Under the pieces are notes generated by a model, which had not been told where the DNA came from, ran no database searches, and saw only the letters and a program-made list of their open reading frames with translations. A DNA stretch of 64,000 nt, taken from assembly GCA_963833225.1 (NCBI GenBank), contig CAWHXD010000007.1, positions 288,001 through 352,000 of the forward strand. The letters are read 5' to 3'. Source of the DNA: an uncultured Chloroflexia bacterium (GTDB lineage: Bacteria > Chloroflexota > Limnocylindria > Limnocylindrales > CSP1-4). Positions 1-64,000 of this stretch are shown here, piece by piece (within the stretch, counting starts at the first letter, position 1; every line of letters starts with the position of its first letter). The translations under genes and the position numbers were made by a program.

Positions 1-790
1 CCGGCTGGTCCTCCCAGTGCCGGGCGACCCGGTTGCGATCGAACGCCGCGTGGAACAGGCGCTCCGCCTCGGCGCGATCGTCGCGGATGAACACCGTCCC
101 GACGCCGGTGGACCGCTCGATCTCGGACGGGTCGCGGCCGACGGTCTCGCAATGGCGGAGGAGGACCTCCTCCTTGCGCTGGAGCTCCTCGATGGTGCCG
201 CCGACGTTGTTCATATCGGCGTACTTCGCGACCAGCTTGAGCGTGACCTGCTCGCCGCCACCGCCGATGCAGATCGGAAGGTGCGCCTGGACGGGTGGCG
301 GGAGGTTCCGCGTGTCATGGCTCGTGTAGTGCGGGCCCGCCGCCGTCGGTTCGGTTCCGTCCAGCATCCCACGCATGATCGGGAGGGCCTCACCCAGCCA
401 GCGAAGGCGCTCGGGGAAGCCCGACCCGAAGTCCAGCCCGAAGTCCTGGTGCTCCTCCTCGAACCACGCCCCACCGATGCCCAGGATCGCGCGGCCGTTG
501 CTGATGTGGTCGAGCGTGGTCGCCATCTTGGCCGTGAGCGTCGGCGCCCGGAACGAATTCGCGCCCACCATGAGGCCGATCCGGATCCGCTTGGTCGCCT
601 GCGCCCAGGCCGCCAGCGTCAGCCAGCCCTCGTAGTTGGGCCCGGTCGAGTCACCGACGATGGGGTACAGGTGATCCCAGGTCCACAGGGTGTCGTAGCC
701 CAGCTCGTCGGCACGGATGCCGGCCTGGAGCAGCGCGGGCCACTTGGTGTACTGGTTCCAGCAGAGTGCGCCGATCTTGATGTCAGTCAT
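1..790 (-). CDS. LLM-class (luciferase-like, probably F420-dependent) oxidoreductase; 3' end runs off the window
   Basis: Not in the ORF track. Manual translation from ATG 790 gives MTDIKIGALCWNQY...GYDTLWTWDHLYP...EGWLTLAAWAQATKRIRIGLMV...AKMATTLDHISNGRAILGIGGAWFEEEH...PICIGGGGEQVTLKLVAKYAD, typical LLM motifs. Confidence 0.9.
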   Translation of the reverse strand, partial: MTDIKIGALCWNQYTKWPALLQAGIRADELGYDTLWTWDHLYPIVGDSTGPNYEGWLTLAAWAQATKRIRIGLMVGANSFRAPTLTAKMATTLDHISNGRAILGIGGAWFEEEHQDFGLDFGSGFPERLRWLGEALPIMRGMLDGTEPTAAGPHYTSHDTRNLPPPVQAHLPICIGGGGEQVTLKLVAKYADMNNVGGTIEELQRKEEVLLRHCETVGRDPSEIERSTGVGTVFIRDDRAEAERLFHAAFDRNRVARHWEDQP

Positions 791-832
791 GCAGCCAGTG
801 TAGATCGGACCGCGTTCTGAACCTGACGTCGC

Positions 833-1168
833 TCAGACGATATCGACCGAGATCTCCACCGCTGAAACCGTCCCCCGGTTCTCGAGCCAGTGGAGCGTCT
901 CCCGATCCTCGGGCCAGCCAACCCCCGGCCCGTACTCCGTGGCGACCCCGTCCCGGTGGTCGGTGATCGCTCCCTGCAGGACGTACACGATGCCGGGCCT
1001 GCCCTTGTGGTCGTGGATCGGGCCGAAGACGCCTCCAGGCTCGATGGTCACGATGCGCATTCGAAGCTGGCGCCCTTCCATGCCCTCGATCTCGCGGCCA
1101 AGGTCAACCGATGCAAGCACCTTCGTCGTTACGCCCTTCGTCTCAGGCGCCACCAGTTGGTTGCTCAT
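833..1168 (-). CDS. Cupin domain protein
   Basis: LRMRIVTIEPGG...HDHKGRPGIVYVLQG...HWLENRG cupin motifs; GGAGAG RBS upstream of ATG 1168 (alternative ATG 1171). Confidence 0.85.
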   Translation of the reverse strand: MSNQLVAPETKGVTTKVLASVDLGREIEGMEGRQLRMRIVTIEPGGVFGPIHDHKGRPGIVYVLQGAITDHRDGVATEYGPGVGWPEDRETLHWLENRGTVSAVEISVDIV

Positions 1169-1284
1169 CATGCTCTCCGTCGAAGATTGGGCGGCTCTGC
1201 AGGGGCGCCAGACGTCGTGACCGGGAGTCAACGTTCCGGGCGCGAATGACCGTGATGCCCGGGCCCGGCACCACGTCCTTGACT

Positions 1285-2871
1285 GAGGAGCATGTGAAGT
1301 AATCGCGCCGTTGGGGATTCCCAAGCGGGACCGGCGCAGTCACGCTCGACGACATGGACGACACGCTGTTCGATCTCCCGCCCATCGAACCCGCTGCCAC
1401 TGTTGACGAGGTCCGGGCGCGCCCGAGGGTCCAGCGCCCGAACCGGAACCAGGTCGAGCTGCGGCCGGTCGACCTCGAGGGCCTGCTGTCCGCGGACCAT
1501 CGGGCGCGCCTCGTGTGGGCGTTCGTCGAGGGCCTCGATCTCGAACCGCTGTACGGGCGGATCCGTGCGCTCGAGGGCGGGGCCGGGCGGCCGCCGATCG
1601 ATCCCGCGATCCTGACCGCCCTGTGGCTGTACGCCACCCTCGAGGGGGTCGGCTCGGCCCGGGCGCTCGAACGCCTGTGCGATGCGCATGACGCGTACCG
1701 CTGGATCTGCGGCGGGGTCCCGGTCAACTACCACACCCTGGCCGACTTCCGCGTCGGCGACGGCGATCTGTTCGACCGCCTGCTCACCGAGGGCGTGGCC
1801 GCGCTGATCGCCGACGGCGCGGTCAGTCTCAACCGCGTCGCCCAGGACGGGATGCGGGTCCGGGCTTCGGCAGGTGTGGGCTCGTTCCGCGGGCGGGATG
1901 CCCTCGAGGTTGCCCGCGCCGAGGCTGAGGCCCAGGTGGCGGCGCTGCGGGCCGAGCTCGAGACCGACCCCGAGGCGACCTCCCGGCGCATCGCCGCGGC
2001 GCGCGAGCGGGCGGCACGCGAGCGGGCCGAGCGCGTCCGCCGGGCCCTCGAGCGGCTGCCCGAGCTCGAGGCCCGCCGCGCGAAGCCGACCGCCAACCGC
2101 CGGCCGTCCAAGCCGCCAGAGGCCTCGACGACCGATCCCGAGGCGCGCTTCATGGCGTTCCCCGACGGCGGCGCCCGGCCTGCCTGGAACGTCCAGTTCG
2201 CCACCGACACCGCGACCCAGGTGATCGTCGGACTCGAGGCGGACGACCGGTATGACAACGAGGCCCTGGGTCCGATGGTCGACCAGATCCGCACCCGTTA
2301 CGGACGGGCGCCCACCGAGCACCTCGTCGACAAGGGGTTCCGGAACTTCACCGAGCTCGTGCGGCTGGCCGAACCTCCCTGCGGCACCACGCTGTTCATG
2401 CCCGTCCCCAAGCCCCGCGGCCGCAGCACCCGGGATCGCCACCGGCCACTCCGGACCGACCCGCAGGCGGTTGCCGAGTGGCGGGTCCGGATGGGGACCC
2501 CCAAGGCGAAAGCGATCGCGAAGGAACGCGCGTCGACCGCCGAGTGCGTCAACGCGATCGCCCGCAACCGGGGGCTGCGCGCGTTCGGGGTCCGGGGTCG
2601 CACCAAGGTCAGGGCCGTCATCGTCTGGTTCGCCCTCGCCCACAACCTGATGCGGACACTCGCCCTGCGAGCCGCAGCCCAGGCCACCTGATCCAGGGGC
2701 GACGCCCCAGGCGCCGGGTGTCAAAGGGCTGGTCCACCGACCATCGCTGGGTCGATCCTGCCCCGGAGCCACCGGGACATCCAGCCTGCCAGGCGCCCAT
2801 GCTCCTGTCTGGCTGATCGGATCCCGCTGGACCACGCGCAGGCTCGAACGGGAATGCTTCACAGGCTCCTC
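1285..2871 (+). mobile_element. IS1182-family insertion sequence
   Basis: Imperfect terminal inverted repeats GAGGAGCATGTGAAGTA (1285-1301) and TGCTTCACAGGCTCCTC (2855-2871), 15/17 match, flank the transposase. Exact tips uncertain by a few bp; no clear target duplication. Confidence 0.8.
1354..2691 (+). CDS. IS1182-family transposase
   Basis: DHRARLVWAFVEGLDL...GRPPIDP...LWLYA...SARALERLC...YRWICGG...HTLADFR N-terminal domain; QDG, STTDPEARFM, LVDKGF and ERASTAECVNA DDE-type motifs. Confidence 0.93.
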   Translation: MDDTLFDLPPIEPAATVDEVRARPRVQRPNRNQVELRPVDLEGLLSADHRARLVWAFVEGLDLEPLYGRIRALEGGAGRPPIDPAILTALWLYATLEGVGSARALERLCDAHDAYRWICGGVPVNYHTLADFRVGDGDLFDRLLTEGVAALIADGAVSLNRVAQDGMRVRASAGVGSFRGRDALEVARAEAEAQVAALRAELETDPEATSRRIAAARERAARERAERVRRALERLPELEARRAKPTANRRPSKPPEASTTDPEARFMAFPDGGARPAWNVQFATDTATQVIVGLEADDRYDNEALGPMVDQIRTRYGRAPTEHLVDKGFRNFTELVRLAEPPCGTTLFMPVPKPRGRSTRDRHRPLRTDPQAVAEWRVRMGTPKAKAIAKERASTAECVNAIARNRGLRAFGVRGRTKVRAVIVWFALAHNLMRTLALRAAAQAT

Positions 2872-2940
2872 CGTCACGAACCGGGCCCTGAAGGTCCCCG
2901 AGATGTCCCGAAATGGGCGCCCGGCGCCGCAACCCTGACT

Positions 2941-3024
2941 GTCCGTCACGAATCGCGCCGTGACGGACGCCGAGATGCCCCGATGCGCCCGCTGCTGCTG
3001 GAAACCGTGACTGGGGGTCACGAA
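2941..3024. repeat. REP-like palindromes built on GTCACG/CGTGAC
   Basis: Perfect 10-bp arms GTCCGTCACG-N8-CGTGACGGAC (2941-2968) and CGTGAC-TGGGG-GTCACG (~3006-3022). Related copies at 2871-2880 and ~1216-1233. Confidence 0.5.
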
Positions 3025-3044
3025 CGCCAACCGTCGCCCGAGGG

Positions 3045-5624
<2,580 letters not shown>

Positions 5625-5644
5625 GGTCGGGTCCTGCCTCCGAT

Positions 5645-5680
5645 AGAAACGAAACCCCCCGCCGGTCCCGGCGAGGGGTC
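5645..5680 (-). terminator. Intrinsic terminator-like hairpin downstream of tRNA-Ala
   Basis: Minus strand GACCCCTCGCCGG-GA-CCGGCGGGGGGTT followed by TCGTTTCT: GC-rich stem with an interrupted U tract. Confidence 0.65.
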
Positions 5681-5704
5681 AGGTTGTCGGCGTCAGCGGG
5701 GCGT

Positions 5705-5780
5705 TGGTGGAGCTACGGGGATTCGAACCCCGGACCTTCTGAATGCCATTCAGACGCTCTCCCAGCTGAGCTATAGCCCC
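5705..5780 (-). tRNA. tRNA-Ala(GGC)
   Basis: GGGGCTATAGCTCAGCTGGGAGAGCG TCTGA-ATGGCAT-TCAGA AGGTC CGGGGTTCGAATCCCCG TAGCTCCACCA; 76 nt, G3:U70 pair, encoded CCA. Confidence 0.98.
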
Positions 5781-5823
5781 ACGGGTTTTGTGCTCAATCG
5801 GCCCTGCTTCCTGAGCGAATGGG

Positions 5824-5832
5824 AGTCTAGCA
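5824..5832 (-). promoter_or_regulatory. Extended -10 promoter candidate for tRNA-Ala
   Basis: TGCTAGACT (TGn + TAGACT) about 43 nt upstream of the tRNA 5' end. Confidence 0.5.
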
Positions 5833-6017
5833 CGGCGGAAACGGCCGAGCCGACAGTCGGGAGCCTGGCCACAACGCTTGGACAGGCGATGACTGCGGCG
5901 AGAAGCGGAACGTGGCCTGGCTGATCAGCGCCGGCGGGACCGAGCCGACCCGCCACGCTCGAGAGCGCTGCTGGCGGGGGTCGTGCGGGCTCGCGAACGC
6001 GTGCCTGCGGGGCAGGG

Positions 6018-7193
6018 TCACGTGCTAGCCAGCCCGTGGTGCCCTGGGCCGCGGGGGATCACCGGCCAGATGTCGGTGACCACCCCGTCGCAATCGACCA
6101 CGTGGAAGGCATCGAACCAGTTGACGGTCGACGGCGCGTAACCCGGTATGACCGCCACCACATCCCCGATCCTGAGCGAGCCGTCCCGGTCGGCGAAGAT
6201 CCCGTGCTCCTCGTCGAACCTTACGGCCCCCTCGTGGTGCCCGATGATCCGGGACAACTCGCCGTCGCCGATCGACTTGCTCCCGGCATCGATGATCACC
6301 CGGCCCGGAGGACGACTGATGACTGTTGCCGCCACGGTCAGGGCGTGCTCAAACCCGTTCACCATGCGGCCGTGGAACACGTCCATCAGCACGTACGTGC
6401 CGGCCTGGATCTCGGTGATCCCGGGATGCGTCGCGGTCCATTCCCAGGTCGCCGTCCCACCCGCCGATCGGACGGGCACGGCGATCCCATCCCGCTCGAG
6501 CCGCTCCGCGACTCCGACGAACAGCGCCATCGCCTCGCGTTGGCGGGCGTGCCGCTGTTCGCGATCGTCGATCATGGAGCAGTGGCCCTCGTACCCGGTG
6601 ATCCCCACGAGCCGTAGGCCGGGCAGACCGACGACCGTTCGTGCCAGGTGGAGCGCGGCCTCGGACGTGTCGACCCCGCACCGATTCATGCCCGTATCGA
6701 CCTCGATACAGATCCCCAACTCGCTGCCGCCGTCGCGCGCGGCCGCAGCCAGATCCGCCGCATTGGCGGCATTGTCGACGGCGACGATGACATCGCGGTC
6801 GCGAGCGAGCCCGGCCAGAACTCGGATCTTCTCGGCTCCCACGACGGTGTTGACGACGAACAGGTGGTCGAGGCCAAACCGGGCGAGAACCGCCGCCTCC
6901 CAGACCGTTGCCATCGACAGCCCGATCGCTCCCGCCTCGATCTGCAGACGGGCGAGCTCCGGGCTCTTGTGGACCTTGATGTGAGGGCGCAGTGCGGCGG
7001 GCATGCCGCTCACGGCGTTCGCCATGACCTCGATGTTGCGGCGGGCGATCGGCAGGTCGAGGACCAGGGCCGGGGTGACCAGCTCCGACCGGTGGCGCCC
7101 GATTGCGGCACCGTATTCCCGGCGCACGTGCTCGTGGACGGCCCCGTAGTCGGACGCCCGTGCGAACGGGTCCCCCCGCCCTCTGCCGGTCAC
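6018..7193 (-). CDS. DSD1 / D-threonine aldolase-family PLP-dependent enzyme (alanine racemase fold)
   Basis: TPALVLDL, LRPHIKVHKS (PLP Lys), IEVDTGMNRCGV, GYEGH, EIQAGTYVLMD, DAGSKS, EEHG. Confidence 0.88.
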   Translation of the reverse strand: MTGRGRGDPFARASDYGAVHEHVRREYGAAIGRHRSELVTPALVLDLPIARRNIEVMANAVSGMPAALRPHIKVHKSPELARLQIEAGAIGLSMATVWEAAVLARFGLDHLFVVNTVVGAEKIRVLAGLARDRDVIVAVDNAANAADLAAAARDGGSELGICIEVDTGMNRCGVDTSEAALHLARTVVGLPGLRLVGITGYEGHCSMIDDREQRHARQREAMALFVGVAERLERDGIAVPVRSAGGTATWEWTATHPGITEIQAGTYVLMDVFHGRMVNGFEHALTVAATVISRPPGRVIIDAGSKSIGDGELSRIIGHHEGAVRFDEEHGIFADRDGSLRIGDVVAVIPGYAPSTVNWFDAFHVVDCDGVVTDIWPVIPRGPGHHGLAST

Positions 7194-7948
7194 GAGGATG
7201 CGGCGTGGCTTCGGGCCGCCCCGGCCACGGCTCCGTCTCGCATGAAGGCGAAGTTGGCGGCCACGTCGCCCCCGTCGAAGACTGCGCTTCCGGTCACGAT
7301 AAGATCGGCGCCGAGCGCACCGACCTGTTCGATGTTCGCCTTCGTCACACCGCCGTCGACGCCCAGAAGGATGGGCCGCCCCGACGCCTCGATGAGGCGC
7401 CGCACGCGTGCGACCCGCTCGCCCGTCGAGGGCAGGAAGGACTGCCCGCTCCAGCCGGGGTCGATCGCCAGGACGAGCACCAGGTCGACCACCTCCAGCA
7501 GCGGCCCGACAGCCTCGATGGGGGTGCTCGGGTCCAGCCCCACGCCGCGGATGATGCCCCGCTCGGGGTCATTCGCGTTCGTCGCGGCTCCAAGCATGTG
7601 CAGGGCCCTGTGGGGGTGCGCCACACCGCCGAGATGGAGCGTGATGATGTCGGCCCCTGCCGCTACAAACGCCTCGACTCTGGAGATCGGGTCCGAGACC
7701 ATGAGATGGACGTCCTTGAGTAGCGGCGTCCGCATCGCTTTGATCAACGGCGGGCCAAACGTGAACTGCGGGCAGTAGACACCGTCCATGACATCGACGT
7801 GGACGAGCTCGGCGCCGCTCGCGGCGAGCCGCTCGAGCTCGTGGCCCAGGTCCAGCAGGTCGGCGGTGAGCATCCCCACGCTGAGGCGCGGCCCGCCGGT
7901 TCGCAGGTGGTCGAGCGACGGGCCAACACCGTTCAGGACCGTTCCCAT
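7190..7948 (-). CDS. Ribulose-phosphate 3-epimerase family protein, LsrE-like
   Basis: HVDVMDG, DVHLMV, VDGGV and VTGSAVF. LSVG, CPQFT and IIRG resemble LsrE, and the gene lies directly after lsrF. Confidence 0.85.
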   Translation of the reverse strand: MGTVLNGVGPSLDHLRTGGPRLSVGMLTADLLDLGHELERLAASGAELVHVDVMDGVYCPQFTFGPPLIKAMRTPLLKDVHLMVSDPISRVEAFVAAGADIITLHLGGVAHPHRALHMLGAATNANDPERGIIRGVGLDPSTPIEAVGPLLEVVDLVLVLAIDPGWSGQSFLPSTGERVARVRRLIEASGRPILLGVDGGVTKANIEQVGALGADLIVTGSAVFDGGDVAANFAFMRDGAVAGAARSHAASS

Positions 7949-7951
7949 TGC

Positions 7952-8851
7952 TCAGGCCGTGACCTTGGGACTGGCATACTCACGCTCTAGCGCCTGGAAC
8001 ACGTCGAACGCCTCGGCCGGCCGATACCCCTCGTGGACGACCTTGCGGACGGCCTGGATCATCGCCGCCGGCGAGGAGCTCTGGAAGATGTTGCGGCCCA
8101 TGTCGACCCCGGCGGCGCCGCTGTCGATCGCCTGCCAGGCCATGGTGAGCGCGTCCAGCTCGGGCAGCTTCTTGCCGCCGGCCATCACGATCGGCACCGG
8201 GCAGCCGGCGGTGACTTTCTCGAAGCCGTCGGCGCAGTAGTAGGTCTTCACGACCTGCGCCCCGAGCTCGGCGCATATGCGCGTGGCGAGTCCGAGGTAC
8301 CGGGCGTCGCGAACCAGCTCCTTGCCAACCGCCGTGACCCCGAGCACCGGGACCCCACGCTTGTACCCCTCGTCCACCTGGCGCGTCATGTTGATCACGG
8401 TCTCGGTCTCGAACTCACCGCCGACGAATACCTGAACCGCGATCGCCGAGGCACCCAGGCGAACGGCATCGTCCACGTCCATGGCGATCCGCTCGTTGGA
8501 CAGCTCCTTCAGGATGCTCGGTCCGCCGCTCGCCCGCAGGACGATCCCTTGCCGCACCGCAGGCGGCACCACGGTCCGGAGCATCCCGCGCGTCAGCATC
8601 AGTGCATCAGCGTGCGGCGCGAGCGGCAGGATGCTGAGGTCGACACGCTCCAGGCCGGTGGTCGGTCCCTGGAAGTAGCCATGGTCGATCGCCAGCATCA
8701 CGGTGTGGCCGCTCTCCGGCCGGAAGATGCGAGCGAGACGGTGCTGCATTCCCCAGTCGTAGGCACCGGAGCCCTTGAGGAAGAACGCCTCGTTCCTCTG
8801 CGGGACGTCCTCGTAGAACTGCTTGATGTCGCTGCTGTCCTGCTCGGGCAT
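7952..8851 (-). CDS. lsrF: 3-hydroxy-5-phosphonooxypentane-2,4-dione thiolase LsrF
   Basis: [79 protein letters not shown]. Confidence 0.93.
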
Positions 8852-8875
8852 CGCACTCGTCCCTTCTTGCCATCG

Positions 8876-10431
8876 TTATGCGCCTGCGGGCCACCACATC
8901 GGCGGAAGCAGCCCAATTCCGACAGGTCGAGGATCCGCGGGTAGAGCGTCCGCCAGCGTGCATAGCTCTCGTCATAGACGGCTCGGGCTGCTGGCTGCGG
9001 CTCGAACGTGCGCTCGAACCGCACGAGCCGGTCGGCCACCTCAGTGAGGTCGCGATACAGACCAGCGCCAACCCCCGCGCAGAACGCGGCCCCCAGCGCC
9101 GTCGATTCCTTGACCACCGGGACCCGAACTGGCAGGCCGATCACATCTGCCACGATCTGTGGCCACAGCTGGCCTTTGGCCGCGCCGCCGGTGAACACGA
9201 GCTCGTCGTAGGTTCGACCGGTGAGCTCCGAGATGATCTCGAGATGGCCCCGGACCGTATATGCCGCCTGTTCCTCGAGCGCCCGAATGGACGCCCGGCG
9301 GTTTGACGCGGCGGGACGGTTGACGTCGAAACCGAGCAACGACGGTGACGCCTGGACCCACCGCTTCGCGTCCATCACGTTGGCGAAGATCGCCGTGATG
9401 CCCTCCGCGCCGGGCGGCACGGACGCGGCGGCCTCCTCCATGACCACGTACGCATCGACACCCCGGCGGTTTGCCTCCGCGACCTCCAGCTCGCAGAAGG
9501 CGTCACGGAACCAGCGCATCGCGATGCCGCACCAGAACCCGATCCCCTCGGTCATCCACTGGTCGGGGACTGCGTGACACAGCGTCCTGACCCGCGCCTG
9601 GGGGTCGATCAGTGGCGCGTCGGTCACGACGGTGAGCTGCCAGAAGCTGCCGCCGACGAGGGTGATTCGATCCGGGCGCACCACCCCGATGCCCACCAGG
9701 CCCAGCTGCGTGTCCGCGCCACCGACCACGACCGGTGTTCCAGCGATCAGGCCCGTCTCCTGGGCCGCTAGGTCGGTAATCGGCCCGACGACCGTGCCGG
9801 GCTCGAGCACTTCGGGCACGATGTCGGTCGAGAGGCCGATCAGGCCCAGCGACGACGCCGACCAGGACCGCGCCCGTAGATCGAACAGGTCTGAACTCGA
9901 CCCGCAGGAGGGGTCGGTCACGAACCGTCCCGTCAGGCGATAAAGCACCCAGTCGCTCAGCATGCCCACGTGCGCGGCTGCGCGAAACACGTCGGGCTCG
10001 TGCGCCTTGATCCACAGAAACCGGGCCGGTGAGGTGATCGAGACCCAGTCGCCCCCCTGCTCGAAGATCTTCCGGGCGTCGCCGCTTCGGACGAGCTCGG
10101 TCGCTTCGGCCGAGGCGCGCGAATCGACGTTCGGGCAGGCCCAGATCTCCCGACCGGCCTCGTCGTAGAGGACCATTCCCTCGCGCATGCTCGTGCTGCT
10201 GACGGCAACGACGGCGGAGGCGGCAACCCCGGCTCGCGTCAGGGCCTCCCGGATGCACTCCCCGATGAGCGACCAGTTGTGGTTCGTGTTGAACACCTGC
10301 GATCCCGGTGCGCCAGGGAGCGCCGCGTGCGTCCATTCCCGCTGGCCGATTGCGACCTGGGTACCGTCCTCCGCGAACAACACGGCCCGGCAGCTGCCGG
10401 TGCCGAGATCGATCGCAAGGATGTAGCTCAT
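8876..10431 (-). CDS. lsrK: Autoinducer-2 kinase LsrK-like FGGY kinase (1-nt frameshift near 8911)
   Basis: LAIDLGTGSCRAV, SSTSMREGMVLYD...IWACPNVDSRA, VGGADTQ, GGSFWQ. Restoring one G in a G run gives a normal C-terminus LLPPMWWPAGA* ending at 8876. Confidence 0.85.
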
Positions 10432-11516
10432 CGTGTCGAGCTCCCGGCGGGTAGCGCGGCCAGCGCCTCGCGATTGGCTACGTTGCGCAAGGGCTCGCCG
10501 GAAGCGAGGCGTTCGATCTCGTGGACGGCCATCTCGCCGCCGTGGTGCAGGGTGTCGACCGTTGCGCCTCCGATGTGGGTGGTCACGACGACGTTCGGCT
10601 GCCCCAGCAACGGATGCCGACCGGTCGCGGGCGAGGGGCTGATGACGTCCAGCGCGACGCCGGCCAGGCGCCCGGACTCGAGGCCGGCGAGGACGGCCGA
10701 TTCGTCGATCAACTCATGACGGGAGGTATTGACGAGGTAGGCACCGGGCTTCATGGCCGCGATCTCGCGCGCTCCGATCATGCCGCGATTGTCGGCCGTC
10801 ACGCGGGCATGGAGCGACACGGAGTCGGCGGCCTCAAGGAGTGGCAGCAGGTCGGCCGGTTCGGCGCCACCTGCGCGTACGACGTCCGGTTCGACGAACG
10901 GGTCATAGGCCAGCACCCGCATCCCGAACGCTTGGGCACGACGGGTGACCCGGTGCCCGATCTGCCCGAAGCCGATGATGCCCAGCGTGTGGCCGGCGAG
11001 GTCGTGGCCGAACCAGCGCACGCCCTCGTAGTTGTCGTGTCCGAACTCGCCACCCTCGTCGACGTGGCGCATGACCTCGTGCAATCGACGCGCCAGCATC
11101 ACAAGGAATGCCATCGTGAGCTCCGCCACGGCGTCGGCATTCTTGCCAGGAGTCGTCACGACGGGGATCCCACGCTCGGTCGCGGCTGCGACATCGACGT
11201 TGACCGGCCCGCCCCGTACACAGCACACGAGCCGGAGCCTGGGGTTGGCGTCCATGACGGCGTCGGTCACTGGCGCTCCCTGCACGACGAGCACATCGTG
11301 ATCGCGCATTGACGCGATGACCTGCCTCGGCGTGCCCAGGTACTCGCGGATCCGCAGTTCCGAGGCCGATGAGGGGGTCCAGCCGGGGTCGTCGAGCACA
11401 TCGACAAACGACACCTCGTGCGGCGGGGACATCACCGTGAAGGCGTCGCGCATGGCCGCTGACGGGCAGTACGAATCACCTACGACGTGGATTTGGAGAG
11501 ACGTCGCAGGGCCCAT
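10428..11516 (-). CDS. D-isomer-specific 2-hydroxyacid dehydrogenase (SerA-like)
   Basis: RGGPVNVD, TPGKNADAVAEL, GIIGFGQIG, SLHAR, LVNTSR, LDV, HIGGAT. Confidence 0.9.
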   Translation of the reverse strand: MGPATSLQIHVVGDSYCPSAAMRDAFTVMSPPHEVSFVDVLDDPGWTPSSASELRIREYLGTPRQVIASMRDHDVLVVQGAPVTDAVMDANPRLRLVCCVRGGPVNVDVAAATERGIPVVTTPGKNADAVAELTMAFLVMLARRLHEVMRHVDEGGEFGHDNYEGVRWFGHDLAGHTLGIIGFGQIGHRVTRRAQAFGMRVLAYDPFVEPDVVRAGGAEPADLLPLLEAADSVSLHARVTADNRGMIGAREIAAMKPGAYLVNTSRHELIDESAVLAGLESGRLAGVALDVISPSPATGRHPLLGQPNVVVTTHIGGATVDTLHHGGEMAVHEIERLASGEPLRNVANREALAALPAGSSTR

Positions 11517-11684
11517 AATGATCTCGGGAACCTCGTGCTATCTCGATCGACGCAGGGACCACCTGGCCGCTGGTCGCGGTCCGGTAATCATCAGCAAGAT
11601 TGTGCATCGCAAGTCAAGGCAGTGCGTCAATCGACGTTGGGGCCACCACGCAGGGAGACATCGTGCGTCGGCATAAGGCAATCC

Positions 11685-12656
11685 GTGAGCGTGACGGTCG
11701 AGACGAGGCCCAAGGACTACCTGACCGAGATCGCGACGCGGTACTACATGCGCGCCGACTCCCAGGTGGAGATCTCCCGTGACCTGGGGCTCGATCCATC
11801 GACGGTGTCGCGATACCTGAAGCGAGCACGAGACGAAGGTGTCGTTCACGTCGAGATCCGGCCACCGAGGCACGAGGAACTGGAGCTCGGCCGGAAGATC
11901 GCCGCGCGTTACGGCCTAGGCCGAGTCGTGGTCGCGCCCGATGAAACCGGTGATGGCGCCGGCGGGGGCGCTCTAGCGTGGACGGCGGCGCGCTTCATCG
12001 AGGATCTGCTTCGGAATGGCATGCGGCTCGGCGTCTCATGGGGCCGAACCCTTGCTGCCACCATCCACGAGTTGCGCGCCGGCACGGTGTCAGGACTTCG
12101 GGTGTCCCCGCTCGCGGGTGGCGTCGCCGACCCGACGCCCGGCATCCAGGGCCACGACCTCGTGCGACGAATGGCCGAGCTCTACCCTGAGTCGACGGTC
12201 AACTACTTGCACGCCCCCGCGATCGTCGGATCCGACGAGACGGTGGCGGCGCTGCTGGGTGATCGGACGATCCAGGCGGCTCTCGATGCGGCTCGGGAGA
12301 GCGAGCTCGCGCTCGTCGGGATCGGCCAGATGGACGAGCAGTCGACGCTGTTCCGAGGTGGGCATGTGGATCCGGAAGATTGGACCGTTCTGATCGCCGA
12401 GGGCGCGACCGGCAACATCAATACGTGCTTCTTCGATCGCGAGGGACGGCCAATCGAGACGCTCAGCGCTCGGACGATCGCCACTTCCCTCGAAGAGCTC
12501 CGGAGAATCCCGACCGTCGTTGCCGTGGCGGGTGGTCGCGGCAAGGTCGCCGCCATCGAGGGTGCGATCGCAACGGGCGCGATCGACATCCTGGTGACGA
12601 ATGAAGCGACGGCGAGGTCGTTTCTTGCGAGGTCGGGTCGCCGCGGACACGGCTGA
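11685..12656 (+). CDS. SorC/LsrR-family sugar-binding transcriptional regulator
   Basis: IATRYYMRADSQVEISRDLGLDPSTVSRYLKRARDEG HTH; LGVSWGRT, LHAPAIV, LVGIG, LVTNE; divergent from the lsrK operon. Start codon uncertain. Confidence 0.9.
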   Translation: MSVTVETRPKDYLTEIATRYYMRADSQVEISRDLGLDPSTVSRYLKRARDEGVVHVEIRPPRHEELELGRKIAARYGLGRVVVAPDETGDGAGGGALAWTAARFIEDLLRNGMRLGVSWGRTLAATIHELRAGTVSGLRVSPLAGGVADPTPGIQGHDLVRRMAELYPESTVNYLHAPAIVGSDETVAALLGDRTIQAALDAARESELALVGIGQMDEQSTLFRGGHVDPEDWTVLIAEGATGNINTCFFDREGRPIETLSARTIATSLEELRRIPTVVAVAGGRGKVAAIEGAIATGAIDILVTNEATARSFLARSGRRGHG

Positions 12657-13317
12657 CGTGAAGGGGCTGGTCCGGTTCGGAGGGTAGGGACGAGCTCGTC
12701 GGCGTGGTCGTGGCCGCGATGGCCTCGCGTGCCCGCTACCGCACGACCGCGTGGGATGCCGCCCCGAACAGCAACCCCCGGCGAGCCCCGCAATCTCTGG
12801 TCGGGACCCCCGATGAACCAGAGATGCGCTTCGACTCCGCAGGCGGCCAGTCAGGCCCGGATCGCTGTGGCGGGCCTATTGGATCGCTCCGTGGATGCAA
12901 GCGACATCGCGACGAGGAGCGGACCCTACCCAGTTGCTTCGTACAGGCGAGCGACATCACGACTGAGCCGGATGGCCCCGCGGCCGAGCCTGCTGTCGAC
13001 GACGACCGCGCCTTCCACTGCCACCGATGCCAGCTCGATCTGGGTGGCGCTGACGCTGGCGCAGAACCGTCCAGAGAGCGCCCGGCGGGCGGTCAGGTGC
13101 TCGCCTTTGCGCTATGGTCAGGACGTGGCGTGCGAGCGCGCGGTGGTGTGCGTCGGCCCTGTGCACCCGCCGTTCGCTCATCGGCCGTCGATGCGTCGAG
13201 GGGTGGCGCTGACACGGAGGCAGGGCGACGCTTCGATTGTTCAGGAATACTGGACGACTGGCGGAGGTGGCAGCGCCGCTCCCGCGTGGCGACCGTGATC
13301 CAGTTCGGAGGGAACAC

Positions 13318-14367
13318 ATGGGCGGTCCATCGGCGGATCTGCCGGTCGGGATGGCCGGCTTGCGGTACGGCATCAGCCAGGTCTCCCTGGCGGTACGCGA
13401 CCTCGATGCCACCATGGCCCGCTACCACCGTGCCTTCGGGTGGGCGCCGTGGCAGGTCTTCGATCACGTGCTGCCGGTGCACCACAACACGATGTTGCGG
13501 GGCGAGCCCGTCCACTACGCGCTGCGTGGCGCCGAGGTGTACGTCGGATCCCTCAACTTCGAGCTGCTCCAGCCGCTCGAGGGTCCGAACCTCTGGTCCG
13601 AGTTCATGGATCGCCGCGGCGAGGGCGTGGCCTCGATCGCGACCATGTTCGTCGAGCGCGAGGACGGCGACGCGGTCAAGGTCGCCTTCAAGGAGCAGTT
13701 CGGGATCGACGTCAACATGAAGGCCGATATCGGCGACCACATCGAGTACTACTACCTCGATACGGAGTCCCAGTTCGGTTGCCTCATCGAGTCGGGCAGC
13801 GGCCATGCCATCGATTTCGTGAAGCCTGCCCGGGCCTATCCGCAGCCGGGCGCCCAGCCCGGGCCGTCGCCGGTCAGCGGGATCACGTATCCAATTACCC
13901 AGGTGTCCGTCACCGTTCGCGACCTCGACACGAAGATGCGCAACTACCACAAGGCCTTTGGCTGGGGCCCGTGGAAGGTCTACGAGTCGGACGGCAAGCG
14001 GGTCATGCATCACTCCGAGTGGCATGGAAAGCCGGCGGAGTTCAAGGTCCGCTGGGCCGAGACGATGGTCGGTGACCTCAACTTCGAGCTCATCGAGCCG
14101 CTCGGCCCGGGCAACCCGTTCCACGAGTTCCTTGAGACCAAGGGTGAGGGGATCTCGTCGATCGCGGTCATGTTCGAGACCGCCGAGGAATCCGAGCGGG
14201 TGAAGGCGCAGTTCGCCGCCGACGGCATCGGGATCACCGCGCTGAGCCATATTGGCGATCACATCGAGTGGTACTTCCTGGACACGGAGCCGGGCCTCAA
14301 GGCCATCATCGAGTCGGGCAGCGGCCACGCGCACGACTTCGAGATGCCGTACACGACATACCCCTGA
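13318..14367 (+). CDS. Tandem-duplicated VOC (glyoxalase / methylmalonyl-CoA epimerase-like) protein
   Basis: Two ~165-aa repeats: QVS.xVRDLD...FGW.PW...LNFEL..P...EF...GEG..SIA.MF...IGDHIE...LDTE...IESGSGHA.DF; GGAGG RBS before ATG 13318. Confidence 0.85.
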   Translation: MGGPSADLPVGMAGLRYGISQVSLAVRDLDATMARYHRAFGWAPWQVFDHVLPVHHNTMLRGEPVHYALRGAEVYVGSLNFELLQPLEGPNLWSEFMDRRGEGVASIATMFVEREDGDAVKVAFKEQFGIDVNMKADIGDHIEYYYLDTESQFGCLIESGSGHAIDFVKPARAYPQPGAQPGPSPVSGITYPITQVSVTVRDLDTKMRNYHKAFGWGPWKVYESDGKRVMHHSEWHGKPAEFKVRWAETMVGDLNFELIEPLGPGNPFHEFLETKGEGISSIAVMFETAEESERVKAQFAADGIGITALSHIGDHIEWYFLDTEPGLKAIIESGSGHAHDFEMPYTTYP

Positions 14368-14782
14368 GTTCGACGCTCAGCTGCCGACCACGGCTTCGAG
14401 TCGTACCTTCTCGAACGGAGCGAGCCACGGGTTGAGGCGGGCGCGGGCCGGGTCGATCGTTTCATCGCCTGCGCGAGGCCGCTCAGGCTCGCGCCTCCTG
14501 GGCGACCGCGCGTTCCGTCAACCGGCGGATCCTGGTCCGGGCCGGCCAGCATCCGATCTCAGTATCCGATCGTCGGGCAAGGCGGTTCGCGAGCAGCCCG
14601 ACCCGCGGTCCGCCTTGCCGACGATGATCCCGGCGATCAGCGGCAGTCGGGCAGACGCAGCTGACAGACGCCAAGCGCTCGTCGCGCCTATGGCGCGCAG
14701 GAACTCCACCAGCTCGCGACCACCACCGGGGGCTCGTTCCGCCCGCACCAAGCCGGGCAGCGCCCCGTGTGGTGGGTCACCG

Positions 14783-15566
14783 TCAGACGGATGACTGCCC
14801 GCCATCCACGACGAGCGCCGTCCCAATGCAGTAGGACGCCTCGTCCGACAGGAGCCACAGGATGGCGGCGGCAATCTCGTCAGCGTGCCCGGCGCGCCCG
14901 AGCGGGATCTGGTCGCTCCAGTATCCAAGCTGGGCCGGGTCGTTCATGACGAAGTCGTTGATCGGCGTATCGATGAATCCCGGGATGACCATGTTCACCC
15001 GGATGTTGTGGCGGGCGAAGTCGATCGCCATGACCTTCATCATCGCGAAGATGCCGCCCTTGCTCGCGCTGTAGGCGGGCTCGTTCGTCGCCATGCCGAG
15101 GTACCCGCAGTTGGACCCGAGATTCACGATCGCGCCGCCACCGGCCGTCTGGAGGTGCGGCAGCGCGTACTTGCAGGTCAGGAACTGGCCGTTGAGGTTG
15201 GTGGTGATGAGCCTGTTCCATGCGTCGAGCGAGATCCGGTCCAGCCGGTCGTCCTGTTCGGGCAGCTCGACGGCGGCGTTCGCGACGACGTAGTCGAGGC
15301 CGCCCAGCGATGAGGCCGCGGCATCGATCGCCGTGCGGATCTGGTCCTCGATCGAGCAGTCAGCCGCCAGCGGCCACGCAAGTGCCCCCGTCGGCTGTGA
15401 TCGCACTGGCGGCGTCATCGAGGCCCGGTTGTCCCCTGGCGATCAGAGCGACGCTCGCGCCCTCCGCGGCGAGGCGCTGCGCGGTTGCCTGCCCAATCCC
15501 CTTGCTGGCCCCGGTCACCAGCGCTCGCTTGCCGGCAAACCGGCCGGGGATCGGCTGGATCGTCAT
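14783..15566 (-). CDS. SDR-family oxidoreductase (frameshift near 15375)
   Basis: VTGASKGIG in the 15360-15566 ORF; ANAA, YSASKGG, IRVNMVIPGFIDT and VVDGG in the 14783-15418 ORF. Confidence 0.88.
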
Positions 15567-15794
15567 GCGTCAGGCCTCCAGACGATCATGACAGGTCGCG
15601 GAAAACGGGTGCCCTGACGCATTCCGATCACCTCCGTTGGGCAGGATCGCGCGCCAGACTCGCTGGCGAGGGAAGCCTAGTCGTGGACGAGGAACAGCGT
15701 CAAGATATTGAGAGTTGACGCACGTTGTCGCGCCGCATGTGGATGGTGGGGAGGACGAGGTCGCGAGGGCCGGCTCGATATGGACCGTGGCCTC

Positions 15795-15935
15795 GTAGCA
15801 CGCGACGAACGGAGGTGCGGGATGGTGGCGTGGCGTGTCGGGATCGGCGAACTGCTCGAACCTTCCGTACGCCATCAGCGCGACCGTCTCCGAGATCGAG
15901 AGCGCCTCCTCCTGGTCGTGGCCGACGAGGAGGGC
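15795..15935 (-). pseudogene. Remnant of a PotA-like ABC ATPase (H-loop region only)
   Basis: LLVGHDQEEALSISETVALMAYGRFEQFADPDTPRHHPAPPFVACY aligns without gaps to MFVTHDQDEALSISSLVALMNAGRFEQVADPETLYHQPATLFAARF of the ATPase at 62247-63398; no Walker A or B nearby. Confidence 0.75.
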
Positions 15936-15965
15936 TGACTCGCCCCTGCCTGCAGCGTCGGCCGG

Positions 15966-17147
15966 TCAGCGCGGCCGGGTGCCGCCGACGGGATAGTCGC
16001 GTGCGTCCAGCGCCCCGTCGTACATCGCCACGATGTTCTCCGGTCGCACGTCGGGCAGGAACTGGTGGGCGGGCGAGAAGATGAAGCCGCCGCCCGGTCC
16101 ATAGGCGTCGATCAGTTCGCGGGCGCCGTCGCGTATCTGGCCGACGGTCCCGAACGGCAGCAGGTCCTGGATATCGAATCCACCGAGGAAGGTTAGAGCG
16201 TCGCCGAAGTCCCGCTTGATCCGCTCCGGACCCATCATCGCGGCTTTGGGCTGGACCGGGTTGAGAACCTCGACCCCGATCTCGATGAAGTCGGGGATCA
16301 TCGCGTGCACGTTGCCGCACGAGTGCAGGACAACGCGCGCTTCGGGCGCGAGGCGCTTCGCCTCCGCGATCCAGCGCCGTTGGTAGGGCTTGCAGAATTC
16401 TCGGTACATCTCGGGACTCATGAAGGGTGCGGCCTGGGACCCAAGGTCCTCACCCATGAGGAGCAGGTCGACGTGGTCGGCGATGGGCGGGAGGAACGTC
16501 TCGAGGTAGCGAATGTCCACCTCGAGGAGGCGCTCGCAGAGGGCGTGATAGAAGCGCGGGTTGTCGTACATGTCCATCAGCCAGGTGTCGAACCCGCGCA
16601 GGAACTCGTAGAAGTGGAAGATCTGCATCGCCGAGCCCGGAATCGCGACCACGGGATAGCCAGCTGCCTGGAGGCGGCGCGCCTCTTCCGCCCGGCCCGC
16701 TGTGATGGCAGGGTCTCGCAAGAGCCGGTCGTCGGGCCAAAACGGATAGCGGTCCACGTCGGCAATGTCGATCGCACCCCGGAGCGGCGCGTCCTCGGCG
16801 AGCACGTCGTAGAAGGCGCCGGCCTTCGTCACCGGCACGCCGTACCAGGGGTCGCGGTACTTGCCCTCGCCGATGGGCTCCGGCTTGAGGCTCATCCCCG
16901 CGCAAACCCAGCGCAGGTCGGCCCCGAACCGGTCAAGGAGGCGCTGGTCAGCGTTCTCGACCGTGTTCGAGTCAGCGAAGATCCGGGGCTCCTCGTAGCT
17001 GGTGATCCCGAGGTGCGCGCAAAGGGCGCGATAGCCGTGTGGGGGCGCGTCGAAGATGCTCGAAAACACGGGGCAGCCGAAGGTGATCGGCACGCGATCG
17101 GGTTCGCGGTGGTCCATCGCCGTCAGAACGCGCTCTCGTGGGTTCAC
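15966..17147 (-). CDS. Uroporphyrinogen decarboxylase-family (URO-D/MtaA-like) protein
   Basis: PRERVLTAMDHREPDRVP, LRGFDTWLMD, GEDLGSQ, SPEMYREF, LHSCG, LNPVQP, GGFDIQDLL, GGFIFSPAH; strong RBS before GTG 17147. Confidence 0.88.
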   Translation of the reverse strand: MNPRERVLTAMDHREPDRVPITFGCPVFSSIFDAPPHGYRALCAHLGITSYEEPRIFADSNTVENADQRLLDRFGADLRWVCAGMSLKPEPIGEGKYRDPWYGVPVTKAGAFYDVLAEDAPLRGAIDIADVDRYPFWPDDRLLRDPAITAGRAEEARRLQAAGYPVVAIPGSAMQIFHFYEFLRGFDTWLMDMYDNPRFYHALCERLLEVDIRYLETFLPPIADHVDLLLMGEDLGSQAAPFMSPEMYREFCKPYQRRWIAEAKRLAPEARVVLHSCGNVHAMIPDFIEIGVEVLNPVQPKAAMMGPERIKRDFGDALTFLGGFDIQDLLPFGTVGQIRDGARELIDAYGPGGGFIFSPAHQFLPDVRPENIVAMYDGALDARDYPVGGTRPR

Positions 17148-17201
17148 GACACCTCCTCCTCCCACCACACGCCCGGCCGGCGGTCCGCGCCGCCGACCGA
17201 A

Positions 17202-17221
17202 CGGCCAACCGGTTGCACCAG
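17202..17221. promoter_or_regulatory. Candidate FadR-family operator (degenerate)
   Basis: Minus strand CTGGTGCAACCGGTTGGCCG, upstream of the URO-D gene. Confidence 0.45.
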
Positions 17222-17307
17222 GATGGCGAACCGGGTTGCGAGAGGTCCGCGCCGCGATAGTTGCTTCGGCGGCAGCCGTGGTCGCACGCCCGCCCGCCTG
17301 GAGACTG

Positions 17308-17586
17308 CTAGAGCGACGGCAGCGTCTCCACAGGCTCGTCCGGTGAGTCGACGATGAACGCGATCGTCTCGCCCACCGGGATCGTGGCCCCGGGCACCGC
17401 CCCCCCTCGGATCCCCTTGAGGTAGCCGGAAGCGGGTGACGGCAGCTCGGCGACCGCCTTGTCTGTCTCGACTTCGATCAGCGGCTGGCCCTCGTCCACA
17501 TGGTCGCCCTCCGCAACGAGCCATGACTGGAGGACACCTTCCTCCATGAAATCCGTCATCTTGGCTATGAAGACTTCGACTGCCAT
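17308..17586 (-). CDS. Stand-alone lipoyl domain protein (92 aa)
   Basis: MAVEVFIAKMTDFMEEGVLQSWLVAEGDHV...IEVETDKAVAELPSPASG; lipoyl-Lys motif ETDKA; GAGGAG RBS. Confidence 0.88.
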   Translation of the reverse strand: MAVEVFIAKMTDFMEEGVLQSWLVAEGDHVDEGQPLIEVETDKAVAELPSPASGYLKGIRGGAVPGATIPVGETIAFIVDSPDEPVETLPSL

Positions 17587-17618
17587 CCGGCGCTCCTCGA
17601 TACCGACTGCTGCTCGTC

Positions 17619-18695
17619 CTAGCTGGCCATCACCTGGCGGATTGCGGCGACGACATCCTCGGTGTCCGGCCATACACCCTGCTCGAGGCTGTTCGCGAAC
17701 GGCACCGGCGAGTTCCGGCCGGCAACGCGGATGATCGGTGCCCGGAGCCTGTCGTGGGCGCGCTCGATCGCCACCATCGCCCACTCGTTGGCCGGTCCGT
17801 ACTGCCGGACTGCCTCGGCGACGACCACGACCCGGCCGGTCTTGCGTGCCGAGGCGCCAATCGTCTCCTCGTCCAGCGGCGCGATCGTCCGCACGTCGAC
17901 CACCTCGACATCGATGCCCTCGGGCTCGAGGACCTGCGCCGCCAGCATCGCGTGCCAGACCATGTATCCCGACGCAACCACGGTCACGTCAGCGCCAGAC
18001 CGCTTGATGTCACACTGGCTGAGCGGGACGACGTAGTCCTCGTCGGGGACCTGGCCACGGAACGCGTACAGCAGCTTGTGCTCGAGGAACACGACGGGGT
18101 TATCGTCGCGGATCGCCGCCTTCATCAGGCCCTTCGCGTCATACGGGGTCGAGGGCATCACGACCTTGAGTCCCGGGATATGCGCGAACCACACTTCGAG
18201 GCTCTGGGAGTGCTGGGCGGCCGTGCTCTTGCCGGCGCCACCGCCCTGGGGCATCCGCAGGACCCAGGGCACGCTGCACTGGCCGCCGGTCATGAACCGG
18301 ATCTTGGCCGCCTGGGTGGCGATCTGATCCATCGCGAGGCCGCTGAAGTCAACGAACATGATCTCGGCCACCGGGCGCATCCCGACCAGCGCCGCTCCGG
18401 TCGCGGTGCCGACGATCGTGTTCTCCGAGATCGGCGTGTTGCGGACCCGCTCCGGCCCGAACTGGTCGAACAGGGTGCGGGTGACGCCAAACGCGCCCCC
18501 GTGCTTGCCGATGTCCTCACCCAGCAGGAACACGCGCTCGTCGCGGATCATCTCCTCGCGGAGCGCCTCGCGGATGGCCTCCTGGTACGACATCTCGGTG
18601 GCCGGGACACCCTCGGGTACCTGGCGGATCAGAGTCGGCGACATCCTGGGGGTCGAGGACCCCAAGGACACCGCGTCGCGGGCAGCCGCCGTCAT
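17619..18695 (-). CDS. 2-oxoacid/acetoin dehydrogenase E1 beta subunit
   Basis: FLLGEDIG, RVRNTPISE, RPVAEIMFVDF, AAQHSQSLE, TPYDAKGL, NPVVFLEHKLLY. Confidence 0.93.
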   Translation of the reverse strand: MTAAARDAVSLGSSTPRMSPTLIRQVPEGVPATEMSYQEAIREALREEMIRDERVFLLGEDIGKHGGAFGVTRTLFDQFGPERVRNTPISENTIVGTATGAALVGMRPVAEIMFVDFSGLAMDQIATQAAKIRFMTGGQCSVPWVLRMPQGGGAGKSTAAQHSQSLEVWFAHIPGLKVVMPSTPYDAKGLMKAAIRDDNPVVFLEHKLLYAFRGQVPDEDYVVPLSQCDIKRSGADVTVVASGYMVWHAMLAAQVLEPEGIDVEVVDVRTIAPLDEETIGASARKTGRVVVVAEAVRQYGPANEWAMVAIERAHDRLRAPIIRVAGRNSPVPFANSLEQGVWPDTEDVVAAIRQVMAS

Positions 18696-18710
18696 CGATT
18701 GCTCCTCACG

Positions 18711-19686
18711 CTACGCGTAGATGTAGTCCATGGCGGTGGCCGGGTCGGGCTCATGGCCAGCCTTCGCGAACGCGATCGCCGCCTCGATCTCTGCCCGCAT
18801 CTCCGAGGTCGACGGCGTCGAGTTCGCTCGAGGCAAACCCGGCCTCCGACTCCAGGAGCCCGCGGAAGCGAACGATTGGATCTTTCGCCTTCCAGGTGTC
18901 GACCTCGGCACGCTCGCGGTAGACCTCCGGCTCCCCGGCGTAGTGGCCATCGAAGCGATAGCTCTCCGTGACGAGGAGGGTCGGTCCACCCCCTGCCCTT
19001 GCTCGATCGACCGCCTCACGAGCCGCTCGGTAGACGGCGAGCACGTCGAAGCCGTCCACGCGAACCCCCGGCATTCCGTATCCCGCCGCCCGTGTCGAGA
19101 GATCGGTCACGGCCGTGACGTCCTCGATGTTCGTCGACACGCCGTAATGGTTGTTCTCAAGGACAAACACCACGGGCAATCGCCAGACAGCCGCGAGGTT
19201 CATTCCCTCGTGCCAGTTGCCGGTGTTCGAGCCGGCATCGCCGGTGAACGGGACGGCAACGCGATCCTCGCCGCGCATCTTGAAGGCGAGCCCGGCCCCG
19301 ACCGCGAGGGGGATCCCCGATGCGACGACCGCCAGCGCGCCCAGGCTCCCCGTCTCGAACGCCGCGATATGCATTGACCCGCCACGTCCGCGGCAGTAGC
19401 CCGTCTCACGGCCCAGAAGCTCCGCCATCATCTTGGCCACGTCGGCGCCCTTGGCAATGTTGTGGCCGTGGCTCCGGTGCGTTCCGGCGATCAGGTCGTC
19501 GGCGCGAAGGGCCATGCAGACGCCAACACCTGACGCCTCCATGCCGATGTACGTGTGAACGGTGCCCTTGAGCTGGCCCCGCTTGAACAGGTTCGTCGCC
19601 GCCAACTCGAATTCGCGGATCCTCGTCATGCGACGGAACATCTCGAGAAGCAACCCGCGGTCTTCGTCCACAGTCCCATTCTCCAT
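18711..19686 (-). CDS. 2-oxoacid/acetoin dehydrogenase E1 alpha subunit (frameshift near 18805)
   Basis: HTYIGMEA, THRSHGH, GRGGSMH, GDAG...ENNHY ThDP motif, YRFDGH; C-terminus EMRAEIEAAIAFA...EPDPATAMDYIYA lies in the adjacent frame. Confidence 0.92.
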
Positions 19687-19802
19687 GCCTGAGCTCCGCT
19701 TCGGTCGGATGAGCTACGCGCCCGACAAACACGCGACGAGTCTGGATCGGCGTTCACGGCCCACGCGGGCCGGCTCGGCCATCGTAGCCCGCCCAGGATG
19801 AA

Positions 19803-19822
19803 TTGGTATACCGGTCGTCCGG
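19803..19822. promoter_or_regulatory. Candidate FadR-family operator
   Basis: TTGGTATACCGGTCGTCCGG upstream of E1 alpha. Confidence 0.6.
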
Positions 19823-19860
19823 ATGGCCGAGCGCGTCCAGGCGCGACGACCGGTTGCGAC

Positions 19861-20673
19861 CTAGACGAACGTAGCGATGGTGCGCCCGAGCTTCCCAAAC
19901 TCGGCGACGTAGGTCGAACCACGCGAGATCGGCAGGATGGGCGTGAGCGTGCCCGTCATGATGACCATGCCCGGCTCGAGGGCGCGACCCCGCCGCGACA
20001 ACATATCGGCGAGCCAGGCGACGGCCCGCGCCGGATGGCCAAGCGCATTCTCGCCACGGCCCTCGGCGATCGGCGTCCCGTCTTGCGAGAGAACGACCGG
20101 CTCGGCGAGGAGATCGACCTCCGCCAGGGGGATCCAGGCACCCGATAGCACGATCCGCGCCGAGAAGCCGTTGTCGGCGAAGAAGTCAGGGTAGGGACAC
20201 TTCCAATCCCTGATCCGCGCATCGCAGATCTCAAATGAGCCACAGACGGCGTCGGTCGCCGCCAGGACCTCGTCGACGGTGAGGCCCGGCCCTGCGAGCG
20301 GCTGACGGAGGCGGAAGCAGATCTCGGTCTCGATCTTCGGGGCGACGAGATCATCCATGGCCACGGTGACACCGCTCTCGAGCACCATCGTGTCGAGCAG
20401 GTAGCCATAGGTTGAGTCGGGGAGGCCCATCTTCTCGCGAACGGCGATGTTGGTGAAGCCGACCTTGTAGCCGGCAATTCGCTCGCCGCGAGCGACGCGC
20501 TGGCCGATGTTCGCCTCGCACACGTCGTTGGCCTGCCCGAGCATCAGGCCACCCGCGACGAGGTCCGACACAGGGCCGATGGCGGTCCGGGTCCGCTCGG
20601 CCTCGATGAGCGCCTCTCGCACGTGATTCAGCTCGTCGGCGAGAACGCGGGCGCCTTGTGTCATGTCAGTCAC
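19861..20673 (-). CDS. 2-keto-4-pentenoate hydratase / FAH-superfamily protein
   Basis: GYKVGFT, PKIETEICF, FEICDARI, FADN, ALGHPARAVAWL, IMTGT; GGAGG RBS before GTG 20673. Confidence 0.88.
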   Translation of the reverse strand: MTDMTQGARVLADELNHVREALIEAERTRTAIGPVSDLVAGGLMLGQANDVCEANIGQRVARGERIAGYKVGFTNIAVREKMGLPDSTYGYLLDTMVLESGVTVAMDDLVAPKIETEICFRLRQPLAGPGLTVDEVLAATDAVCGSFEICDARIRDWKCPYPDFFADNGFSARIVLSGAWIPLAEVDLLAEPVVLSQDGTPIAEGRGENALGHPARAVAWLADMLSRRGRALEPGMVIMTGTLTPILPISRGSTYVAEFGKLGRTIATFV

Positions 20674-20772
20674 CGTGCCTTGCCTCCATCGCTCGTGATG
20701 TCGTCGGGTCACCCCATCCTGCCGCCCGCCCAGCAGCCCGCCGATCGGACGCCCACGGAGGTATGATATTCC

Positions 20773-20792
20773 ATGGAGGACCGGTCGACCAA
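20773..20792. promoter_or_regulatory. Candidate FadR-family operator in a divergent promoter region
   Basis: ATGGAGGACCGGTCGACCAA, just downstream of a TATGAT -10-like box (20762-20767). Confidence 0.6.
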
Positions 20793-20857
20793 TTGCCAGA
20801 GCATCTGAAGGTTGCCACCGTCGACCGCTCCGGGGCGGCCTCGCCCGAGGTGGACTT

Positions 20858-21709
20858 GTGAAGATTGCGCTGGTGATCGCCCCACAGGGGGCCCAGCCGT
20901 CCGCGTTCGTCGTCTTTCGCGACCGACTCGAGACGAGCATTCGCAAGGCGGCAAGGCTCGGTTACGACGGAGTCGAGCTCGCCCTGAGCGAGGCGAGCGA
21001 CATCGATGTGCCTCACGTCCGATCGTTGCTCCGCGAGAGCGGCATGGCCGTGTCGGCCGTTTCCACAGGTCGTGTCTTTGCCGAGCAGCGAGTCTGGCTG
21101 ACGAATCCCGACCCTGGGGTCCGGGCCCGTGCCGTCGAGATCATCAAGAACCTGATCGACGTGGCGGTGGAGATCGGAGCGACGCGCGTCAACATCGGCC
21201 GGGTGCGTGGCTTCGTTCCCGAAAGCGAGGCCCTCGAGACGGCCGAGGGGCGCTTCTTCGAGGCCATCGGCGAATGTGCCGGTTACGCAGCACCCCGCGA
21301 TGTCACGATCGTCATCGAGCCCGTCAACCGCTACGAGATCAACTACATCAACAGCGTCCTGCCGGATGGCATCGACGTCGTCTCCCGGATCGGCCTGCCG
21401 AACGTCAAGCTCATGCCCGACGTGTTCCACATGAATATCGAGGACGCGTCGATCGCCGGAAGCCTCGTCGCGGCCGGCCCCCTCGTCGGGTACGTCCACC
21501 TTGCCGACAGCAATCGCTGGGCGCCTGGTCAGGGTCACACGGACTTCGAAGCCATCGCTGGGGCGCTGGCAACGATCGGCTACGACGACTGGGTGGCGGT
21601 GGAGATCCTCCCGTACCCGATGGCGGACGAGGCGGCGGCGCAGGCGATCGCCTACGTCCGGCCACTCTTCCCGCGTCGGCCGCCCATGGCAACCCCAACC
21701 CGCGGCTGA
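20858..21709 (+). CDS. Sugar-phosphate isomerase/epimerase TIM barrel (IolO / tagatose epimerase-like)
   Basis: GYDGVEL, IEPVNRYE, DVFHMNIE, HLADSNRWAPGQGH, VEILP. Confidence 0.88.
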   Translation: MKIALVIAPQGAQPSAFVVFRDRLETSIRKAARLGYDGVELALSEASDIDVPHVRSLLRESGMAVSAVSTGRVFAEQRVWLTNPDPGVRARAVEIIKNLIDVAVEIGATRVNIGRVRGFVPESEALETAEGRFFEAIGECAGYAAPRDVTIVIEPVNRYEINYINSVLPDGIDVVSRIGLPNVKLMPDVFHMNIEDASIAGSLVAAGPLVGYVHLADSNRWAPGQGHTDFEAIAGALATIGYDDWVAVEILPYPMADEAAAQAIAYVRPLFPRRPPMATPTRG

Positions 21710-21736
21710 CGTTGCCTCGCCTGGGGCGAGGGTAAA

Positions 21737-21756
21737 CTGGTATACCGGTAGCCCGC
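21737..21756. promoter_or_regulatory. Candidate FadR-family operator
   Basis: CTGGTATACCGGTAGCCCGC overlapping a TAAACT -10-like box, upstream of the aminotransferase operon. Confidence 0.6.
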
Positions 21757-21853
21757 GCGTCAACAGCAACAGACCTGGCGACGTTCAGGGGCCGACAGAT
21801 TGTGGTGGAGGCGGTACCGCGGCCGCCCCGCCCAAGGGTGATGGAGAGGCGCA

Positions 21854-23179
21854 ATGACATCCACGAGCCGTTCGATGGCAGCCTCAAGTCAGATGGCCGT
21901 TCGCGCCCTCGAGGTGATGCCCGGGCCACACAGCAACCTGCCCGGCTACGAGCTCTTCCGGCCGATCTGGATCGATCGAGGCAGTGGAGCCCACCTGTGG
22001 GACGTCGATGGGAACGAATACTTCGACTACATGTGCGGTCTCGGCGCTGGAACCATGGGCTACGGCAACAAGATCGTGCTCGACGCCGTGCATGAACAGC
22101 TCGATCGTCTCCCGTACCTCGATGCCGCTCGCCGGAACCCCGGGGAGATCGCGCTCGCCGAGAAGATCATCGAGCACATCCCGAGCGCAGAGAAGGTGCG
22201 CTACCTCCTGTCCGGCACGGAGGCTGTGCAGCTGGTGATCCGTCTCGCGCGTGCCTACACCGGGCGCAACGTGTTCATCCGCTTCGACGGCCACTATCAC
22301 GGATGGGTCGACAACGTGTTCGGCGGCGGCGTTGATCCGGAACCCGCCGGTCCGCCGCATGCCCTGTACCGGGACGACGATCTGTTTGCCTCGAAGGGTC
22401 GGGATGTTCCTTCCGCGGCGCAGTCCTACAAGCTGCCGTGGAATGACATCGATGTCCTCGAGGACACGCTCAGGAAGTACGGTGACCAGGTCGCCCTGAT
22501 CATCATGGAGCCGATCAACGCGAACGGCGGCTCCTGCTATCCGAAGCCGGGGTACCTGGAGCGCGTGCGAGAGCTGTGCGACGAGTACGGCATCGTCCTC
22601 TGCTTCGACGAGATCATCACCGGGTTCCGCGTCGGTCTGAATGGCGCCCAGGGCCTCCTTGGCGTCACCCCCGATCTCACGACGTTCGGCAAGGGCGTGG
22701 CTGGCGGGACGCCGATCTCGGTCGTGTGCGGGAAGGCAGAGATCATGAACCTGTGTGCCGACCGCACGGTCGTCGGCGCCGGGACGTTCAACGGCTATCC
22801 GTTGGGGGTTGCCGCGGCGCTCGCGACGATCTCGTACGTGGAGCGGGACGGCGGAGCCTTCTTCAGGAACATGGCCACAGTTCAGGCCCGCCTCGTCGCC
22901 GGGCAACACGAGATCGCCGAGCGGCACGGCGAGCGGATGCTGATCCAGGATTGTCCCGGCGTGATGATGTTCTACCCGGCGGATCTTGATCGGGCGTGGA
23001 ACATCAGCGAGTGGTACACGATCGCGGACCATGCCAAGGGCGAGCGCATCCGATCCCTCCTGTTCGAGCGCGGCGTCCTGACCCTGTTCCGCGGTCGCTG
23101 GTTCTTCTCCGGCTCCCACACCAACGAGGACGTGGACAGATCGCTCGAGATCCTCGACGGCGTGATGACTGACCTGTAG
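21854..23179 (+). CDS. Class III aminotransferase (glutamate-1-semialdehyde aminomutase-like)
   Basis: WDVDGNEYFDY, SGTEAV, GHYHGW, IIMEP, FDEIITGFR, TTFGKGVAGG, AGTFNG. Confidence 0.9.
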   Translation: MTSTSRSMAASSQMAVRALEVMPGPHSNLPGYELFRPIWIDRGSGAHLWDVDGNEYFDYMCGLGAGTMGYGNKIVLDAVHEQLDRLPYLDAARRNPGEIALAEKIIEHIPSAEKVRYLLSGTEAVQLVIRLARAYTGRNVFIRFDGHYHGWVDNVFGGGVDPEPAGPPHALYRDDDLFASKGRDVPSAAQSYKLPWNDIDVLEDTLRKYGDQVALIIMEPINANGGSCYPKPGYLERVRELCDEYGIVLCFDEIITGFRVGLNGAQGLLGVTPDLTTFGKGVAGGTPISVVCGKAEIMNLCADRTVVGAGTFNGYPLGVAAALATISYVERDGGAFFRNMATVQARLVAGQHEIAERHGERMLIQDCPGVMMFYPADLDRAWNISEWYTIADHAKGERIRSLLFERGVLTLFRGRWFFSGSHTNEDVDRSLEILDGVMTDL

Positions 23180-23186
23180 TCCCGAG

Positions 23187-24272
23187 ATGGAGGTCCTTCC
23201 CCCGCGGTCGGTCCGCGAGGGCACGCCACGCGCCGCGCAGGCGCCTGATGCGGCGTCCGTGTGGCGGCGCTTCCGCCCAAACACGCGCCAACGCGTGGAC
23301 ACGCTCCCGTTCCATGCCGAGTATCCGGAGTTGCTCCACAACTCAGAAACGCTCGCCTACCTGATCCGCAGCTACACGGTCTGGGAGATGACCTGCGGCG
23401 CGCTCGGACACCCGGGAGGCAGCTTCTCCGAGGCCGAGTTGCTCGCCGTCCTGTTCAATCACGTGCTCCGGTTTGACGGTGGAGATCCCGAATGGCGCAT
23501 GCGAGATGTCTTCTACCTGTCCAAGGCCCACGCATGCCCCGCGCTCTATACGGTCCTCGCCTTGTTCGGCTACTTCCCCATCGAACGACTCAGGTACTAC
23601 GGTACCTGGGGCTCGGGCCTCGAGAGCCACCCTGACTCGACCCTCACGCCGGGGATCGAGGTCAGCGGCGGGTCGCTGGGGCAGATCCCGGGCGTGGCCG
23701 TCGGCCGGGCGCTGGGGCTCCGGTTCAATGGCCCCGACCACAACGACCGCATGGTCTACGCCCTCCTCGGCGATGGCGAGTGCCAGGAAGGGTCGGTGTG
23801 GGAGGCGTTCATGGCTGCCGGCCATTACAGGCTTGACAACCTCGTGTTCATCATCGATTACAACAAGGTTGAGGCGAAGGGCTTCATCAGCCAGGACATG
23901 GGTCTCGAGCCGCTGGCCGACAAGCTCCGCGCGTTCAACCTCGACGTCTACGAGACCCGGAATGGACATGACGTTGCCGAGCTCGTCGACCTGTTCACAG
24001 GCATTGCGACGCGGCGCCGCGGCAAGCCGATTGCCGTGATCCTCAACTCGGTGAAGGGCAAGAAGATCAGAGACGCCCAGTACAACCCGAACTGGCATAC
24101 ATCGGCCCCGAGAAACGCCGAGGCCGGTGGGGCCTGGATCGACGAGCTGTGGGAGATGGACGGCAGACGCCTGGGCGTTCCCCGCGGGTTTGCCGACGTG
24201 CTGAAGGCTGCGATTGAGGTCGTACCCCCCGTCCACGAGGCGGTCGACCCGATCACCGACCGACAGCAGTAG
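23187..24272 (+). CDS. Transketolase, N-terminal (ThDP-binding) subunit
   Basis: GHPGGSFS, LSKAHACP, GGSLGQ, GDGECQEGSVWEA...DYN. Confidence 0.9.
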   Translation: MEVLPPRSVREGTPRAAQAPDAASVWRRFRPNTRQRVDTLPFHAEYPELLHNSETLAYLIRSYTVWEMTCGALGHPGGSFSEAELLAVLFNHVLRFDGGDPEWRMRDVFYLSKAHACPALYTVLALFGYFPIERLRYYGTWGSGLESHPDSTLTPGIEVSGGSLGQIPGVAVGRALGLRFNGPDHNDRMVYALLGDGECQEGSVWEAFMAAGHYRLDNLVFIIDYNKVEAKGFISQDMGLEPLADKLRAFNLDVYETRNGHDVAELVDLFTGIATRRRGKPIAVILNSVKGKKIRDAQYNPNWHTSAPRNAEAGGAWIDELWEMDGRRLGVPRGFADVLKAAIEVVPPVHEAVDPITDRQQ

Positions 24273-24285
24273 GAGTACGGCCGCC

Positions 24286-25326
24286 GTGGCTCAGTTCACC
24301 CTGCCGGACCGCACCAAAACCAAGGAGATGCGCTATCAGATGGGGTACGCGCTCGCGGATCTGGCGGAGGAGTATCCGAATATCGTCGCCCTCGACGGGG
24401 ACCTTCGAAGCTCAACAGGCATCCACATCTTCGAGCACCTGCATCCGGGAAATCTGGTCAAGTGCGGGATCGCCGAGCAGAACCTCATCGCGATGTCCGC
24501 CGGGCTTTCCCAGGAGGGCTACATCCCATTCCCCTGCACGTTCGATGCGTTCAGCCGGCGATTCCTCGACCAGCTGTACGTGACCGTCGCGTACAGCAAC
24601 CTCAATGTGAAGGTCCTCGGGGCCTACGCCGGCTTGTTCACCGGCAAGGCAGGGGCGACTCACCAGAGCGACAAGGAGCTTGGGACCCTGCTGCGTGTGC
24701 CGGGCCTCACGATCGTCGAGCCGGGCTGCAACCTCGAGATGCGCCAGGCCCTGCGCGTGGCGGTCGAGACGCCGGGACCCTTCTACCTGCGGATCGTCCG
24801 CTGCGAGGTCGAGGAGAACGAGATCTTCGACGGTTACGAGTTCAAGCTGGGCACCGGTGTCACGGTGTCGGACAGCGGGTCCGACATCGGGCTCATCTCG
24901 ACGGGCTTCATGCTCCACACCGCTCGCCTGGCGGCCGAGAAGCTCCGCGCAAACGGGATAGGCGTTCGCCACGATCACCACCCGAGCCTCAAGCCGTTCG
25001 ATCGGGAGCGGCTCTACGACTTGTCGGGGCGGGTCTCGGCGCTGATCACGCTGGAGAATCACTGCACGAGCGGGGGACTCCATTCGTTGGCTGCTGAGGC
25101 GCTCGTCGCACGCGGCATCGGCGTTCCCGTGGGCGCAATTGGCACCGACCCGGAGGATTTCATCCACACCGGTCACGTGAACGATCTGCTCTGGCGCTAC
25201 CGGATGTCATCGGACCATGTCGTCGAACTCGCGCAATCGATGCTCCGCGGCACGTACGGGGGAGTCGAGCCGGTGGTGACGTCGCCACCTGCGAACCAGT
25301 CGCGGCACCGACCAAACAGGAGGTAG
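24286..25326 (+). CDS. Transketolase, C-terminal subunit
   Basis: DGDLRSST, GIAEQNL, GATHQS, GPFYLR, TLENH; AGGAG RBS before GTG 24286. Confidence 0.88.
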   Translation: MAQFTLPDRTKTKEMRYQMGYALADLAEEYPNIVALDGDLRSSTGIHIFEHLHPGNLVKCGIAEQNLIAMSAGLSQEGYIPFPCTFDAFSRRFLDQLYVTVAYSNLNVKVLGAYAGLFTGKAGATHQSDKELGTLLRVPGLTIVEPGCNLEMRQALRVAVETPGPFYLRIVRCEVEENEIFDGYEFKLGTGVTVSDSGSDIGLISTGFMLHTARLAAEKLRANGIGVRHDHHPSLKPFDRERLYDLSGRVSALITLENHCTSGGLHSLAAEALVARGIGVPVGAIGTDPEDFIHTGHVNDLLWRYRMSSDHVVELAQSMLRGTYGGVEPVVTSPPANQSRHRPNRR

Positions 25327-25329
25327 CGC

Positions 25330-26013
25330 ATGGCTGAGCACCAGCCCGGCCCGAGCTCCGGGCCAGGCGAGCTCCGGCGGACAAGCTCCATCCGGCGCGT
25401 GGTCGCCCGGAAGATGACCGAGGCGTGGCGGACGATCCCGGCGGTCACGCTCCATCGGTCGGCCTCATTCGATGCCCTGCTCGAGATCCGAGAACGACTC
25501 GCCGAGGGTGGTCGAAAGGTCGCCATCGACACCCTCCTCAGCAAGCTCACCGCCCTGGCCCTCGCCGAGCACGACCTTCTCAATGGCTCCTGGGTCGAAG
25601 AAGAGCGTGCTGTGCTCGTCCACTTGGACCGGAACATCGCCGTGGCTGTCGACACGCCGGCCGGACTCTCAGCCGTGGTCCTGCGCGCGGCTGACCAGCG
25701 CCCCGTCCTGGAGCTCGATGCCGAACTGCGCGCCATGGTGGCCCGCGCCCGCGAGGGCAAGTCGCGGCCGGACGACGTCTTCGGCGCGACATTCACGCTG
25801 ACGAATCTCGGCGGCCTCGGCGTAGACGCGTTCAGCCCGATCATCACCCTGCCACAGAGCGCGGTCCTCGGGGTGGGGGCAATCCGCGCTCTCCCAGACG
25901 GCACGAGGTCGATCACGCTCTCGTTGACCTTCGACCACAGGGTTGCGGATGGCGCCGACGCCGCCCGCTTCCTCGGGCGTCTGGCTGAGTTGATCAGGAC
26001 ACCAGAGATCTGA
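25330..26013 (+). CDS. Dihydrolipoamide acyltransferase (E2) catalytic domain only
   Basis: IRRVVARKMTEAWRTIP, LLNGSW, IAVAVDTPAGL, TFTLTNLG, FSPII, LTFDHRVADG; no lipoyl or E3-binding domain; own RBS (AGGAGG) directly after the transketolase gene. Confidence 0.9.
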   Translation: MAEHQPGPSSGPGELRRTSSIRRVVARKMTEAWRTIPAVTLHRSASFDALLEIRERLAEGGRKVAIDTLLSKLTALALAEHDLLNGSWVEEERAVLVHLDRNIAVAVDTPAGLSAVVLRAADQRPVLELDAELRAMVARAREGKSRPDDVFGATFTLTNLGGLGVDAFSPIITLPQSAVLGVGAIRALPDGTRSITLSLTFDHRVADGADAARFLGRLAELIRTPEI

Positions 26014-26158
26014 TGGCCCAGATTGCGGCAGACTGTCGCGGACTGGCCAGCAGACGTCCTGTTGGTCCCTCGGCGCCAGCTCATCGTTGGCGAGACGCCG
26101 CCCGCGGCTCCGACGGGCCAAGCGTGGAAGCGTGACGGATGCAGATCGGGAGCGCAGC

Positions 26159-26905
26159 ATGACCGCCACCCTACCCGGGTTCGAGCCGCTCGAACTCAGC
26201 GCCCGCGAGCCGCTCACGTCCGAGGTCACTCGCCGTTTGCTCGACCACATCCTGTCCGGGACGGTGAAGGCGGGTGAGCGCATGCCTTCCGAGCGGAAGC
26301 TTGCCGAGGCGCTCGGTGTCGGGCGCGCGATCGTCCGGCAAGCCCTCAAGTCGCTGACGTTGCTCGGGCTCCTCGAGGTCCGACAGGGCAACGGCACGTA
26401 CCTGCGTCGGACGGATTCCCCGTTCCTGCCGGTCGCGATCGAATGGGGTCTGCTGCTCGGCGCGAGAAACGCAACAGATCTCGTCGAAGCGCGCCATCAC
26501 CTGGAGGTCGTGCTTGCGGGTCTGGCCGCCGAGCGCCGGGACGAGGTGACGCTCGACGAGATGCGACGGACGGCGGCGGCGATGTCGGAGACGACCGACC
26601 CAGACGAGTTCATCGCCGCGGATCTCGCCTTCCACACGGCGATGGCCGAGGCCGCCGGCAACCAGATGCTGCTCCAGATCATGACGAGCATCCGGACACT
26701 GCTCCAGGTCTGGATCGGTCGCGTGGTCCGTAAGTCGCCGGAGCCCGGCGCGACGGCGTCCGAACACCATGCCATCCTGCTAGCGATCGAAATGCACGAC
26801 GCACCGGCGGCTCGGAAGGCGATGGAGGGCCACATGGCGCACGCGACGACACGCCTTCAGCGGACGCTGGCTGAGCGCGATGGGGCCGACGAGCGCGGAG
26901 CCTGA
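26159..26905 (+). CDS. FadR/GntR-family transcriptional regulator
   Basis: GERMPSERKLAEALGVGRAIVRQALKSL...RQGNGTY; FCD domain with ADLAFH and EHHAI. Confidence 0.93.
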   Translation: MTATLPGFEPLELSAREPLTSEVTRRLLDHILSGTVKAGERMPSERKLAEALGVGRAIVRQALKSLTLLGLLEVRQGNGTYLRRTDSPFLPVAIEWGLLLGARNATDLVEARHHLEVVLAGLAAERRDEVTLDEMRRTAAAMSETTDPDEFIAADLAFHTAMAEAAGNQMLLQIMTSIRTLLQVWIGRVVRKSPEPGATASEHHAILLAIEMHDAPAARKAMEGHMAHATTRLQRTLAERDGADERGA

Positions 26906-27026
26906 CTCGGGTCGCGCCGAAGCCTGTATCGCACTCGGCAGGCCACTCTCGTCAGGTGCTCCGCGATTCATGACCCATCGGCAGCCGCCCGCCCACGGCG
27001 CCCGGCGAGCCGACCCCGAACGTGGG

Positions 27027-27079
27027 TTGACACTGCGCCGCGACAGGGCTACGGTGCGAATGGTTGACCGGTAGCCCGC
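27027..27079 (+). promoter_or_regulatory. Sigma70-type promoter plus operator for the sugar ABC operon
   Basis: TTGACA (27027-32), 17 bp, TACGGT (27050-55), then ATGGTTGACCGGTAGCCCGC (27060-79). Confidence 0.72.
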
Positions 27080-27132
27080 CGTCGGAGCGTCCTCCCGAGC
27101 CAGGTCGGCACACTCGGTCCGCAAGTTGAGGT

Positions 27133-28539
27133 GTGAGCGTGTCTCGACTCCGTGCTCGTGATGGGGAGGGGTATACCCGTATTGCCGCACTCATCGTCAT
27201 CGTGGCCATCGTCACCGCGGCCTGCGGATCGGCGGCGGCCACACCCACGCCGCAACCCACGGTGACGCCAACCGAGGCCAGCTCAGGCTCGGCCCCGGCG
27301 ACACCTGAGGCCGCACCGACGCTGGCGCCGGCGACGCTGGAGGTATGGCTCGGCGGGATCCTGACCACCGCGACACCGGGGTCCGACGCCAGAAAATGGG
27401 TCGATCAGCAGATCGACCGATTCAAGGCGGCGTTCCCCGGTTCGGATGTGAACATCAGCCTGTTGCCTTCCAACAATGATCAGCTCGCGGCACAGGTGCA
27501 GGCAGCCTACGCTGCCCACAACGTGCCCGACGTCATGATGCTCTACTCCGGCTCGTACACCCTCGCGTACCAATCCGGCCTGATGCCCCTCAACAAGTAC
27601 GTAGACGCGACCCCGGGCTTCTACGATTCGATGTCCCTCTGGGATCTGTCCTGCAAGGACTTCGACTGTCAGGGTGGCAAGGGAACGATCTATGCCGTTC
27701 CAAGCGATGCCTACTCATTCCTCCTCTACTACAATCAAAGCCTCCTGACCAAGGCCGGGATCGCGGGCCCTCCGACCACGTATGACGAGCTCTACGCGGA
27801 TTGTGAAAAGCTCAACGCGCAGGGCCTGACGCCATTCGTCTACGGCGATCAGGATGGCTACACGACAGTCAATCTCCTTGTCGACAACATCATCTCCTAT
27901 TGGGAACCAGGAGATGTCCAGAAGTTTGAGCAAGGACAGCTCAAGTTCACGGATGCCAAGTGGGTTGACGCCCTCAAGCCCATCCTCGCGATGCGCACCC
28001 ACAACTGCGTGAACAACGACGCGTCTACCCTGGAACAGCTGCACTCAGCGGACCTGTTCACGTCGCAGCAGGGGGCGATGTTTGAGGGCCAGCCACAATT
28101 CCTGCCTTACTTCAAGTCAATCTACGACCAGATCGGCGTTACGAAGTTGCCGCGGTCTGGGAACGGGCCGCTGTCGAGCGGTGTGATCGGTTCGTCGGGA
28201 GACGACTGGATGATCCCCGCAGATTCCAAGAACCCTGATCTCGCCTGGGAGCTGATCAAGATGTTCTCGGATGAGACGGCGGGATCGTCGATGATCGACC
28301 TCCTCGGATCCCCGCCGTGCAACGTCGCGGCGCAGGCGACGATCCAGGACGCGCACGTTCAGGCGGCCTTCGATCTCATCAAGACGGCAACGATGGTGGA
28401 GATGGACATCGTCATGTCCCAGGGGACGGCGCTCTTCCTCTACAAGCACCTCCAGCTCGCGTTCGCCGGTCAGGAGACTGCCGAGCAGGCAATGCAGGCC
28501 GTCCAGCAATACGTCGACCAGCAGGGCGGTAAGCCGTAG
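27133..28539 (+). CDS. Carbohydrate ABC transporter (CUT1) substrate-binding lipoprotein
   Basis: Lipobox VTAAC, Pro/Thr-rich linker, PDVMM, IYAVP, LYYNQSLL..AGI..PPTTYDEL, SKNPDLAWELIK. Start uncertain. Confidence 0.88.
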   Translation: MSVSRLRARDGEGYTRIAALIVIVAIVTAACGSAAATPTPQPTVTPTEASSGSAPATPEAAPTLAPATLEVWLGGILTTATPGSDARKWVDQQIDRFKAAFPGSDVNISLLPSNNDQLAAQVQAAYAAHNVPDVMMLYSGSYTLAYQSGLMPLNKYVDATPGFYDSMSLWDLSCKDFDCQGGKGTIYAVPSDAYSFLLYYNQSLLTKAGIAGPPTTYDELYADCEKLNAQGLTPFVYGDQDGYTTVNLLVDNIISYWEPGDVQKFEQGQLKFTDAKWVDALKPILAMRTHNCVNNDASTLEQLHSADLFTSQQGAMFEGQPQFLPYFKSIYDQIGVTKLPRSGNGPLSSGVIGSSGDDWMIPADSKNPDLAWELIKMFSDETAGSSMIDLLGSPPCNVAAQATIQDAHVQAAFDLIKTATMVEMDIVMSQGTALFLYKHLQLAFAGQETAEQAMQAVQQYVDQQGGKP

Positions 28540-28547
28540 CTCCCGCC

Positions 28548-29447
28548 ATGGGCCCTGCGCTCGCGCCAATCCGCAAGGGCCCCCGTCGCGCCGAAGCGTG
28601 GTGGGGGCCCATCTATGCTCTTCCGGCCGTCTTCACGGTCGTCGCCTTCATCGGCGTTCCTGCCGTCAGCATGGCCTACCATGCGTTCACCCGATGGAAC
28701 GGCTATAGCGAACCGACGTGGATCGGACTGACCAACTTCGAGTATTTGCTACAGGACCCTCAGTTCTTCATCGCGCTCAGGAACAACTTCCTCTTCGCTA
28801 TCTCGGTGCCGATCCAGTTGGTCGTGCCGCTGGTTCTCGCGTTTCTCATTCATGAGCGGGTCTTTGGCTGGCGCTTCTATCGCTGGACGTACTTCGTTCC
28901 CGCCGTGTATTCGACGGTCGTCGTCGGCCTGCTCGCGAAGATCATCCTCAATGTCAACGGCCCACTCAACGAGGCCCTCGGATCCATCGGCCTACAGAGC
29001 CTTCAGTTCGACTGGCTTCTGAACACACAGACGTCGATCCCAGCCATCCTGCTCGTCGTCGTCTGGGCGAACTTCGGCTACAGCGTCGTCATGTATCTGG
29101 CGGGAATGAGCGGCATCCAGCCTGATCTCCCGGATGCTGCTCGTATCGACGGGGCCGGTCGTTGGCAGGTCCTGCGATACGTTTACGTTCCGGGACTGCG
29201 GCGTGTGATGGAGATTGTTCTCGTCACCAACACGATCACTGCCTTCGCGTACATGTTCACGTATATCTACACCATCACCAACGGCGGTCCTGGCTTCAAC
29301 ACCTACGTCACGGAGCTCCTCATCTACAACAATGCCTTCTCGTTCCAGCGTATGGGTTATGCGAGTGCGATGGGCTTCGTGCTGACCCTTCTGATCTCCG
29401 TGCTCGGCTACTTCTACATCAGGGCTTTGACAGGCGGAAGAGAGTGA
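28548..29447 (+). CDS. Carbohydrate ABC transporter permease (MalF-like)
   Basis: WIGLTNF, multiple hydrophobic segments, DAARIDGA EAA loop, TNGGPG, MGYASA. Confidence 0.92.
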   Translation: MGPALAPIRKGPRRAEAWWGPIYALPAVFTVVAFIGVPAVSMAYHAFTRWNGYSEPTWIGLTNFEYLLQDPQFFIALRNNFLFAISVPIQLVVPLVLAFLIHERVFGWRFYRWTYFVPAVYSTVVVGLLAKIILNVNGPLNEALGSIGLQSLQFDWLLNTQTSIPAILLVVVWANFGYSVVMYLAGMSGIQPDLPDAARIDGAGRWQVLRYVYVPGLRRVMEIVLVTNTITAFAYMFTYIYTITNGGPGFNTYVTELLIYNNAFSFQRMGYASAMGFVLTLLISVLGYFYIRALTGGRE

Positions 29448-30379
29448 GCGTCAGGACGCGCGCGGCAGACGGGCCGACGCCCGACAACGGATCAACCAGG
29501 GGAGCTGACGGAACCACGGGCTCAAGGGGCGGCGGCCTGTTCGTAGCTGTCCGACGATTCCTGTCACTGCCGGGTCGCTTGTCGTTGGTGGCCGGCATGA
29601 CGCTGCTGGGGATCTCTTCGATCTTCCCTATCTACTTCATGCTGATCAATGCCTTCAAGACGCCTGAGGAGTGGGCGGCGAGCAAGCTGGCACTGCCGAC
29701 TTCGTTGGGGCTCGATCCAATCACCACGGCGTGGGAAGCGACGAACAGCGGCGGATATGTTCTCAATTCGATCATCGTGACTGTTGCCACCATCCTGCTT
29801 TCGATTGTGCTTGCGACAACGGCCGGCTACTCGTTTGCCAAGTTGCGGTGGCGCGGAAGCACCCCGACCTTCTTCTTCCTCCTTGCCTGGATGGCGATCC
29901 CACCTATGTTGCTGATGGTTCCGATCTACGTGGAGATGGTCGATCTGCGGCTGATCAACACCTACTGGTCGGTGGTGCTGCTCTACTCAGCCATCAATCT
30001 GCCGTTCAACGCCTACCTGATGACGGCCTTCTTCCGCGCCATTCCGGATGAGTTGCTCGAAGCTGCCCGCGTCGATGGTGCGAGCGTCCACACGATCTTC
30101 CTGCGCGTGATGGCACCGCTGTCGATTCCGGCGATTGTCACGATCGTGATCTTCAACGTTCTGTACGTCTGGAATGAGTTCGTGTTCGCGCTGCTGCTCC
30201 TGCAACCTGATCGGGTCAAGACCCTCACCCCAGGCCTGCTGCAACTCCAGGGTCGCTTCTTCTTCAACTTCCCGGCCCTCATGGCCGGCCTGCTGCTCGC
30301 CTCGCTGCCGATGGTCGCCGTCTACCTCATCTTCCAGCGCTATCTGGTCCGGGCGATCGCCGCGGGAGCCCTGAAGTAG
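29444..30379 (+). CDS. Carbohydrate ABC transporter permease (MalG-like)
   Basis: NSIIVT, AGYSFAK, IPDELLEAARVDGA, WNEF, FQRYLVRAIAAGALK; GTGA overlap with the upstream gene. Confidence 0.92.
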   Translation: MSVRTRAADGPTPDNGSTRGADGTTGSRGGGLFVAVRRFLSLPGRLSLVAGMTLLGISSIFPIYFMLINAFKTPEEWAASKLALPTSLGLDPITTAWEATNSGGYVLNSIIVTVATILLSIVLATTAGYSFAKLRWRGSTPTFFFLLAWMAIPPMLLMVPIYVEMVDLRLINTYWSVVLLYSAINLPFNAYLMTAFFRAIPDELLEAARVDGASVHTIFLRVMAPLSIPAIVTIVIFNVLYVWNEFVFALLLLQPDRVKTLTPGLLQLQGRFFFNFPALMAGLLLASLPMVAVYLIFQRYLVRAIAAGALK

Positions 30380-30557
30380 CCGCGGCCGTCGCTCCCGCGC
30401 CTAGTCGAGTTCAGGTCGTTGACGTTGGCGGGGCGGAATGCCCGTGGTGTCGCCTTGGGGTGAAGGCTCTCGCCTGACGCGGAACATCGTGCCGGCAGCC
30501 GTCATCGTGCCCGCCACGACAGCCTGGCCAGCCTTCCCCGCGCCCCTGCTGTCGACG

Positions 30558-31325
30558 CTACCGGCCGACCGCCTGCCGGTCGAGCTCGAGGACGATCTCG
30601 CGGGAATGCGCGAGATGCTCTTCCATTGCCAGTCGCGCCCCCGCGGGGTCACCCTTCGTGATCGCATCGGCGATGCGTCGGTGGTCAGCGGATACACGCT
30701 CGCGGGCCGTAGGCAGATAGGCGACCCGCCGCCGGACCTCCAGCATCATGCCGCCGACAGCCTCCAGGACAATCCGGAAGAGTCGGTTGTGCGCCGAGTC
30801 GGCCACGACCAGGTGGAAACCCCCGTCCGCCCGTGCGTAGTCCTCGCCGGTGGACGCCGAGTCCAGCGCGTCGAGCGCGTGACGGAGTCCGTCGCGATCG
30901 GCGTCGGTGGCGCGCTCTGCGGCGAGCGCGGCGACATGCCCCTCCAGTGCCGTGCGGACTTCATAGACCTGGGCGTAGTCGAGGTCCTTCGTGCCAAGGA
31001 CGAGCAGGCGAAGCAATTCCTTGGCCACCGACGCTTGGCCGCTTGCCACGAAGACGCCGGAACCCGGCCGCACGATGACCATGCCCCGCGACTGCAGGGA
31101 CGCCACCGCCTCGCGGATGACCGTTCGCGACACACCGAAGCGGACGGCCATCTCGCGCTCCGGAGGGAGACGGTCGCCGGTGGCGTGGCCGCCGGAGGTC
31201 AACTCCGCGAGCAGGGCGTCCGCAACGGCGTCAGACAGCCGCCGCGCGGATCCAAGAGGGTCCAGTCGAGGCGAGACGCCGTCCACGCGCAATGGCTGAG
31301 CGCTCTGGCTAGGCCGCGGGGGCAT
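30558..31325 (-). CDS. FadR/GntR-family transcriptional regulator (PdhR-like)
   Basis: GDRLPPEREMAVRFGVSRTVIREAVASL...PGSGVFV; ADGGFH, HNRL, DHRRI, MEEHL. Confidence 0.92.
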   Translation of the reverse strand: MPPRPSQSAQPLRVDGVSPRLDPLGSARRLSDAVADALLAELTSGGHATGDRLPPEREMAVRFGVSRTVIREAVASLQSRGMVIVRPGSGVFVASGQASVAKELLRLLVLGTKDLDYAQVYEVRTALEGHVAALAAERATDADRDGLRHALDALDSASTGEDYARADGGFHLVVADSAHNRLFRIVLEAVGGMMLEVRRRVAYLPTARERVSADHRRIADAITKGDPAGARLAMEEHLAHSREIVLELDRQAVGR

Positions 31326-31497
31326 GCCAGTCACCCGAGAGATCCATCGGCGCGAGCGGCTTCACCGTTCGGACTATAGCCCAGCGGCTTGCTCGCTGGC
31401 GGGAAGGCCGCACGCGGAATTGTCGCCCGGGGCTGGCGACAGGGAGCCCGCAGCCGGTGAGCACAGCCCGATCACCCTGGCTCTCACGGACCAGGTT

Positions 31498-32277
31498 TCA
31501 GACGGCCGTCATGCCGCCGTCGACGACGAAGAACCCGCCCGATGTATACGACGCCTCGTCGGTGCACAGCCAGAGGTTCATCGGGGCGATTTCCTCGGCG
31601 TGTCCCGCTCGCCGGAGCGGAATCGTCGCGGTCAGCGCAGCGATGTCCTCCGGGAATTCCCGGATCGCCTTCTCGTTGATCGGCGTGTCGATGAATCCCG
31701 GAATGACGCAATTGACGCGGATCCCATCGCGGGCGTACTCGGCGGCCATCACCCGCGCCAGCCCGTGGCAACCCGCCTTGCTGGCGGCGTACGCGTCCTC
31801 GCCGAGGGCGAGGCCGTACTGCGCGGTGGGCGACCCTGTGACGACCAGAGAGCCCTTGCCGGTCGCGAGCATCGCCCGGACGGCGTGCTTGCAGGTGAGG
31901 AACGTTCCGGTCAGGTTCGTGTCGATAATCTCGCGCCACACGGCGAGCTCGATGCGGTCGACTCGATCGTCCCCCTCCGCGAAGCGCTCGATCCCGGCGA
32001 CGGCGATGCACGCGTCCAGCCCGCCCCACGCGGCCACGAGCCGTTCGACTGCCCCAGAGATCGCGGCTTCGTCGGCAACGTCGGCAGGGAGGACGAGCGC
32101 CTCCCCACCCTCGGCCGCGATCCGGGCCGCCACCGACTCGAGCTTGGCCGTCGTCCGGCTGACCAACCCTACGCGGGCGCCCTCGCGCGCAAACAGCAAC
32201 GCGGTTGCCTCCCCGATCCCCGACCCGGCCCCGGTTATGAGCGCACGCTTGCCTGCCATGCGTCCGTTGCCCGTCAT
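31498..32277 (-). CDS. SDR-family oxidoreductase
   Basis: ITGAGSGIG, YAASKAG, IRVNCVIPGFIDT, VDGGMTAV; AAGGAGG RBS. Confidence 0.93.
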   Translation of the reverse strand: MTGNGRMAGKRALITGAGSGIGEATALLFAREGARVGLVSRTTAKLESVAARIAAEGGEALVLPADVADEAAISGAVERLVAAWGGLDACIAVAGIERFAEGDDRVDRIELAVWREIIDTNLTGTFLTCKHAVRAMLATGKGSLVVTGSPTAQYGLALGEDAYAASKAGCHGLARVMAAEYARDGIRVNCVIPGFIDTPINEKAIREFPEDIAALTATIPLRRAGHAEEIAPMNLWLCTDEASYTSGGFFVVDGGMTAV

Positions 32278-32309
32278 TGCATGCCTCCTTGCGCAACCAG
32301 ACCCTGCTG

Positions 32310-32552
32310 TCAGGCGTCTGCCTCGATCCAGGCCATCGGCTCCAGGACGGGCACCTCCGTGCCCGGCGCATGGATGATCTCGACGATCACTCCCGCCGCG
32401 GGCGCCTCGAGGTCCAGGTTGGCCTTCTCCGTCTCGATCTCGCCGATGACCTGGCCGGCGCTCACGGTTTCGCCGACCGACACCCGCCAGGGTCCGACGA
32501 TCCCGAACTCCATCTCGTAGTTGACCTTCGGCATCGGCACCGCGACGCGCAT
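32310..32552 (-). CDS. Stand-alone lipoyl domain protein (80 aa)
   Basis: VPMPKVNYEMEFG...W..SVGETV...EIETEKANLDLEAPAAG; start overlaps the E1 beta stop. Confidence 0.88.
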   Translation of the reverse strand: MRVAVPMPKVNYEMEFGIVGPWRVSVGETVSAGQVIGEIETEKANLDLEAPAAGVIVEIIHAPGTEVPVLEPMAWIEADA

Positions 32553-33568
32553 CAGGCGGGCACCTCGGCTTGCACGGCGTTGACTCCGGCGCCGCGCACC
32601 GTATGGCGCACGGCCTCGACAACCCAGCCCGCCTGTGGCAGGACGACATTCTCCAGCTTGGGCGCCATGGGCAGCGGGACATTTCGACCGGCGACGCGGA
32701 CGATACCGGTCTTGAGGTCACCGAATCCCTTCGCGGCGACGACCGCCGCCACCTCAGCCCCAAACCCGACCCGCTCGGGCGGTTCCTGGACGATCACGAG
32801 GCGGCCCGTCTTGTGGACCGATTCGAGGACGGCGGCCTCGTCCCACGGGACGAGCGTCCGGAGATCGATGACCTCAACCGAGATGCCCTCGCCGGCGAGC
32901 ACCGTGGCCGCCTCGAGCGCCAGATGCACCATCTTGGACCAAGCCACGATCGTGCAATCGGTGCCGACGCGCTTGATGTCCGCCACCCCGAATGGCACCA
33001 GGTGCTCGCCCTCGGGCACCTCGCCGTTGAGCATGTAGATGTGCTTGTGCTCCATGAACATCACCGGGTCGTCGAGGCGGATCGCCGTCTTCAGCAGACC
33101 TTTGGCGTCTGCGGGCGTTGCCGGGGCCGCAATGAGCCAGCCCGGGAGATGCGCGAAGAGCGCCTCCAGGCACTGTCCATGCTGGGCGGCGGACGACTTG
33201 TAGCCGCCGCCCGGCGTCCGGACGACGAGGGGAACCGAGACCTGACCGCCAGTCATGTAGCGGATCTTGGGGATCTGGTTCGTCAGCTGGTCCATCGCCA
33301 TCATCGCGAAGTCCATGTGCATCAGCTCGACGACCGGCCGAAGACCGGTGATCGCGCAGCCGAGCGCGACGCCCAGGAAGCCGTTCTCGGCGATCGGCGT
33401 GTTGAGGATCCGGTCGTCGCCGTAGTCGGTCGAGAGCCCCTGTGTGACTCGGAACGTCCCGCCCCATGGCTCGCGGAGATCCTCGCCGATCAGGAAGACG
33501 CGCGGGTCTCGGTCAAGCTCCTCGCGAAGGGCCTCGTTGAGGGCGGCGCGGTAGCGAAGCATCTTCAT
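32552..33568 (-). CDS. 2-oxoacid/acetoin dehydrogenase E1 beta subunit
   Basis: FLIGEDL, NTPIAE, RPVVELMHMDF, AAQHGQ, TPADAKGL, DPVMFMEHK. Confidence 0.93.
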   Translation of the reverse strand: MKMLRYRAALNEALREELDRDPRVFLIGEDLREPWGGTFRVTQGLSTDYGDDRILNTPIAENGFLGVALGCAITGLRPVVELMHMDFAMMAMDQLTNQIPKIRYMTGGQVSVPLVVRTPGGGYKSSAAQHGQCLEALFAHLPGWLIAAPATPADAKGLLKTAIRLDDPVMFMEHKHIYMLNGEVPEGEHLVPFGVADIKRVGTDCTIVAWSKMVHLALEAATVLAGEGISVEVIDLRTLVPWDEAAVLESVHKTGRLVIVQEPPERVGFGAEVAAVVAAKGFGDLKTGIVRVAGRNVPLPMAPKLENVVLPQAGWVVEAVRHTVRGAGVNAVQAEVPA

Positions 33569-34560
33569 CGAAGGGTCCCCCCGAACGCGACCATGGTGGC
33601 GGGGTCGGCATACAGGTGCTCGAAGGCGGTCTCGATGGCTGGCTCCGGCTGGGCCTCTGCCCATTCGATTGCCTGGTCGATGTGAGCGAGGACTCGTGCG
33701 TCGATCTCGTCGAGCTCGGTATCCGAGACGCCGCGCCCTGTGGCAGTGGCGCGGGCAACGACGAGAGGGTCGCGCGCCTCCCAGGCAGCGACCTCCTCGG
33801 GTGGTCGGTATGCGCCGACGTCGGCTGTGTTGTGGCCGTACCGCCGATAGGTGCGGCATTGCAGGAAGCCCGGCCCTCCGCCGTCGCGAGTGTGAGCAAG
33901 CACGCGTCCCGCACCTTCCGCCACGGCGTCGATGTCGTTGCCGTCGACCGCCTCGGCGGTGATCCCGTAGCTCCGAACGTACTCGAGAACGTCCGGGATC
34001 CCGCTGTAGAAGCGTGCGGCCGTGGACTCCGCGTACTGGTTGTCAACACGCACGATGACCAGGGGGAGCTGCCACAGCGATGCCATGTTGAGCGTCTCGT
34101 GTGTTGCGCCGTTCATCAGTGCGCCGTCGCCGATGTACGCGACGACCACACCCGGCAGGCCCTGCTGCTTCTTCGACAGCGCGGCTCCTGCCGCTATCGG
34201 CATGTTCGCACCGACGATCCCGTTCGCCCCCAGGACGCCGCGCGAGACGTCAGTGACGTGCATGGATCCGCCCTTGCCACCGCAGTAGCCGCCCTGCCGC
34301 GCGAGGAGCTCCGCGAACATCCCCTCGATCGCGACGCCCTTGGCGATCATGTCGCCGTGCCCGCGGTGCGTGGTCAGGATCTGATCCTCCGGCCGCAGAC
34401 GCAGGCCGACGCCCGCCGAGACCGCCTCCTGCCACACGGACACGTGGACGAACCCCGGAGCCTTGGCCTGACCGTGCAGCCTGAGAAGCGCCTCTTCAAA
34501 CTCCCGGATCAGGCGCATCGTCTCGTACGCCGCTAGGAACTCCGCCCTCGAAAGGCGCAT
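33565..34560 (-). CDS. 2-oxoacid/acetoin dehydrogenase E1 alpha subunit
   Basis: GFVHVSVWQEA, THRGHG, GKGGSMH, GANGIVG, GDGA...DNQYA, TYRRYGH. Confidence 0.93.
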   Translation of the reverse strand: MRLSRAEFLAAYETMRLIREFEEALLRLHGQAKAPGFVHVSVWQEAVSAGVGLRLRPEDQILTTHRGHGDMIAKGVAIEGMFAELLARQGGYCGGKGGSMHVTDVSRGVLGANGIVGANMPIAAGAALSKKQQGLPGVVVAYIGDGALMNGATHETLNMASLWQLPLVIVRVDNQYAESTAARFYSGIPDVLEYVRSYGITAEAVDGNDIDAVAEGAGRVLAHTRDGGGPGFLQCRTYRRYGHNTADVGAYRPPEEVAAWEARDPLVVARATATGRGVSDTELDEIDARVLAHIDQAIEWAEAQPEPAIETAFEHLYADPATMVAFGGTLR

Positions 34561-34586
34561 CGACGCCGACCCTCCTGTTCAAGTAA

Positions 34587-34608
34587 TCATCATACCGGTC
34601 ATACCACA
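34587..34608. promoter_or_regulatory. Candidate GntR/FadR operator (3-nt-spaced variant)
   Basis: Minus strand TGTGGTATGACCGGTATGATGA, just upstream of the E1 alpha RBS. Confidence 0.55.
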
Positions 34609-34857
34609 TTACGGTACCCTGCGCCCACGGATTGTGCACGCCGGACGGCGACCGAGGCTGGGGTGTCGTCCCTGCGAGGGTGGGGTCGGAGTTGAGATCG
34701 GAGCCAGTTGCCGAAGGCTTCACCGACGGCGGATGATGGTGATCGCATGGACAGACAGCGCGTGGCTGCCCCGACGCCCACGGCAGGGCCGCCGGTGCAG
34801 CAGGTGGAGGCGGCATTCCAGCTTCGTCCAATGGAACACCCACCACGAGAGGCCCCG

Positions 34858-35538
34858 ATGACGCGGACGCTGGTGCTGGTTCACACGATCCCCATCCTCG
34901 TCGACGTGTTCGATGTCTGGTGTCCCACGCAGCTTCCAGGCGTCCGCGTCCTCCACGTGCTGGACGAGCCGATGCTTGAGCGGGTCAAACAGCGGGGGCA
35001 TCGTGCACCGGAAGACGACGACCGCCTCGCCGAGCACATCGCCGGAGCGGAGGCGATCGGCGCCGACGCCGTGCTCGTCACGTGTTCCACCATGTCGCTG
35101 TCGGTTGAAGCGGTCCGTGCCCGTGCCCGGATCCAGGTGTTCACGATCGATGACCCGATGATCCGGGCGGCCGTCGGCATCGGCGACCGCATCGCGGTCG
35201 TCGCCACGGCGGCCACCACGCTCGAGCCCACGCGCCTGATGCTTGAACACGAAGGCGCCAGGGTTGGCCGCTCGCTGACCATCCGGCTTCGCCTCGTCGA
35301 CGATGCCCTCCCGGCACTCCTGGCAGGCGATCCGGACACGCACGACCACCTCGTCGTCACGGCTGTCAGGGAAGTTGCACAAGACGCCGATGTCGTCCTG
35401 CTCGCGCAGGCCACCATGGCGCGCGTCATGGACACCCTGGCGGAGCGCCCGGTGGCGGTGCCCGTCCTCGCGAGCCCGCAGCTGGCCCTCGCCGAGGTCC
35501 GGCGAGGTCTCGAGTCCCAGAGGCCGGCTTCTCGCTAA
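34858..35538 (+). CDS. Asp/Glu/hydantoin racemase-family protein
   Basis: VLVHT, GADAVLVTCST, IDDPM, IAVVAT..TTLEPT, DVVLLAQATM. Confidence 0.78.
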   Translation: MTRTLVLVHTIPILVDVFDVWCPTQLPGVRVLHVLDEPMLERVKQRGHRAPEDDDRLAEHIAGAEAIGADAVLVTCSTMSLSVEAVRARARIQVFTIDDPMIRAAVGIGDRIAVVATAATTLEPTRLMLEHEGARVGRSLTIRLRLVDDALPALLAGDPDTHDHLVVTAVREVAQDADVVLLAQATMARVMDTLAERPVAVPVLASPQLALAEVRRGLESQRPASR

Positions 35539-35583
35539 GAGAGGCCGGGCCGGATCGAGCGCATCACACCCGCGCTCGCGGCG

Positions 35584-37026
35584 TCAGGGCTGCTCGAGGT
35601 CCGCATCAGCCCGCTCAACGATTCCGGCGAGATCCCGCAGGACCTCGTCGGGCAGCGGCTCCACGACATGAGTGGCGAGGATCGCATGCGCCCGGTCACG
35701 GGCGCGGCCTTCCATCGACCGCATGCTGCCGGCCTCCCGGCCCCCCGAACCCCGGCGCTCGGCCAGGGGGAGGTCGATGAGCTCGCCCGTGCGGAAGTAG
35801 TCGATCGTGTGGTCATCAGCAAGGAAGTCGCCTCGCGGACCGACCCGGGCCAGGGCTTCGAAGCCGAGCGACTCCTCGTCCACCGAGATGCCACGCAGCC
35901 AGCGCCGGGCCATGGAAATCAGCTCATCGTCGATGACGAGCTGCACCGGGCTGAGCGCCATGACGGTCTGCACGCTCCCAGCCCCCACCACGAGGCGTCC
36001 CCCCGAGAGCACCTGCGCAACGGACAGGAGGGACTTCTGGAGCATTGCGTGCCCGAGGGTGAATCCATCGGCGGTCATGCCGATGGCCTGGGTGGGCAGG
36101 CCGTAGAGCTCTGACCCCAGTTGAGAGATGGCCGCCACGAGGAGGCCCACCTCGGGCGCTCCCATCAGGGCGTTGCCGCTGCGCATATCCGGCACGACCG
36201 GGTCCATGAAGAAGGCCATGGGGTGACCCGGTCGCTTCGTCTGCACCAAGGTCATGGTCCCCAGGTACTCGGCGTTGGCCTGGGCGAGGGTGCCCGCAAG
36301 AGTGATGGGGGCACTGATGCCGGCGATCGGCATGATGGGCAGGTCGAGCGGGATCCCGTAGTCGATGGCGAGGAGGATCTGCGCGGTGTCGTCCTCTTGG
36401 AGGAACAGCGGCGAGATGGGCGACGCCTGGTGGTGGATGAGCGGTCGCTCGGCGAGGGCCTCGCGAGTCCCCCGCACGGCGAGGGCCATCTCGATGAGGT
36501 AGCGCTGGTTCTTCAGGGTGAACGCATTGTGGATGATGCACGTGCGCTGGGACTTCAGCAGGGCGTGCAGGCTGTGGAGGTCCGCGGTCGGCTGCGGGAC
36601 ATCTCCGCAGTGGAGGGTGGCGACGCTGTGGATGTTGGGCAGAGCGTCCACGAGGGTCGCGAACTCCCGCCAGTCGGCGATGCGAGCCCGGTGGTGTTGC
36701 CCGTTCTCGAGGTCGATGTAGCCCGTGGCACCGCCCGGCACGCGAGCGTAGATGTCGCCATCGACGGTGACCGTGATGTCCTGCGCGGGGGTGCGCCCAT
36801 GGTACGTGTACGCGCGGGGGACGAGGGCGAGGCTGCGCTCGATCAGGTCCGGTGGGAAGCGCACCAGCTTCGTCACCCGGTCCACGCGCGCGCCGGCGCC
36901 CTCGAGCAGATCGAGCGCCTCCGCGTGGTCCACCAGCATCCCGATCTCGTCAAGGATCCGCAGGGACGTCTCGTGGACCCGCTGGAGGCCTTCCGGGCTC
37001 AAGACCCGCAGGAATTGCCCAGACAT
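35584..37026 (-). CDS. Trimethylamine methyltransferase (MttB) family protein, non-pyrrolysine
   Basis: LSPEGLQRVHETSLRILDEIGM...GARVD, PISPL, APITLAGTLAQANAE, DMRSG...GAPE, SPVQLVIDDE, VGPRGDFL..HT; no in-frame amber codon. Confidence 0.88.
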   Translation of the reverse strand: MSGQFLRVLSPEGLQRVHETSLRILDEIGMLVDHAEALDLLEGAGARVDRVTKLVRFPPDLIERSLALVPRAYTYHGRTPAQDITVTVDGDIYARVPGGATGYIDLENGQHHRARIADWREFATLVDALPNIHSVATLHCGDVPQPTADLHSLHALLKSQRTCIIHNAFTLKNQRYLIEMALAVRGTREALAERPLIHHQASPISPLFLQEDDTAQILLAIDYGIPLDLPIMPIAGISAPITLAGTLAQANAEYLGTMTLVQTKRPGHPMAFFMDPVVPDMRSGNALMGAPEVGLLVAAISQLGSELYGLPTQAIGMTADGFTLGHAMLQKSLLSVAQVLSGGRLVVGAGSVQTVMALSPVQLVIDDELISMARRWLRGISVDEESLGFEALARVGPRGDFLADDHTIDYFRTGELIDLPLAERRGSGGREAGSMRSMEGRARDRAHAILATHVVEPLPDEVLRDLAGIVERADADLEQP

Positions 37027-37142
37027 CGACAATCCTCCGAAGCTCCGCCCCTGATCGTGCCGCCGCGCTGGAACCAGGGCGGACGGTCGCCCGTGTCCAT
37101 GTCCAGCGAGATGGCCGCTGGCCCCGGGTCTGCGGAAGGGAC

Positions 37143-37172
37143 GTGGTCAACCGGTAAGCCAACCGATAGAAT
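37143..37172. promoter_or_regulatory. Candidate operator plus -10 box in the divergent mttB/transketolase region
   Basis: GTGGTCAACCGGTAAGCCAA (37143-62), then TAGAAT (37167-72). Confidence 0.6.
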
Positions 37173-37265
37173 ACGGCAAGCGGACCGCCGGCTGGCGCTG
37201 TCGACGTCGTTGCGCTTGGCCGTGTCCGTCAGAAGCGACCCTACCCAGCTTCCGGAGGTCACCCG

Positions 37266-39632
37266 TTGGACACGTCGCAGCACACTGAAGCCGACGAGCT
37301 GTATGCGGCGGCGGCGCTCGATTTCGGGCACTACGAGATCCTCAAGGACCTCGTAGACGAGTGCATTGACCTCTCGCTCAACTGCCGGCAATCCGGCCAT
37401 CCGGGAGGCTCGCGATCGAAGGTCCACCTGCTGCTGGCGACGCTGCTGTCGGGGGCCATGCGCTGGGACCTGCAACGGCCCTGGCGCCGGTTTGGGGACC
37501 GCTTCGTCCTGTCCGCCGGCCACACCGTCCCGCTGGTGTACGCGACGCTGGCCATCCTCAACGAGGGGCTCCGGGCGCGCCACGAGCTTGACGGCGACGA
37601 GCGGTTCTCATTTCCCGACGACGGTCGCTGGGCACTCACCTGGGAGGACCTTCTCACGCTTCGGCACCGCGGCGGCCTGCCCGGCCATGCCGAGATGGCG
37701 GGCAAGACGCTGTTCCTCAAGGCCAACACGGGCCCGTCGGGCCACGGAATGCCGGTCGCGGCCGGCGAGGCGCTTGCGCTGCGTCTGGCGGGGTGCGAAG
37801 AGGTCAAGGTGTTCGCCGTCGAAGGCGAAGGTGGACTCACCCCCGGGGCCGCGCACGAGACGAAGAACACGGCTTGGGGGCTGGGCCTCTCGAACCTTGT
37901 CTTTCTCGTCGACTGGAATGACTTCGGGATCGATGTCCGTACCGCGTCGTCCGTCGTTCCCGGGGAGCCGGACGACTGGTTCCGGCCGTACGGCTGGCGC
38001 GTGGTGGGAACCGGGGAGGGGATGGAGTGGCCCACCGCTGTCCGGACGGTGCTCGAGGCGGCCCGTGGGGCGAACCCCGAGCGAGTGCCGAGCGTGGCCT
38101 GGTTCCGGACCCGCAAAGGGCGCGGGTATGGCAAATACGACGCGCCGTCGCACGGGGTGCCCCACGGCATGAACAGCCCGGAGTTCTGGGCAGCCCGCAA
38201 GGACTTCATGGCCCGCTATGGCGTCGCCTACACGGGCGTCGACGAACCAGCACCGAGTGACGCCGCTGACCGCCAGGCGCAGGCCGAGGAGAACTTCCGG
38301 GTCGTGGTTTCCGTGCTCCGCCGGGACCCGGACCTCGTCCGGTGGCTCTCGGACCGGCTCCTCGCGATCGCGGCGACAGTACCCGACGTGATCGCTGGCG
38401 CCACCCTGGGCGGACGGACCTCCGACGTCTTCCGTGACCCGCGATTCACGGACTTCCGGTCCTATCCGGCGGAGATGTATCAGGCTCCCGGCACACGGCA
38501 CCCGAACCGCGCCGCCCTCGGCGCGTGGGGATCCTGGGTCAATGCCGTGGCAAGGGCCGACTACGGACGCCCGTTGTTCATCGTCTGCTCGGCCGACCTC
38601 GCCGAGTCCACCAGCATTGCCGGGTTCGGCAAGGACTGGGGTGACCTACCGGGCTGGGGCTGGTACGAGCGCAACGGGAATCCCCGGGGAGTCGTCCTGC
38701 CCCAGGAGATCACGGAGTTCACGAACGCTGGGCTCCTCGCGGGCATGGCCAGCGTCAATCTGGCTGAGAACCCGATGACGGAGTTCGAGGGCTTCTGGGG
38801 CGCTTGTTCCACGTACGCCTCGTTCTCGTATCTCAAGTATGGGCCGCTCAGGCTGTTCAGCCAGATGGCCCAGGACGCGGACATGCGGCTTGGCAAGATC
38901 CTGTGGGTGGCGGGCCACTCCGGCCCCGAGACGGCCGAGGACTCGCGAACGCACTTCGGCATCTTCGCGCCCGGTGTCACCCAGCTCTTCCCGGAAGGCT
39001 CCGTTATCGATCTCCACCCGTGGGAGTACAACGAGGTCCCGGTCGTCCTGGGCGCCGCGCTCGCACAGGACGCTCCGATCGTGGCGTTGCACCTCACGCG
39101 ACCCGCGATCGAGATACCCGATCGCGCCCGGCTGGGCGTGCCCTCCCATTTCGAGGCCGGGCGTGGCGCCTACATCATGCGCGACTATCGTCCCGACCAG
39201 CCTCGCATGGGCACCGTATTCGTTCGGGGAACGGCCCCGACGGCCAACCTCTTGAGCGTTCTGGCGGACCTCGACCGGGCGGGCCTGAACGTGAAGATCG
39301 TGGCCGCGATCAGTCCGCAGCTCTTCCGGCTCCAGGACGCGCAGTACCGGGCAGCGGTCGTCTCGGAGGCGGACCGCTGGGATGCGATGGCCATCACCAG
39401 CGGGGCGTTCGCCTTGATGCGGGACTGGGTCGGTGGCCCGCTGGCCGCCGACTATTCCCTCTCGGCGGACTGGGACGACCGATGGCGAACCGGCGGCAGC
39501 ATCGAGGAGGTCCTGGCGGAGGCACAGCTGACGCCCGAGCACATCCTCGCCGGGATCGAGCGCTTTGCCCGCGACCGCGACGAGCGCGTACGGCGGCTCA
39601 GGGCACTGGTCGAGGAAGTGGCGGCGCCCTGA
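37266..39632 (+). CDS. Long, divergent single-chain transketolase-like enzyme
   Basis: SGHPGGS, DRFVLSAGH, LPGHAE, NTGPSGHG, GEGG...DWND, SADLAEST, GHSG.ETAEDSRTH, HLTRP; TTG start with GGAGG RBS. Confidence 0.85.
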   Translation: MDTSQHTEADELYAAAALDFGHYEILKDLVDECIDLSLNCRQSGHPGGSRSKVHLLLATLLSGAMRWDLQRPWRRFGDRFVLSAGHTVPLVYATLAILNEGLRARHELDGDERFSFPDDGRWALTWEDLLTLRHRGGLPGHAEMAGKTLFLKANTGPSGHGMPVAAGEALALRLAGCEEVKVFAVEGEGGLTPGAAHETKNTAWGLGLSNLVFLVDWNDFGIDVRTASSVVPGEPDDWFRPYGWRVVGTGEGMEWPTAVRTVLEAARGANPERVPSVAWFRTRKGRGYGKYDAPSHGVPHGMNSPEFWAARKDFMARYGVAYTGVDEPAPSDAADRQAQAEENFRVVVSVLRRDPDLVRWLSDRLLAIAATVPDVIAGATLGGRTSDVFRDPRFTDFRSYPAEMYQAPGTRHPNRAALGAWGSWVNAVARADYGRPLFIVCSADLAESTSIAGFGKDWGDLPGWGWYERNGNPRGVVLPQEITEFTNAGLLAGMASVNLAENPMTEFEGFWGACSTYASFSYLKYGPLRLFSQMAQDADMRLGKILWVAGHSGPETAEDSRTHFGIFAPGVTQLFPEGSVIDLHPWEYNEVPVVLGAALAQDAPIVALHLTRPAIEIPDRARLGVPSHFEAGRGAYIMRDYRPDQPRMGTVFVRGTAPTANLLSVLADLDRAGLNVKIVAAISPQLFRLQDAQYRAAVVSEADRWDAMAITSGAFALMRDWVGGPLAADYSLSADWDDRWRTGGSIEEVLAEAQLTPEHILAGIERFARDRDERVRRLRALVEEVAAP

Positions 39633-39708
39633 TGTCCATCACGGGCTCCAGCGCCCGCTCAGGGCGGCGCGGCCCAGCCGGAAGCACAGCCATCGGCCGG
39701 GAGATGGG

Positions 39709-40575
39709 GTGAGGTTCGACGCGAACCTATCGATCCTGTTTGGAGATCAACCGCTGCTGGATCGACCCGCGGCGGCAGCGGCGGCCGGGTTCGACGCGGT
39801 CGAGATGTGGTGGCCGTTCGAGGACCTCGTCCCGGCGGCGGCCGACGTGGATCGCCTCGTGCAATCCTTCGGCGAGGCGGGTGTCGCCCTGGTCTCCATG
39901 AACCTGACGCTGGGCGATGTCAACGCGGGCCAGCACGGCCTGGTCGCGCTGCCCAGCGAACGGTCCCGGTTCCGGGACCATCTCGACGCGGCTGTGGCCA
40001 TCGCCGGTCGCCTCGGGGGCCAGGTGCTGAACGCCCTCTATGGGAATCCCCCTGGCAGGATCGCCCGTGACCTCCTCGATGACACGGCCGTGGAGAACCT
40101 GGCCCTTGCCGCGCGGCGCGCTGCCGGGATCGGAGCGACAGTCGTCGTGGAGGCCCTCAATCCCGTTGATTTCCCGCGCTACGGGCTCCATCGAACCGGG
40201 GACTCCCTGGCCCTCGCCGATCGGGTGCGGGCGGAGACCGGGGAGGACGTCTCGATCCTGTTCGACGTCTACAACGTCCAGCGCTCCGAAGGTGACCTCC
40301 TCGCCCGGATCGCCGCGCACGCCGGCCGCTTCGGCCACGTCCAGATCGCGGACGTCCCCGGGCGACTCCGGCCCGGGACGGGCGAGATCGCGTTCGAACG
40401 CGTCCTGCCCGCGCTCGAGGCAGCCGGGTACCGTGGCTACGTCGGGCTCGAGTACCGGCCGTCGGCAGACCCGGCCGACACATTCGCCTGGCTTCCCGTC
40501 GAGCATCGCCGCACCCGTGCCACTGGCGCGGCACGCGAGCGACACGGGGGGCGCGATGATCGTCCGAGCGCGTGA
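39709..40575 (+). CDS. hyi: Hydroxypyruvate isomerase-family protein
   Basis: RFDANLSILF, AAAAGFDAVEMWWP, EALN, LFDVYNVQ, HVQIADVPGR..PGTGEI, VGLEY. Confidence 0.82.
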   Translation: MRFDANLSILFGDQPLLDRPAAAAAAGFDAVEMWWPFEDLVPAAADVDRLVQSFGEAGVALVSMNLTLGDVNAGQHGLVALPSERSRFRDHLDAAVAIAGRLGGQVLNALYGNPPGRIARDLLDDTAVENLALAARRAAGIGATVVVEALNPVDFPRYGLHRTGDSLALADRVRAETGEDVSILFDVYNVQRSEGDLLARIAAHAGRFGHVQIADVPGRLRPGTGEIAFERVLPALEAAGYRGYVGLEYRPSADPADTFAWLPVEHRRTRATGAARERHGGRDDRPSA

Positions 40576-40614
40576 TGGGTGATAGCGGGAATCCGGTGGC
40601 ACTACAATAGTCCA

Positions 40615-41406
40615 ATGCTGTCCGACCTCGGGTTCACTGACCTTCGGACCCGCGAGCCGATCTCCTCCGAGATCACGCGTCGCCTCGTCCGCTACCTGAT
40701 CTCGGGCGAAATCCAGCCAGGCGAGCGTCTGCCTTCGGAGCGCAAGCTGGCGGAGTCCTTCGGTGTCGGTCGGAGCCACGTCCGCCAGGCCATCAAGTCG
40801 CTCGCCATCCTTGGCCTCATCGACGTTCGCCAGGGCGACGGCACGTATCTCAAGCGGACAGATTCACCGCTCCTGCCATTGGCGATCGAGTGGGGCCTCA
40901 TGCTCGGTGTGAAGCGCACTGCGGACCTCATTGGCGCACGCCAGCAGCTTGAGATCCTTCTCGCCGGGCTGGCGGCTGAACGGCGCACGGATGAACAGCT
41001 CGCCGAGATGCACCGGCTCCTCCTCGTCATGAAGCGGTCGCCGGGAACTGACGAGTTCGTGGACGCGGACGTTGCCCTCCATCTCGAGATCACCCAGGCA
41101 GCCGGGAACCAATCCATGATCCAGATCATGCGGAGCATCCGGACGCTCCTCGAGGTCTGGGTCCACCGGGTGGTTTACACACCTGGGACGGCTCAGCCCA
41201 CCTGGGCCGAGCACGCGGCCATCGTCGATGCGATCGAGCACGGGGACCCAGCCGGGGCCCGCGCCTTGATGGAAGAACATATGGTCCGGGCGCTGGCGCG
41301 ACTCCAGAGCACGCTGTCCGAGCACGAGGGCGACGAGCACGGGCGGCCGCGCGTCACATCGCCGAGCGCGAAGGCCACGACAGCCGGCCGCGCTGAAGCT
41401 GGCTGA
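40615..41406 (+). CDS. FadR/GntR-family transcriptional regulator
   Basis: GERLPSERKLAESFGVGRSHVRQAIKSL...RQGDGTY; TACAAT lies 6 nt before the ATG, suggesting a leaderless start. Confidence 0.93.
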   Translation: MLSDLGFTDLRTREPISSEITRRLVRYLISGEIQPGERLPSERKLAESFGVGRSHVRQAIKSLAILGLIDVRQGDGTYLKRTDSPLLPLAIEWGLMLGVKRTADLIGARQQLEILLAGLAAERRTDEQLAEMHRLLLVMKRSPGTDEFVDADVALHLEITQAAGNQSMIQIMRSIRTLLEVWVHRVVYTPGTAQPTWAEHAAIVDAIEHGDPAGARALMEEHMVRALARLQSTLSEHEGDEHGRPRVTSPSAKATTAGRAEAG

Positions 41407-41409
41407 AGG

Positions 41410-42174
41410 ATGGCACCGCCGATGGCAAGCCTGCTGGAGCCGATCGACACCTCCGACCGCGAGGGCGCGTCGATCGAGATCAGTCGACGGCTCCTCGACT
41501 ACCTCCTGTCGGGCCGCGTGCAGCCTGGTGAGCGCCTGCCGGCGGAACGCAAGCTCGCGGAGATGTTCGGGGTCGGCCGCTCGGTCATCCGCGAGGCCCT
41601 CAAGTCGCTCACTCTCCTTGGACTTCTCGAGGTCCGCCTCGGCGATGGGACCTACGTGAAGCGCACCGACGCCGGGGTGCTTCCGCAGACCATCGACTGG
41701 GGCCTCGTGATCGGGACCGACCACGTGTACGACCTCGCGGAGGCGCGGCGGGGGCTCGAGGTGATCCTGGCGGGTCTCGCGGCCGAGCGCCGGGACAAGG
41801 CCGTCGTCGACGACCTCCATCTGCTGCTTGCGGCCGCAGAGCAAGGGCGCGGTGACGAGGTGCGCTTTCGCGCGGCCAAAGCGGCGATTCTCCGCCGCAT
41901 CGGCGACGTGGCCGACAACGAGGTGCTCAGCGCCGCCCTGAGGACCATCCGTTCGCTGCTCCAAGTCTGGTTGACGCGGCTGCCTCACACCGAGGCGCGG
42001 TCCTCAGCCTCGCTGGCTGCGCTCGAATCCACCGTCGATGCGATCGAGCGCGGCGATGGCGAGGGCGCCCGGACGGCGATGGCGAACTATGTTGACATCA
42101 TCAGCAGCGGGCTCATGGAGATCCTCCCCGAGAGGCCTATTGCAATGAGGGCGGGCGGAGCCGAGAACGGCTGA
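41410..42174 (+). CDS. FadR/GntR-family transcriptional regulator
   Basis: GERLPAERKLAEMFGVGRSVIREALKSL...GDGTYV; FCD-like C-terminus lacking the usual His residues. Confidence 0.9.
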   Translation: MAPPMASLLEPIDTSDREGASIEISRRLLDYLLSGRVQPGERLPAERKLAEMFGVGRSVIREALKSLTLLGLLEVRLGDGTYVKRTDAGVLPQTIDWGLVIGTDHVYDLAEARRGLEVILAGLAAERRDKAVVDDLHLLLAAAEQGRGDEVRFRAAKAAILRRIGDVADNEVLSAALRTIRSLLQVWLTRLPHTEARSSASLAALESTVDAIERGDGEGARTAMANYVDIISSGLMEILPERPIAMRAGGAENG

Positions 42175-42199
42175 TGCTCAAGCGCGAGCAGGCCTGACG

Positions 42200-43312
42200 A
42201 TGCCCGACCTGTGGGGCGAGCCGGTGGCCCGCGAGGAGTTGCTGCGGCGTCTTGGGAGTCTGGACCAGCTCGCAGGCATCCGGCTCGCCACCCTTGGCGA
42301 CGCCCGCGAGCGCGGAGTCAGGGTGCTCGAAGTCCGCACCGGCCGGCTGTCCTTCGACATCCTGGTGGACCGGTCGTTCGACATCGGACGCTGCGACTAC
42401 GGCGGGCTCCCGATCGCGTGGGTCTCACCAGCGGGGATCATCGGCCCCTGGTATGCCGAGCAGACGGAGTGGGGGTGGCTGCGGACGTTCGGGGGAGGCC
42501 TCCTCGCGACCTGTGGACTTGACCATGCGCAAGGCCCGGGCGTTGACAACGTTCCGCACGCCTACGCACCAGATCTCGCGACCGAGTCGTATGGGCTCCA
42601 TGGACGCGTCGGCACCATCCCCGCCCGCCTGGCCGGGTATGGAACCCGCTGGGAGGATGATCGGTGCACGTTCTGGGCGGAAGGCGAGGTCAGCCAGGTC
42701 GCGTTCTACGGTGAGCGGCTGGTGCTCCGACGCCGGATTGAGGCGGACCTTGGCGGGACGCGGATCCGGATCCGCGACGAGGTTGAGAATGTCGGCTTCA
42801 TGCCCTGGACCCATATGCAGCTGTACCACTGCAACATCGGATGGCCGATCGTAGACGAGGGTGCGGAGCTCCTGCTGCCCGCCACGACGGTCCGGGAGAT
42901 CCACGATGACCCGCCCGGCGAGTACCGGCGAGTTGGCGCTCCCGAGCGTGGCGGCGTGGAGCGTGTCTACGAGCATGACCTGGCGGCCGGAGCGGACGGC
43001 GGCGTGAGCGTTGCCGTCCTCAACCGGGCGCGGCGCCTCGGCTTCGTCCAGCGCTTCCGCCGGGATCAGCTTCCCATCCACAACCTGTGGCGGATGCCAG
43101 CAGAGGGCTTCTATGCCCTGGGGCTGGAACCGGCGACAAACCGCGATGCGGGTCGGTGGGATGCGCGCGCTCGGGCGGAGCTCCTCATGCTTGACCCAGG
43201 CGAGATCCGGCGCTACGACCTCGGATTCGAGGTGATCGAGGGAGACTCCGAGCTCGACGCCGTAGCCCAGGAGATCGCCGCGCAGGCAAGCGAGGCCGCG
43301 CCCCGCTCCTAG
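42200..43312 (+). CDS. Aldose 1-epimerase-like (DUF4432-type) protein
   Basis: GVRVLEVRTG, LVDRSFDI, WLRTFGGGLLATCGL, LHGR, LYHCNIGWP, YALGLEP. Confidence 0.82.
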   Translation: MPDLWGEPVAREELLRRLGSLDQLAGIRLATLGDARERGVRVLEVRTGRLSFDILVDRSFDIGRCDYGGLPIAWVSPAGIIGPWYAEQTEWGWLRTFGGGLLATCGLDHAQGPGVDNVPHAYAPDLATESYGLHGRVGTIPARLAGYGTRWEDDRCTFWAEGEVSQVAFYGERLVLRRRIEADLGGTRIRIRDEVENVGFMPWTHMQLYHCNIGWPIVDEGAELLLPATTVREIHDDPPGEYRRVGAPERGGVERVYEHDLAAGADGGVSVAVLNRARRLGFVQRFRRDQLPIHNLWRMPAEGFYALGLEPATNRDAGRWDARARAELLMLDPGEIRRYDLGFEVIEGDSELDAVAQEIAAQASEAAPRS

Positions 43313-43423
43313 TGTGGCGCAAGCGGAAGTCCGGTGAGCCTGGTCATCAAGGACGGGCGATGACGACCGACGTCGGCTGACGCCCATCGACACCCCGAGT
43401 CGACCGATGGCGCCGGATTCGCA

Positions 43424-43479
43424 TTGACTTTGCCCACCGCGTCGGATACGGTGATGGAGTTGGTCCACCGGTGTACCAA
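43424..43479 (+). promoter_or_regulatory. Sigma70-type promoter plus near-perfect palindromic operator
   Basis: TTGACT (43424-29), 17 bp, TACGGT (43447-52); TTGGTCCACCGGTGTACCAA (43460-79). Confidence 0.78.
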
Positions 43480-43625
43480 TCACCTGCTGCCATCTCCGCA
43501 GGGAGGTAGCTCATCGCGCTGATCACCGTGCTCGAGGTCGTGTCTTCGAGTGGGCCAATTGGGCCCGACGAGGAGGCGAACCACCAGGAAGTGGCGTCCC
43601 ACGCGTTCCAGAGGAGACAGTTGGA

Positions 43626-44768
43626 ATGGCCAACGAAGAGAACGTCGGGAAACTGGAAGAGCAGTTTCTCAAGGGGGCGATCACGCGCCGCCAGTTCGTG
43701 AACCGCGCCATCATTGCCGGCGCGTCGCTGTCCGTGGTGGGCTCGATCGTGGCCGCATGCGATGCGGCAACGGCGACCGCCGCGCCCGGCGGGGCCGCCT
43801 CGGCAGGTGCGGAGCCGACGGGAGCTGCAGCCGCATCCGGGTCGTGCGGGGCGGTCTCGATCTTGGGGAACAAGAAGCCCCAGTTCGGGTGGGCGATCGG
43901 GCTGAGCGACAATCCGATCATCACCACGATGCAGAAGACGATGCTCTCCTTTGCTGGCGAGATGGGCTGGGAGCCGCAGTGGGACTCCGGCACCAATGCC
44001 AACATCCAGCAGATGATCCCGGCTGTCCAGGCTTGGATCACCGCGGGCGTACCCGTGCTGTTCGTCGCGGCCTTCGAGCCCAGCGCGTTCGTCCCGCTCA
44101 TGGAACAGGCACACGAGAAAGGCCTCGCGTGGGTCACCTACGTCAGCCCCATGGACGGTGAAGACGCCGAGGTCGCCTTCCCGCCGTGCAACGCGGCCGA
44201 ACTGATTGCTGAAGCGACCGTCAAGTGGATCAAGGAGAACAACCCGACCGCGAAGGTCCTCATCACGTCGTCGCCCCGCCAGCCGCTTGTCGCTTGCAAG
44301 TGGGAGCGTGTGCAGCAGGTCATCGAGGAGCAGACGGAGGCAGAGGTCGTCGCCGTGCTGGAGGGCAATACTCGCGCCCTCGCCCTTCAGGTCACGCAGG
44401 CTCAACTGCAGGCTCACCCCGACCTCAGTGTCGTGATCGGCACCAACGATGACGCCGCGATGGGCGCGGTGTCCGCGTTCGAGGCGGTCGGGGCGCCGAA
44501 GGACAAGATCTGTGTCGCGGGCTTTGACGGCGCCGAAGACGCGATGCGCGAGCTCAAGGGCGGCGGCTACATGAAGTTCGACGCGGCCCTGAACCTGAAG
44601 CGACTCGCCCAGAAGATGGTCATGGGAGCCATGTACCTCGGCAAGACGGGCCGTCCCGGTCTGCAGCCGTCCGGGGAACCGTTGGTCTTCGTTGAGGAGC
44701 CGATCCTCGTGTACAAGGACTCGCCGGAGCTGGACGACATCATCGCGTTCTACAATTCCGCCAAGTAG
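43626..44768 (+). CDS. Monosaccharide ABC transporter (CUT2, RbsB-like) substrate-binding protein; Tat lipoprotein
   Basis: ITRRQF twin-arginine signal, VAAC lipobox, LQAHPDL, TNDDAAMGA, VAGFDG. Confidence 0.88.
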   Translation: MANEENVGKLEEQFLKGAITRRQFVNRAIIAGASLSVVGSIVAACDAATATAAPGGAASAGAEPTGAAAASGSCGAVSILGNKKPQFGWAIGLSDNPIITTMQKTMLSFAGEMGWEPQWDSGTNANIQQMIPAVQAWITAGVPVLFVAAFEPSAFVPLMEQAHEKGLAWVTYVSPMDGEDAEVAFPPCNAAELIAEATVKWIKENNPTAKVLITSSPRQPLVACKWERVQQVIEEQTEAEVVAVLEGNTRALALQVTQAQLQAHPDLSVVIGTNDDAAMGAVSAFEAVGAPKDKICVAGFDGAEDAMRELKGGGYMKFDAALNLKRLAQKMVMGAMYLGKTGRPGLQPSGEPLVFVEEPILVYKDSPELDDIIAFYNSAK

Positions 44769-44794
44769 ACGCTGCCCAGACCAGTGTTCGATCA

Positions 44795-46345
44795 GTGACA
44801 GAAGTAGCGCTGGCAGCCAAGGGCCTCAGCAAGGCCTACGGCGCAAAGCGTGTCCTTGAGGGTGTGGACCTGGTGGTCGAGACCGGCCAGATCCACGCCC
44901 TTCTGGGGCCGAATGGATCCGGGAAGTCCACCCTGATCCGTTGCCTGAGCGGTGCCATCGCCCCGGACTCCGGGATCATCGAGGTTGGGGGCGTTGAGCA
45001 CCGCGAGTTTGCCCCTCGGGCCGCGATCGCGGCGGGGACATCGGTCATCTACCAGCACTTCAGCCTGGTGCCGAACCTCTCCGTCGCCGACAACGTCTTC
45101 CTGGGGGACGAGCGCCGAACGGGCTTGAGAATCGACCACGCCAAGCAGGACGCGGAGACGGCGCGACTCCTCGAGCAGTTCGGGCGCTCAATCCGGCCGA
45201 GGACGCTGGTCAGCTCCCTCAGCGTCGGTGATCGACAGCTCGTCGAAATCGCGAAGGCTCTCCACCGCAACCCGAAGCTGATCGTCCTCGACGAGCCAAC
45301 CGCAGCGCTGGGCGAGCAGGAGTCGAAACAGCTCCTCAACCATTTGCGCGGCCTTCGCGATGCCGGCCTTGCGATCCTCTTCGTCACCCACATCATCAGC
45401 GAGGTGTTCGCGCTCGCAGATCGGGTCACCGTCCTCCGAGACGGGCATGTCGTGCTCTCCGACGAAGTCTCGCGCGTCAACCCAGCTCAGGTCATCGCAG
45501 CGATCTCACCGGGTTCGTCCGCCGAGGGCAGGACCGATCGTGCGCCACTTGCCGACGACGAGGGAGCCGTCCTCGAACTTGACGACGTTGAGGTCGACGG
45601 CGTTGGACCCTTGAGCCTCAACGTTCGGACAGGTGAAATCATTGCCGTATTCGGTTTGCTCGGATCGGGCCGAACTGAGCTTGTCGAAGGCATCTACGGT
45701 GTGCGTCCCATCCAGCGAGGCGAGCTTCGGGTGCGCGGACGCCCCTACAAGGCGACATCGCCGCGAGCTGCGGTTCGGGCAGGGATCGTGCTGGTCGCGG
45801 GCGACCGCATTCGCCAGAGCATCTTCGACAAGCTGTCAGCCGCGGACAACCTGCTGTTGCCGCACTTCGGCGGACTCAGTCGCTGGTTTGTGCGCCGACC
45901 ACGAATGGAACGCAAGGTGTTCCGCGACACGGGGGACCTTGTCCACCTCCAGCCCAACGACCCGCGCGTGCTGGCTTGGGCCCTCTCGGGGGGGAACCAG
46001 CAGAAGGTTGCGGTGGGCCGCTGGCTGGCAGCCATCGAGGATGTGGTGGTGCTCCTGCTTGACGAGCCGACGCAGGGTATCGATGTTGGCGCCCGCCGGG
46101 ACCTGTACGAGCTTCTGCGCCGACTGGCGCACGCCGACGGCAAGGCAATCGTATTCACATCATCCGATCCCGAGGAGACGCTCGCACTGGCAGACCGGGT
46201 TCTCATCCTCCGGCACGGCAGAATCGTTGCCGAACTGCCGCGAGGCGAGTGCACTGAGCAGTTGATCCTCTCCATCGCCCATGGTGCCGAGAACATGACC
46301 GACGCCGTCATGTCCCCGTCGGCCGTGCAGGAGCCTATTACGTGA
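44795..46345 (+). CDS. Monosaccharide ABC transporter ATP-binding protein (RbsA-like, two ABC domains)
   Basis: GPNGSGKST, LDEPTAAL, LSGGNQQK, LDEPTQGIDVGA. Confidence 0.93.
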   Translation: MTEVALAAKGLSKAYGAKRVLEGVDLVVETGQIHALLGPNGSGKSTLIRCLSGAIAPDSGIIEVGGVEHREFAPRAAIAAGTSVIYQHFSLVPNLSVADNVFLGDERRTGLRIDHAKQDAETARLLEQFGRSIRPRTLVSSLSVGDRQLVEIAKALHRNPKLIVLDEPTAALGEQESKQLLNHLRGLRDAGLAILFVTHIISEVFALADRVTVLRDGHVVLSDEVSRVNPAQVIAAISPGSSAEGRTDRAPLADDEGAVLELDDVEVDGVGPLSLNVRTGEIIAVFGLLGSGRTELVEGIYGVRPIQRGELRVRGRPYKATSPRAAVRAGIVLVAGDRIRQSIFDKLSAADNLLLPHFGGLSRWFVRRPRMERKVFRDTGDLVHLQPNDPRVLAWALSGGNQQKVAVGRWLAAIEDVVVLLLDEPTQGIDVGARRDLYELLRRLAHADGKAIVFTSSDPEETLALADRVLILRHGRIVAELPRGECTEQLILSIAHGAENMTDAVMSPSAVQEPIT

Positions 46346-47376
46346 CATCAGAAGCTGCCAGCACCGAAGCCCCGCCCGCCCAGGATCAGGGTTCAGAAGC
46401 CGGTGGGAGGGCGGCCGGTAGGACCGTTCTCCTGCTCGCCATGCGCAACGCGCTCCCGGTCGGGTTCGTGCTGCTCATCGCGCTGTTCGTCGGCCTCGGC
46501 GCCCCCAACTTCCTCACGATTCCAAACTTCAGTGACATTCTCCGCCTGAGCGCCCCCATCATGGTCGTGGCGATTCCGATGGCGTTCCTGTTGATCATGG
46601 GCCACGTTGACCTTTCCGTCGGGTCCACAATTGCCCTCACGGCCGTCGTGCTGGGAATGCTCATGCGCGACTGGGGCGTACACCCGCTGTTCGCGACGTT
46701 CGCCGCGATCGGCGTCGGTGCTCTCGTGGGCCTCGCCAACGGCGTCCTGGTGACCCGGGTGGGATTGTCGCCCATCATCGTGACCCTCGGCAGCCTCACC
46801 GCGATCCGCGGCTTCGCGATGTGGCTGGCCCCGTTCCCGGTGTTTGGCTTTCCTGCCGACTTCGTCCAGCTCAGCTACACGGGCGTGTTCGGCATCCCCT
46901 TCCTCGTGGTCGGTGCCGCGATCGTGGTGGCCATTGGGGCATTCCTGCTGGCGTTGTCGGCCGTGGGGCGGCACGCCCTGGCCATCGGCGTGAACGAAGA
47001 GGCGGCCTTCCTGTCGGGCATCAGCGTCAAACGCACCGTCCTCATCGCGTATGTGGCCACGGCTGCCATGGCCGGATTCGCGGGCGCGATGTGGGCCTCG
47101 CTCCTCAACAGCGCGCCGGCCGGCTCGCTCGGAGTCGGCACCGAGCTCAGCGTCCTGACGGCCGTCTTGCTTGGCGGCGTGTCGTTCAATGGTGGCCGGG
47201 GCACCATCCGTGGGGTGGTCCTGGGCGTCCTGTTCCTCGCCGTCCTGCAGAACGGCCTGACCCTCATGAACGTCGCTGCCGCAGCGGCAGGCATTGTCCA
47301 GGGACTGGCGCTCGTCGTCGCCGCGGGCCTCGACCTGGCCACGCAGAAAGCGGAGTCCCGCATCAAGGGGCGCTGA
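46342..47376 (+). CDS. Monosaccharide ABC transporter permease (RbsC-like)
   Basis: VDLSVGS, PIIVTLG, AIGVNEEAAFLSGI, ELSVLTAVLLGGVSFNGGRG. Confidence 0.93.
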   Translation: MTSEAASTEAPPAQDQGSEAGGRAAGRTVLLLAMRNALPVGFVLLIALFVGLGAPNFLTIPNFSDILRLSAPIMVVAIPMAFLLIMGHVDLSVGSTIALTAVVLGMLMRDWGVHPLFATFAAIGVGALVGLANGVLVTRVGLSPIIVTLGSLTAIRGFAMWLAPFPVFGFPADFVQLSYTGVFGIPFLVVGAAIVVAIGAFLLALSAVGRHALAIGVNEEAAFLSGISVKRTVLIAYVATAAMAGFAGAMWASLLNSAPAGSLGVGTELSVLTAVLLGGVSFNGGRGTIRGVVLGVLFLAVLQNGLTLMNVAAAAAGIVQGLALVVAAGLDLATQKAESRIKGR

Positions 47377-47452
47377 GAATGGCGGTGATCGCGCTGCGTG
47401 GGGTGATGTCAATGGAGCGCGGTCGGACGGGCAGTCGCCGGGCGGGCTGACC

Positions 47453-47725
47453 ATGAGCCGGACAGCAGAAGGCAGGCGGCCAGTCGGCACGTGGGGATCC
47501 GGTCGGGCGGTCACGTGCCTGGTGGGGATCGGGCTCGCGTCCGCTCTGCTGGTGGGTTGTACCGACGGCTCTGGCGGCGCGGGCGCCGAGACACCCAACT
47601 TCCCGATCGAAGTCTTCGAAGGCCCGTGTCGTGCCTCAACCTGTGTCGTTGCGTCGCCCCCTCCGACGACACGGGCCGTGCCCGTCCAGCCCAGCGGATC
47701 GCCTGTCCCGCTCAAGCCGAAGTGA
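47453..47725 (+). CDS. Putative small lipoprotein
   Basis: Basic N-terminus, hydrophobic stretch and lipobox LLVGC; fills the gap within the operon; no recognisable family. Confidence 0.35.
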   Translation: MSRTAEGRRPVGTWGSGRAVTCLVGIGLASALLVGCTDGSGGAGAETPNFPIEVFEGPCRASTCVVASPPPTTRAVPVQPSGSPVPLKPK

Positions 47726-47765
47726 CCGTTCGAGGTTCGTCCAGCAGAAAGGCGCGCGGTGAATC

Positions 47766-50042
47766 ATGACCAGCAACCCGGACCGGATGTCAGATGCCCG
47801 GGGCGTCGAGTTGTATGGCTACGCGGACCGGATCTCGGCCCGCCCCGGGGACCGCATCACGCTGATGACCAGCACGAGTGCGCGTTTGATCCAGGCAGAT
47901 GTGCTCCGCTTCCTCGACGGGAGTCCAGATCCGCCGACTGCTCCCGCGCGCAGCGAGATCGTGCCCGGGCTCCGCACGGAATCCGCCGGACGTCGCCAAG
48001 GGGCACCCGTTGGGTCGAGGGCGGATCTGCCACTCCCACAGGGCTGGGACTCGGCCGGGGAGGCCACGTTGCGTGCTTGGCTGTTCGCCACGACCCCGCG
48101 TGACGGCCGCCGACAGGTCGTCGCCGCCCTCGGCGACCCGCTTGCCGAGTTACCTGAGCTGGCCGTTGCGCTTGTTGACGGGCACCTGGCGGTTGAGTCG
48201 CGCGGCACTCGCGTGGTGATGACGCAGGACCGGCTCCACCTCCGCACGTGGTACGGCATCGCGGTGCTCGTCCGTGGGCGCCAAGTTTCTCTCGTGATCA
48301 CGTCGGCGCTGGGACGGTGGTTCACCGCCGCTCACGAAGAGCGCGTCAATGGGGAGTTGGCGGCCCCGCTTGGTGGTGCGACCCTGCTACGACTCGCCGC
48401 GTGGCGTGCGGACGGCCCGTCCGAGACGCTGAATGGGAAGATCGCAGCGCCCGCGATCTCATCGGCGATCGTGAAGGACCCCATCCAGATGCTGCGTCGA
48501 GAGGCGAGCATGCCGGAACCCCTGGTCGCCGAGTGGAATCTCACCGAGGACGCCGGATCCGAACGGGTCATCGCCCCGGCCGGCGTCGCCGACGGCCGGC
48601 TGATCAATGCACCAACGCGTGCGATGACGGGGCCGTTCTGGTCCGCGCAAGAAGGGGCTGGGGGCCTGACCCGGAATCACGATGCGATCCACTTCCATAC
48701 GGACGACGTTGGCGATCTCCAGTGGACGCCGACGATGGCCCTCGACTTGCCCGATGATCTACGGTCCGGCATCTATGCCGTGCGGCTGCGAGCCGACGAC
48801 GAGGAGATGCACGTTCCATTCACGGTGACGCAGGCGGTCGAGCACGCCGATGTGGCCTTTCTCGTCCCGACGAACACCTACCTGGCCTACGCCAACCATC
48901 GCATGTTCAATGGCATGGGAACGCCGGAATTCTTTGCCTTGACCGCAGGCCACCCGGTCGTTGCCAGCGACCGCGACAAGCTCGTCCTGACCGAGTCGCA
49001 GCTGGGGCGATCACTGTACGACCTGCACGATGACGGCAGCGGAGTCTGCCTCGTTTCCTGGCACCGTCCGCTCATCAACCTGGAGCCGGCCGCGCGGGAC
49101 TTTCTCAACGCCGGCCCGCGGCACTTTGCGGCCGACTTGTACATCATCGGCTGGCTCGAGAGCACCGGATTGGACTACGCCTGCCTGACCGACGAAGACC
49201 TGCATCGGGACGGAGTGGCGGCGCTCCGTCCGTTCCGGACGCTGGTCACCGGCTCGCACCCGGAGTACTGGTCGCGGCAGATGATCGAGGGTCTCCAGCA
49301 GTACCTGCTTTCGGGCGGAAAGGTCATGTACCTGGGCGGAAACGGCTTCTACTGGGTGACCAGCTTCGCGCCTGATCTCTCCTCGATCGAGGTGCGGCGC
49401 GGCTTGGCCGGGTCGCGGGCCTGGAGCGGCGAGCCGGGCGAGTCCGTGCACGCAACCACGGCAGAGCCTGGTGGCCTCTGGCGCACCGCGGGCATCTGCC
49501 CACAGTCCATCGTCGGGGTGGGCATGGCAGCTCAGGGCTGGGGCGGCGGAGTCGGGTATCGTCGACTGCCGGACTCGCACGACCCCAGGGTCACCCAATT
49601 CTTCGATGGGATCGGGGATGATGAGGTTATCGGCAACTTCGGCTACTCCTTGTGCGGTGCCGCAGGGGACGAGGTGGATCGAATCGACTACGCGCTTGGC
49701 ACGCCCCCGCACGCCCTCCACCTCGCGACCTCCGAAACGTTGCCTGATCAGTACCAACTGACCGTCGAGGAGGTTCGCAACAACTACCCGGCGTACGGCG
49801 GCACGGTTTGCGACCAGGTTCGAAGCGACCTCGTGTGGTTCGACCTCCCCGGCGGCGGCGAAGTGTTCTCCGTCGGGTCGGTGAACTGGGCCGCGTCGCT
49901 CGGCTGGGACGCGGGCAGGAACAACGTGAACGTGCTCACGACGAATGTGCTACGCACCATGCTCGCTCGAGATCTGGTCGCTGAAAGATCGACACCTGTC
50001 GGTGCGTCGCGTGGCCCTGGCAGTGAGGGGGCGGCCAGGTGA
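47766..50042 (+). CDS. N,N-dimethylformamidase beta (large) subunit-family protein
   Basis: GYADRISARPG, NAPTRAMTGP.W, AIHFHTDD, SGIYAVRL, PTNTYLAYAN, SLYDLHDDGSGV, TGSHPEYWS, MYLGGNGFYW, VFSVGS. Confidence 0.85.
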   Translation: MTSNPDRMSDARGVELYGYADRISARPGDRITLMTSTSARLIQADVLRFLDGSPDPPTAPARSEIVPGLRTESAGRRQGAPVGSRADLPLPQGWDSAGEATLRAWLFATTPRDGRRQVVAALGDPLAELPELAVALVDGHLAVESRGTRVVMTQDRLHLRTWYGIAVLVRGRQVSLVITSALGRWFTAAHEERVNGELAAPLGGATLLRLAAWRADGPSETLNGKIAAPAISSAIVKDPIQMLRREASMPEPLVAEWNLTEDAGSERVIAPAGVADGRLINAPTRAMTGPFWSAQEGAGGLTRNHDAIHFHTDDVGDLQWTPTMALDLPDDLRSGIYAVRLRADDEEMHVPFTVTQAVEHADVAFLVPTNTYLAYANHRMFNGMGTPEFFALTAGHPVVASDRDKLVLTESQLGRSLYDLHDDGSGVCLVSWHRPLINLEPAARDFLNAGPRHFAADLYIIGWLESTGLDYACLTDEDLHRDGVAALRPFRTLVTGSHPEYWSRQMIEGLQQYLLSGGKVMYLGGNGFYWVTSFAPDLSSIEVRRGLAGSRAWSGEPGESVHATTAEPGGLWRTAGICPQSIVGVGMAAQGWGGGVGYRRLPDSHDPRVTQFFDGIGDDEVIGNFGYSLCGAAGDEVDRIDYALGTPPHALHLATSETLPDQYQLTVEEVRNNYPAYGGTVCDQVRSDLVWFDLPGGGEVFSVGSVNWAASLGWDAGRNNVNVLTTNVLRTMLARDLVAERSTPVGASRGPGSEGAAR

Positions 50043-50809
50043 GCGGCCGGCTCGCGGGTCGACGAGCTCTCATCACCGGAGCGGGGTCTGGGATCGGCGA
50101 GGCCACAGCGCTCCAGCTTGCCCGCGAAGGAGCACGGGTCGGCCTTGTCGGTCGCACCGCCTCGAAGCTCGAAGCGGTGGCCGCTGCAGTCACGTCAAGC
50201 GGCGGCACGGCGCTCGCCCTGCCGGCGGACGTGCGAGACGAGACGGCGATCGCGGCTGCGGTCACCCGTGTCGTAGATGCCTGGGGCGGGCTCGACGCGT
50301 GCGTCGCGGTCGCCGGGATCGAGCCCTGGGACTCGGGTGATGCGGCGGTCGACCGGCTGGACCTCGACGTGTGGCGCGAGGTCATCGACGTGAACCTGAC
50401 CGGGATGTTCCTGACCTGTAAGCACGCCGTTCGCGCGATGCTCGCCTCGGACGGTGGGGTGCTCGTCGTGACCGGCTCACCGACAGGCCTGTACGGGAGC
50501 GCACTCGGGCAGCACGCCTACAGCGCGAGCAAGGCGGGCTGCCATGGCCTCGCGCGCGTGATGGCGAACGAATACGCCGGCCGGGGCATCCGGGTCAATT
50601 GCGTGATCCCGGGCTTCATCGACACGCCGATCACGAGGGGTGTCTTCCGGGACCCCGCCTGGCTCCAGCGGCTGACCGCGACCATTCCCGTGGGGCGGGC
50701 GGGGGATCCGGCGGAGGTGGCGGCCCTCAACGCCTGGCTGTGCTCGGACGAAGCGTCCTACGTCGTGGGCGCTCAGATGATCGTCGACGGTGGCATGACG
50801 GCCGTCTGA
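50039..50809 (+). CDS. SDR-family oxidoreductase (paralog of 31498-32277)
   Basis: ITGAGSGIG, YSASKAG, IRVNCVIPGFIDT, VDGGMTAV. Confidence 0.93.
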   Translation: MSGRLAGRRALITGAGSGIGEATALQLAREGARVGLVGRTASKLEAVAAAVTSSGGTALALPADVRDETAIAAAVTRVVDAWGGLDACVAVAGIEPWDSGDAAVDRLDLDVWREVIDVNLTGMFLTCKHAVRAMLASDGGVLVVTGSPTGLYGSALGQHAYSASKAGCHGLARVMANEYAGRGIRVNCVIPGFIDTPITRGVFRDPAWLQRLTATIPVGRAGDPAEVAALNAWLCSDEASYVVGAQMIVDGGMTAV

Positions 50810-50982
50810 CCGGGCCAACGTCAGCACCGGCCACGCGTTGGGGCCTGCCGCCATCGGTCAGCCCGCGCCCGATGTGGTGATCGGGCGACAGGGCGGCGAG
50901 CCTGGTCAAGAAGAGGCTGACGACGGCGTCGGCCGATGCCCGTGCACCTCTCGGCGGTGACCGAGACCGTGGGTTTTTTCCG

Positions 50983-51041
50983 TTGACACCCTCCCTGGGC
51001 CGGGGGTACTGTGTCGGCAGGTTGGTCGACCGGTGCACCAA
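50983..51041 (+). promoter_or_regulatory. Sigma70-type promoter plus palindromic operator
   Basis: TTGACA (50983-88), 18 bp, TACTGT (51007-12); TTGGTCGACCGGTGCACCAA (51022-41). Confidence 0.78.
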
Positions 51042-51194
51042 TCTCGCGGCGCCCGGTCGCCGGATGAAATGGGTCTCGAACCGATCATTCCTGGCATTGG
51101 CGTCCGCAGCGGCAGGGTCATGACCGTCCTGGGGCCTATCCCGGTGGAGGATCTGGATGCGACCTCGACGGCGATGAGCTAGAGGACCCGACAG

Positions 51195-52202
51195 GTGAAC
51201 ACCAGCGAGACCGTCCTGGTCACCGGCAGCTCCGGCTTCCTGGGAAGCTATGTCACCCGCGAACTGGTCGAGCGTGGTCATCGCGTCATCGGACTCGACA
51301 TCACCCAACCTGGCCCGGAGCGCGCGTGGATCCAGGCGCCGGTTGCGAGTGGAGTGGAACTGGTGCTCGGTGGCCTCGACGGCTGGGCGCCGCTCGTCGC
51401 GGTGATGGAACGGCACCGACCGACCACCATCGTCCATTGCGCCGCCTTCGTCCGGCTCGACATCCTCGCCCGGGAGCCGCACGTCGCGCTTCGCATCAAT
51501 ACAGAGGCCACGGTCAACGTCCTCGAGGCGGCACGCATCTTCGGGGCGCGCCGGGTGGTCTACCTGAGCTCCACCGGGGTGCTTCCCAGGCGCCAGTACG
51601 AGCCGATCGACGCCGGGCACCCGATCTTCACCGCCACCGAGGCCTCGCCCGACACGTTCTATGCAGCGGCCAAGGTCGCCTCCGAGGCGTTCGCCTGGGC
51701 CTACCACCACAGCTTCGGGCTGGACATCATGATCATCCGCCCGTCGGCGATGTACGGCTTCGGGATGCAGTGGCCGATGTTCATCAAGCCGATCGTGGAG
51801 AACAGCCTGGCGGGCATGCCCACGCGTTTCGAGTCAGGGCGGGAGTTTCCGCGTGACTACACTCACGTGAAGGACGTCGCGCAACTGGTGCGGCTGTGCC
51901 TGGAGGTCCCTGCCGACCGGGTTCGCGACCGCTGCTTCTACGGAGCGACGGGTCGTGACCCAGTGACGCCGGGCCACCTGGCGGAGATCGTGCGGGATCT
52001 CATTCCCGCAGCCGACATCGAGATCGGCGATGGGCTGTCCCCACTCGAGGCGTGGGACGCCGCGACGCGCGGCCGCTATGACATCGCCCCTGCCACGGAA
52101 CAGCTCGGCTACGACCCCCGCTTCGCCGATCCGCGCGCCGGGATCGCCGACTACATCAGGGATCTCCGTCGGTACGGCGCCGTGCAGGAGGATGACCGAT
52201 GA
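51195..52202 (+). CDS. NAD-dependent epimerase/dehydratase (extended SDR)
   Basis: LVTGSSGFLG, VHCAA, YLSSTG, YAAAK, YGFG, RDYTHVKD. Confidence 0.9.
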   Translation: MNTSETVLVTGSSGFLGSYVTRELVERGHRVIGLDITQPGPERAWIQAPVASGVELVLGGLDGWAPLVAVMERHRPTTIVHCAAFVRLDILAREPHVALRINTEATVNVLEAARIFGARRVVYLSSTGVLPRRQYEPIDAGHPIFTATEASPDTFYAAAKVASEAFAWAYHHSFGLDIMIIRPSAMYGFGMQWPMFIKPIVENSLAGMPTRFESGREFPRDYTHVKDVAQLVRLCLEVPADRVRDRCFYGATGRDPVTPGHLAEIVRDLIPAADIEIGDGLSPLEAWDAATRGRYDIAPATEQLGYDPRFADPRAGIADYIRDLRRYGAVQEDDR

Positions 52203-53032
52203 CCACGAGATTGCGCTTCCTGGGGGCTTCTTGCTTCGAGATCGAAGGTCCAAGTCACCGCATCCTCATGGAGCCGTTCCTCGACGACAACCCGGTCTCG
52301 CCGTACACCGTGAAAACCGTTCCGCCGCCCGATCTCATCCTCGTCTCACACGGTGCGTGGGATCACTCGGCCGACGCCGGCCCGGTGGCGAAGCGTACCG
52401 GCGCACCAGTCTGTTGTGGGGCCGACGTGGCGGCGCGGCTCGCCGACGAGGGCATTCCGGATGACCAGATCCGGCCCACGATCTGGGGATTGTGCTACGA
52501 ATTCAACGGCTTCCTCGTCCGGCCCGTCGAATGTCATCACTGGTCCGGGGTGACGCTCTCGGACGGGACCCAGATTGCCGGGACTCCGCTGTCGTTCATC
52601 ATCGAGACGGAGCCGGGCGTCCGTATCTACCACTTTGGCGACACGGCCATCTTCGGGGACATGAAGCTGATTGGGCAGCTCCATCGCCCAACCGTCGCGC
52701 TCCTCGGATGTGCCAACACCGCCGGGCTTCCCGATCCGGGCGCCGGGCTCGCCGCCACCGGCGAGATGAACCCCGACGAGGCCGCGCGGGCGGCGGAGTG
52801 GCTCGGCGTCCGCTATGCGATCGCGACGCATTACATCGAGCCAGGCGAGGAGGCCGCCGAGTTCCGACGGCGGGTGGCCCATCACGACACGACCGGGCGG
52901 CGGGTCGCGCTCGCCCCGCGAGCCGGCGAGTGGATCGAGATCGAGCCAGATGCAGCCGACCCTGACCGCCCTTCGCTTCTGTGGGGAGGCACGTCACCCG
53001 AGTTCGATCTCACCAAGGTGCCGACGCGCTAG
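52199..53032 (+). CDS. MBL-fold metal-dependent hydrolase (UPF0173-like)
   Basis: ILVSHGAWDH (HxHxDH variant), CHHWS, IYHFGDTAIFGDM, MNPDEAA, ATHY. Confidence 0.82.
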   Translation: MTTRLRFLGASCFEIEGPSHRILMEPFLDDNPVSPYTVKTVPPPDLILVSHGAWDHSADAGPVAKRTGAPVCCGADVAARLADEGIPDDQIRPTIWGLCYEFNGFLVRPVECHHWSGVTLSDGTQIAGTPLSFIIETEPGVRIYHFGDTAIFGDMKLIGQLHRPTVALLGCANTAGLPDPGAGLAATGEMNPDEAARAAEWLGVRYAIATHYIEPGEEAAEFRRRVAHHDTTGRRVALAPRAGEWIEIEPDAADPDRPSLLWGGTSPEFDLTKVPTR

Positions 53033-53075
53033 GACTGCACCGTCGTAACGGCTCCGCCATGCTCAAGATGGAGGT

Positions 53076-54785
53076 TTGGCTCAAGTGAACGTCTGGCAAG
53101 CGGTTGCGGCCGCACTTGCAGCCGAGAAGACCCCGATCGCCTTCGGGATCCCCGGCGGAGACCGGTTCTTCGATTCGATCCGTGACAACCCCGATATCAG
53201 GAAGGTGCTCGTGCGAGATCCGCGCGCAGCGCCCTTCATGGCCATGGGCTACGCCCGCGTGAGCGGCAAGCCCGCCGTCTGCTACTCGGTTGCCGGTCCG
53301 GGCGTCGCGCTCCTCGTGCCCGGGATCCTCGAAGCCCACGCCGCCTGCCAGCCGGTCATCGCCATTGTCTCAAGCTCCAAGCGTGGCAACGCCGGCCAAG
53401 GGGCCCTGCAGGAGTTCGACCAGGTCGGGGTGATGCGGCCGATCACGAAGTGGGCCGAGCGGGTTACCGAACCGGATCGCATCTGGTGGGTCATGCGCAA
53501 GGCCTTCTCGATGGCCATGAATGGCAAGCCCGGACCCGTCTTCATCGACATCCCCAAGGACGTGGGGATGCAGGAGATCGAGCCCCGCGAGTACGTACCC
53601 GCAACCTACCCGATCCGGACCGCCGGCGACCCGGAGCGCATCAACGCAGCCGTTGATCTGCTGCGGGCCGCGACACGGCCGGTGGTGGTCGTCGGCGGTG
53701 GAGGCGTCAGCTCCCGCGCCTTTGCGGAGGTGCGCCGTTTCGCGGAAATCGCGGGCGCCCCGGTTCTGACCACGCCTGGCGGTCGAGGAATCCTCCCCGA
53801 AGACCATCCGCTCGCCTGTGGCCAGGTCGGCCTGTACTTCTCGGAGCTGGGGCAGCGCGTCTACGATGCGGCCGACCTCCTGATCACCCTCGGATCACGG
53901 AATGAGGACTTCCAGTCGGGAGAGCAGAAGTTCTTTCCCCGGGGGGCGCGGTACATCCAGGTGGACATCGACCCAGACGAGATCGGGCGCAACTGGGTCG
54001 CCGATGCCCCGATCGTCGGCGATGTCCGCCTCGTTCTCCAGGCCTGGATCGATGAGCTCGGCCGCGATCCCCTCCCCGCTGACGTCGTCGCGCCGCGGGT
54101 CGCCGACCTCGCGCAGGCAAAGAGTGTGTTCGAGGCTCAGGTGGCGAAGGACTGCGCCACCGATGCGGTCCCGCTGAAGACGAAGCGGGTGATCAGGGAG
54201 CTGAACGAGGTCCTCGGGCCCAACACCATCCTGGTGAATGAGAACGGCGCGCTGGATCTGTGGTCGTATTCCTGGCCGTACTTCAAGGTGCTCGACGAGA
54301 ACTGCGCGGTGGCCCCCGGAGAGCAGACGTGCATGGGTGGGGGTTGCGCCGCGGCAATCGGCGCCAAGATGGCGATGCCCGACCGGAATGTCGTCTGCCC
54401 GACCGGCGATGGCGCCTTCCAGATGTTCACAAACGAGCTGGCCACCGCCGTCCAGTTCAAGGCTCCGGTCCTGTACCTGGTGCTCAACAACAAGAGCTTG
54501 GGGTGGATCAAGTTCCACCAACGACGGCTGGGTGACCGCTTCGTCGCCACGGATTTCGACGTTCAGCCGGACTTCATGAAGGTCGCGGAGGCCAACCAGT
54601 GCTTCGGCGTGCGGGTCTCACGGCCGGAGGAGATCCGTCCAGCCCTTGAGAACGCCCTTGCGGCCACCAAGGCAGGGACGCCGGCGGTCGTGGAGTGCAT
54701 CGTGGACGGCTGGGACTTCTCCTTCGGCTTCAACAACTTCTACGAGCGGCTTGCGGGAGGTGGGGAACCTCGGGCAAGAGCCTGA
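53076..54785 (+). CDS. Thiamine-diphosphate-dependent enzyme, acetolactate synthase-like
   Basis: FGIPGG, GYARVSG, GPG, KPGPVFIDIPKDV, QVDIDP.EIG, GDGAFQM...NN; start may be GTG 53085. Confidence 0.9.
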   Translation: MAQVNVWQAVAAALAAEKTPIAFGIPGGDRFFDSIRDNPDIRKVLVRDPRAAPFMAMGYARVSGKPAVCYSVAGPGVALLVPGILEAHAACQPVIAIVSSSKRGNAGQGALQEFDQVGVMRPITKWAERVTEPDRIWWVMRKAFSMAMNGKPGPVFIDIPKDVGMQEIEPREYVPATYPIRTAGDPERINAAVDLLRAATRPVVVVGGGGVSSRAFAEVRRFAEIAGAPVLTTPGGRGILPEDHPLACGQVGLYFSELGQRVYDAADLLITLGSRNEDFQSGEQKFFPRGARYIQVDIDPDEIGRNWVADAPIVGDVRLVLQAWIDELGRDPLPADVVAPRVADLAQAKSVFEAQVAKDCATDAVPLKTKRVIRELNEVLGPNTILVNENGALDLWSYSWPYFKVLDENCAVAPGEQTCMGGGCAAAIGAKMAMPDRNVVCPTGDGAFQMFTNELATAVQFKAPVLYLVLNNKSLGWIKFHQRRLGDRFVATDFDVQPDFMKVAEANQCFGVRVSRPEEIRPALENALAATKAGTPAVVECIVDGWDFSFGFNNFYERLAGGGEPRARA

Positions 54786-54867
54786 CCGTGAGCGACCCAG
54801 CTGCCCGGCCTGCTGCTCCCGGGCAGACCGACCCGCGCCGCCGCAGACAGGAAGACAGGGAAGACGA

Positions 54868-55923
54868 ATGACCGACTACTTCAGCCGACTCGCGTCCGAG
54901 ACGCCGAGCCGCGCATGGGTCAATAACCCCACGATCGAGGAGATCGGGCTCGCCCTCGCGCACGGGGCAACGGGCTCGACGACCAACCCGAGCTACGGCG
55001 GTGGCCTGCTGCGGCGCGCGCCCGGCGAGGTCACGCCGATCGTCGACGCGGTCCTGGCCGAGCATCCGGATTCAGACGACGAGACGATCGCCAATCTCGT
55101 CCAGCGGCGGCTGGCGGGACGCGTCATCGACGGCTTCCGGCCGCTCTTTGACGCGTCCGGTGGAACGGCCGGCTTCGTTTCCATCCAGGGGTCACCGTTG
55201 ACAGACATGGATGGCGACCGCATCTGGGAGGAGGCACAGGCGACCCACGCTGTCGGTCCGAACGCAGCGCCAAAGCTGCCTGCGACGCTGCCGGGTTTTG
55301 TGGCCATGGAACAGGCCGTCGCGCTTGGCTGGCCGATCATCGTGACCGAAGTCTTCTCGCTCGACCAGGTTGAAGCCGCCTGCGAGCTCTACGTGCGGGT
55401 CACCGATCGCACCGGCGTGCGCAGCCCCTTCTTCATGAGCCCCATCACCGGGATCTACGGCGATCACCTCAAGAAGCTTGCGAAGGCCGGTGACCTTGAC
55501 GTTCCCGTTCGGACGATGGAGCTGGTCGGCGTCGGCCTCGGGCGTCGCGCGGCGGCGTTGGTGGCAGAGCGGAATTATCCGGTGACGTTGTTGTTCGGGG
55601 GCGCGCGGATTCCCGAGGACCTGTTGGGGCTGGTGGGTGACCGCCACTGCGCGACGATCAACTGGTCGACGTTCGCCGAGATCCTGACCCTGGACCCGCC
55701 GATCCAGCGGACCATCGATGCACCGTTTGATCCCGGCGTCGAGCGGATGCTCCTCGACACATTCCCTGAAGTCTGGAAGTCATGGGAGCTCGGACGCCTC
55801 GCGCCGGAGGAGTTCGAGGAGTTCGGCCCCGTCCTCCACTTTCGGGACGCCTTCCTGGCCGGCTGGCACGCGATTCTGTCGATGATCGCTGACCGAAGAC
55901 CAGACCATACGAGCGCGAAGTAG
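54868..55923 (+). CDS. Transaldolase-family protein
   Basis: GSTTNPS, GFVSIQG, Schiff-base Lys in APKLPAT, TEVFSLDQ. Confidence 0.8.
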   Translation: MTDYFSRLASETPSRAWVNNPTIEEIGLALAHGATGSTTNPSYGGGLLRRAPGEVTPIVDAVLAEHPDSDDETIANLVQRRLAGRVIDGFRPLFDASGGTAGFVSIQGSPLTDMDGDRIWEEAQATHAVGPNAAPKLPATLPGFVAMEQAVALGWPIIVTEVFSLDQVEAACELYVRVTDRTGVRSPFFMSPITGIYGDHLKKLAKAGDLDVPVRTMELVGVGLGRRAAALVAERNYPVTLLFGGARIPEDLLGLVGDRHCATINWSTFAEILTLDPPIQRTIDAPFDPGVERMLLDTFPEVWKSWELGRLAPEEFEEFGPVLHFRDAFLAGWHAILSMIADRRPDHTSAK

Positions 55924-56111
55924 CTGCACAGGGACCGTCGCCGTGAACGACCTTTCATCGGGTGAGCGGCCGGTCGACCGTAGCCCTCGCGCTCAGAAGC
56001 CGCCCGAGCGGGACCCCGCGCTGGATCGAGCGCTGGCGACCTCCTCCCGGCAGGGCTCGCGATACCGCGGTGTCCCGCTCAGCGGCGAGATGAACGAGAG
56101 GCGAGTTGGCC

Positions 56112-58023
56112 ATGGCCCAGCCTGAACTGACATTCAGTCCCCGCCCCGCCGAACGGCCGATCGAAGTGGCTGCCGGGCCGGTCAGGCTCACGATCGAGAA
56201 CGGCGCCGTGAGGTGGGTCGGGCTGCCCGGCGTCGAGATCGTCCACGGCATCTACGGCGCGGTCCGGGACGCCGGGTGGGGCACCATCGAGCCCCACTTT
56301 GAAATCCTACGAGGCCGCCGTCGAAGACGAGGCGTTCGAGCTTCGATTTCGAGCCGCGTGCGTCCGGGAGGCAGACGGGATCGACCTCGCCTGGACGGGC
56401 ACCATCAGCGGTTCGCGTGACGGCACGATCCGCTTCGAATTCGATGGTATTGCGCGCCGTCCCTTCATGGCAACCCGCATCGGCCTGTGCGTGCTCCACC
56501 CTTTGCGCCAAGCCGGCCGTCCTGTCGAGGTGACCACCTTGTTCGGGCGACTGCGCGGCAACTTCCCGGAGCTCATCACCGGCTACATGCCATTCAGCAA
56601 CGTGCGCGAGATCCGGCAGGACCCCGGCCGACGCCACGAGACGCTGATCGAGTTCGCCGGCGACGTGTTCCAGATGGAGGACCAGCGAGCCTTTACCGAC
56701 GCATCCTTCAAGACGTTCAGTCGTCCCCTCGAACTCCCCCAGCCATACCAGGTCGACGCCGGCACGGCCGTTCGACAAACCGTCACCATCGCCGTTCCGC
56801 GCTGGCGCACGCCGAGCCGGAGGAAGATCGCCGCCGCGAGCCAGGATCGCCCCGCCGTTCTTCGCCTCGGAGCGCGCCTGGATCGCCCGTTCCCGGCCGT
56901 CGGATCCGGCCTGGAACCGGCGGATGTCGCCCCGAGTTCTGGGGTCACGGCGGCAATCCGACACCTGGGCCTCGCGCATCTTCGCGCCACGATCGTTGTC
57001 GGAGACACGGACGCGTCCGCCGAGGTCCGGCGGGCCGTCACAGCCGCACGCGAAGCCGACTGTGCTCTCGAGGTCGTCCTTCTCATGGCGCCGACGGATC
57101 CGGGGGTCGAACGCCTCCTCGCCGAGATCGCTTCTTCGAAGGTTGCGGTCGCGCGGATCACGGCCATCGACCCTGTTGGTCATGTGACCTCCCCGGCACT
57201 GGCACACCGCGCTCGCTCGGCACTCCGCGAGGTCGGCCTCGCCGCTCCCTTGGCCGGTGGTTCCCGAGGCTACCTGTACCAGCTCGTTGCCCAGGGCGTC
57301 CCCGCGGATCTCGTGGATGAAGTCGTCTACCCGACGAACCCGCAGGTCCATACGTTCGACGAGGCCTCCATCATGGAGACGGTCGAGACCTTGCCGGTGA
57401 CCGTGCGCACTGCCGCCGCGCTCGCCGGCGGCAAACCGGTCGTCGTGGGGCCTGTCAGCCTCAAGGCACTCATCAACCCCGATCGGACCGGGCCAGACTC
57501 GCCCCCCTTATCGGGCGCGTTGCCGGATCGATACGACCATCGTCAGACCACGCTCTTCGCGGCGGCGTGGACCCTGGGCAGCGCCGCCGCCCTCGCGGGT
57601 GCAGGCGCCGCCGCGATGACCCTGCACGAGGCCGCCGGGTGGGCGGGTCTCGTCGCCGCGTCCCACCGGGGTCTGCCGGAGATGCCCACACCGGCCGGGA
57701 CCGTGCTTCCCGTCGCCCAAGCGACGGTGGCCCTGGCCCAGCTCCGCGGAGCGGAGATGGTTGCGGTGGAAGTACCAGCGAGCTGGGCGGCCACGGCCGT
57801 GCAGCTGCTTCCCGGGCGCGTACGTGTCCTGATCGCCAACCTCAGTCCGGACCCCGGTCGCCTGTCGCTCGGGGAGGTTCGGTCGTCCCCAACCCTTGGT
57901 GAAGGGCGAGCCCTGACGGTCGACGGGCTGGGAGGTGGGCGCTGGGATCCCCTGGACACGAATGGCGGGATCGTTGACCTGGCGGCCTACGGCGTCGCCG
58001 AGCTCGACCTGCGGCTGCCGTGA
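56112..58023 (+). CDS. D-apionate lactonase (ApnL)-like protein (frameshift near 56300)
   Basis: AGPVRLTIENGAVR...AVRDAGWGT, then in the next frame RIGLCVLHP, FPELI, GDVFQMEDQRAFTDASFKTFSRPL..PY, NPQVH.FD..SIMET, D.RQ..LFAAAWTLG. Confidence 0.72.
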
Positions 58024-58061
58024 GTCACTGATGGATGGCACGAGGCACTTGCCAATACCGC

Positions 58062-58146
58062 TATGCTTGGACGACCGGTTGACCAATCACGCACTGATCT
58101 GGCTCAGGTGGCACGCCGTAGGATGCGGTATGACCGGCCTGACCAG
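58062..58146 (+). promoter_or_regulatory. -10 box plus two candidate operators
   Basis: TATGCT (58062-67); TTGGACGACCGGTTGACCAA (58067-86); CGGTATGACCGGCCTGACCAG (58126-46). Confidence 0.7.
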
Positions 58147-58202
58147 TGGTAGCATCGTCTTGCCCGGGCCGCGTCAGGGTCCGGGGTTTGGAGGTTGATC
58201 CG

Positions 58203-59150
58203 ATGGGCAAGCTCGTCAAGGAACTCCTGCCGCCGGCCCCGGATGAGCGGATCATCTACGTCAACGGGGAATACCTGCCCCAGAGCAAGGCCGTGATCTC
58301 GGTCCTCGATCACGGCCTCATGTACGGCGACGGGTGCTTCGACGCCTGGTGTGGCCGCAATGGGTTCATCTTTCAGCACGAGATGCACACGGCCCGGCTG
58401 TTCCGCTCGATCCGCGCCCTGAAGCTCGATCGCTGGCTCAAGATGACGTACCAGGAGATGTTCGACGCCGTCGTGGAGACGGTGCGCCGAAACGTGGTCC
58501 CTGACGTCTACATCAAGGTGCTCGTGACCCGTGGGGTCAGTTCAGAGCCGGTTATCAACATGCGTGACTGCAAGGAGGCAAGCGTCGTCATCTTTGCCCG
58601 TCCGGTCATCTACGAGATGGACATGGCCAAGATGGAGACCCAGGGCATCCGGATGAAGGTCCTGTCGACCCGACGCGTTTCGCACGAGGCGCTCGACCCG
58701 CAGGTCAAGAGCCTCAACTACCTCAACATCGTGATGGGCAAGCTCGAAGCCTGGGACAGCGGCTACCAGGACGGCATCATGCTCGACTCGAACGGGTGGG
58801 TCGCCGAGTGCCCCGGCTACAACATCTTCGGGGTCAAGGACAACACGCTGTTCACCCCATCACACGAGCTCCTGCGCGGGATCACGCGTGCGTCCGTGAT
58901 GGAGATGGGCCGTGACGCGGGGATGCAGGTCGAGCAAGGCTTCTACTCGGCCGCCGATCTCGAGATGGCCGACGAGGTGTTCATCACCAACACCGTCTCT
59001 GGTGTTGCGCCCGTGACCGAGATTGATGGGTTCGTCATCGGAACCGGCAAGCCCGGCCCCCGGACGATCTCCTTCGCCAGGACCTACTACGAGTGGCTTG
59101 AGTCCGGCAAGTACGGCACCCAGTGCTTCCCCGAGGCATGGAAGGAGTGA
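58203..59150 (+). CDS. Class IV aminotransferase (BCAT / D-amino acid / (R)-amine transaminase fold)
   Basis: YVNGEY, SVLDHGLMYGDGCF, H..RLFRS, VKSLNY (PLP Lys), EC.GYNIF, LRGITR, ADEVFIT. Confidence 0.9.
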   Translation: MGKLVKELLPPAPDERIIYVNGEYLPQSKAVISVLDHGLMYGDGCFDAWCGRNGFIFQHEMHTARLFRSIRALKLDRWLKMTYQEMFDAVVETVRRNVVPDVYIKVLVTRGVSSEPVINMRDCKEASVVIFARPVIYEMDMAKMETQGIRMKVLSTRRVSHEALDPQVKSLNYLNIVMGKLEAWDSGYQDGIMLDSNGWVAECPGYNIFGVKDNTLFTPSHELLRGITRASVMEMGRDAGMQVEQGFYSAADLEMADEVFITNTVSGVAPVTEIDGFVIGTGKPGPRTISFARTYYEWLESGKYGTQCFPEAWKE

Positions 59151-59268
59151 CCACCCTGGAGGGCACGCGGCTCCGGCAGAGTCTGCTGCCCGTGGCCGGC
59201 GGCCACGCCCGTCACTAGTCATCGCGCACCGAACGCCGCCAGAGTTGCGAGCACAGGAGGAGGACCCA

Positions 59269-60507
59269 GTGGAGCGAGACATTCAGCGACCCGAGGGTGT
59301 CGTCACCCGACGCCGCTTCCTCTATATCGCCGGAGGTACGGTCACCGTTGCGGCAACAGGCAGCTTCCTGGCTGCATGCGGTTCCGGCGGATCGACCGCG
59401 ACGCCCGTACCCGCCGGGGCATCGTCGACGCCCGTACCCGCCGGGGCATCGTCGACGCCCGTACCCAGTGCGCAGGCCTGCACCGATGTGGGTGGTGTGC
59501 TCAACCTGTTTACCTGGGCTGGCTACGAGGGCACTGATGTCCCGGCCATGAAGCAGTGGTGGGACCAGAGCGGCATCACTCTCAACGTGAAGTACCTCGG
59601 CAACGAGAACATGGTCACGTTCATGAAGGCTCCTGGCCACGAGATCTGGGATGCCAACACGGTGAACCAGGGTGACAACAACGCCTACTTCGAGCAGGGG
59701 ATCATGTCGGAGGTGACCGTTGACGAGGTCCCCGAGATGGCCGGCATGTACTCGGGGATCAAGGACAACCCCATCTTCAAGCTTCGCGATGGCGTGTACA
59801 ACGCCGTTCCGTGGACGATGGGCCCCCTCGGTATCAACTACATCAAGGGCAAGATCGACCCGGTCACGAGCTACGCTGACGTCCTTGCGCCGCGCTTCAA
59901 GAACCGAGTTGGCTGCTTCGACGACGCGCTCAACATGATCTCGACCGCCGCATGCGCGGTGGGCCTTGACCCGGCGGTTCTCACCAGCGATCAGCTCCAG
60001 GGCCCCGTCAGGGACTGGCTCGTTGCCCTTCGGCCGCAGCTCAAGCTGATCTCGCCTTCACTCGGCGATCAGCTTTCGACACTCGTCAGCGGAGACGTCG
60101 ACCTCCAGCTGGTCGGGCTGATCTGGAACATCCTTCAGGGTCGGCAGCAGGATGTCGAGGTCGAATTCGTTTACCCGTCCGAGGGTACGTACGGCTTCGT
60201 GGACTGCATCGCGATCACCCCCTGGGCGCCGAATCGCTGCGCGGCACTCGCATATGCCAGGGCCACGATGTCTCCCGATACCGGGGCCCCCCTCAACGCC
60301 TCAATTGCGGGACTCAGCACGGTTGACGCGGTCAATGAGAAGATGAAGGAGACGAACCCTGACGAGCGGGGCGTCTACCCCGACAACGTCGAGCAGGACT
60401 TCATGAGCAAGATGAAGTGGAACGTAAGCCACACTGATCCGAACGGTGAATATGCGACGAAGGACGAGTGGACCACCGTCTGGACCGAGATCAAGGCGCT
60501 CGGGTAG
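59269..60507 (+). CDS. PotD/PotF-like polyamine or amine ABC substrate-binding protein; Tat lipoprotein
   Basis: TRRRFL, LAAC lipobox, LNLFTWAGY, AVPWTMG..GINY, YPSEG...D..AI. Confidence 0.85.
   Translation: MERDIQRPEGVVTRRRFLYIAGGTVTVAATGSFLAACGSGGSTATPVPAGASSTPVPAGASSTPVPSAQACTDVGGVLNLFTWAGYEGTDVPAMKQWWDQSGITLNVKYLGNENMVTFMKAPGHEIWDANTVNQGDNNAYFEQGIMSEVTVDEVPEMAGMYSGIKDNPIFKLRDGVYNAVPWTMGPLGINYIKGKIDPVTSYADVLAPRFKNRVGCFDDALNMISTAACAVGLDPAVLTSDQLQGPVRDWLVALRPQLKLISPSLGDQLSTLVSGDVDLQLVGLIWNILQGRQQDVEVEFVYPSEGTYGFVDCIAITPWAPNRCAALAYARATMSPDTGAPLNASIAGLSTVDAVNEKMKETNPDERGVYPDNVEQDFMSKMKWNVSHTDPNGEYATKDEWTTVWTEIKALG
59400..59466 (+). repeat. 27-bp in-frame tandem repeat (~2.5 copies) encoding a TPVPAGASS linker
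   Basis: GACGCCCGTACCCGCCGGGGCATCGTC twice, then GACGCCCGTACCC. Confidence 0.9.
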
Positions 60508-60537
60508 CTTCACCCGTAGCGGCGGGAGTCACTCTCT

Positions 60538-61401
60538 ATGAGCCACCGTCGGCAACTCGAGGCCATCCTCGAGTTGCCGCTGGTGATCGGCCTGCTGGGG
60601 ATCATCGTTGTCCCCGCCATCGTGCTCTTCGGCTATTCGCTGTTGGTCTGGGTTCAATACGCTCCAACCGGATCGCCGACCCTCGCCAATTACATCAAGA
60701 TCCTGAGCGACCCACTCTCAGCCACGCTGGCCATCAACACGCTCCTGATCGGCGTGCCCACGGCGCTGATCGCGATCATTGGCGGCTACGTCCTTGCGTA
60801 CTACATCACGTTTGGCACGGGGCGTGGTCGCCAGCTCATGTTCATCCTGGTCGTGACGGCGCTCATGGCCAGCTACCTCGTCCGGGTGTACGCGTGGCGC
60901 ACCCTATTGGGGGAAACCGGGATCCTCAACAGCGCACTCATGGGCGTGGGGATCGTCGACAAACCAGTCGAGTTCATCCTGTTCTCGAAGGCCTCAGCGG
61001 TGATCGTCGAGGTCAGCATCTTCATGCCGCTCGCGGCGCTCATCTTCTACGCCGCCTTGTCAGGGATCCCCTCATCGTTGCGCGAGGCTGCGCGCGACCT
61101 GGGAGCCAGCCGCGCGCTGGCGCTGCGTCGCGTGACGATCCCGCTGACGGGGCCAGCGATCTTGTCCACATCGGCGCTGATCTTCTTTCTGGCGGTCGGA
61201 GACTTCATCACGCCAGTTTTCGTCGGCGGTCCCGGCGCCGTCACTGTCGGCACGAGAATCGTCGCGTACGTGAACGGCACAGGGGACTACGGCATGGCGG
61301 CAGCGTGGTCATTCGTGCTGCTCGGCGCATTCGTCATCATCTTCGTTGGGCTGCGACGCCTGATGAAGACCGGCGGCTTCCTGCCGGACCGGGTGAACTG
61401 A
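60538..61401 (+). CDS. ABC permease, PotB-like
   Basis: LVRVYAWRTLLGETGILN, LREAARDLGA, GDFITPVFVGG. Confidence 0.9.
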   Translation: MSHRRQLEAILELPLVIGLLGIIVVPAIVLFGYSLLVWVQYAPTGSPTLANYIKILSDPLSATLAINTLLIGVPTALIAIIGGYVLAYYITFGTGRGRQLMFILVVTALMASYLVRVYAWRTLLGETGILNSALMGVGIVDKPVEFILFSKASAVIVEVSIFMPLAALIFYAALSGIPSSLREAARDLGASRALALRRVTIPLTGPAILSTSALIFFLAVGDFITPVFVGGPGAVTVGTRIVAYVNGTGDYGMAAAWSFVLLGAFVIIFVGLRRLMKTGGFLPDRVN

Positions 61402-61402
61402 C

Positions 61403-62212
61403 ATGCGTCGGATCTCCATCCCCTGGCTCGCCATCTCAGCAACCTCGTTCCTCGTGTTCCTCTATTCACCGCTTGCGGTGGCGACCCTCTTTGCATTCAA
61501 CAGCGGGCCGAGCCTCCGGTGGCCACCTGAGGGGCTCTCGCTGCGTTGGTTCGAGCGGATGTTCTCCGACCAGAGGTTCCAGGACGCGCTCATCCTCAGC
61601 TTTCAGGCCGCGTTGCTTACGGCCGTCCTGGCCACGGTGATCGGGACGATGGCCTGCTTTGCCTTCACCCGGTACCGCACTCGGACGGCCGCGGGGGCCG
61701 AGGCGCTGGGGCGACTGCCTGCCCTGCTACCGCCGCTGTTCATCGGCATCGGTTTCGTGGTGCTGATGCGAATCCTCACGTTGACGCCGGGGTTCGCAAC
61801 CATCGTGGCAGGGCACACGGTCGTCGCCCTTCCTTGGGTGATCCTCGTCGTCATTGCCCGCCTGCGGACCTACGACGTCGAGCTTGAGGCCGCCGCGCGT
61901 GATCTGGGGGCCAGCCCGCGGCAAGCCTTCCTGAATGTCACCCTGCCGTTGGTCGCTCCGGCGCTCCTCGGGGCGGCGCTCCTCGGGTTCTCCTGGTCGT
62001 TCGACGAAACGCTTGTGACGGTGTTCACGTCGGGGGCCGAGACGACCGTCCCGATGTTCATCCTCGGCAAGCTGCGACGCCTTATTGACCCGTCGGGCAA
62101 CGCCGTCGCGGTGATCCTCCTCGTCATCCCGTGGCTTGCCTTTGGTCTGGCCGCGATCTTCCTCCGCCGCTCAGGCGGCATCACCGCCGTCCTTGGCCAG
62201 CGGACCCGCTAG
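61403..62212 (+). CDS. ABC permease, PotC-like
   Basis: FLYSPL...AFN, SLRWF, LEAAARDLGA, SFDE. Confidence 0.9.
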   Translation: MRRISIPWLAISATSFLVFLYSPLAVATLFAFNSGPSLRWPPEGLSLRWFERMFSDQRFQDALILSFQAALLTAVLATVIGTMACFAFTRYRTRTAAGAEALGRLPALLPPLFIGIGFVVLMRILTLTPGFATIVAGHTVVALPWVILVVIARLRTYDVELEAAARDLGASPRQAFLNVTLPLVAPALLGAALLGFSWSFDETLVTVFTSGAETTVPMFILGKLRRLIDPSGNAVAVILLVIPWLAFGLAAIFLRRSGGITAVLGQRTR

Positions 62213-62246
62213 CCGGCAACGGCCCCAATGGAGCGATACGTCGACC

Positions 62247-63398
62247 ATGACGCTTGACCCGCTTGCGACCCCCAGCGCTCAGAGTTCGGCATCGGAAGGT
62301 TCGCAACAGGGATCCGGCGCCCTCGCGCTCCGGGGGATCACGCGACAGTTCGGGACGGTCATGGCCGTCAACGGAGTATCTCTTGACATCCCGGCCGGGT
62401 TGTTCGTGAGCCTGCTCGGTCCGTCGGGCTGCGGCAAGACGACGCTCCTCCGGATCATCGCGGGGCTGGAAACGCCTGACGCCGGGGCCGTGCTCATCGA
62501 CGACGCTGATATCACTCGTCTTCCGCCCGAGCGGCGACCATTCAACATGGTCTTCCAGCGCTATGCCCTGTTCCCCCACCTCACGGTCCACGACAACGTC
62601 GCATTCGGGCTCACCATCAACCGGCGGGAGCGACCGCCGAAGGCGGAGGTCGAGAGCCGCGTTGCGAAGATGCTCGATCTGGTGGACCTGGCGGGGTACG
62701 AGGGCCGGTATCCGGCCGAGCTGTCGGGCGGGCAGGCACAGCGTGTGGCGCTGGCGCGGGCGCTCGTCCGCCAGCCCAGGGTCCTGCTGCTCGACGAGCC
62801 GCTGGCAGCCCTCGACCGGAACGTCCGGCACCAGGTCCGGGAGGAGCTGCTGCGCATCCACGTCGAACTCGGAACGACGTTCATGTTCGTGACGCACGAC
62901 CAGGACGAGGCACTCTCGATCTCGTCTCTGGTCGCCCTCATGAACGCAGGTCGGTTCGAGCAGGTTGCCGACCCGGAGACGCTGTACCACCAACCGGCGA
63001 CGCTGTTTGCGGCCCGGTTTGTGGGTGCAGGCTCGCTGCTGGACGGCATTGCCGCTGCCCACGGCCCCGACGGCACGGTCGAGGTGGACCTGCAAGGCGT
63101 GCGCTTCGCGAGCACTGATGCGGGCGCGGAGCCCGGGCAGCCCGTAACGGTGCTGCTGCGACCCGAAGAGCTGCAGCTCGTCGAGCCCGGCACTGGACGG
63201 ATCGACGGCGTCGTCGTCACCTGCACCTTCTTTGGCTCGTACTTCGAGGTGAAGTTGCGATCGGGCCTCGGCCTCATCCGGCTCCGCGAGCGCAGCCATC
63301 ACGAGCCGGGGAGCACCGTGGGGATCAGCTGGCCGGACGACGCTGGCATCGCCTATGCGGCGACGACAAATCAGGGCCAACCGATCGAGGGTGTCTAG
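62247..63398 (+). CDS. ABC ATP-binding protein, PotA-like
   Basis: GPSGCGKT, VFQRYALFPH, LSGGQAQR, LLDEP, VTHDQDEA. Confidence 0.93.
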   Translation: MTLDPLATPSAQSSASEGSQQGSGALALRGITRQFGTVMAVNGVSLDIPAGLFVSLLGPSGCGKTTLLRIIAGLETPDAGAVLIDDADITRLPPERRPFNMVFQRYALFPHLTVHDNVAFGLTINRRERPPKAEVESRVAKMLDLVDLAGYEGRYPAELSGGQAQRVALARALVRQPRVLLLDEPLAALDRNVRHQVREELLRIHVELGTTFMFVTHDQDEALSISSLVALMNAGRFEQVADPETLYHQPATLFAARFVGAGSLLDGIAAAHGPDGTVEVDLQGVRFASTDAGAEPGQPVTVLLRPEELQLVEPGTGRIDGVVVTCTFFGSYFEVKLRSGLGLIRLRERSHHEPGSTVGISWPDDAGIAYAATTNQGQPIEGV

Positions 63399-63556
63399 GC
63401 GGAACGGACCTGGCCAGCAATCCGCACGCCCGTCCGGTCGGGAGACCACATTGCCTCCACGGCGTCCCGAGGCGGAATCAGACCAGGTGGCCGTTCGCAC
63501 CACTTGATGGCGTGTTGAGCCCAGCCGCTCGACGGCTGGCGAAGGAGAAGGCAGAC

Positions 63557-64000
63557 ATGACAAAGAGCGCGACAGTGCGCGACCCTCGTCCGCGCTACCC
63601 GCTGGCAGTCGGCCCGACAGGCCGGTACCTCGTCGATGCGGATGGAACGCCGTTTCTTGTCCACGGCGATACCGCATGGTCGGTCATCGTCGCGACGACG
63701 AAGGAAGAGGCAGAGCGCTACCTGGAGGACCGTCGTCGCAAGGGAGTGAGCGCAATCATCGTCAATCTCATCGAGCGCTGCTTCGCCCAGGACCCGCCGC
63801 GGAATGTGTACGGGGATGAGCCCTTCACGACGCCCGGCGACTTCTCAACCCCCAACGAGACGTACTTCGACCACGTTGACTGGATCCTCACCAAGGCGGC
63901 CGAGAAGGGTCTCCTCGTCATGCTCGCGCCGGCATACCTCGGGTACCGCGATCCGCATTGGGAGGGATATCACAACGCGCCGGAAGGCTGGTACGCGGAA
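63557..64000 (+). CDS. DUF4038 / apiosidase-like (GH140-type) domain protein; 3' end runs off the window
   Basis: Not in the ORF track. Manual translation: MTKSA...GRYLVDADGTPFLVHGDTAWS...EEAERYLEDRRRKG...PNETYFDHVDWILTKAAEKGLLVML; AAGGAG RBS. Confidence 0.78.
   Translation, partial: MTKSATVRDPRPRYPLAVGPTGRYLVDADGTPFLVHGDTAWSVIVATTKEEAERYLEDRRRKGVSAIIVNLIERCFAQDPPRNVYGDEPFTTPGDFSTPNETYFDHVDWILTKAAEKGLLVMLAPAYLGYRDPHWEGYHNAPEGWYAE

Follow-up and report, generated by a model that had tools for sequence, protein, structure and literature searches.

Gene content of the locus

Between positions 6018 and 64000 of the window (the whole stretch of DNA that was analysed, 64 000 nucleotides long) lie about 50 genes and one gene fragment, every one of which is catabolic, transport-related or regulatory as judged by Pfam and NCBIfam. 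Pfam was run on 127 open reading frames of high GC3 and on 81 in gaps, and NCBIfam on 51 chosen proteins. Each family named in a sequence-only reading of this DNA was found again, including its five ThDP systems (E1 pairs at 17622–19686 and 32555–34560, a split transketolase (TK) at 23187–25323, a fused TK at 37266–39629 and an ALS-like enzyme at 53076–54782), its three ABC importers (27133–30376, 43626–47373 and 59269–63395), its four PLP or racemase-type enzymes (6021–7193, 21854–23176, 58146–59147 and 34708–35535), and its MttB, DMFase-like, ApnL-like and DUF4038 proteins. It had missed two free-standing lipoyl-domain genes, an E2 gene encoding the catalytic domain only, and four GntR/FCD regulators plus one SorC regulator.

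The left part begins with an Lsr-like operon (6021–12653). On the minus strand are a DSD/BhcC-like PLP enzyme (6021–7193; Pfam), an RPE-family epimerase (7193–7948), LsrF-like (7955–8851) and LsrK-like (8701–10431) proteins and a 2-hydroxyacid dehydrogenase (10431–11516; Pfam); a SorC/DeoR-type regulator diverges from them (about 11700–12653, +; NCBIfam LsrR 123.8 vs a cut-off of 486). The naming of LsrK, LsrF and LsrE holds for the first two, which exceed their NCBIfam cut-offs (610.6 vs 528 bits and 469.1 vs 297 bits), but the ‘LsrE-like’ gene stays below that of the rpe model (186.6 vs 212.6 bits). There follow a glyoxalase/VOC-fold protein (13237–14364, +; Pfam Glyoxalase_4) in which 522 nt are duplicated internally (direct repeats D7 and D20), an SDR paralogue in two frames (14786–15418 and 15363–15569, −; Pfam adh_short places the N-terminus in another frame), and an ABC ATPase fragment (15735–15944, −; 46% identity to residues 246–315 of the window’s own ATPase by tblastn). 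The segment 14786–15944 forms a left edge that has either decayed or been mis-assembled. Decayed genes, a tRNA-Ala gene and an IS1182 transposase are also seen at the left edge.

To the right of this edge, a URO-D-family (MtaA/CmuA-like) gene (15969–17168, −; Pfam URO-D 97.7 bits, NCBIfam MtaA/CmuA 53.2 vs 235.4) adjoins the first E1 operon, which comprises E1 alpha (18754–19686, −; Pfam E1_dh), E1 beta (17622–18695, −; Pfam Transket_pyr/Transketolase_C) and a lipoyl-domain protein (17311–17589, −; Biotin_lipoyl 59 bits, VETDK motif). The second E1 operon contains E1 alpha (33568–34560, −; Pfam), E1 beta (32555–33571, −; Pfam), a lipoyl-domain protein (32313–32552, −; IETEK motif) and an SDR (31501–32277, −; Pfam). 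As translated, both stand-alone lipoyl-domain proteins have 80–93 residues and carry a lipoyl-lysine motif. Between the two sets lie an FAH-family hydratase/decarboxylase-like gene of DmpE/DmpH/HpaH type (19864–20672, −, start set by eye; Pfam FAA_hydrolase, NCBIfam dmpE 188.7 vs 408.8), an IolO-like, xylose-isomerase-like TIM-barrel epimerase (20858–21706, +; Pfam AP_endonuc_2, NCBIfam IolO 254.5 vs 300), and an operon (21854–26902, +) of a class-III aminotransferase (21854–23176; Pfam, NCBIfam, PDB neighbours), the N and C parts of the split TK (23187–24269 and 24214–25323; Pfam, NCBIfam), the E2 acyltransferase (25330–26010; Pfam) and regulator 1 (26087–26902; Pfam, NCBIfam). The E2 gene encodes the catalytic motif DHRxxDG, here DHRVADG. 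ABC importer 1 (27133–30376, +; Pfam) consists of an SBP_bac_1 binding protein and two permeases without an ATPase, and is of the oligosaccharide/glycoside (CUT1) type; the ligands of its distant PDB neighbours are chitin-, arabino- and xylo-oligosaccharides. Regulator 2 (30561–31334, −) lies after a 166-nt gap from the SDR.

An Asp/Glu/hydantoin-racemase-family protein (34708–35535, +; Pfam Asp_Glu_race 65.7 bits) is followed by an MttB-superfamily methyltransferase (35587–37032, −; Pfam MTTB 237 bits, TIGR02369 342 vs 525), which is judged non-pyrrolysine because its reading frame is uninterrupted, and for which glycine betaine methyltransferases are the closest relatives of known structure (PDB 9yce and 2qne, E ~1e-54). 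The next operon (37266–43309, +) encodes the fused TK-fold enzyme (37266–39629, 788 residues), a Hyi/OtnI-like TIM isomerase (39565–40572), regulators 3 and 4 (40579–41403 and 41410–42171) and a DUF4432 protein (42200–43309), all assigned by Pfam and NCBIfam. The fused enzyme is predicted to be a complete transketolase fold (AF2 pLDDT 84.8; Foldseek against transketolases, E 1e-30 to 1e-35 over ~770 columns). Importer 2, of the monosaccharide (CUT2) type, has a binding protein (43626–44765), a double ATPase (44795–46342) and a permease (46342–47373), all on the plus strand (Pfam, PDB neighbours). A DMFase-like amidase (47766–50039, +; Pfam, PDB neighbours) and an SDR (50039–50806, +; Pfam) precede one or more operons (51195–58020, +) that run from an NAD-dependent epimerase/dehydratase (51195–52199) through an MBL-fold hydrolase (52199–53029), the ALS-like ThDP enzyme (53076–54782) and a TAL/FSA-like protein (about 54900–55920), these four by Pfam and NCBIfam, to an ApnL-like lactonase-family protein (56299–58020) after a 378-nt gap. 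The last groups in the Atlas with Apionate_lact_N and Apionate_lact_M, and is regarded as a family member only because it scores 230.7 bits against a 750-bit equivalog cut-off. The final operon (58146–64000, +) contains a class-IV aminotransferase (58146–59147; Pfam, NCBIfam), importer 3 of the PotD/PotF-like amine type (binding protein 59269–60504, permeases 60538–61398 and 61403–62209, ATPase about 62300–63395; Pfam, NCBIfam, PDB neighbours) and a DUF4038/apiosidase-like gene (63512 to beyond 64000; Pfam, NCBIfam), which is cut by the window end. The GC content drops at two importer cassettes.

The shared operator and its candidate repressors

The operator is a 20-bp palindrome, TTGGTnnACCGGTnnACCAA, found 28–155 nt upstream of start codons across all sites. 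With up to three mismatches the full site is matched six times, where 0.14 matches are expected; none of 100 shuffles reaches six, and all six matches are intergenic. Half-sites number 20 (3.77 expected), with exact matches at nine places, eight of them intergenic. A PWM scan gives eight sites of at least 19.8 bits, whereas shuffled sequence gives 0–2 matches of at least 14 bits, and a variant with a 3-nt spacer occurs twice (0.16 expected), both times between genes. Once half-sites and 3-nt-spacer variants are counted, ten intergenic regions contain an operator, and in full, degenerate or variant form it precedes all 12–13 transcription units between 15.97 and 63.4 kb.

From left to right, the variant ACCGGTTGCACCA (17208–17220; variant-site scan) is 40 nt upstream of the URO-D-family gene; site 1 (19803–19822, 23.5 bits) precedes the E1 alpha start by 117 nt; site 2 (20773–20792, 25.3 bits) is in the promoter region between the divergent FAH and TIM-barrel genes; site 3 (21737–21756, 20.1 bits), an exact half-site with the left box exact and the right degenerate, precedes the class-III aminotransferase by 98 nt; and site 4 (27060–27079, 19.8 bits), also with an exact half-site, precedes binding protein 1 by 54 nt. 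The 3-nt-spacer variant ACCGGTCATACCA (34594–34606) lies between the divergent E1 alpha and racemase genes, and site 5 (37143–37162) between those for MttB and the fused TK. Sites 6 (43460–43479, 28.8 bits) and 7 (51022–51041, 28.1 bits), which precede binding protein 2 by 147 nt and the NAD-epimerase gene by 154 nt respectively, are perfect palindromes with no mismatch; site 8 (58067–58086, 29.0 bits), with one mismatch, precedes the class-IV aminotransferase by 60 nt. Site 5 overlaps a sigma-70-like promoter match (37144–37172), and a terminator-like hairpin (50954–50970) follows the SDR gene at 50039–50806, in each case from a scan that performs no better than on shuffled sequence. The DMFase-like, ApnL-like and DUF4038 genes and regulator 2 have no site immediately before them, and counting these four as members of the regulon presupposes read-through.

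Full-site, half-site and PWM scans give no site in the window left of 17.2 kb, the Lsr-like operon and the glyoxalase gene included, so that both are placed outside the regulon; the shared operator earlier proposed for the whole ~58 kb is real and far above chance, but absent from the left 10 kb. The Lsr-like operon (6.0–12.7 kb) is a separate neighbouring unit with its own SorC regulator. From the sequence, some 48 kb of the window appears to be one co-regulated set of catabolic operons with a common 20-bp putative repressor binding site, and we consider it reasonably probable that the stretch from 15.97 to at least 63.4 kb, with about 42 genes in 12–13 transcription units (twelve operons, in short), is a single transcriptional regulon.

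Regulators 1, 3 and 4, which are encoded in two operator-preceded operons, share 45–53% identity overall and have an almost identical HTH stretch, whereas regulator 2 is only 28% identical to regulator 1 in the alignment. We infer that these three GntR/FCD paralogues, with their near-identical DNA-binding regions, are likely to be the operator’s repressors, although regulator 2 or a global regulator may bind it instead. Before each unit the operator takes the form of a tandem pair of GntR-type boxes, TT-GGTnnACC-GGTnnACC-AA, or of a degenerate or 3-nt-spacer variant, at or beside the promoter. FCD regulators usually sense carboxylic acids. Because regulators 1, 3 and 4 have a common recognition region and different effector domains, the same gene set could probably be opened by several related small-molecule signals.

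Recurrence in other genomes

For comparison, 80 loci anchored on the fused TK were taken with 10 kb on either side, 1.39 Mb in total. Five of them (L002, L004, L019, L042 and L055), all Chloroflexota MAGs, contain at least eight window genes at 40–95% identity in a different order. Orthologues of the core do co-occur: 26–27 of the ~42 regulon genes recur near the fused TK in these five other genomes, reordered and with the same operator. Within the 1.39 Mb, 22 of the 23 PWM sites of at least 16 bits fall in the five loci; none of the other 75 has more than one site. Exact half-sites number 7, 7, 7, 5 and 4 in the five, one in each of three others and none in 72. The operator is 110–125 nt upstream of the TK in every one of the five, and it also immediately precedes the ApnL-like gene (L019, L004), MttB (L004) and the racemase (L019). 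The regulon appears to recur in a small number of related, uncultured bacteria from soil; the co-occurrence is partly due to shared descent, although gene order differs.

Elsewhere, the FAH-family gene immediately precedes the fused TK in L001 and L050, and in L047 a URO-D-family orthologue (68%) is separated from the TK by 3.5 kb. For 15–16 of the ~42 genes, the 10 kb to either side of the TK contained no match of at least 50% identity in any of the 80 loci; in that range the DMFase-like, ALS-like, TAL-like, NAD-epimerase and DUF4038 genes were not seen, nor were importers 2 and 3, except that their binding proteins had a single match, at 45%. The Lsr-like operon had no orthologue of at least 40% identity in the 10 kb flanking the fused TK on either side in these loci, and the glyoxalase gene was never found there. 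In 34 of the 80, the same highly conserved TK adjoins a class-I/II aminotransferase without an operator, in a housekeeping setting (cytochrome bc, cytochrome c maturation, Fe-S assembly). The regulon-type copies do not form a separate clade, so the fused TK may have a general rather than a network-specific role.

A proposed catabolic network and its relatives

From the protein families present, we propose a modular catabolic network for carbohydrate-like compounds with amino, N-acyl or N/O-methyl groups. Glycosides or oligosaccharides, monosaccharides and amines would enter by the three importers. The GH140-like glycosidase, the DMFase-family amidase and the MttB/URO-D methyl-removal pair, together with the class-III and class-IV aminotransferases and the racemase, would strip or convert substituents; the SDRs, the ApnL-family lactonase, the two sugar-isomerase TIM barrels, DUF4432 and the FAH-family enzyme would oxidize the skeleton and shift the carbonyl. 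The split TK, fused TK, ALS-like enzyme, two E1 alpha/beta pairs and TAL-like enzyme could then cleave C–C bonds, acyl or glycolyl units passing to the free-standing lipoyl carriers and from these, by the stand-alone E2 domain, to CoA, with the lipoyl group reoxidized by a housekeeping E3. Regulators 1, 3 and 4 would repress the units.

The earlier interpretation, that all 58 kb, with the Lsr-like genes, encode a single linear route by which one complex substrate is degraded (sugar release, removal of N-formyl, N-methyl and amino groups, and cleavage to acyl-CoA and triose phosphate), is in part sustained by the operator shared over 12–13 units, the compact version of the core cluster in L002, L042 and L004, and the adjoining functions of deacylation, demethylation, transamination and C–C cleavage. 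Against it, the Lsr-like operon lies outside, without an operator and with its own regulator; the effector domains of the three sensor paralogues have diverged; no kinase for triose phosphates is found inside the regulon; and many functions are duplicated (two E1–lipoyl sets, three SDRs, two sugar-isomerase TIM barrels, two TKs and three close GntR paralogues). The duplications and the three importers of different chemical classes fit a multi-substrate network better than one integrated route, which we regard as improbable. The regulon is probably real and conserved, and a modular network rather than a single linear route.

A chance gathering of functionally unlinked catabolic operons in a flexible genome region could account for the transposase, tRNA gene and decayed genes at the left edge, the GC dips and the roughly 70 of 80 TK-anchored loci that contain no other window gene, and it remains the best reading of the 6.0–15.9 kb part; for the locus as a whole it is very unlikely, given an operator far above chance before every unit from 15.97 to 63.4 kb and the joint recurrence of genes and operator in five other genomes. 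Least credible of all is a biosynthetic cluster in which the split TK and E2 make a glycolyl unit as in Qnc/Scl (PMC6335953) and the aminotransferases build an amino-sugar-like product, since the two aminotransferases, the NAD-dependent epimerase/dehydratase and the methyltransferase-family genes are set against three binding-protein-dependent importers, FCD-type GntR regulators, which typically control catabolism in the part of PMC4494728 concerned with them, and a window in which Pfam and NCBIfam find no ACP, NRPS, PKS, glycosyltransferase or exporter.

The network proposed here resembles known pathways at the family level only, and the links drawn earlier to those for AI-2, apiose, acetoin and methylamine go no further. 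LsrG, LsrACDB, ApnO, an E3 and a corrinoid protein were not found in the window by Pfam or NCBIfam; Pfam also finds no DMFase small subunit there. The boxes of the operator agree with the FadR-subfamily rule, as given in part of PMC4494728, of TKGT/ACMA boxes with 2- or 3-nt spacing. The split TK lies beside an E2 acyltransferase, as do QncN/L and SclQ2-4, for which that part of PMC6335953 dealing with them offers a precedent: a split TK that, together with an E2, produces a glycolyl thioester.

Gene content and the shared operator

Genes were chosen by third-position GC because the G+C content of the window is high (60–72%), and their starts are approximate. Typing with Pfam (127 ORFs), NCBIfam (51 proteins) and again Pfam (81 gap ORFs) places about 50 genes and one fragment in the interval 6018–64000, none of them a housekeeping gene, as the sequence-only reading had claimed. 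Every family named in that reading is found in the window, but not all at the same level: the LsrK-like and LsrF-like genes pass equivalog cut-offs, whereas ApnL, RPE, MttB and the fused transketolase (TK; a 788-aa TK-fold enzyme at 37266–39629) hold only at the family level. The RPE-like gene, for instance, scores 186.6 bits with NCBIfam against a cut-off of 212.6. The G+C content falls to 0.60–0.64 at 28000–30000 and 58000–62000, in the genes of ABC importers 1 (27133–30376) and 3 (59269–63395), compared with 0.65–0.72 elsewhere.

The proposal that these genes share an operator is borne out by the intergenic regions, the reading of which gave a recurring palindrome, TTGGTnnACCGGTnnACCAA, made up of two adjacent GGTnnACC boxes. 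At up to three mismatches it matches six times against 0.14 expected, none of 100 shuffles reaching six, and all of the matches are intergenic (19803, 20773, 37143, 43460, 51022 and 58067). The half-site TGGTnnACCGGT, allowing one mismatch, matches 20 times in the window against 3.77 expected; its exact matches add sites at 21738 and 27061, and a further exact copy at 42363 lies within the 5' end of the DUF4432 gene. A variant with a 3-nt spacer, ACCGGTnnnACCA, matches twice (34594 and 17208; 0.16 expected), both times in an intergenic region otherwise without a site. An exact-palindrome scan of the intergenic regions did not detect the operator, because the spacer bases vary. A position weight matrix (PWM) from eight sites finds nothing further above 14.5 bits in the window, and 20 shuffles give 0–2 matches at ≥14 bits; PWM scores within the window are circular, the matrix having been built from the same sites, and the independent checks are those by mismatch, half-site, 3-nt spacer and the 80 loci from other genomes. 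Promoter and terminator consensus scans did no better than shuffles; one promoter-like match and one hairpin were kept, as weak support, and Rfam finds no riboswitch in the window. The HypR operator, as it appears in the excerpted text of PMC6608401, was considered and set aside as dissimilar.

In all, the operator is present in 10 intergenic regions, three of them divergent promoters, at 28–155 nt upstream of start codons. Sites precede all the inferred transcription units, from the URO-D gene (15969) through the third importer (63395). Four proteins carry both an N-terminal GntR wHTH domain (68–70 bits) and a C-terminal FCD domain (60–97 bits) according to Pfam, and there is one SorC regulator besides, a complement that had been overlooked. 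Regulators 1 (26087–26902), 3 (40579–41403) and 4 (41410–42171) have an almost identical recognition stretch and 45–53% identity overall; regulator 2 (30561–31334) shows 28% identity only. Sites lie upstream of the operon encoding regulator 1 and of that encoding regulators 3 and 4, which suggests autoregulation by these predicted repressors. The rule given for the FadR subfamily in the excerpted text of PMC4494728 is TKGT/ACMA boxes at a spacing of 2 or 3 nt, and the predicted palindromic GT..AC operator, with its 2–3 nt spacing, fits it.

The fused transketolase and its surroundings in other genomes

The best of the NCBIfam TK models gives the fused TK 103 bits against a cut-off of 488, and Pfam detects only Transketolase_N (61.8 bits); that is, sequence searches see the N-terminal domain alone. 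From 12 close homologues AF2 gave a poor model (pLDDT 53.6), which was not taken into the structure search. With a 21-sequence alignment that included 28–39% relatives it gave one of pLDDT 84.8 and pTM 0.87, and Foldseek matched this model to many solved TKs at E 1e-30 to 1e-35 over 760–783 columns, with ~20% identity and TM 0.75–0.80 (target-normalised). As modelled, then, the protein is a complete three-domain TK fold (PP, Pyr and C-terminal), and the earlier name is right at the fold level, the AF2/Foldseek match covering ~770 columns. The fold is what it has in common with canonical TKs; in contrast to them it is only ~20% identical to the solved enzymes and ~120 residues longer, and it forms a tight, widespread family. 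Its Atlas neighbours are TK-family clusters of ~770–855 aa from many phyla and, more weakly, phosphoketolase clusters at 0.95. An hhalign comparison of the TK alignment with the C-terminal half of the split TK of the window (23187–25323) was not significant (probability 0.4%).

The family has at least 4755 matches, the best 120 of which are all at least 70% identical; tblastn against 72,556 plasmids gave none. With the alignment, 80 loci were fetched from GTDB genomes, each reaching up to 10 kb to either side of the TK, mostly from Chloroflexota, Dormibacterota and Actinomycetota MAGs, and 55 window proteins were run against them by tblastn. Many of these relatives are MAGs with broken ORFs.

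In five of the loci (L002, L042, L004, L019 and L055) the TK lies amongst orthologues of window genes at 40–95% identity. Recurring there are E1 alpha/beta-lipoyl, FAH, both TIM isomerases, both aminotransferases, split TK, the E2 catalytic domain, GntR, SDR, importer 1, DUF4432, MttB, racemase, MBL and the ApnL-like protein, the last at 50% in L019 and 34% in L004. The gene order differs from that of the window and is more compact: the class-IV aminotransferase, E2 catalytic domain and fused TK, separated by as much as 33 kb in the window, are adjacent in the five-locus arrangement. Of the ~42 regulon genes, 26–27 have a counterpart within ±10 kb of the TK in one or more of the 80 loci. None of the 80 has Lsr-like, DMFase-like, NAD-epimerase, ALS-like, TAL-like or DUF4038 genes within ±10 kb of the TK, and importers 2 (43626–47373) and 3 are likewise absent over that distance, save for a single match at 45% in L002, to the third binding protein.

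The operator follows the same five loci. Its exact half-site occurs 7, 7, 7, 5 and 4 times in them, once in each of three others and not at all in 72; of 23 PWM sites of ≥16 bits in the 1.39 Mb searched, 22 fall inside the five. Each of these has one site 110–125 nt upstream of the TK, and there are sites upstream of the ApnL-like gene (L019 and L004), MttB (L004) and the racemase (L019). A different arrangement is found in 34 of the 80 loci, where the TK directly adjoins a class-I/II aminotransferase, there is no operator, and the surroundings are housekeeping (cytochrome bc, cytochrome c maturation and Fe-S assembly). The conserved pair is exemplified by L026, with a class-I/II (aspartate-aminotransferase-like) gene at 8775–9980 and a TK start at 10001. 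The contigs L002, L047 and L066 belong to one MAG, whose three fused TK copies differ in context: one is regulon-type, one is aminotransferase-linked and one lies close to a URO-D gene. A tree of 49 full-length copies (700–900 aa), from which L002 and L019 were excluded because their ORFs are broken or fused, did not separate regulon-type from aminotransferase-linked copies.

Taken together, gene content, operator, positions, paralogy and cross-genome recurrence support a predicted single regulon of ~42 genes, repressed by regulators 1, 3 and 4 at the double GntR box.

The Lsr-like operon and the left edge

The Lsr-like operon (6.0–12.7 kb) had been read as part of one island with the genes to its right, and here the sequence-only reading does not stand. 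No operator site lies left of 17.2 kb in mismatch, half-site, PWM or variant scans of the window, which leaves the operon, the glyoxalase gene and a broken SDR gene outside the regulon; nor do Lsr genes occur near the TK in the 80 loci. The excerpted text of PMC8016206 gives LsrK, LsrG and LsrF roles in AI-2 processing. Like the Lsr AI-2 system, the operon has an LsrK-like gene (NF008187, 610.6 bits against 528), an LsrF-like gene (NF006081, 469.1 against 297) and an RPE-family gene, with a SorC-family regulator beside them. Unlike it, the operon is without LsrG (no Pfam match among 127 ORFs or 81 gap ORFs) and without an LsrACDB transporter in 6–13 kb, the LsrR model gives only 123.8 bits against 486, and there are an extra 2-hydroxyacid dehydrogenase and a DSD/BhcC-like PLP enzyme. 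The LsrB model reaches at most 33.5 against 384 anywhere in the window, with a distant binding protein. The operon is thus a separate neighbour, outside the operator-defined regulon, that resembles AI-2 processing. At 8701–8851 the LsrK-like ORF exceeds its family match by ~70 residues and shares 150 nt, in a different frame, with the beginning of the LsrF-like gene, possibly through a lost stop codon or an indel.

To the left of the operon, a tRNA-Ala (GGC; 5705–5780, minus strand), the sole RNA gene found in the window, separates it from a LeuRS gene (3048–5624, minus strand); no integrase was found near the tRNA. LeuRS is read by Pfam in three frames, the N-terminal and editing parts at 4014–5624, the catalytic part in an ORF at 3875–4660 and the anticodon-binding part at 3048–3803, so that a gene that is normally essential has two frameshifts or more. 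Either the assembly is at fault here or the gene is a decayed second copy; given the three frames and the broken ORFs in MAG relatives, the frameshifts may be assembly errors rather than marks of a pseudogene. Farther left, an IS1182-family transposase gene (1354–2688, plus strand; 341 bits against a cut-off of 270) adjoins a cupin gene and a partial F420-dependent LLM oxidoreductase (2–790).

Between the operon and the regulon, a 583-nt stretch (12654–13236) has no ORF with a family match in the Pfam gap scan and no RNA family match in Rfam. It is followed by a glyoxalase/VOC protein gene (13237–14364, plus strand) with an internal duplication of 522-nt period and 72–84% DNA identity. Next comes an SDR paralogue split over two frames and then an ABC ATPase fragment (14786–15944 together, the fragment at 15735–15944, minus strand) that is 46% identical to residues 246–315 of the third ATPase of the window. 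This left edge of the regulon, overlooked earlier, points to decay, rearrangement or assembly error.

Predicted chemistry and known systems

For several enzymes the family is clearer than the substrate. MttB matches PF06253 over the full-length MTTB domain (residues 8–477, 237 bits) and reaches 342 bits with NCBIfam against a cut-off of 525; in the PDB it comes closest to glycine betaine methyltransferases (E ~1e-54). No B12-binding domain that could mark a cognate corrinoid protein was matched among the 127 ORFs and 81 gap ORFs, and no cobalamin riboswitch was found. The DMFase-like protein matches the large subunit in 6lvb over its full length (residues 14–733, E 6.9e-90) and, equally full-length, N-acetyl-(R)-beta-phenylalanine acylase, which makes ‘amidase’ the safe reading. 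The 392-nt gap preceding its gene contains a possible 100-aa ORF (47457–47759, plus strand) with a lipoprotein-like signal by eye and no Pfam match. The class-III aminotransferase groups with glutamate-semialdehyde aminomutases and D-phenylglycine aminotransferases. All three binding proteins are distant from solved ones, their classes being oligosaccharide-, ribose- and polyamine-type; the N-terminal region of the PotD-like one has three tandem 27-nt repeats (59384–59466, plus strand), which probably encode a repetitive linker following the signal sequence. Identification of the ALS-like gene as sulfoacetaldehyde acetyltransferase (Xsc) was rejected (273.7 bits against 676.4), and classical inositol catabolism was dropped because only pieces of it occur, one IolO-like (254.5 against 300) and one ALS-like.

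For D-apiose and D-apionate catabolism, the excerpted text of PMC13753588 describes one TK route and three oxidative routes. An ApnL-family protein and a GH140-like apiosidase domain are what the window shares with these; it also has, by Pfam, a split TK, which may or may not correspond to that of the TK route. It differs in that there is no kinase inside the regulon and that the ApnL-like protein lies far below the equivalog for D-apionate lactonase (NF049900, 230.7 bits against 750), its assignment remaining at the family level, with Atlas clusters bearing Apionate_lact_N and Apionate_lact_M. No ApnO-named family is amongst the best 25 matches per protein for 51 proteins in NCBIfam, which may have no ApnO model.

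Each of the two E1 alpha/beta pairs (E1 beta 372–377 bits against an NCBIfam subfamily cut-off of 321) is followed by one small stand-alone lipoyl-domain gene (80–93 aa), at 17311–17589 with the lipoyl-lysine motif VETDK and at 32313–32552 with IETEK. Beside the split TK, an E2 gene (25330–26010) encodes the catalytic domain only (227 aa), with DHRVADG intact. Both features had been overlooked. Catalytic and lipoyl domains are in separate ORFs, with no single E2 chain joining lipoyl, subunit-binding and catalytic domains, and no Pyr_redox-type match to an E3 occurs among the 127 window ORFs. A full-text search of a limited collection found no account of a stand-alone lipoyl domain with an E2 catalytic domain.

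It had been suggested that the whole set serves one integrated route. Extensive internal duplication, three importer classes and diverged sensor domains argue against a single linear route and for a modular, multi-input network, whose chemistry may be sketched from the enzyme families. N-acyl, methyl and amino groups would be trimmed, the skeleton oxidised and its carbonyl moved, and C-C bonds cut by ThDP enzymes; the fragments would be taken up by the free-standing lipoyl proteins, from which the lone E2 catalytic domain would transfer them to CoA. A bolder reading, speculative and rather unlikely, credits uncultured Chloroflexota with an undescribed catabolic logic. Here the TK-type and E1-type ThDP enzymes would act on carbohydrate skeletons bearing amino or keto substituents, and the pieces, carried on the lipoyl proteins, would pass through the single stand-alone E2 catalytic domain to become acyl-CoA or glycolyl-CoA, as in a 2-oxoacid dehydrogenase complex that is dissociated and takes several inputs. 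Three paralogous GntR sensors on one shared double-box operator would switch the set on, and the widespread 788-aa TK-fold family would be a new ketol-cleaving or ketol-transferring enzyme downstream of the aminotransferases.

If the regulon reading holds, one short DNA motif would unite as one physiological unit a large set of enzymes of unknown function, including the 788-aa TK-fold family with its thousands of members, DUF4432, the ApnL-like and DMFase-like proteins and a non-Pyl MttB. The group to which the lineage belongs is abundant in soil and uncultured. For ligand screening, the three binding proteins and the three sensor domains would offer tractable starting points, and the dissociated lipoyl-carrier/E2 arrangement could show how ThDP-dependent C-C cleavage is linked to CoA capture when no classical complex is involved. 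If the reading fails, there is still a clean multi-operon GntR regulon, predicted from sequence.

The earlier statement that no described pathway has this combination holds for those compared. The enzyme set does not map onto the apiose routes in the excerpted text of PMC13753588 or, by membership tests, onto acetoin/2-oxoacid complexes, Lsr or methylamine pathways. Full-text searches of a limited collection found no description of the combination, and nothing on this set under DUF4432 or dimethylformamidase/transketolase/MttB clusters. Heterodimeric E1 alpha/beta, a lipoyl-lysine motif and E2 DHRxxDG are shared with 2-oxoacid and acetoin dehydrogenase complexes. In the window, however, lipoyl and E2 catalytic domains are small separate proteins in different operons, there is neither a subunit-binding domain nor an E3 gene, and two E1 sets accompany one E2 catalytic gene, which lies beside a split TK. 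A biosynthetic precedent for a split TK and E2 forming a glycolyl thioester is provided by QncN/QncL/QncM and SclQ1-4 (PMC6335953, in excerpt). The likeness to that excerpted account is one of gene arrangement, with a ThDP-binding TK half, a Pyr/C-terminal half and an adjoining E2 acyltransferase; the window differs in having no ACP, in a lipoyl domain unfused to the acyltransferase, and in a catabolic setting with importers and predicted GntR repressors.

The regulators resemble those of FadR-subfamily GntR regulons (PdhR, LldR, GlcC and UxuR-type) in combining wHTH and FCD effector domains and in sitting inside operons that they appear to control; palindromic GT..AC boxes 2–3 nt apart and sites at promoters of catabolic and transport operons are further points in common with the excerpted account in PMC4494728. 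In contrast, the predicted site spans 20 bp as a tandem double box, the 10 sites and ~42 genes in one 48-kb stretch make the regulon unusually large, and three close paralogous regulators seemingly use one predicted operator. The predicted regulation is FadR-type GntR control of a known kind, in a large variant with tandem boxes.
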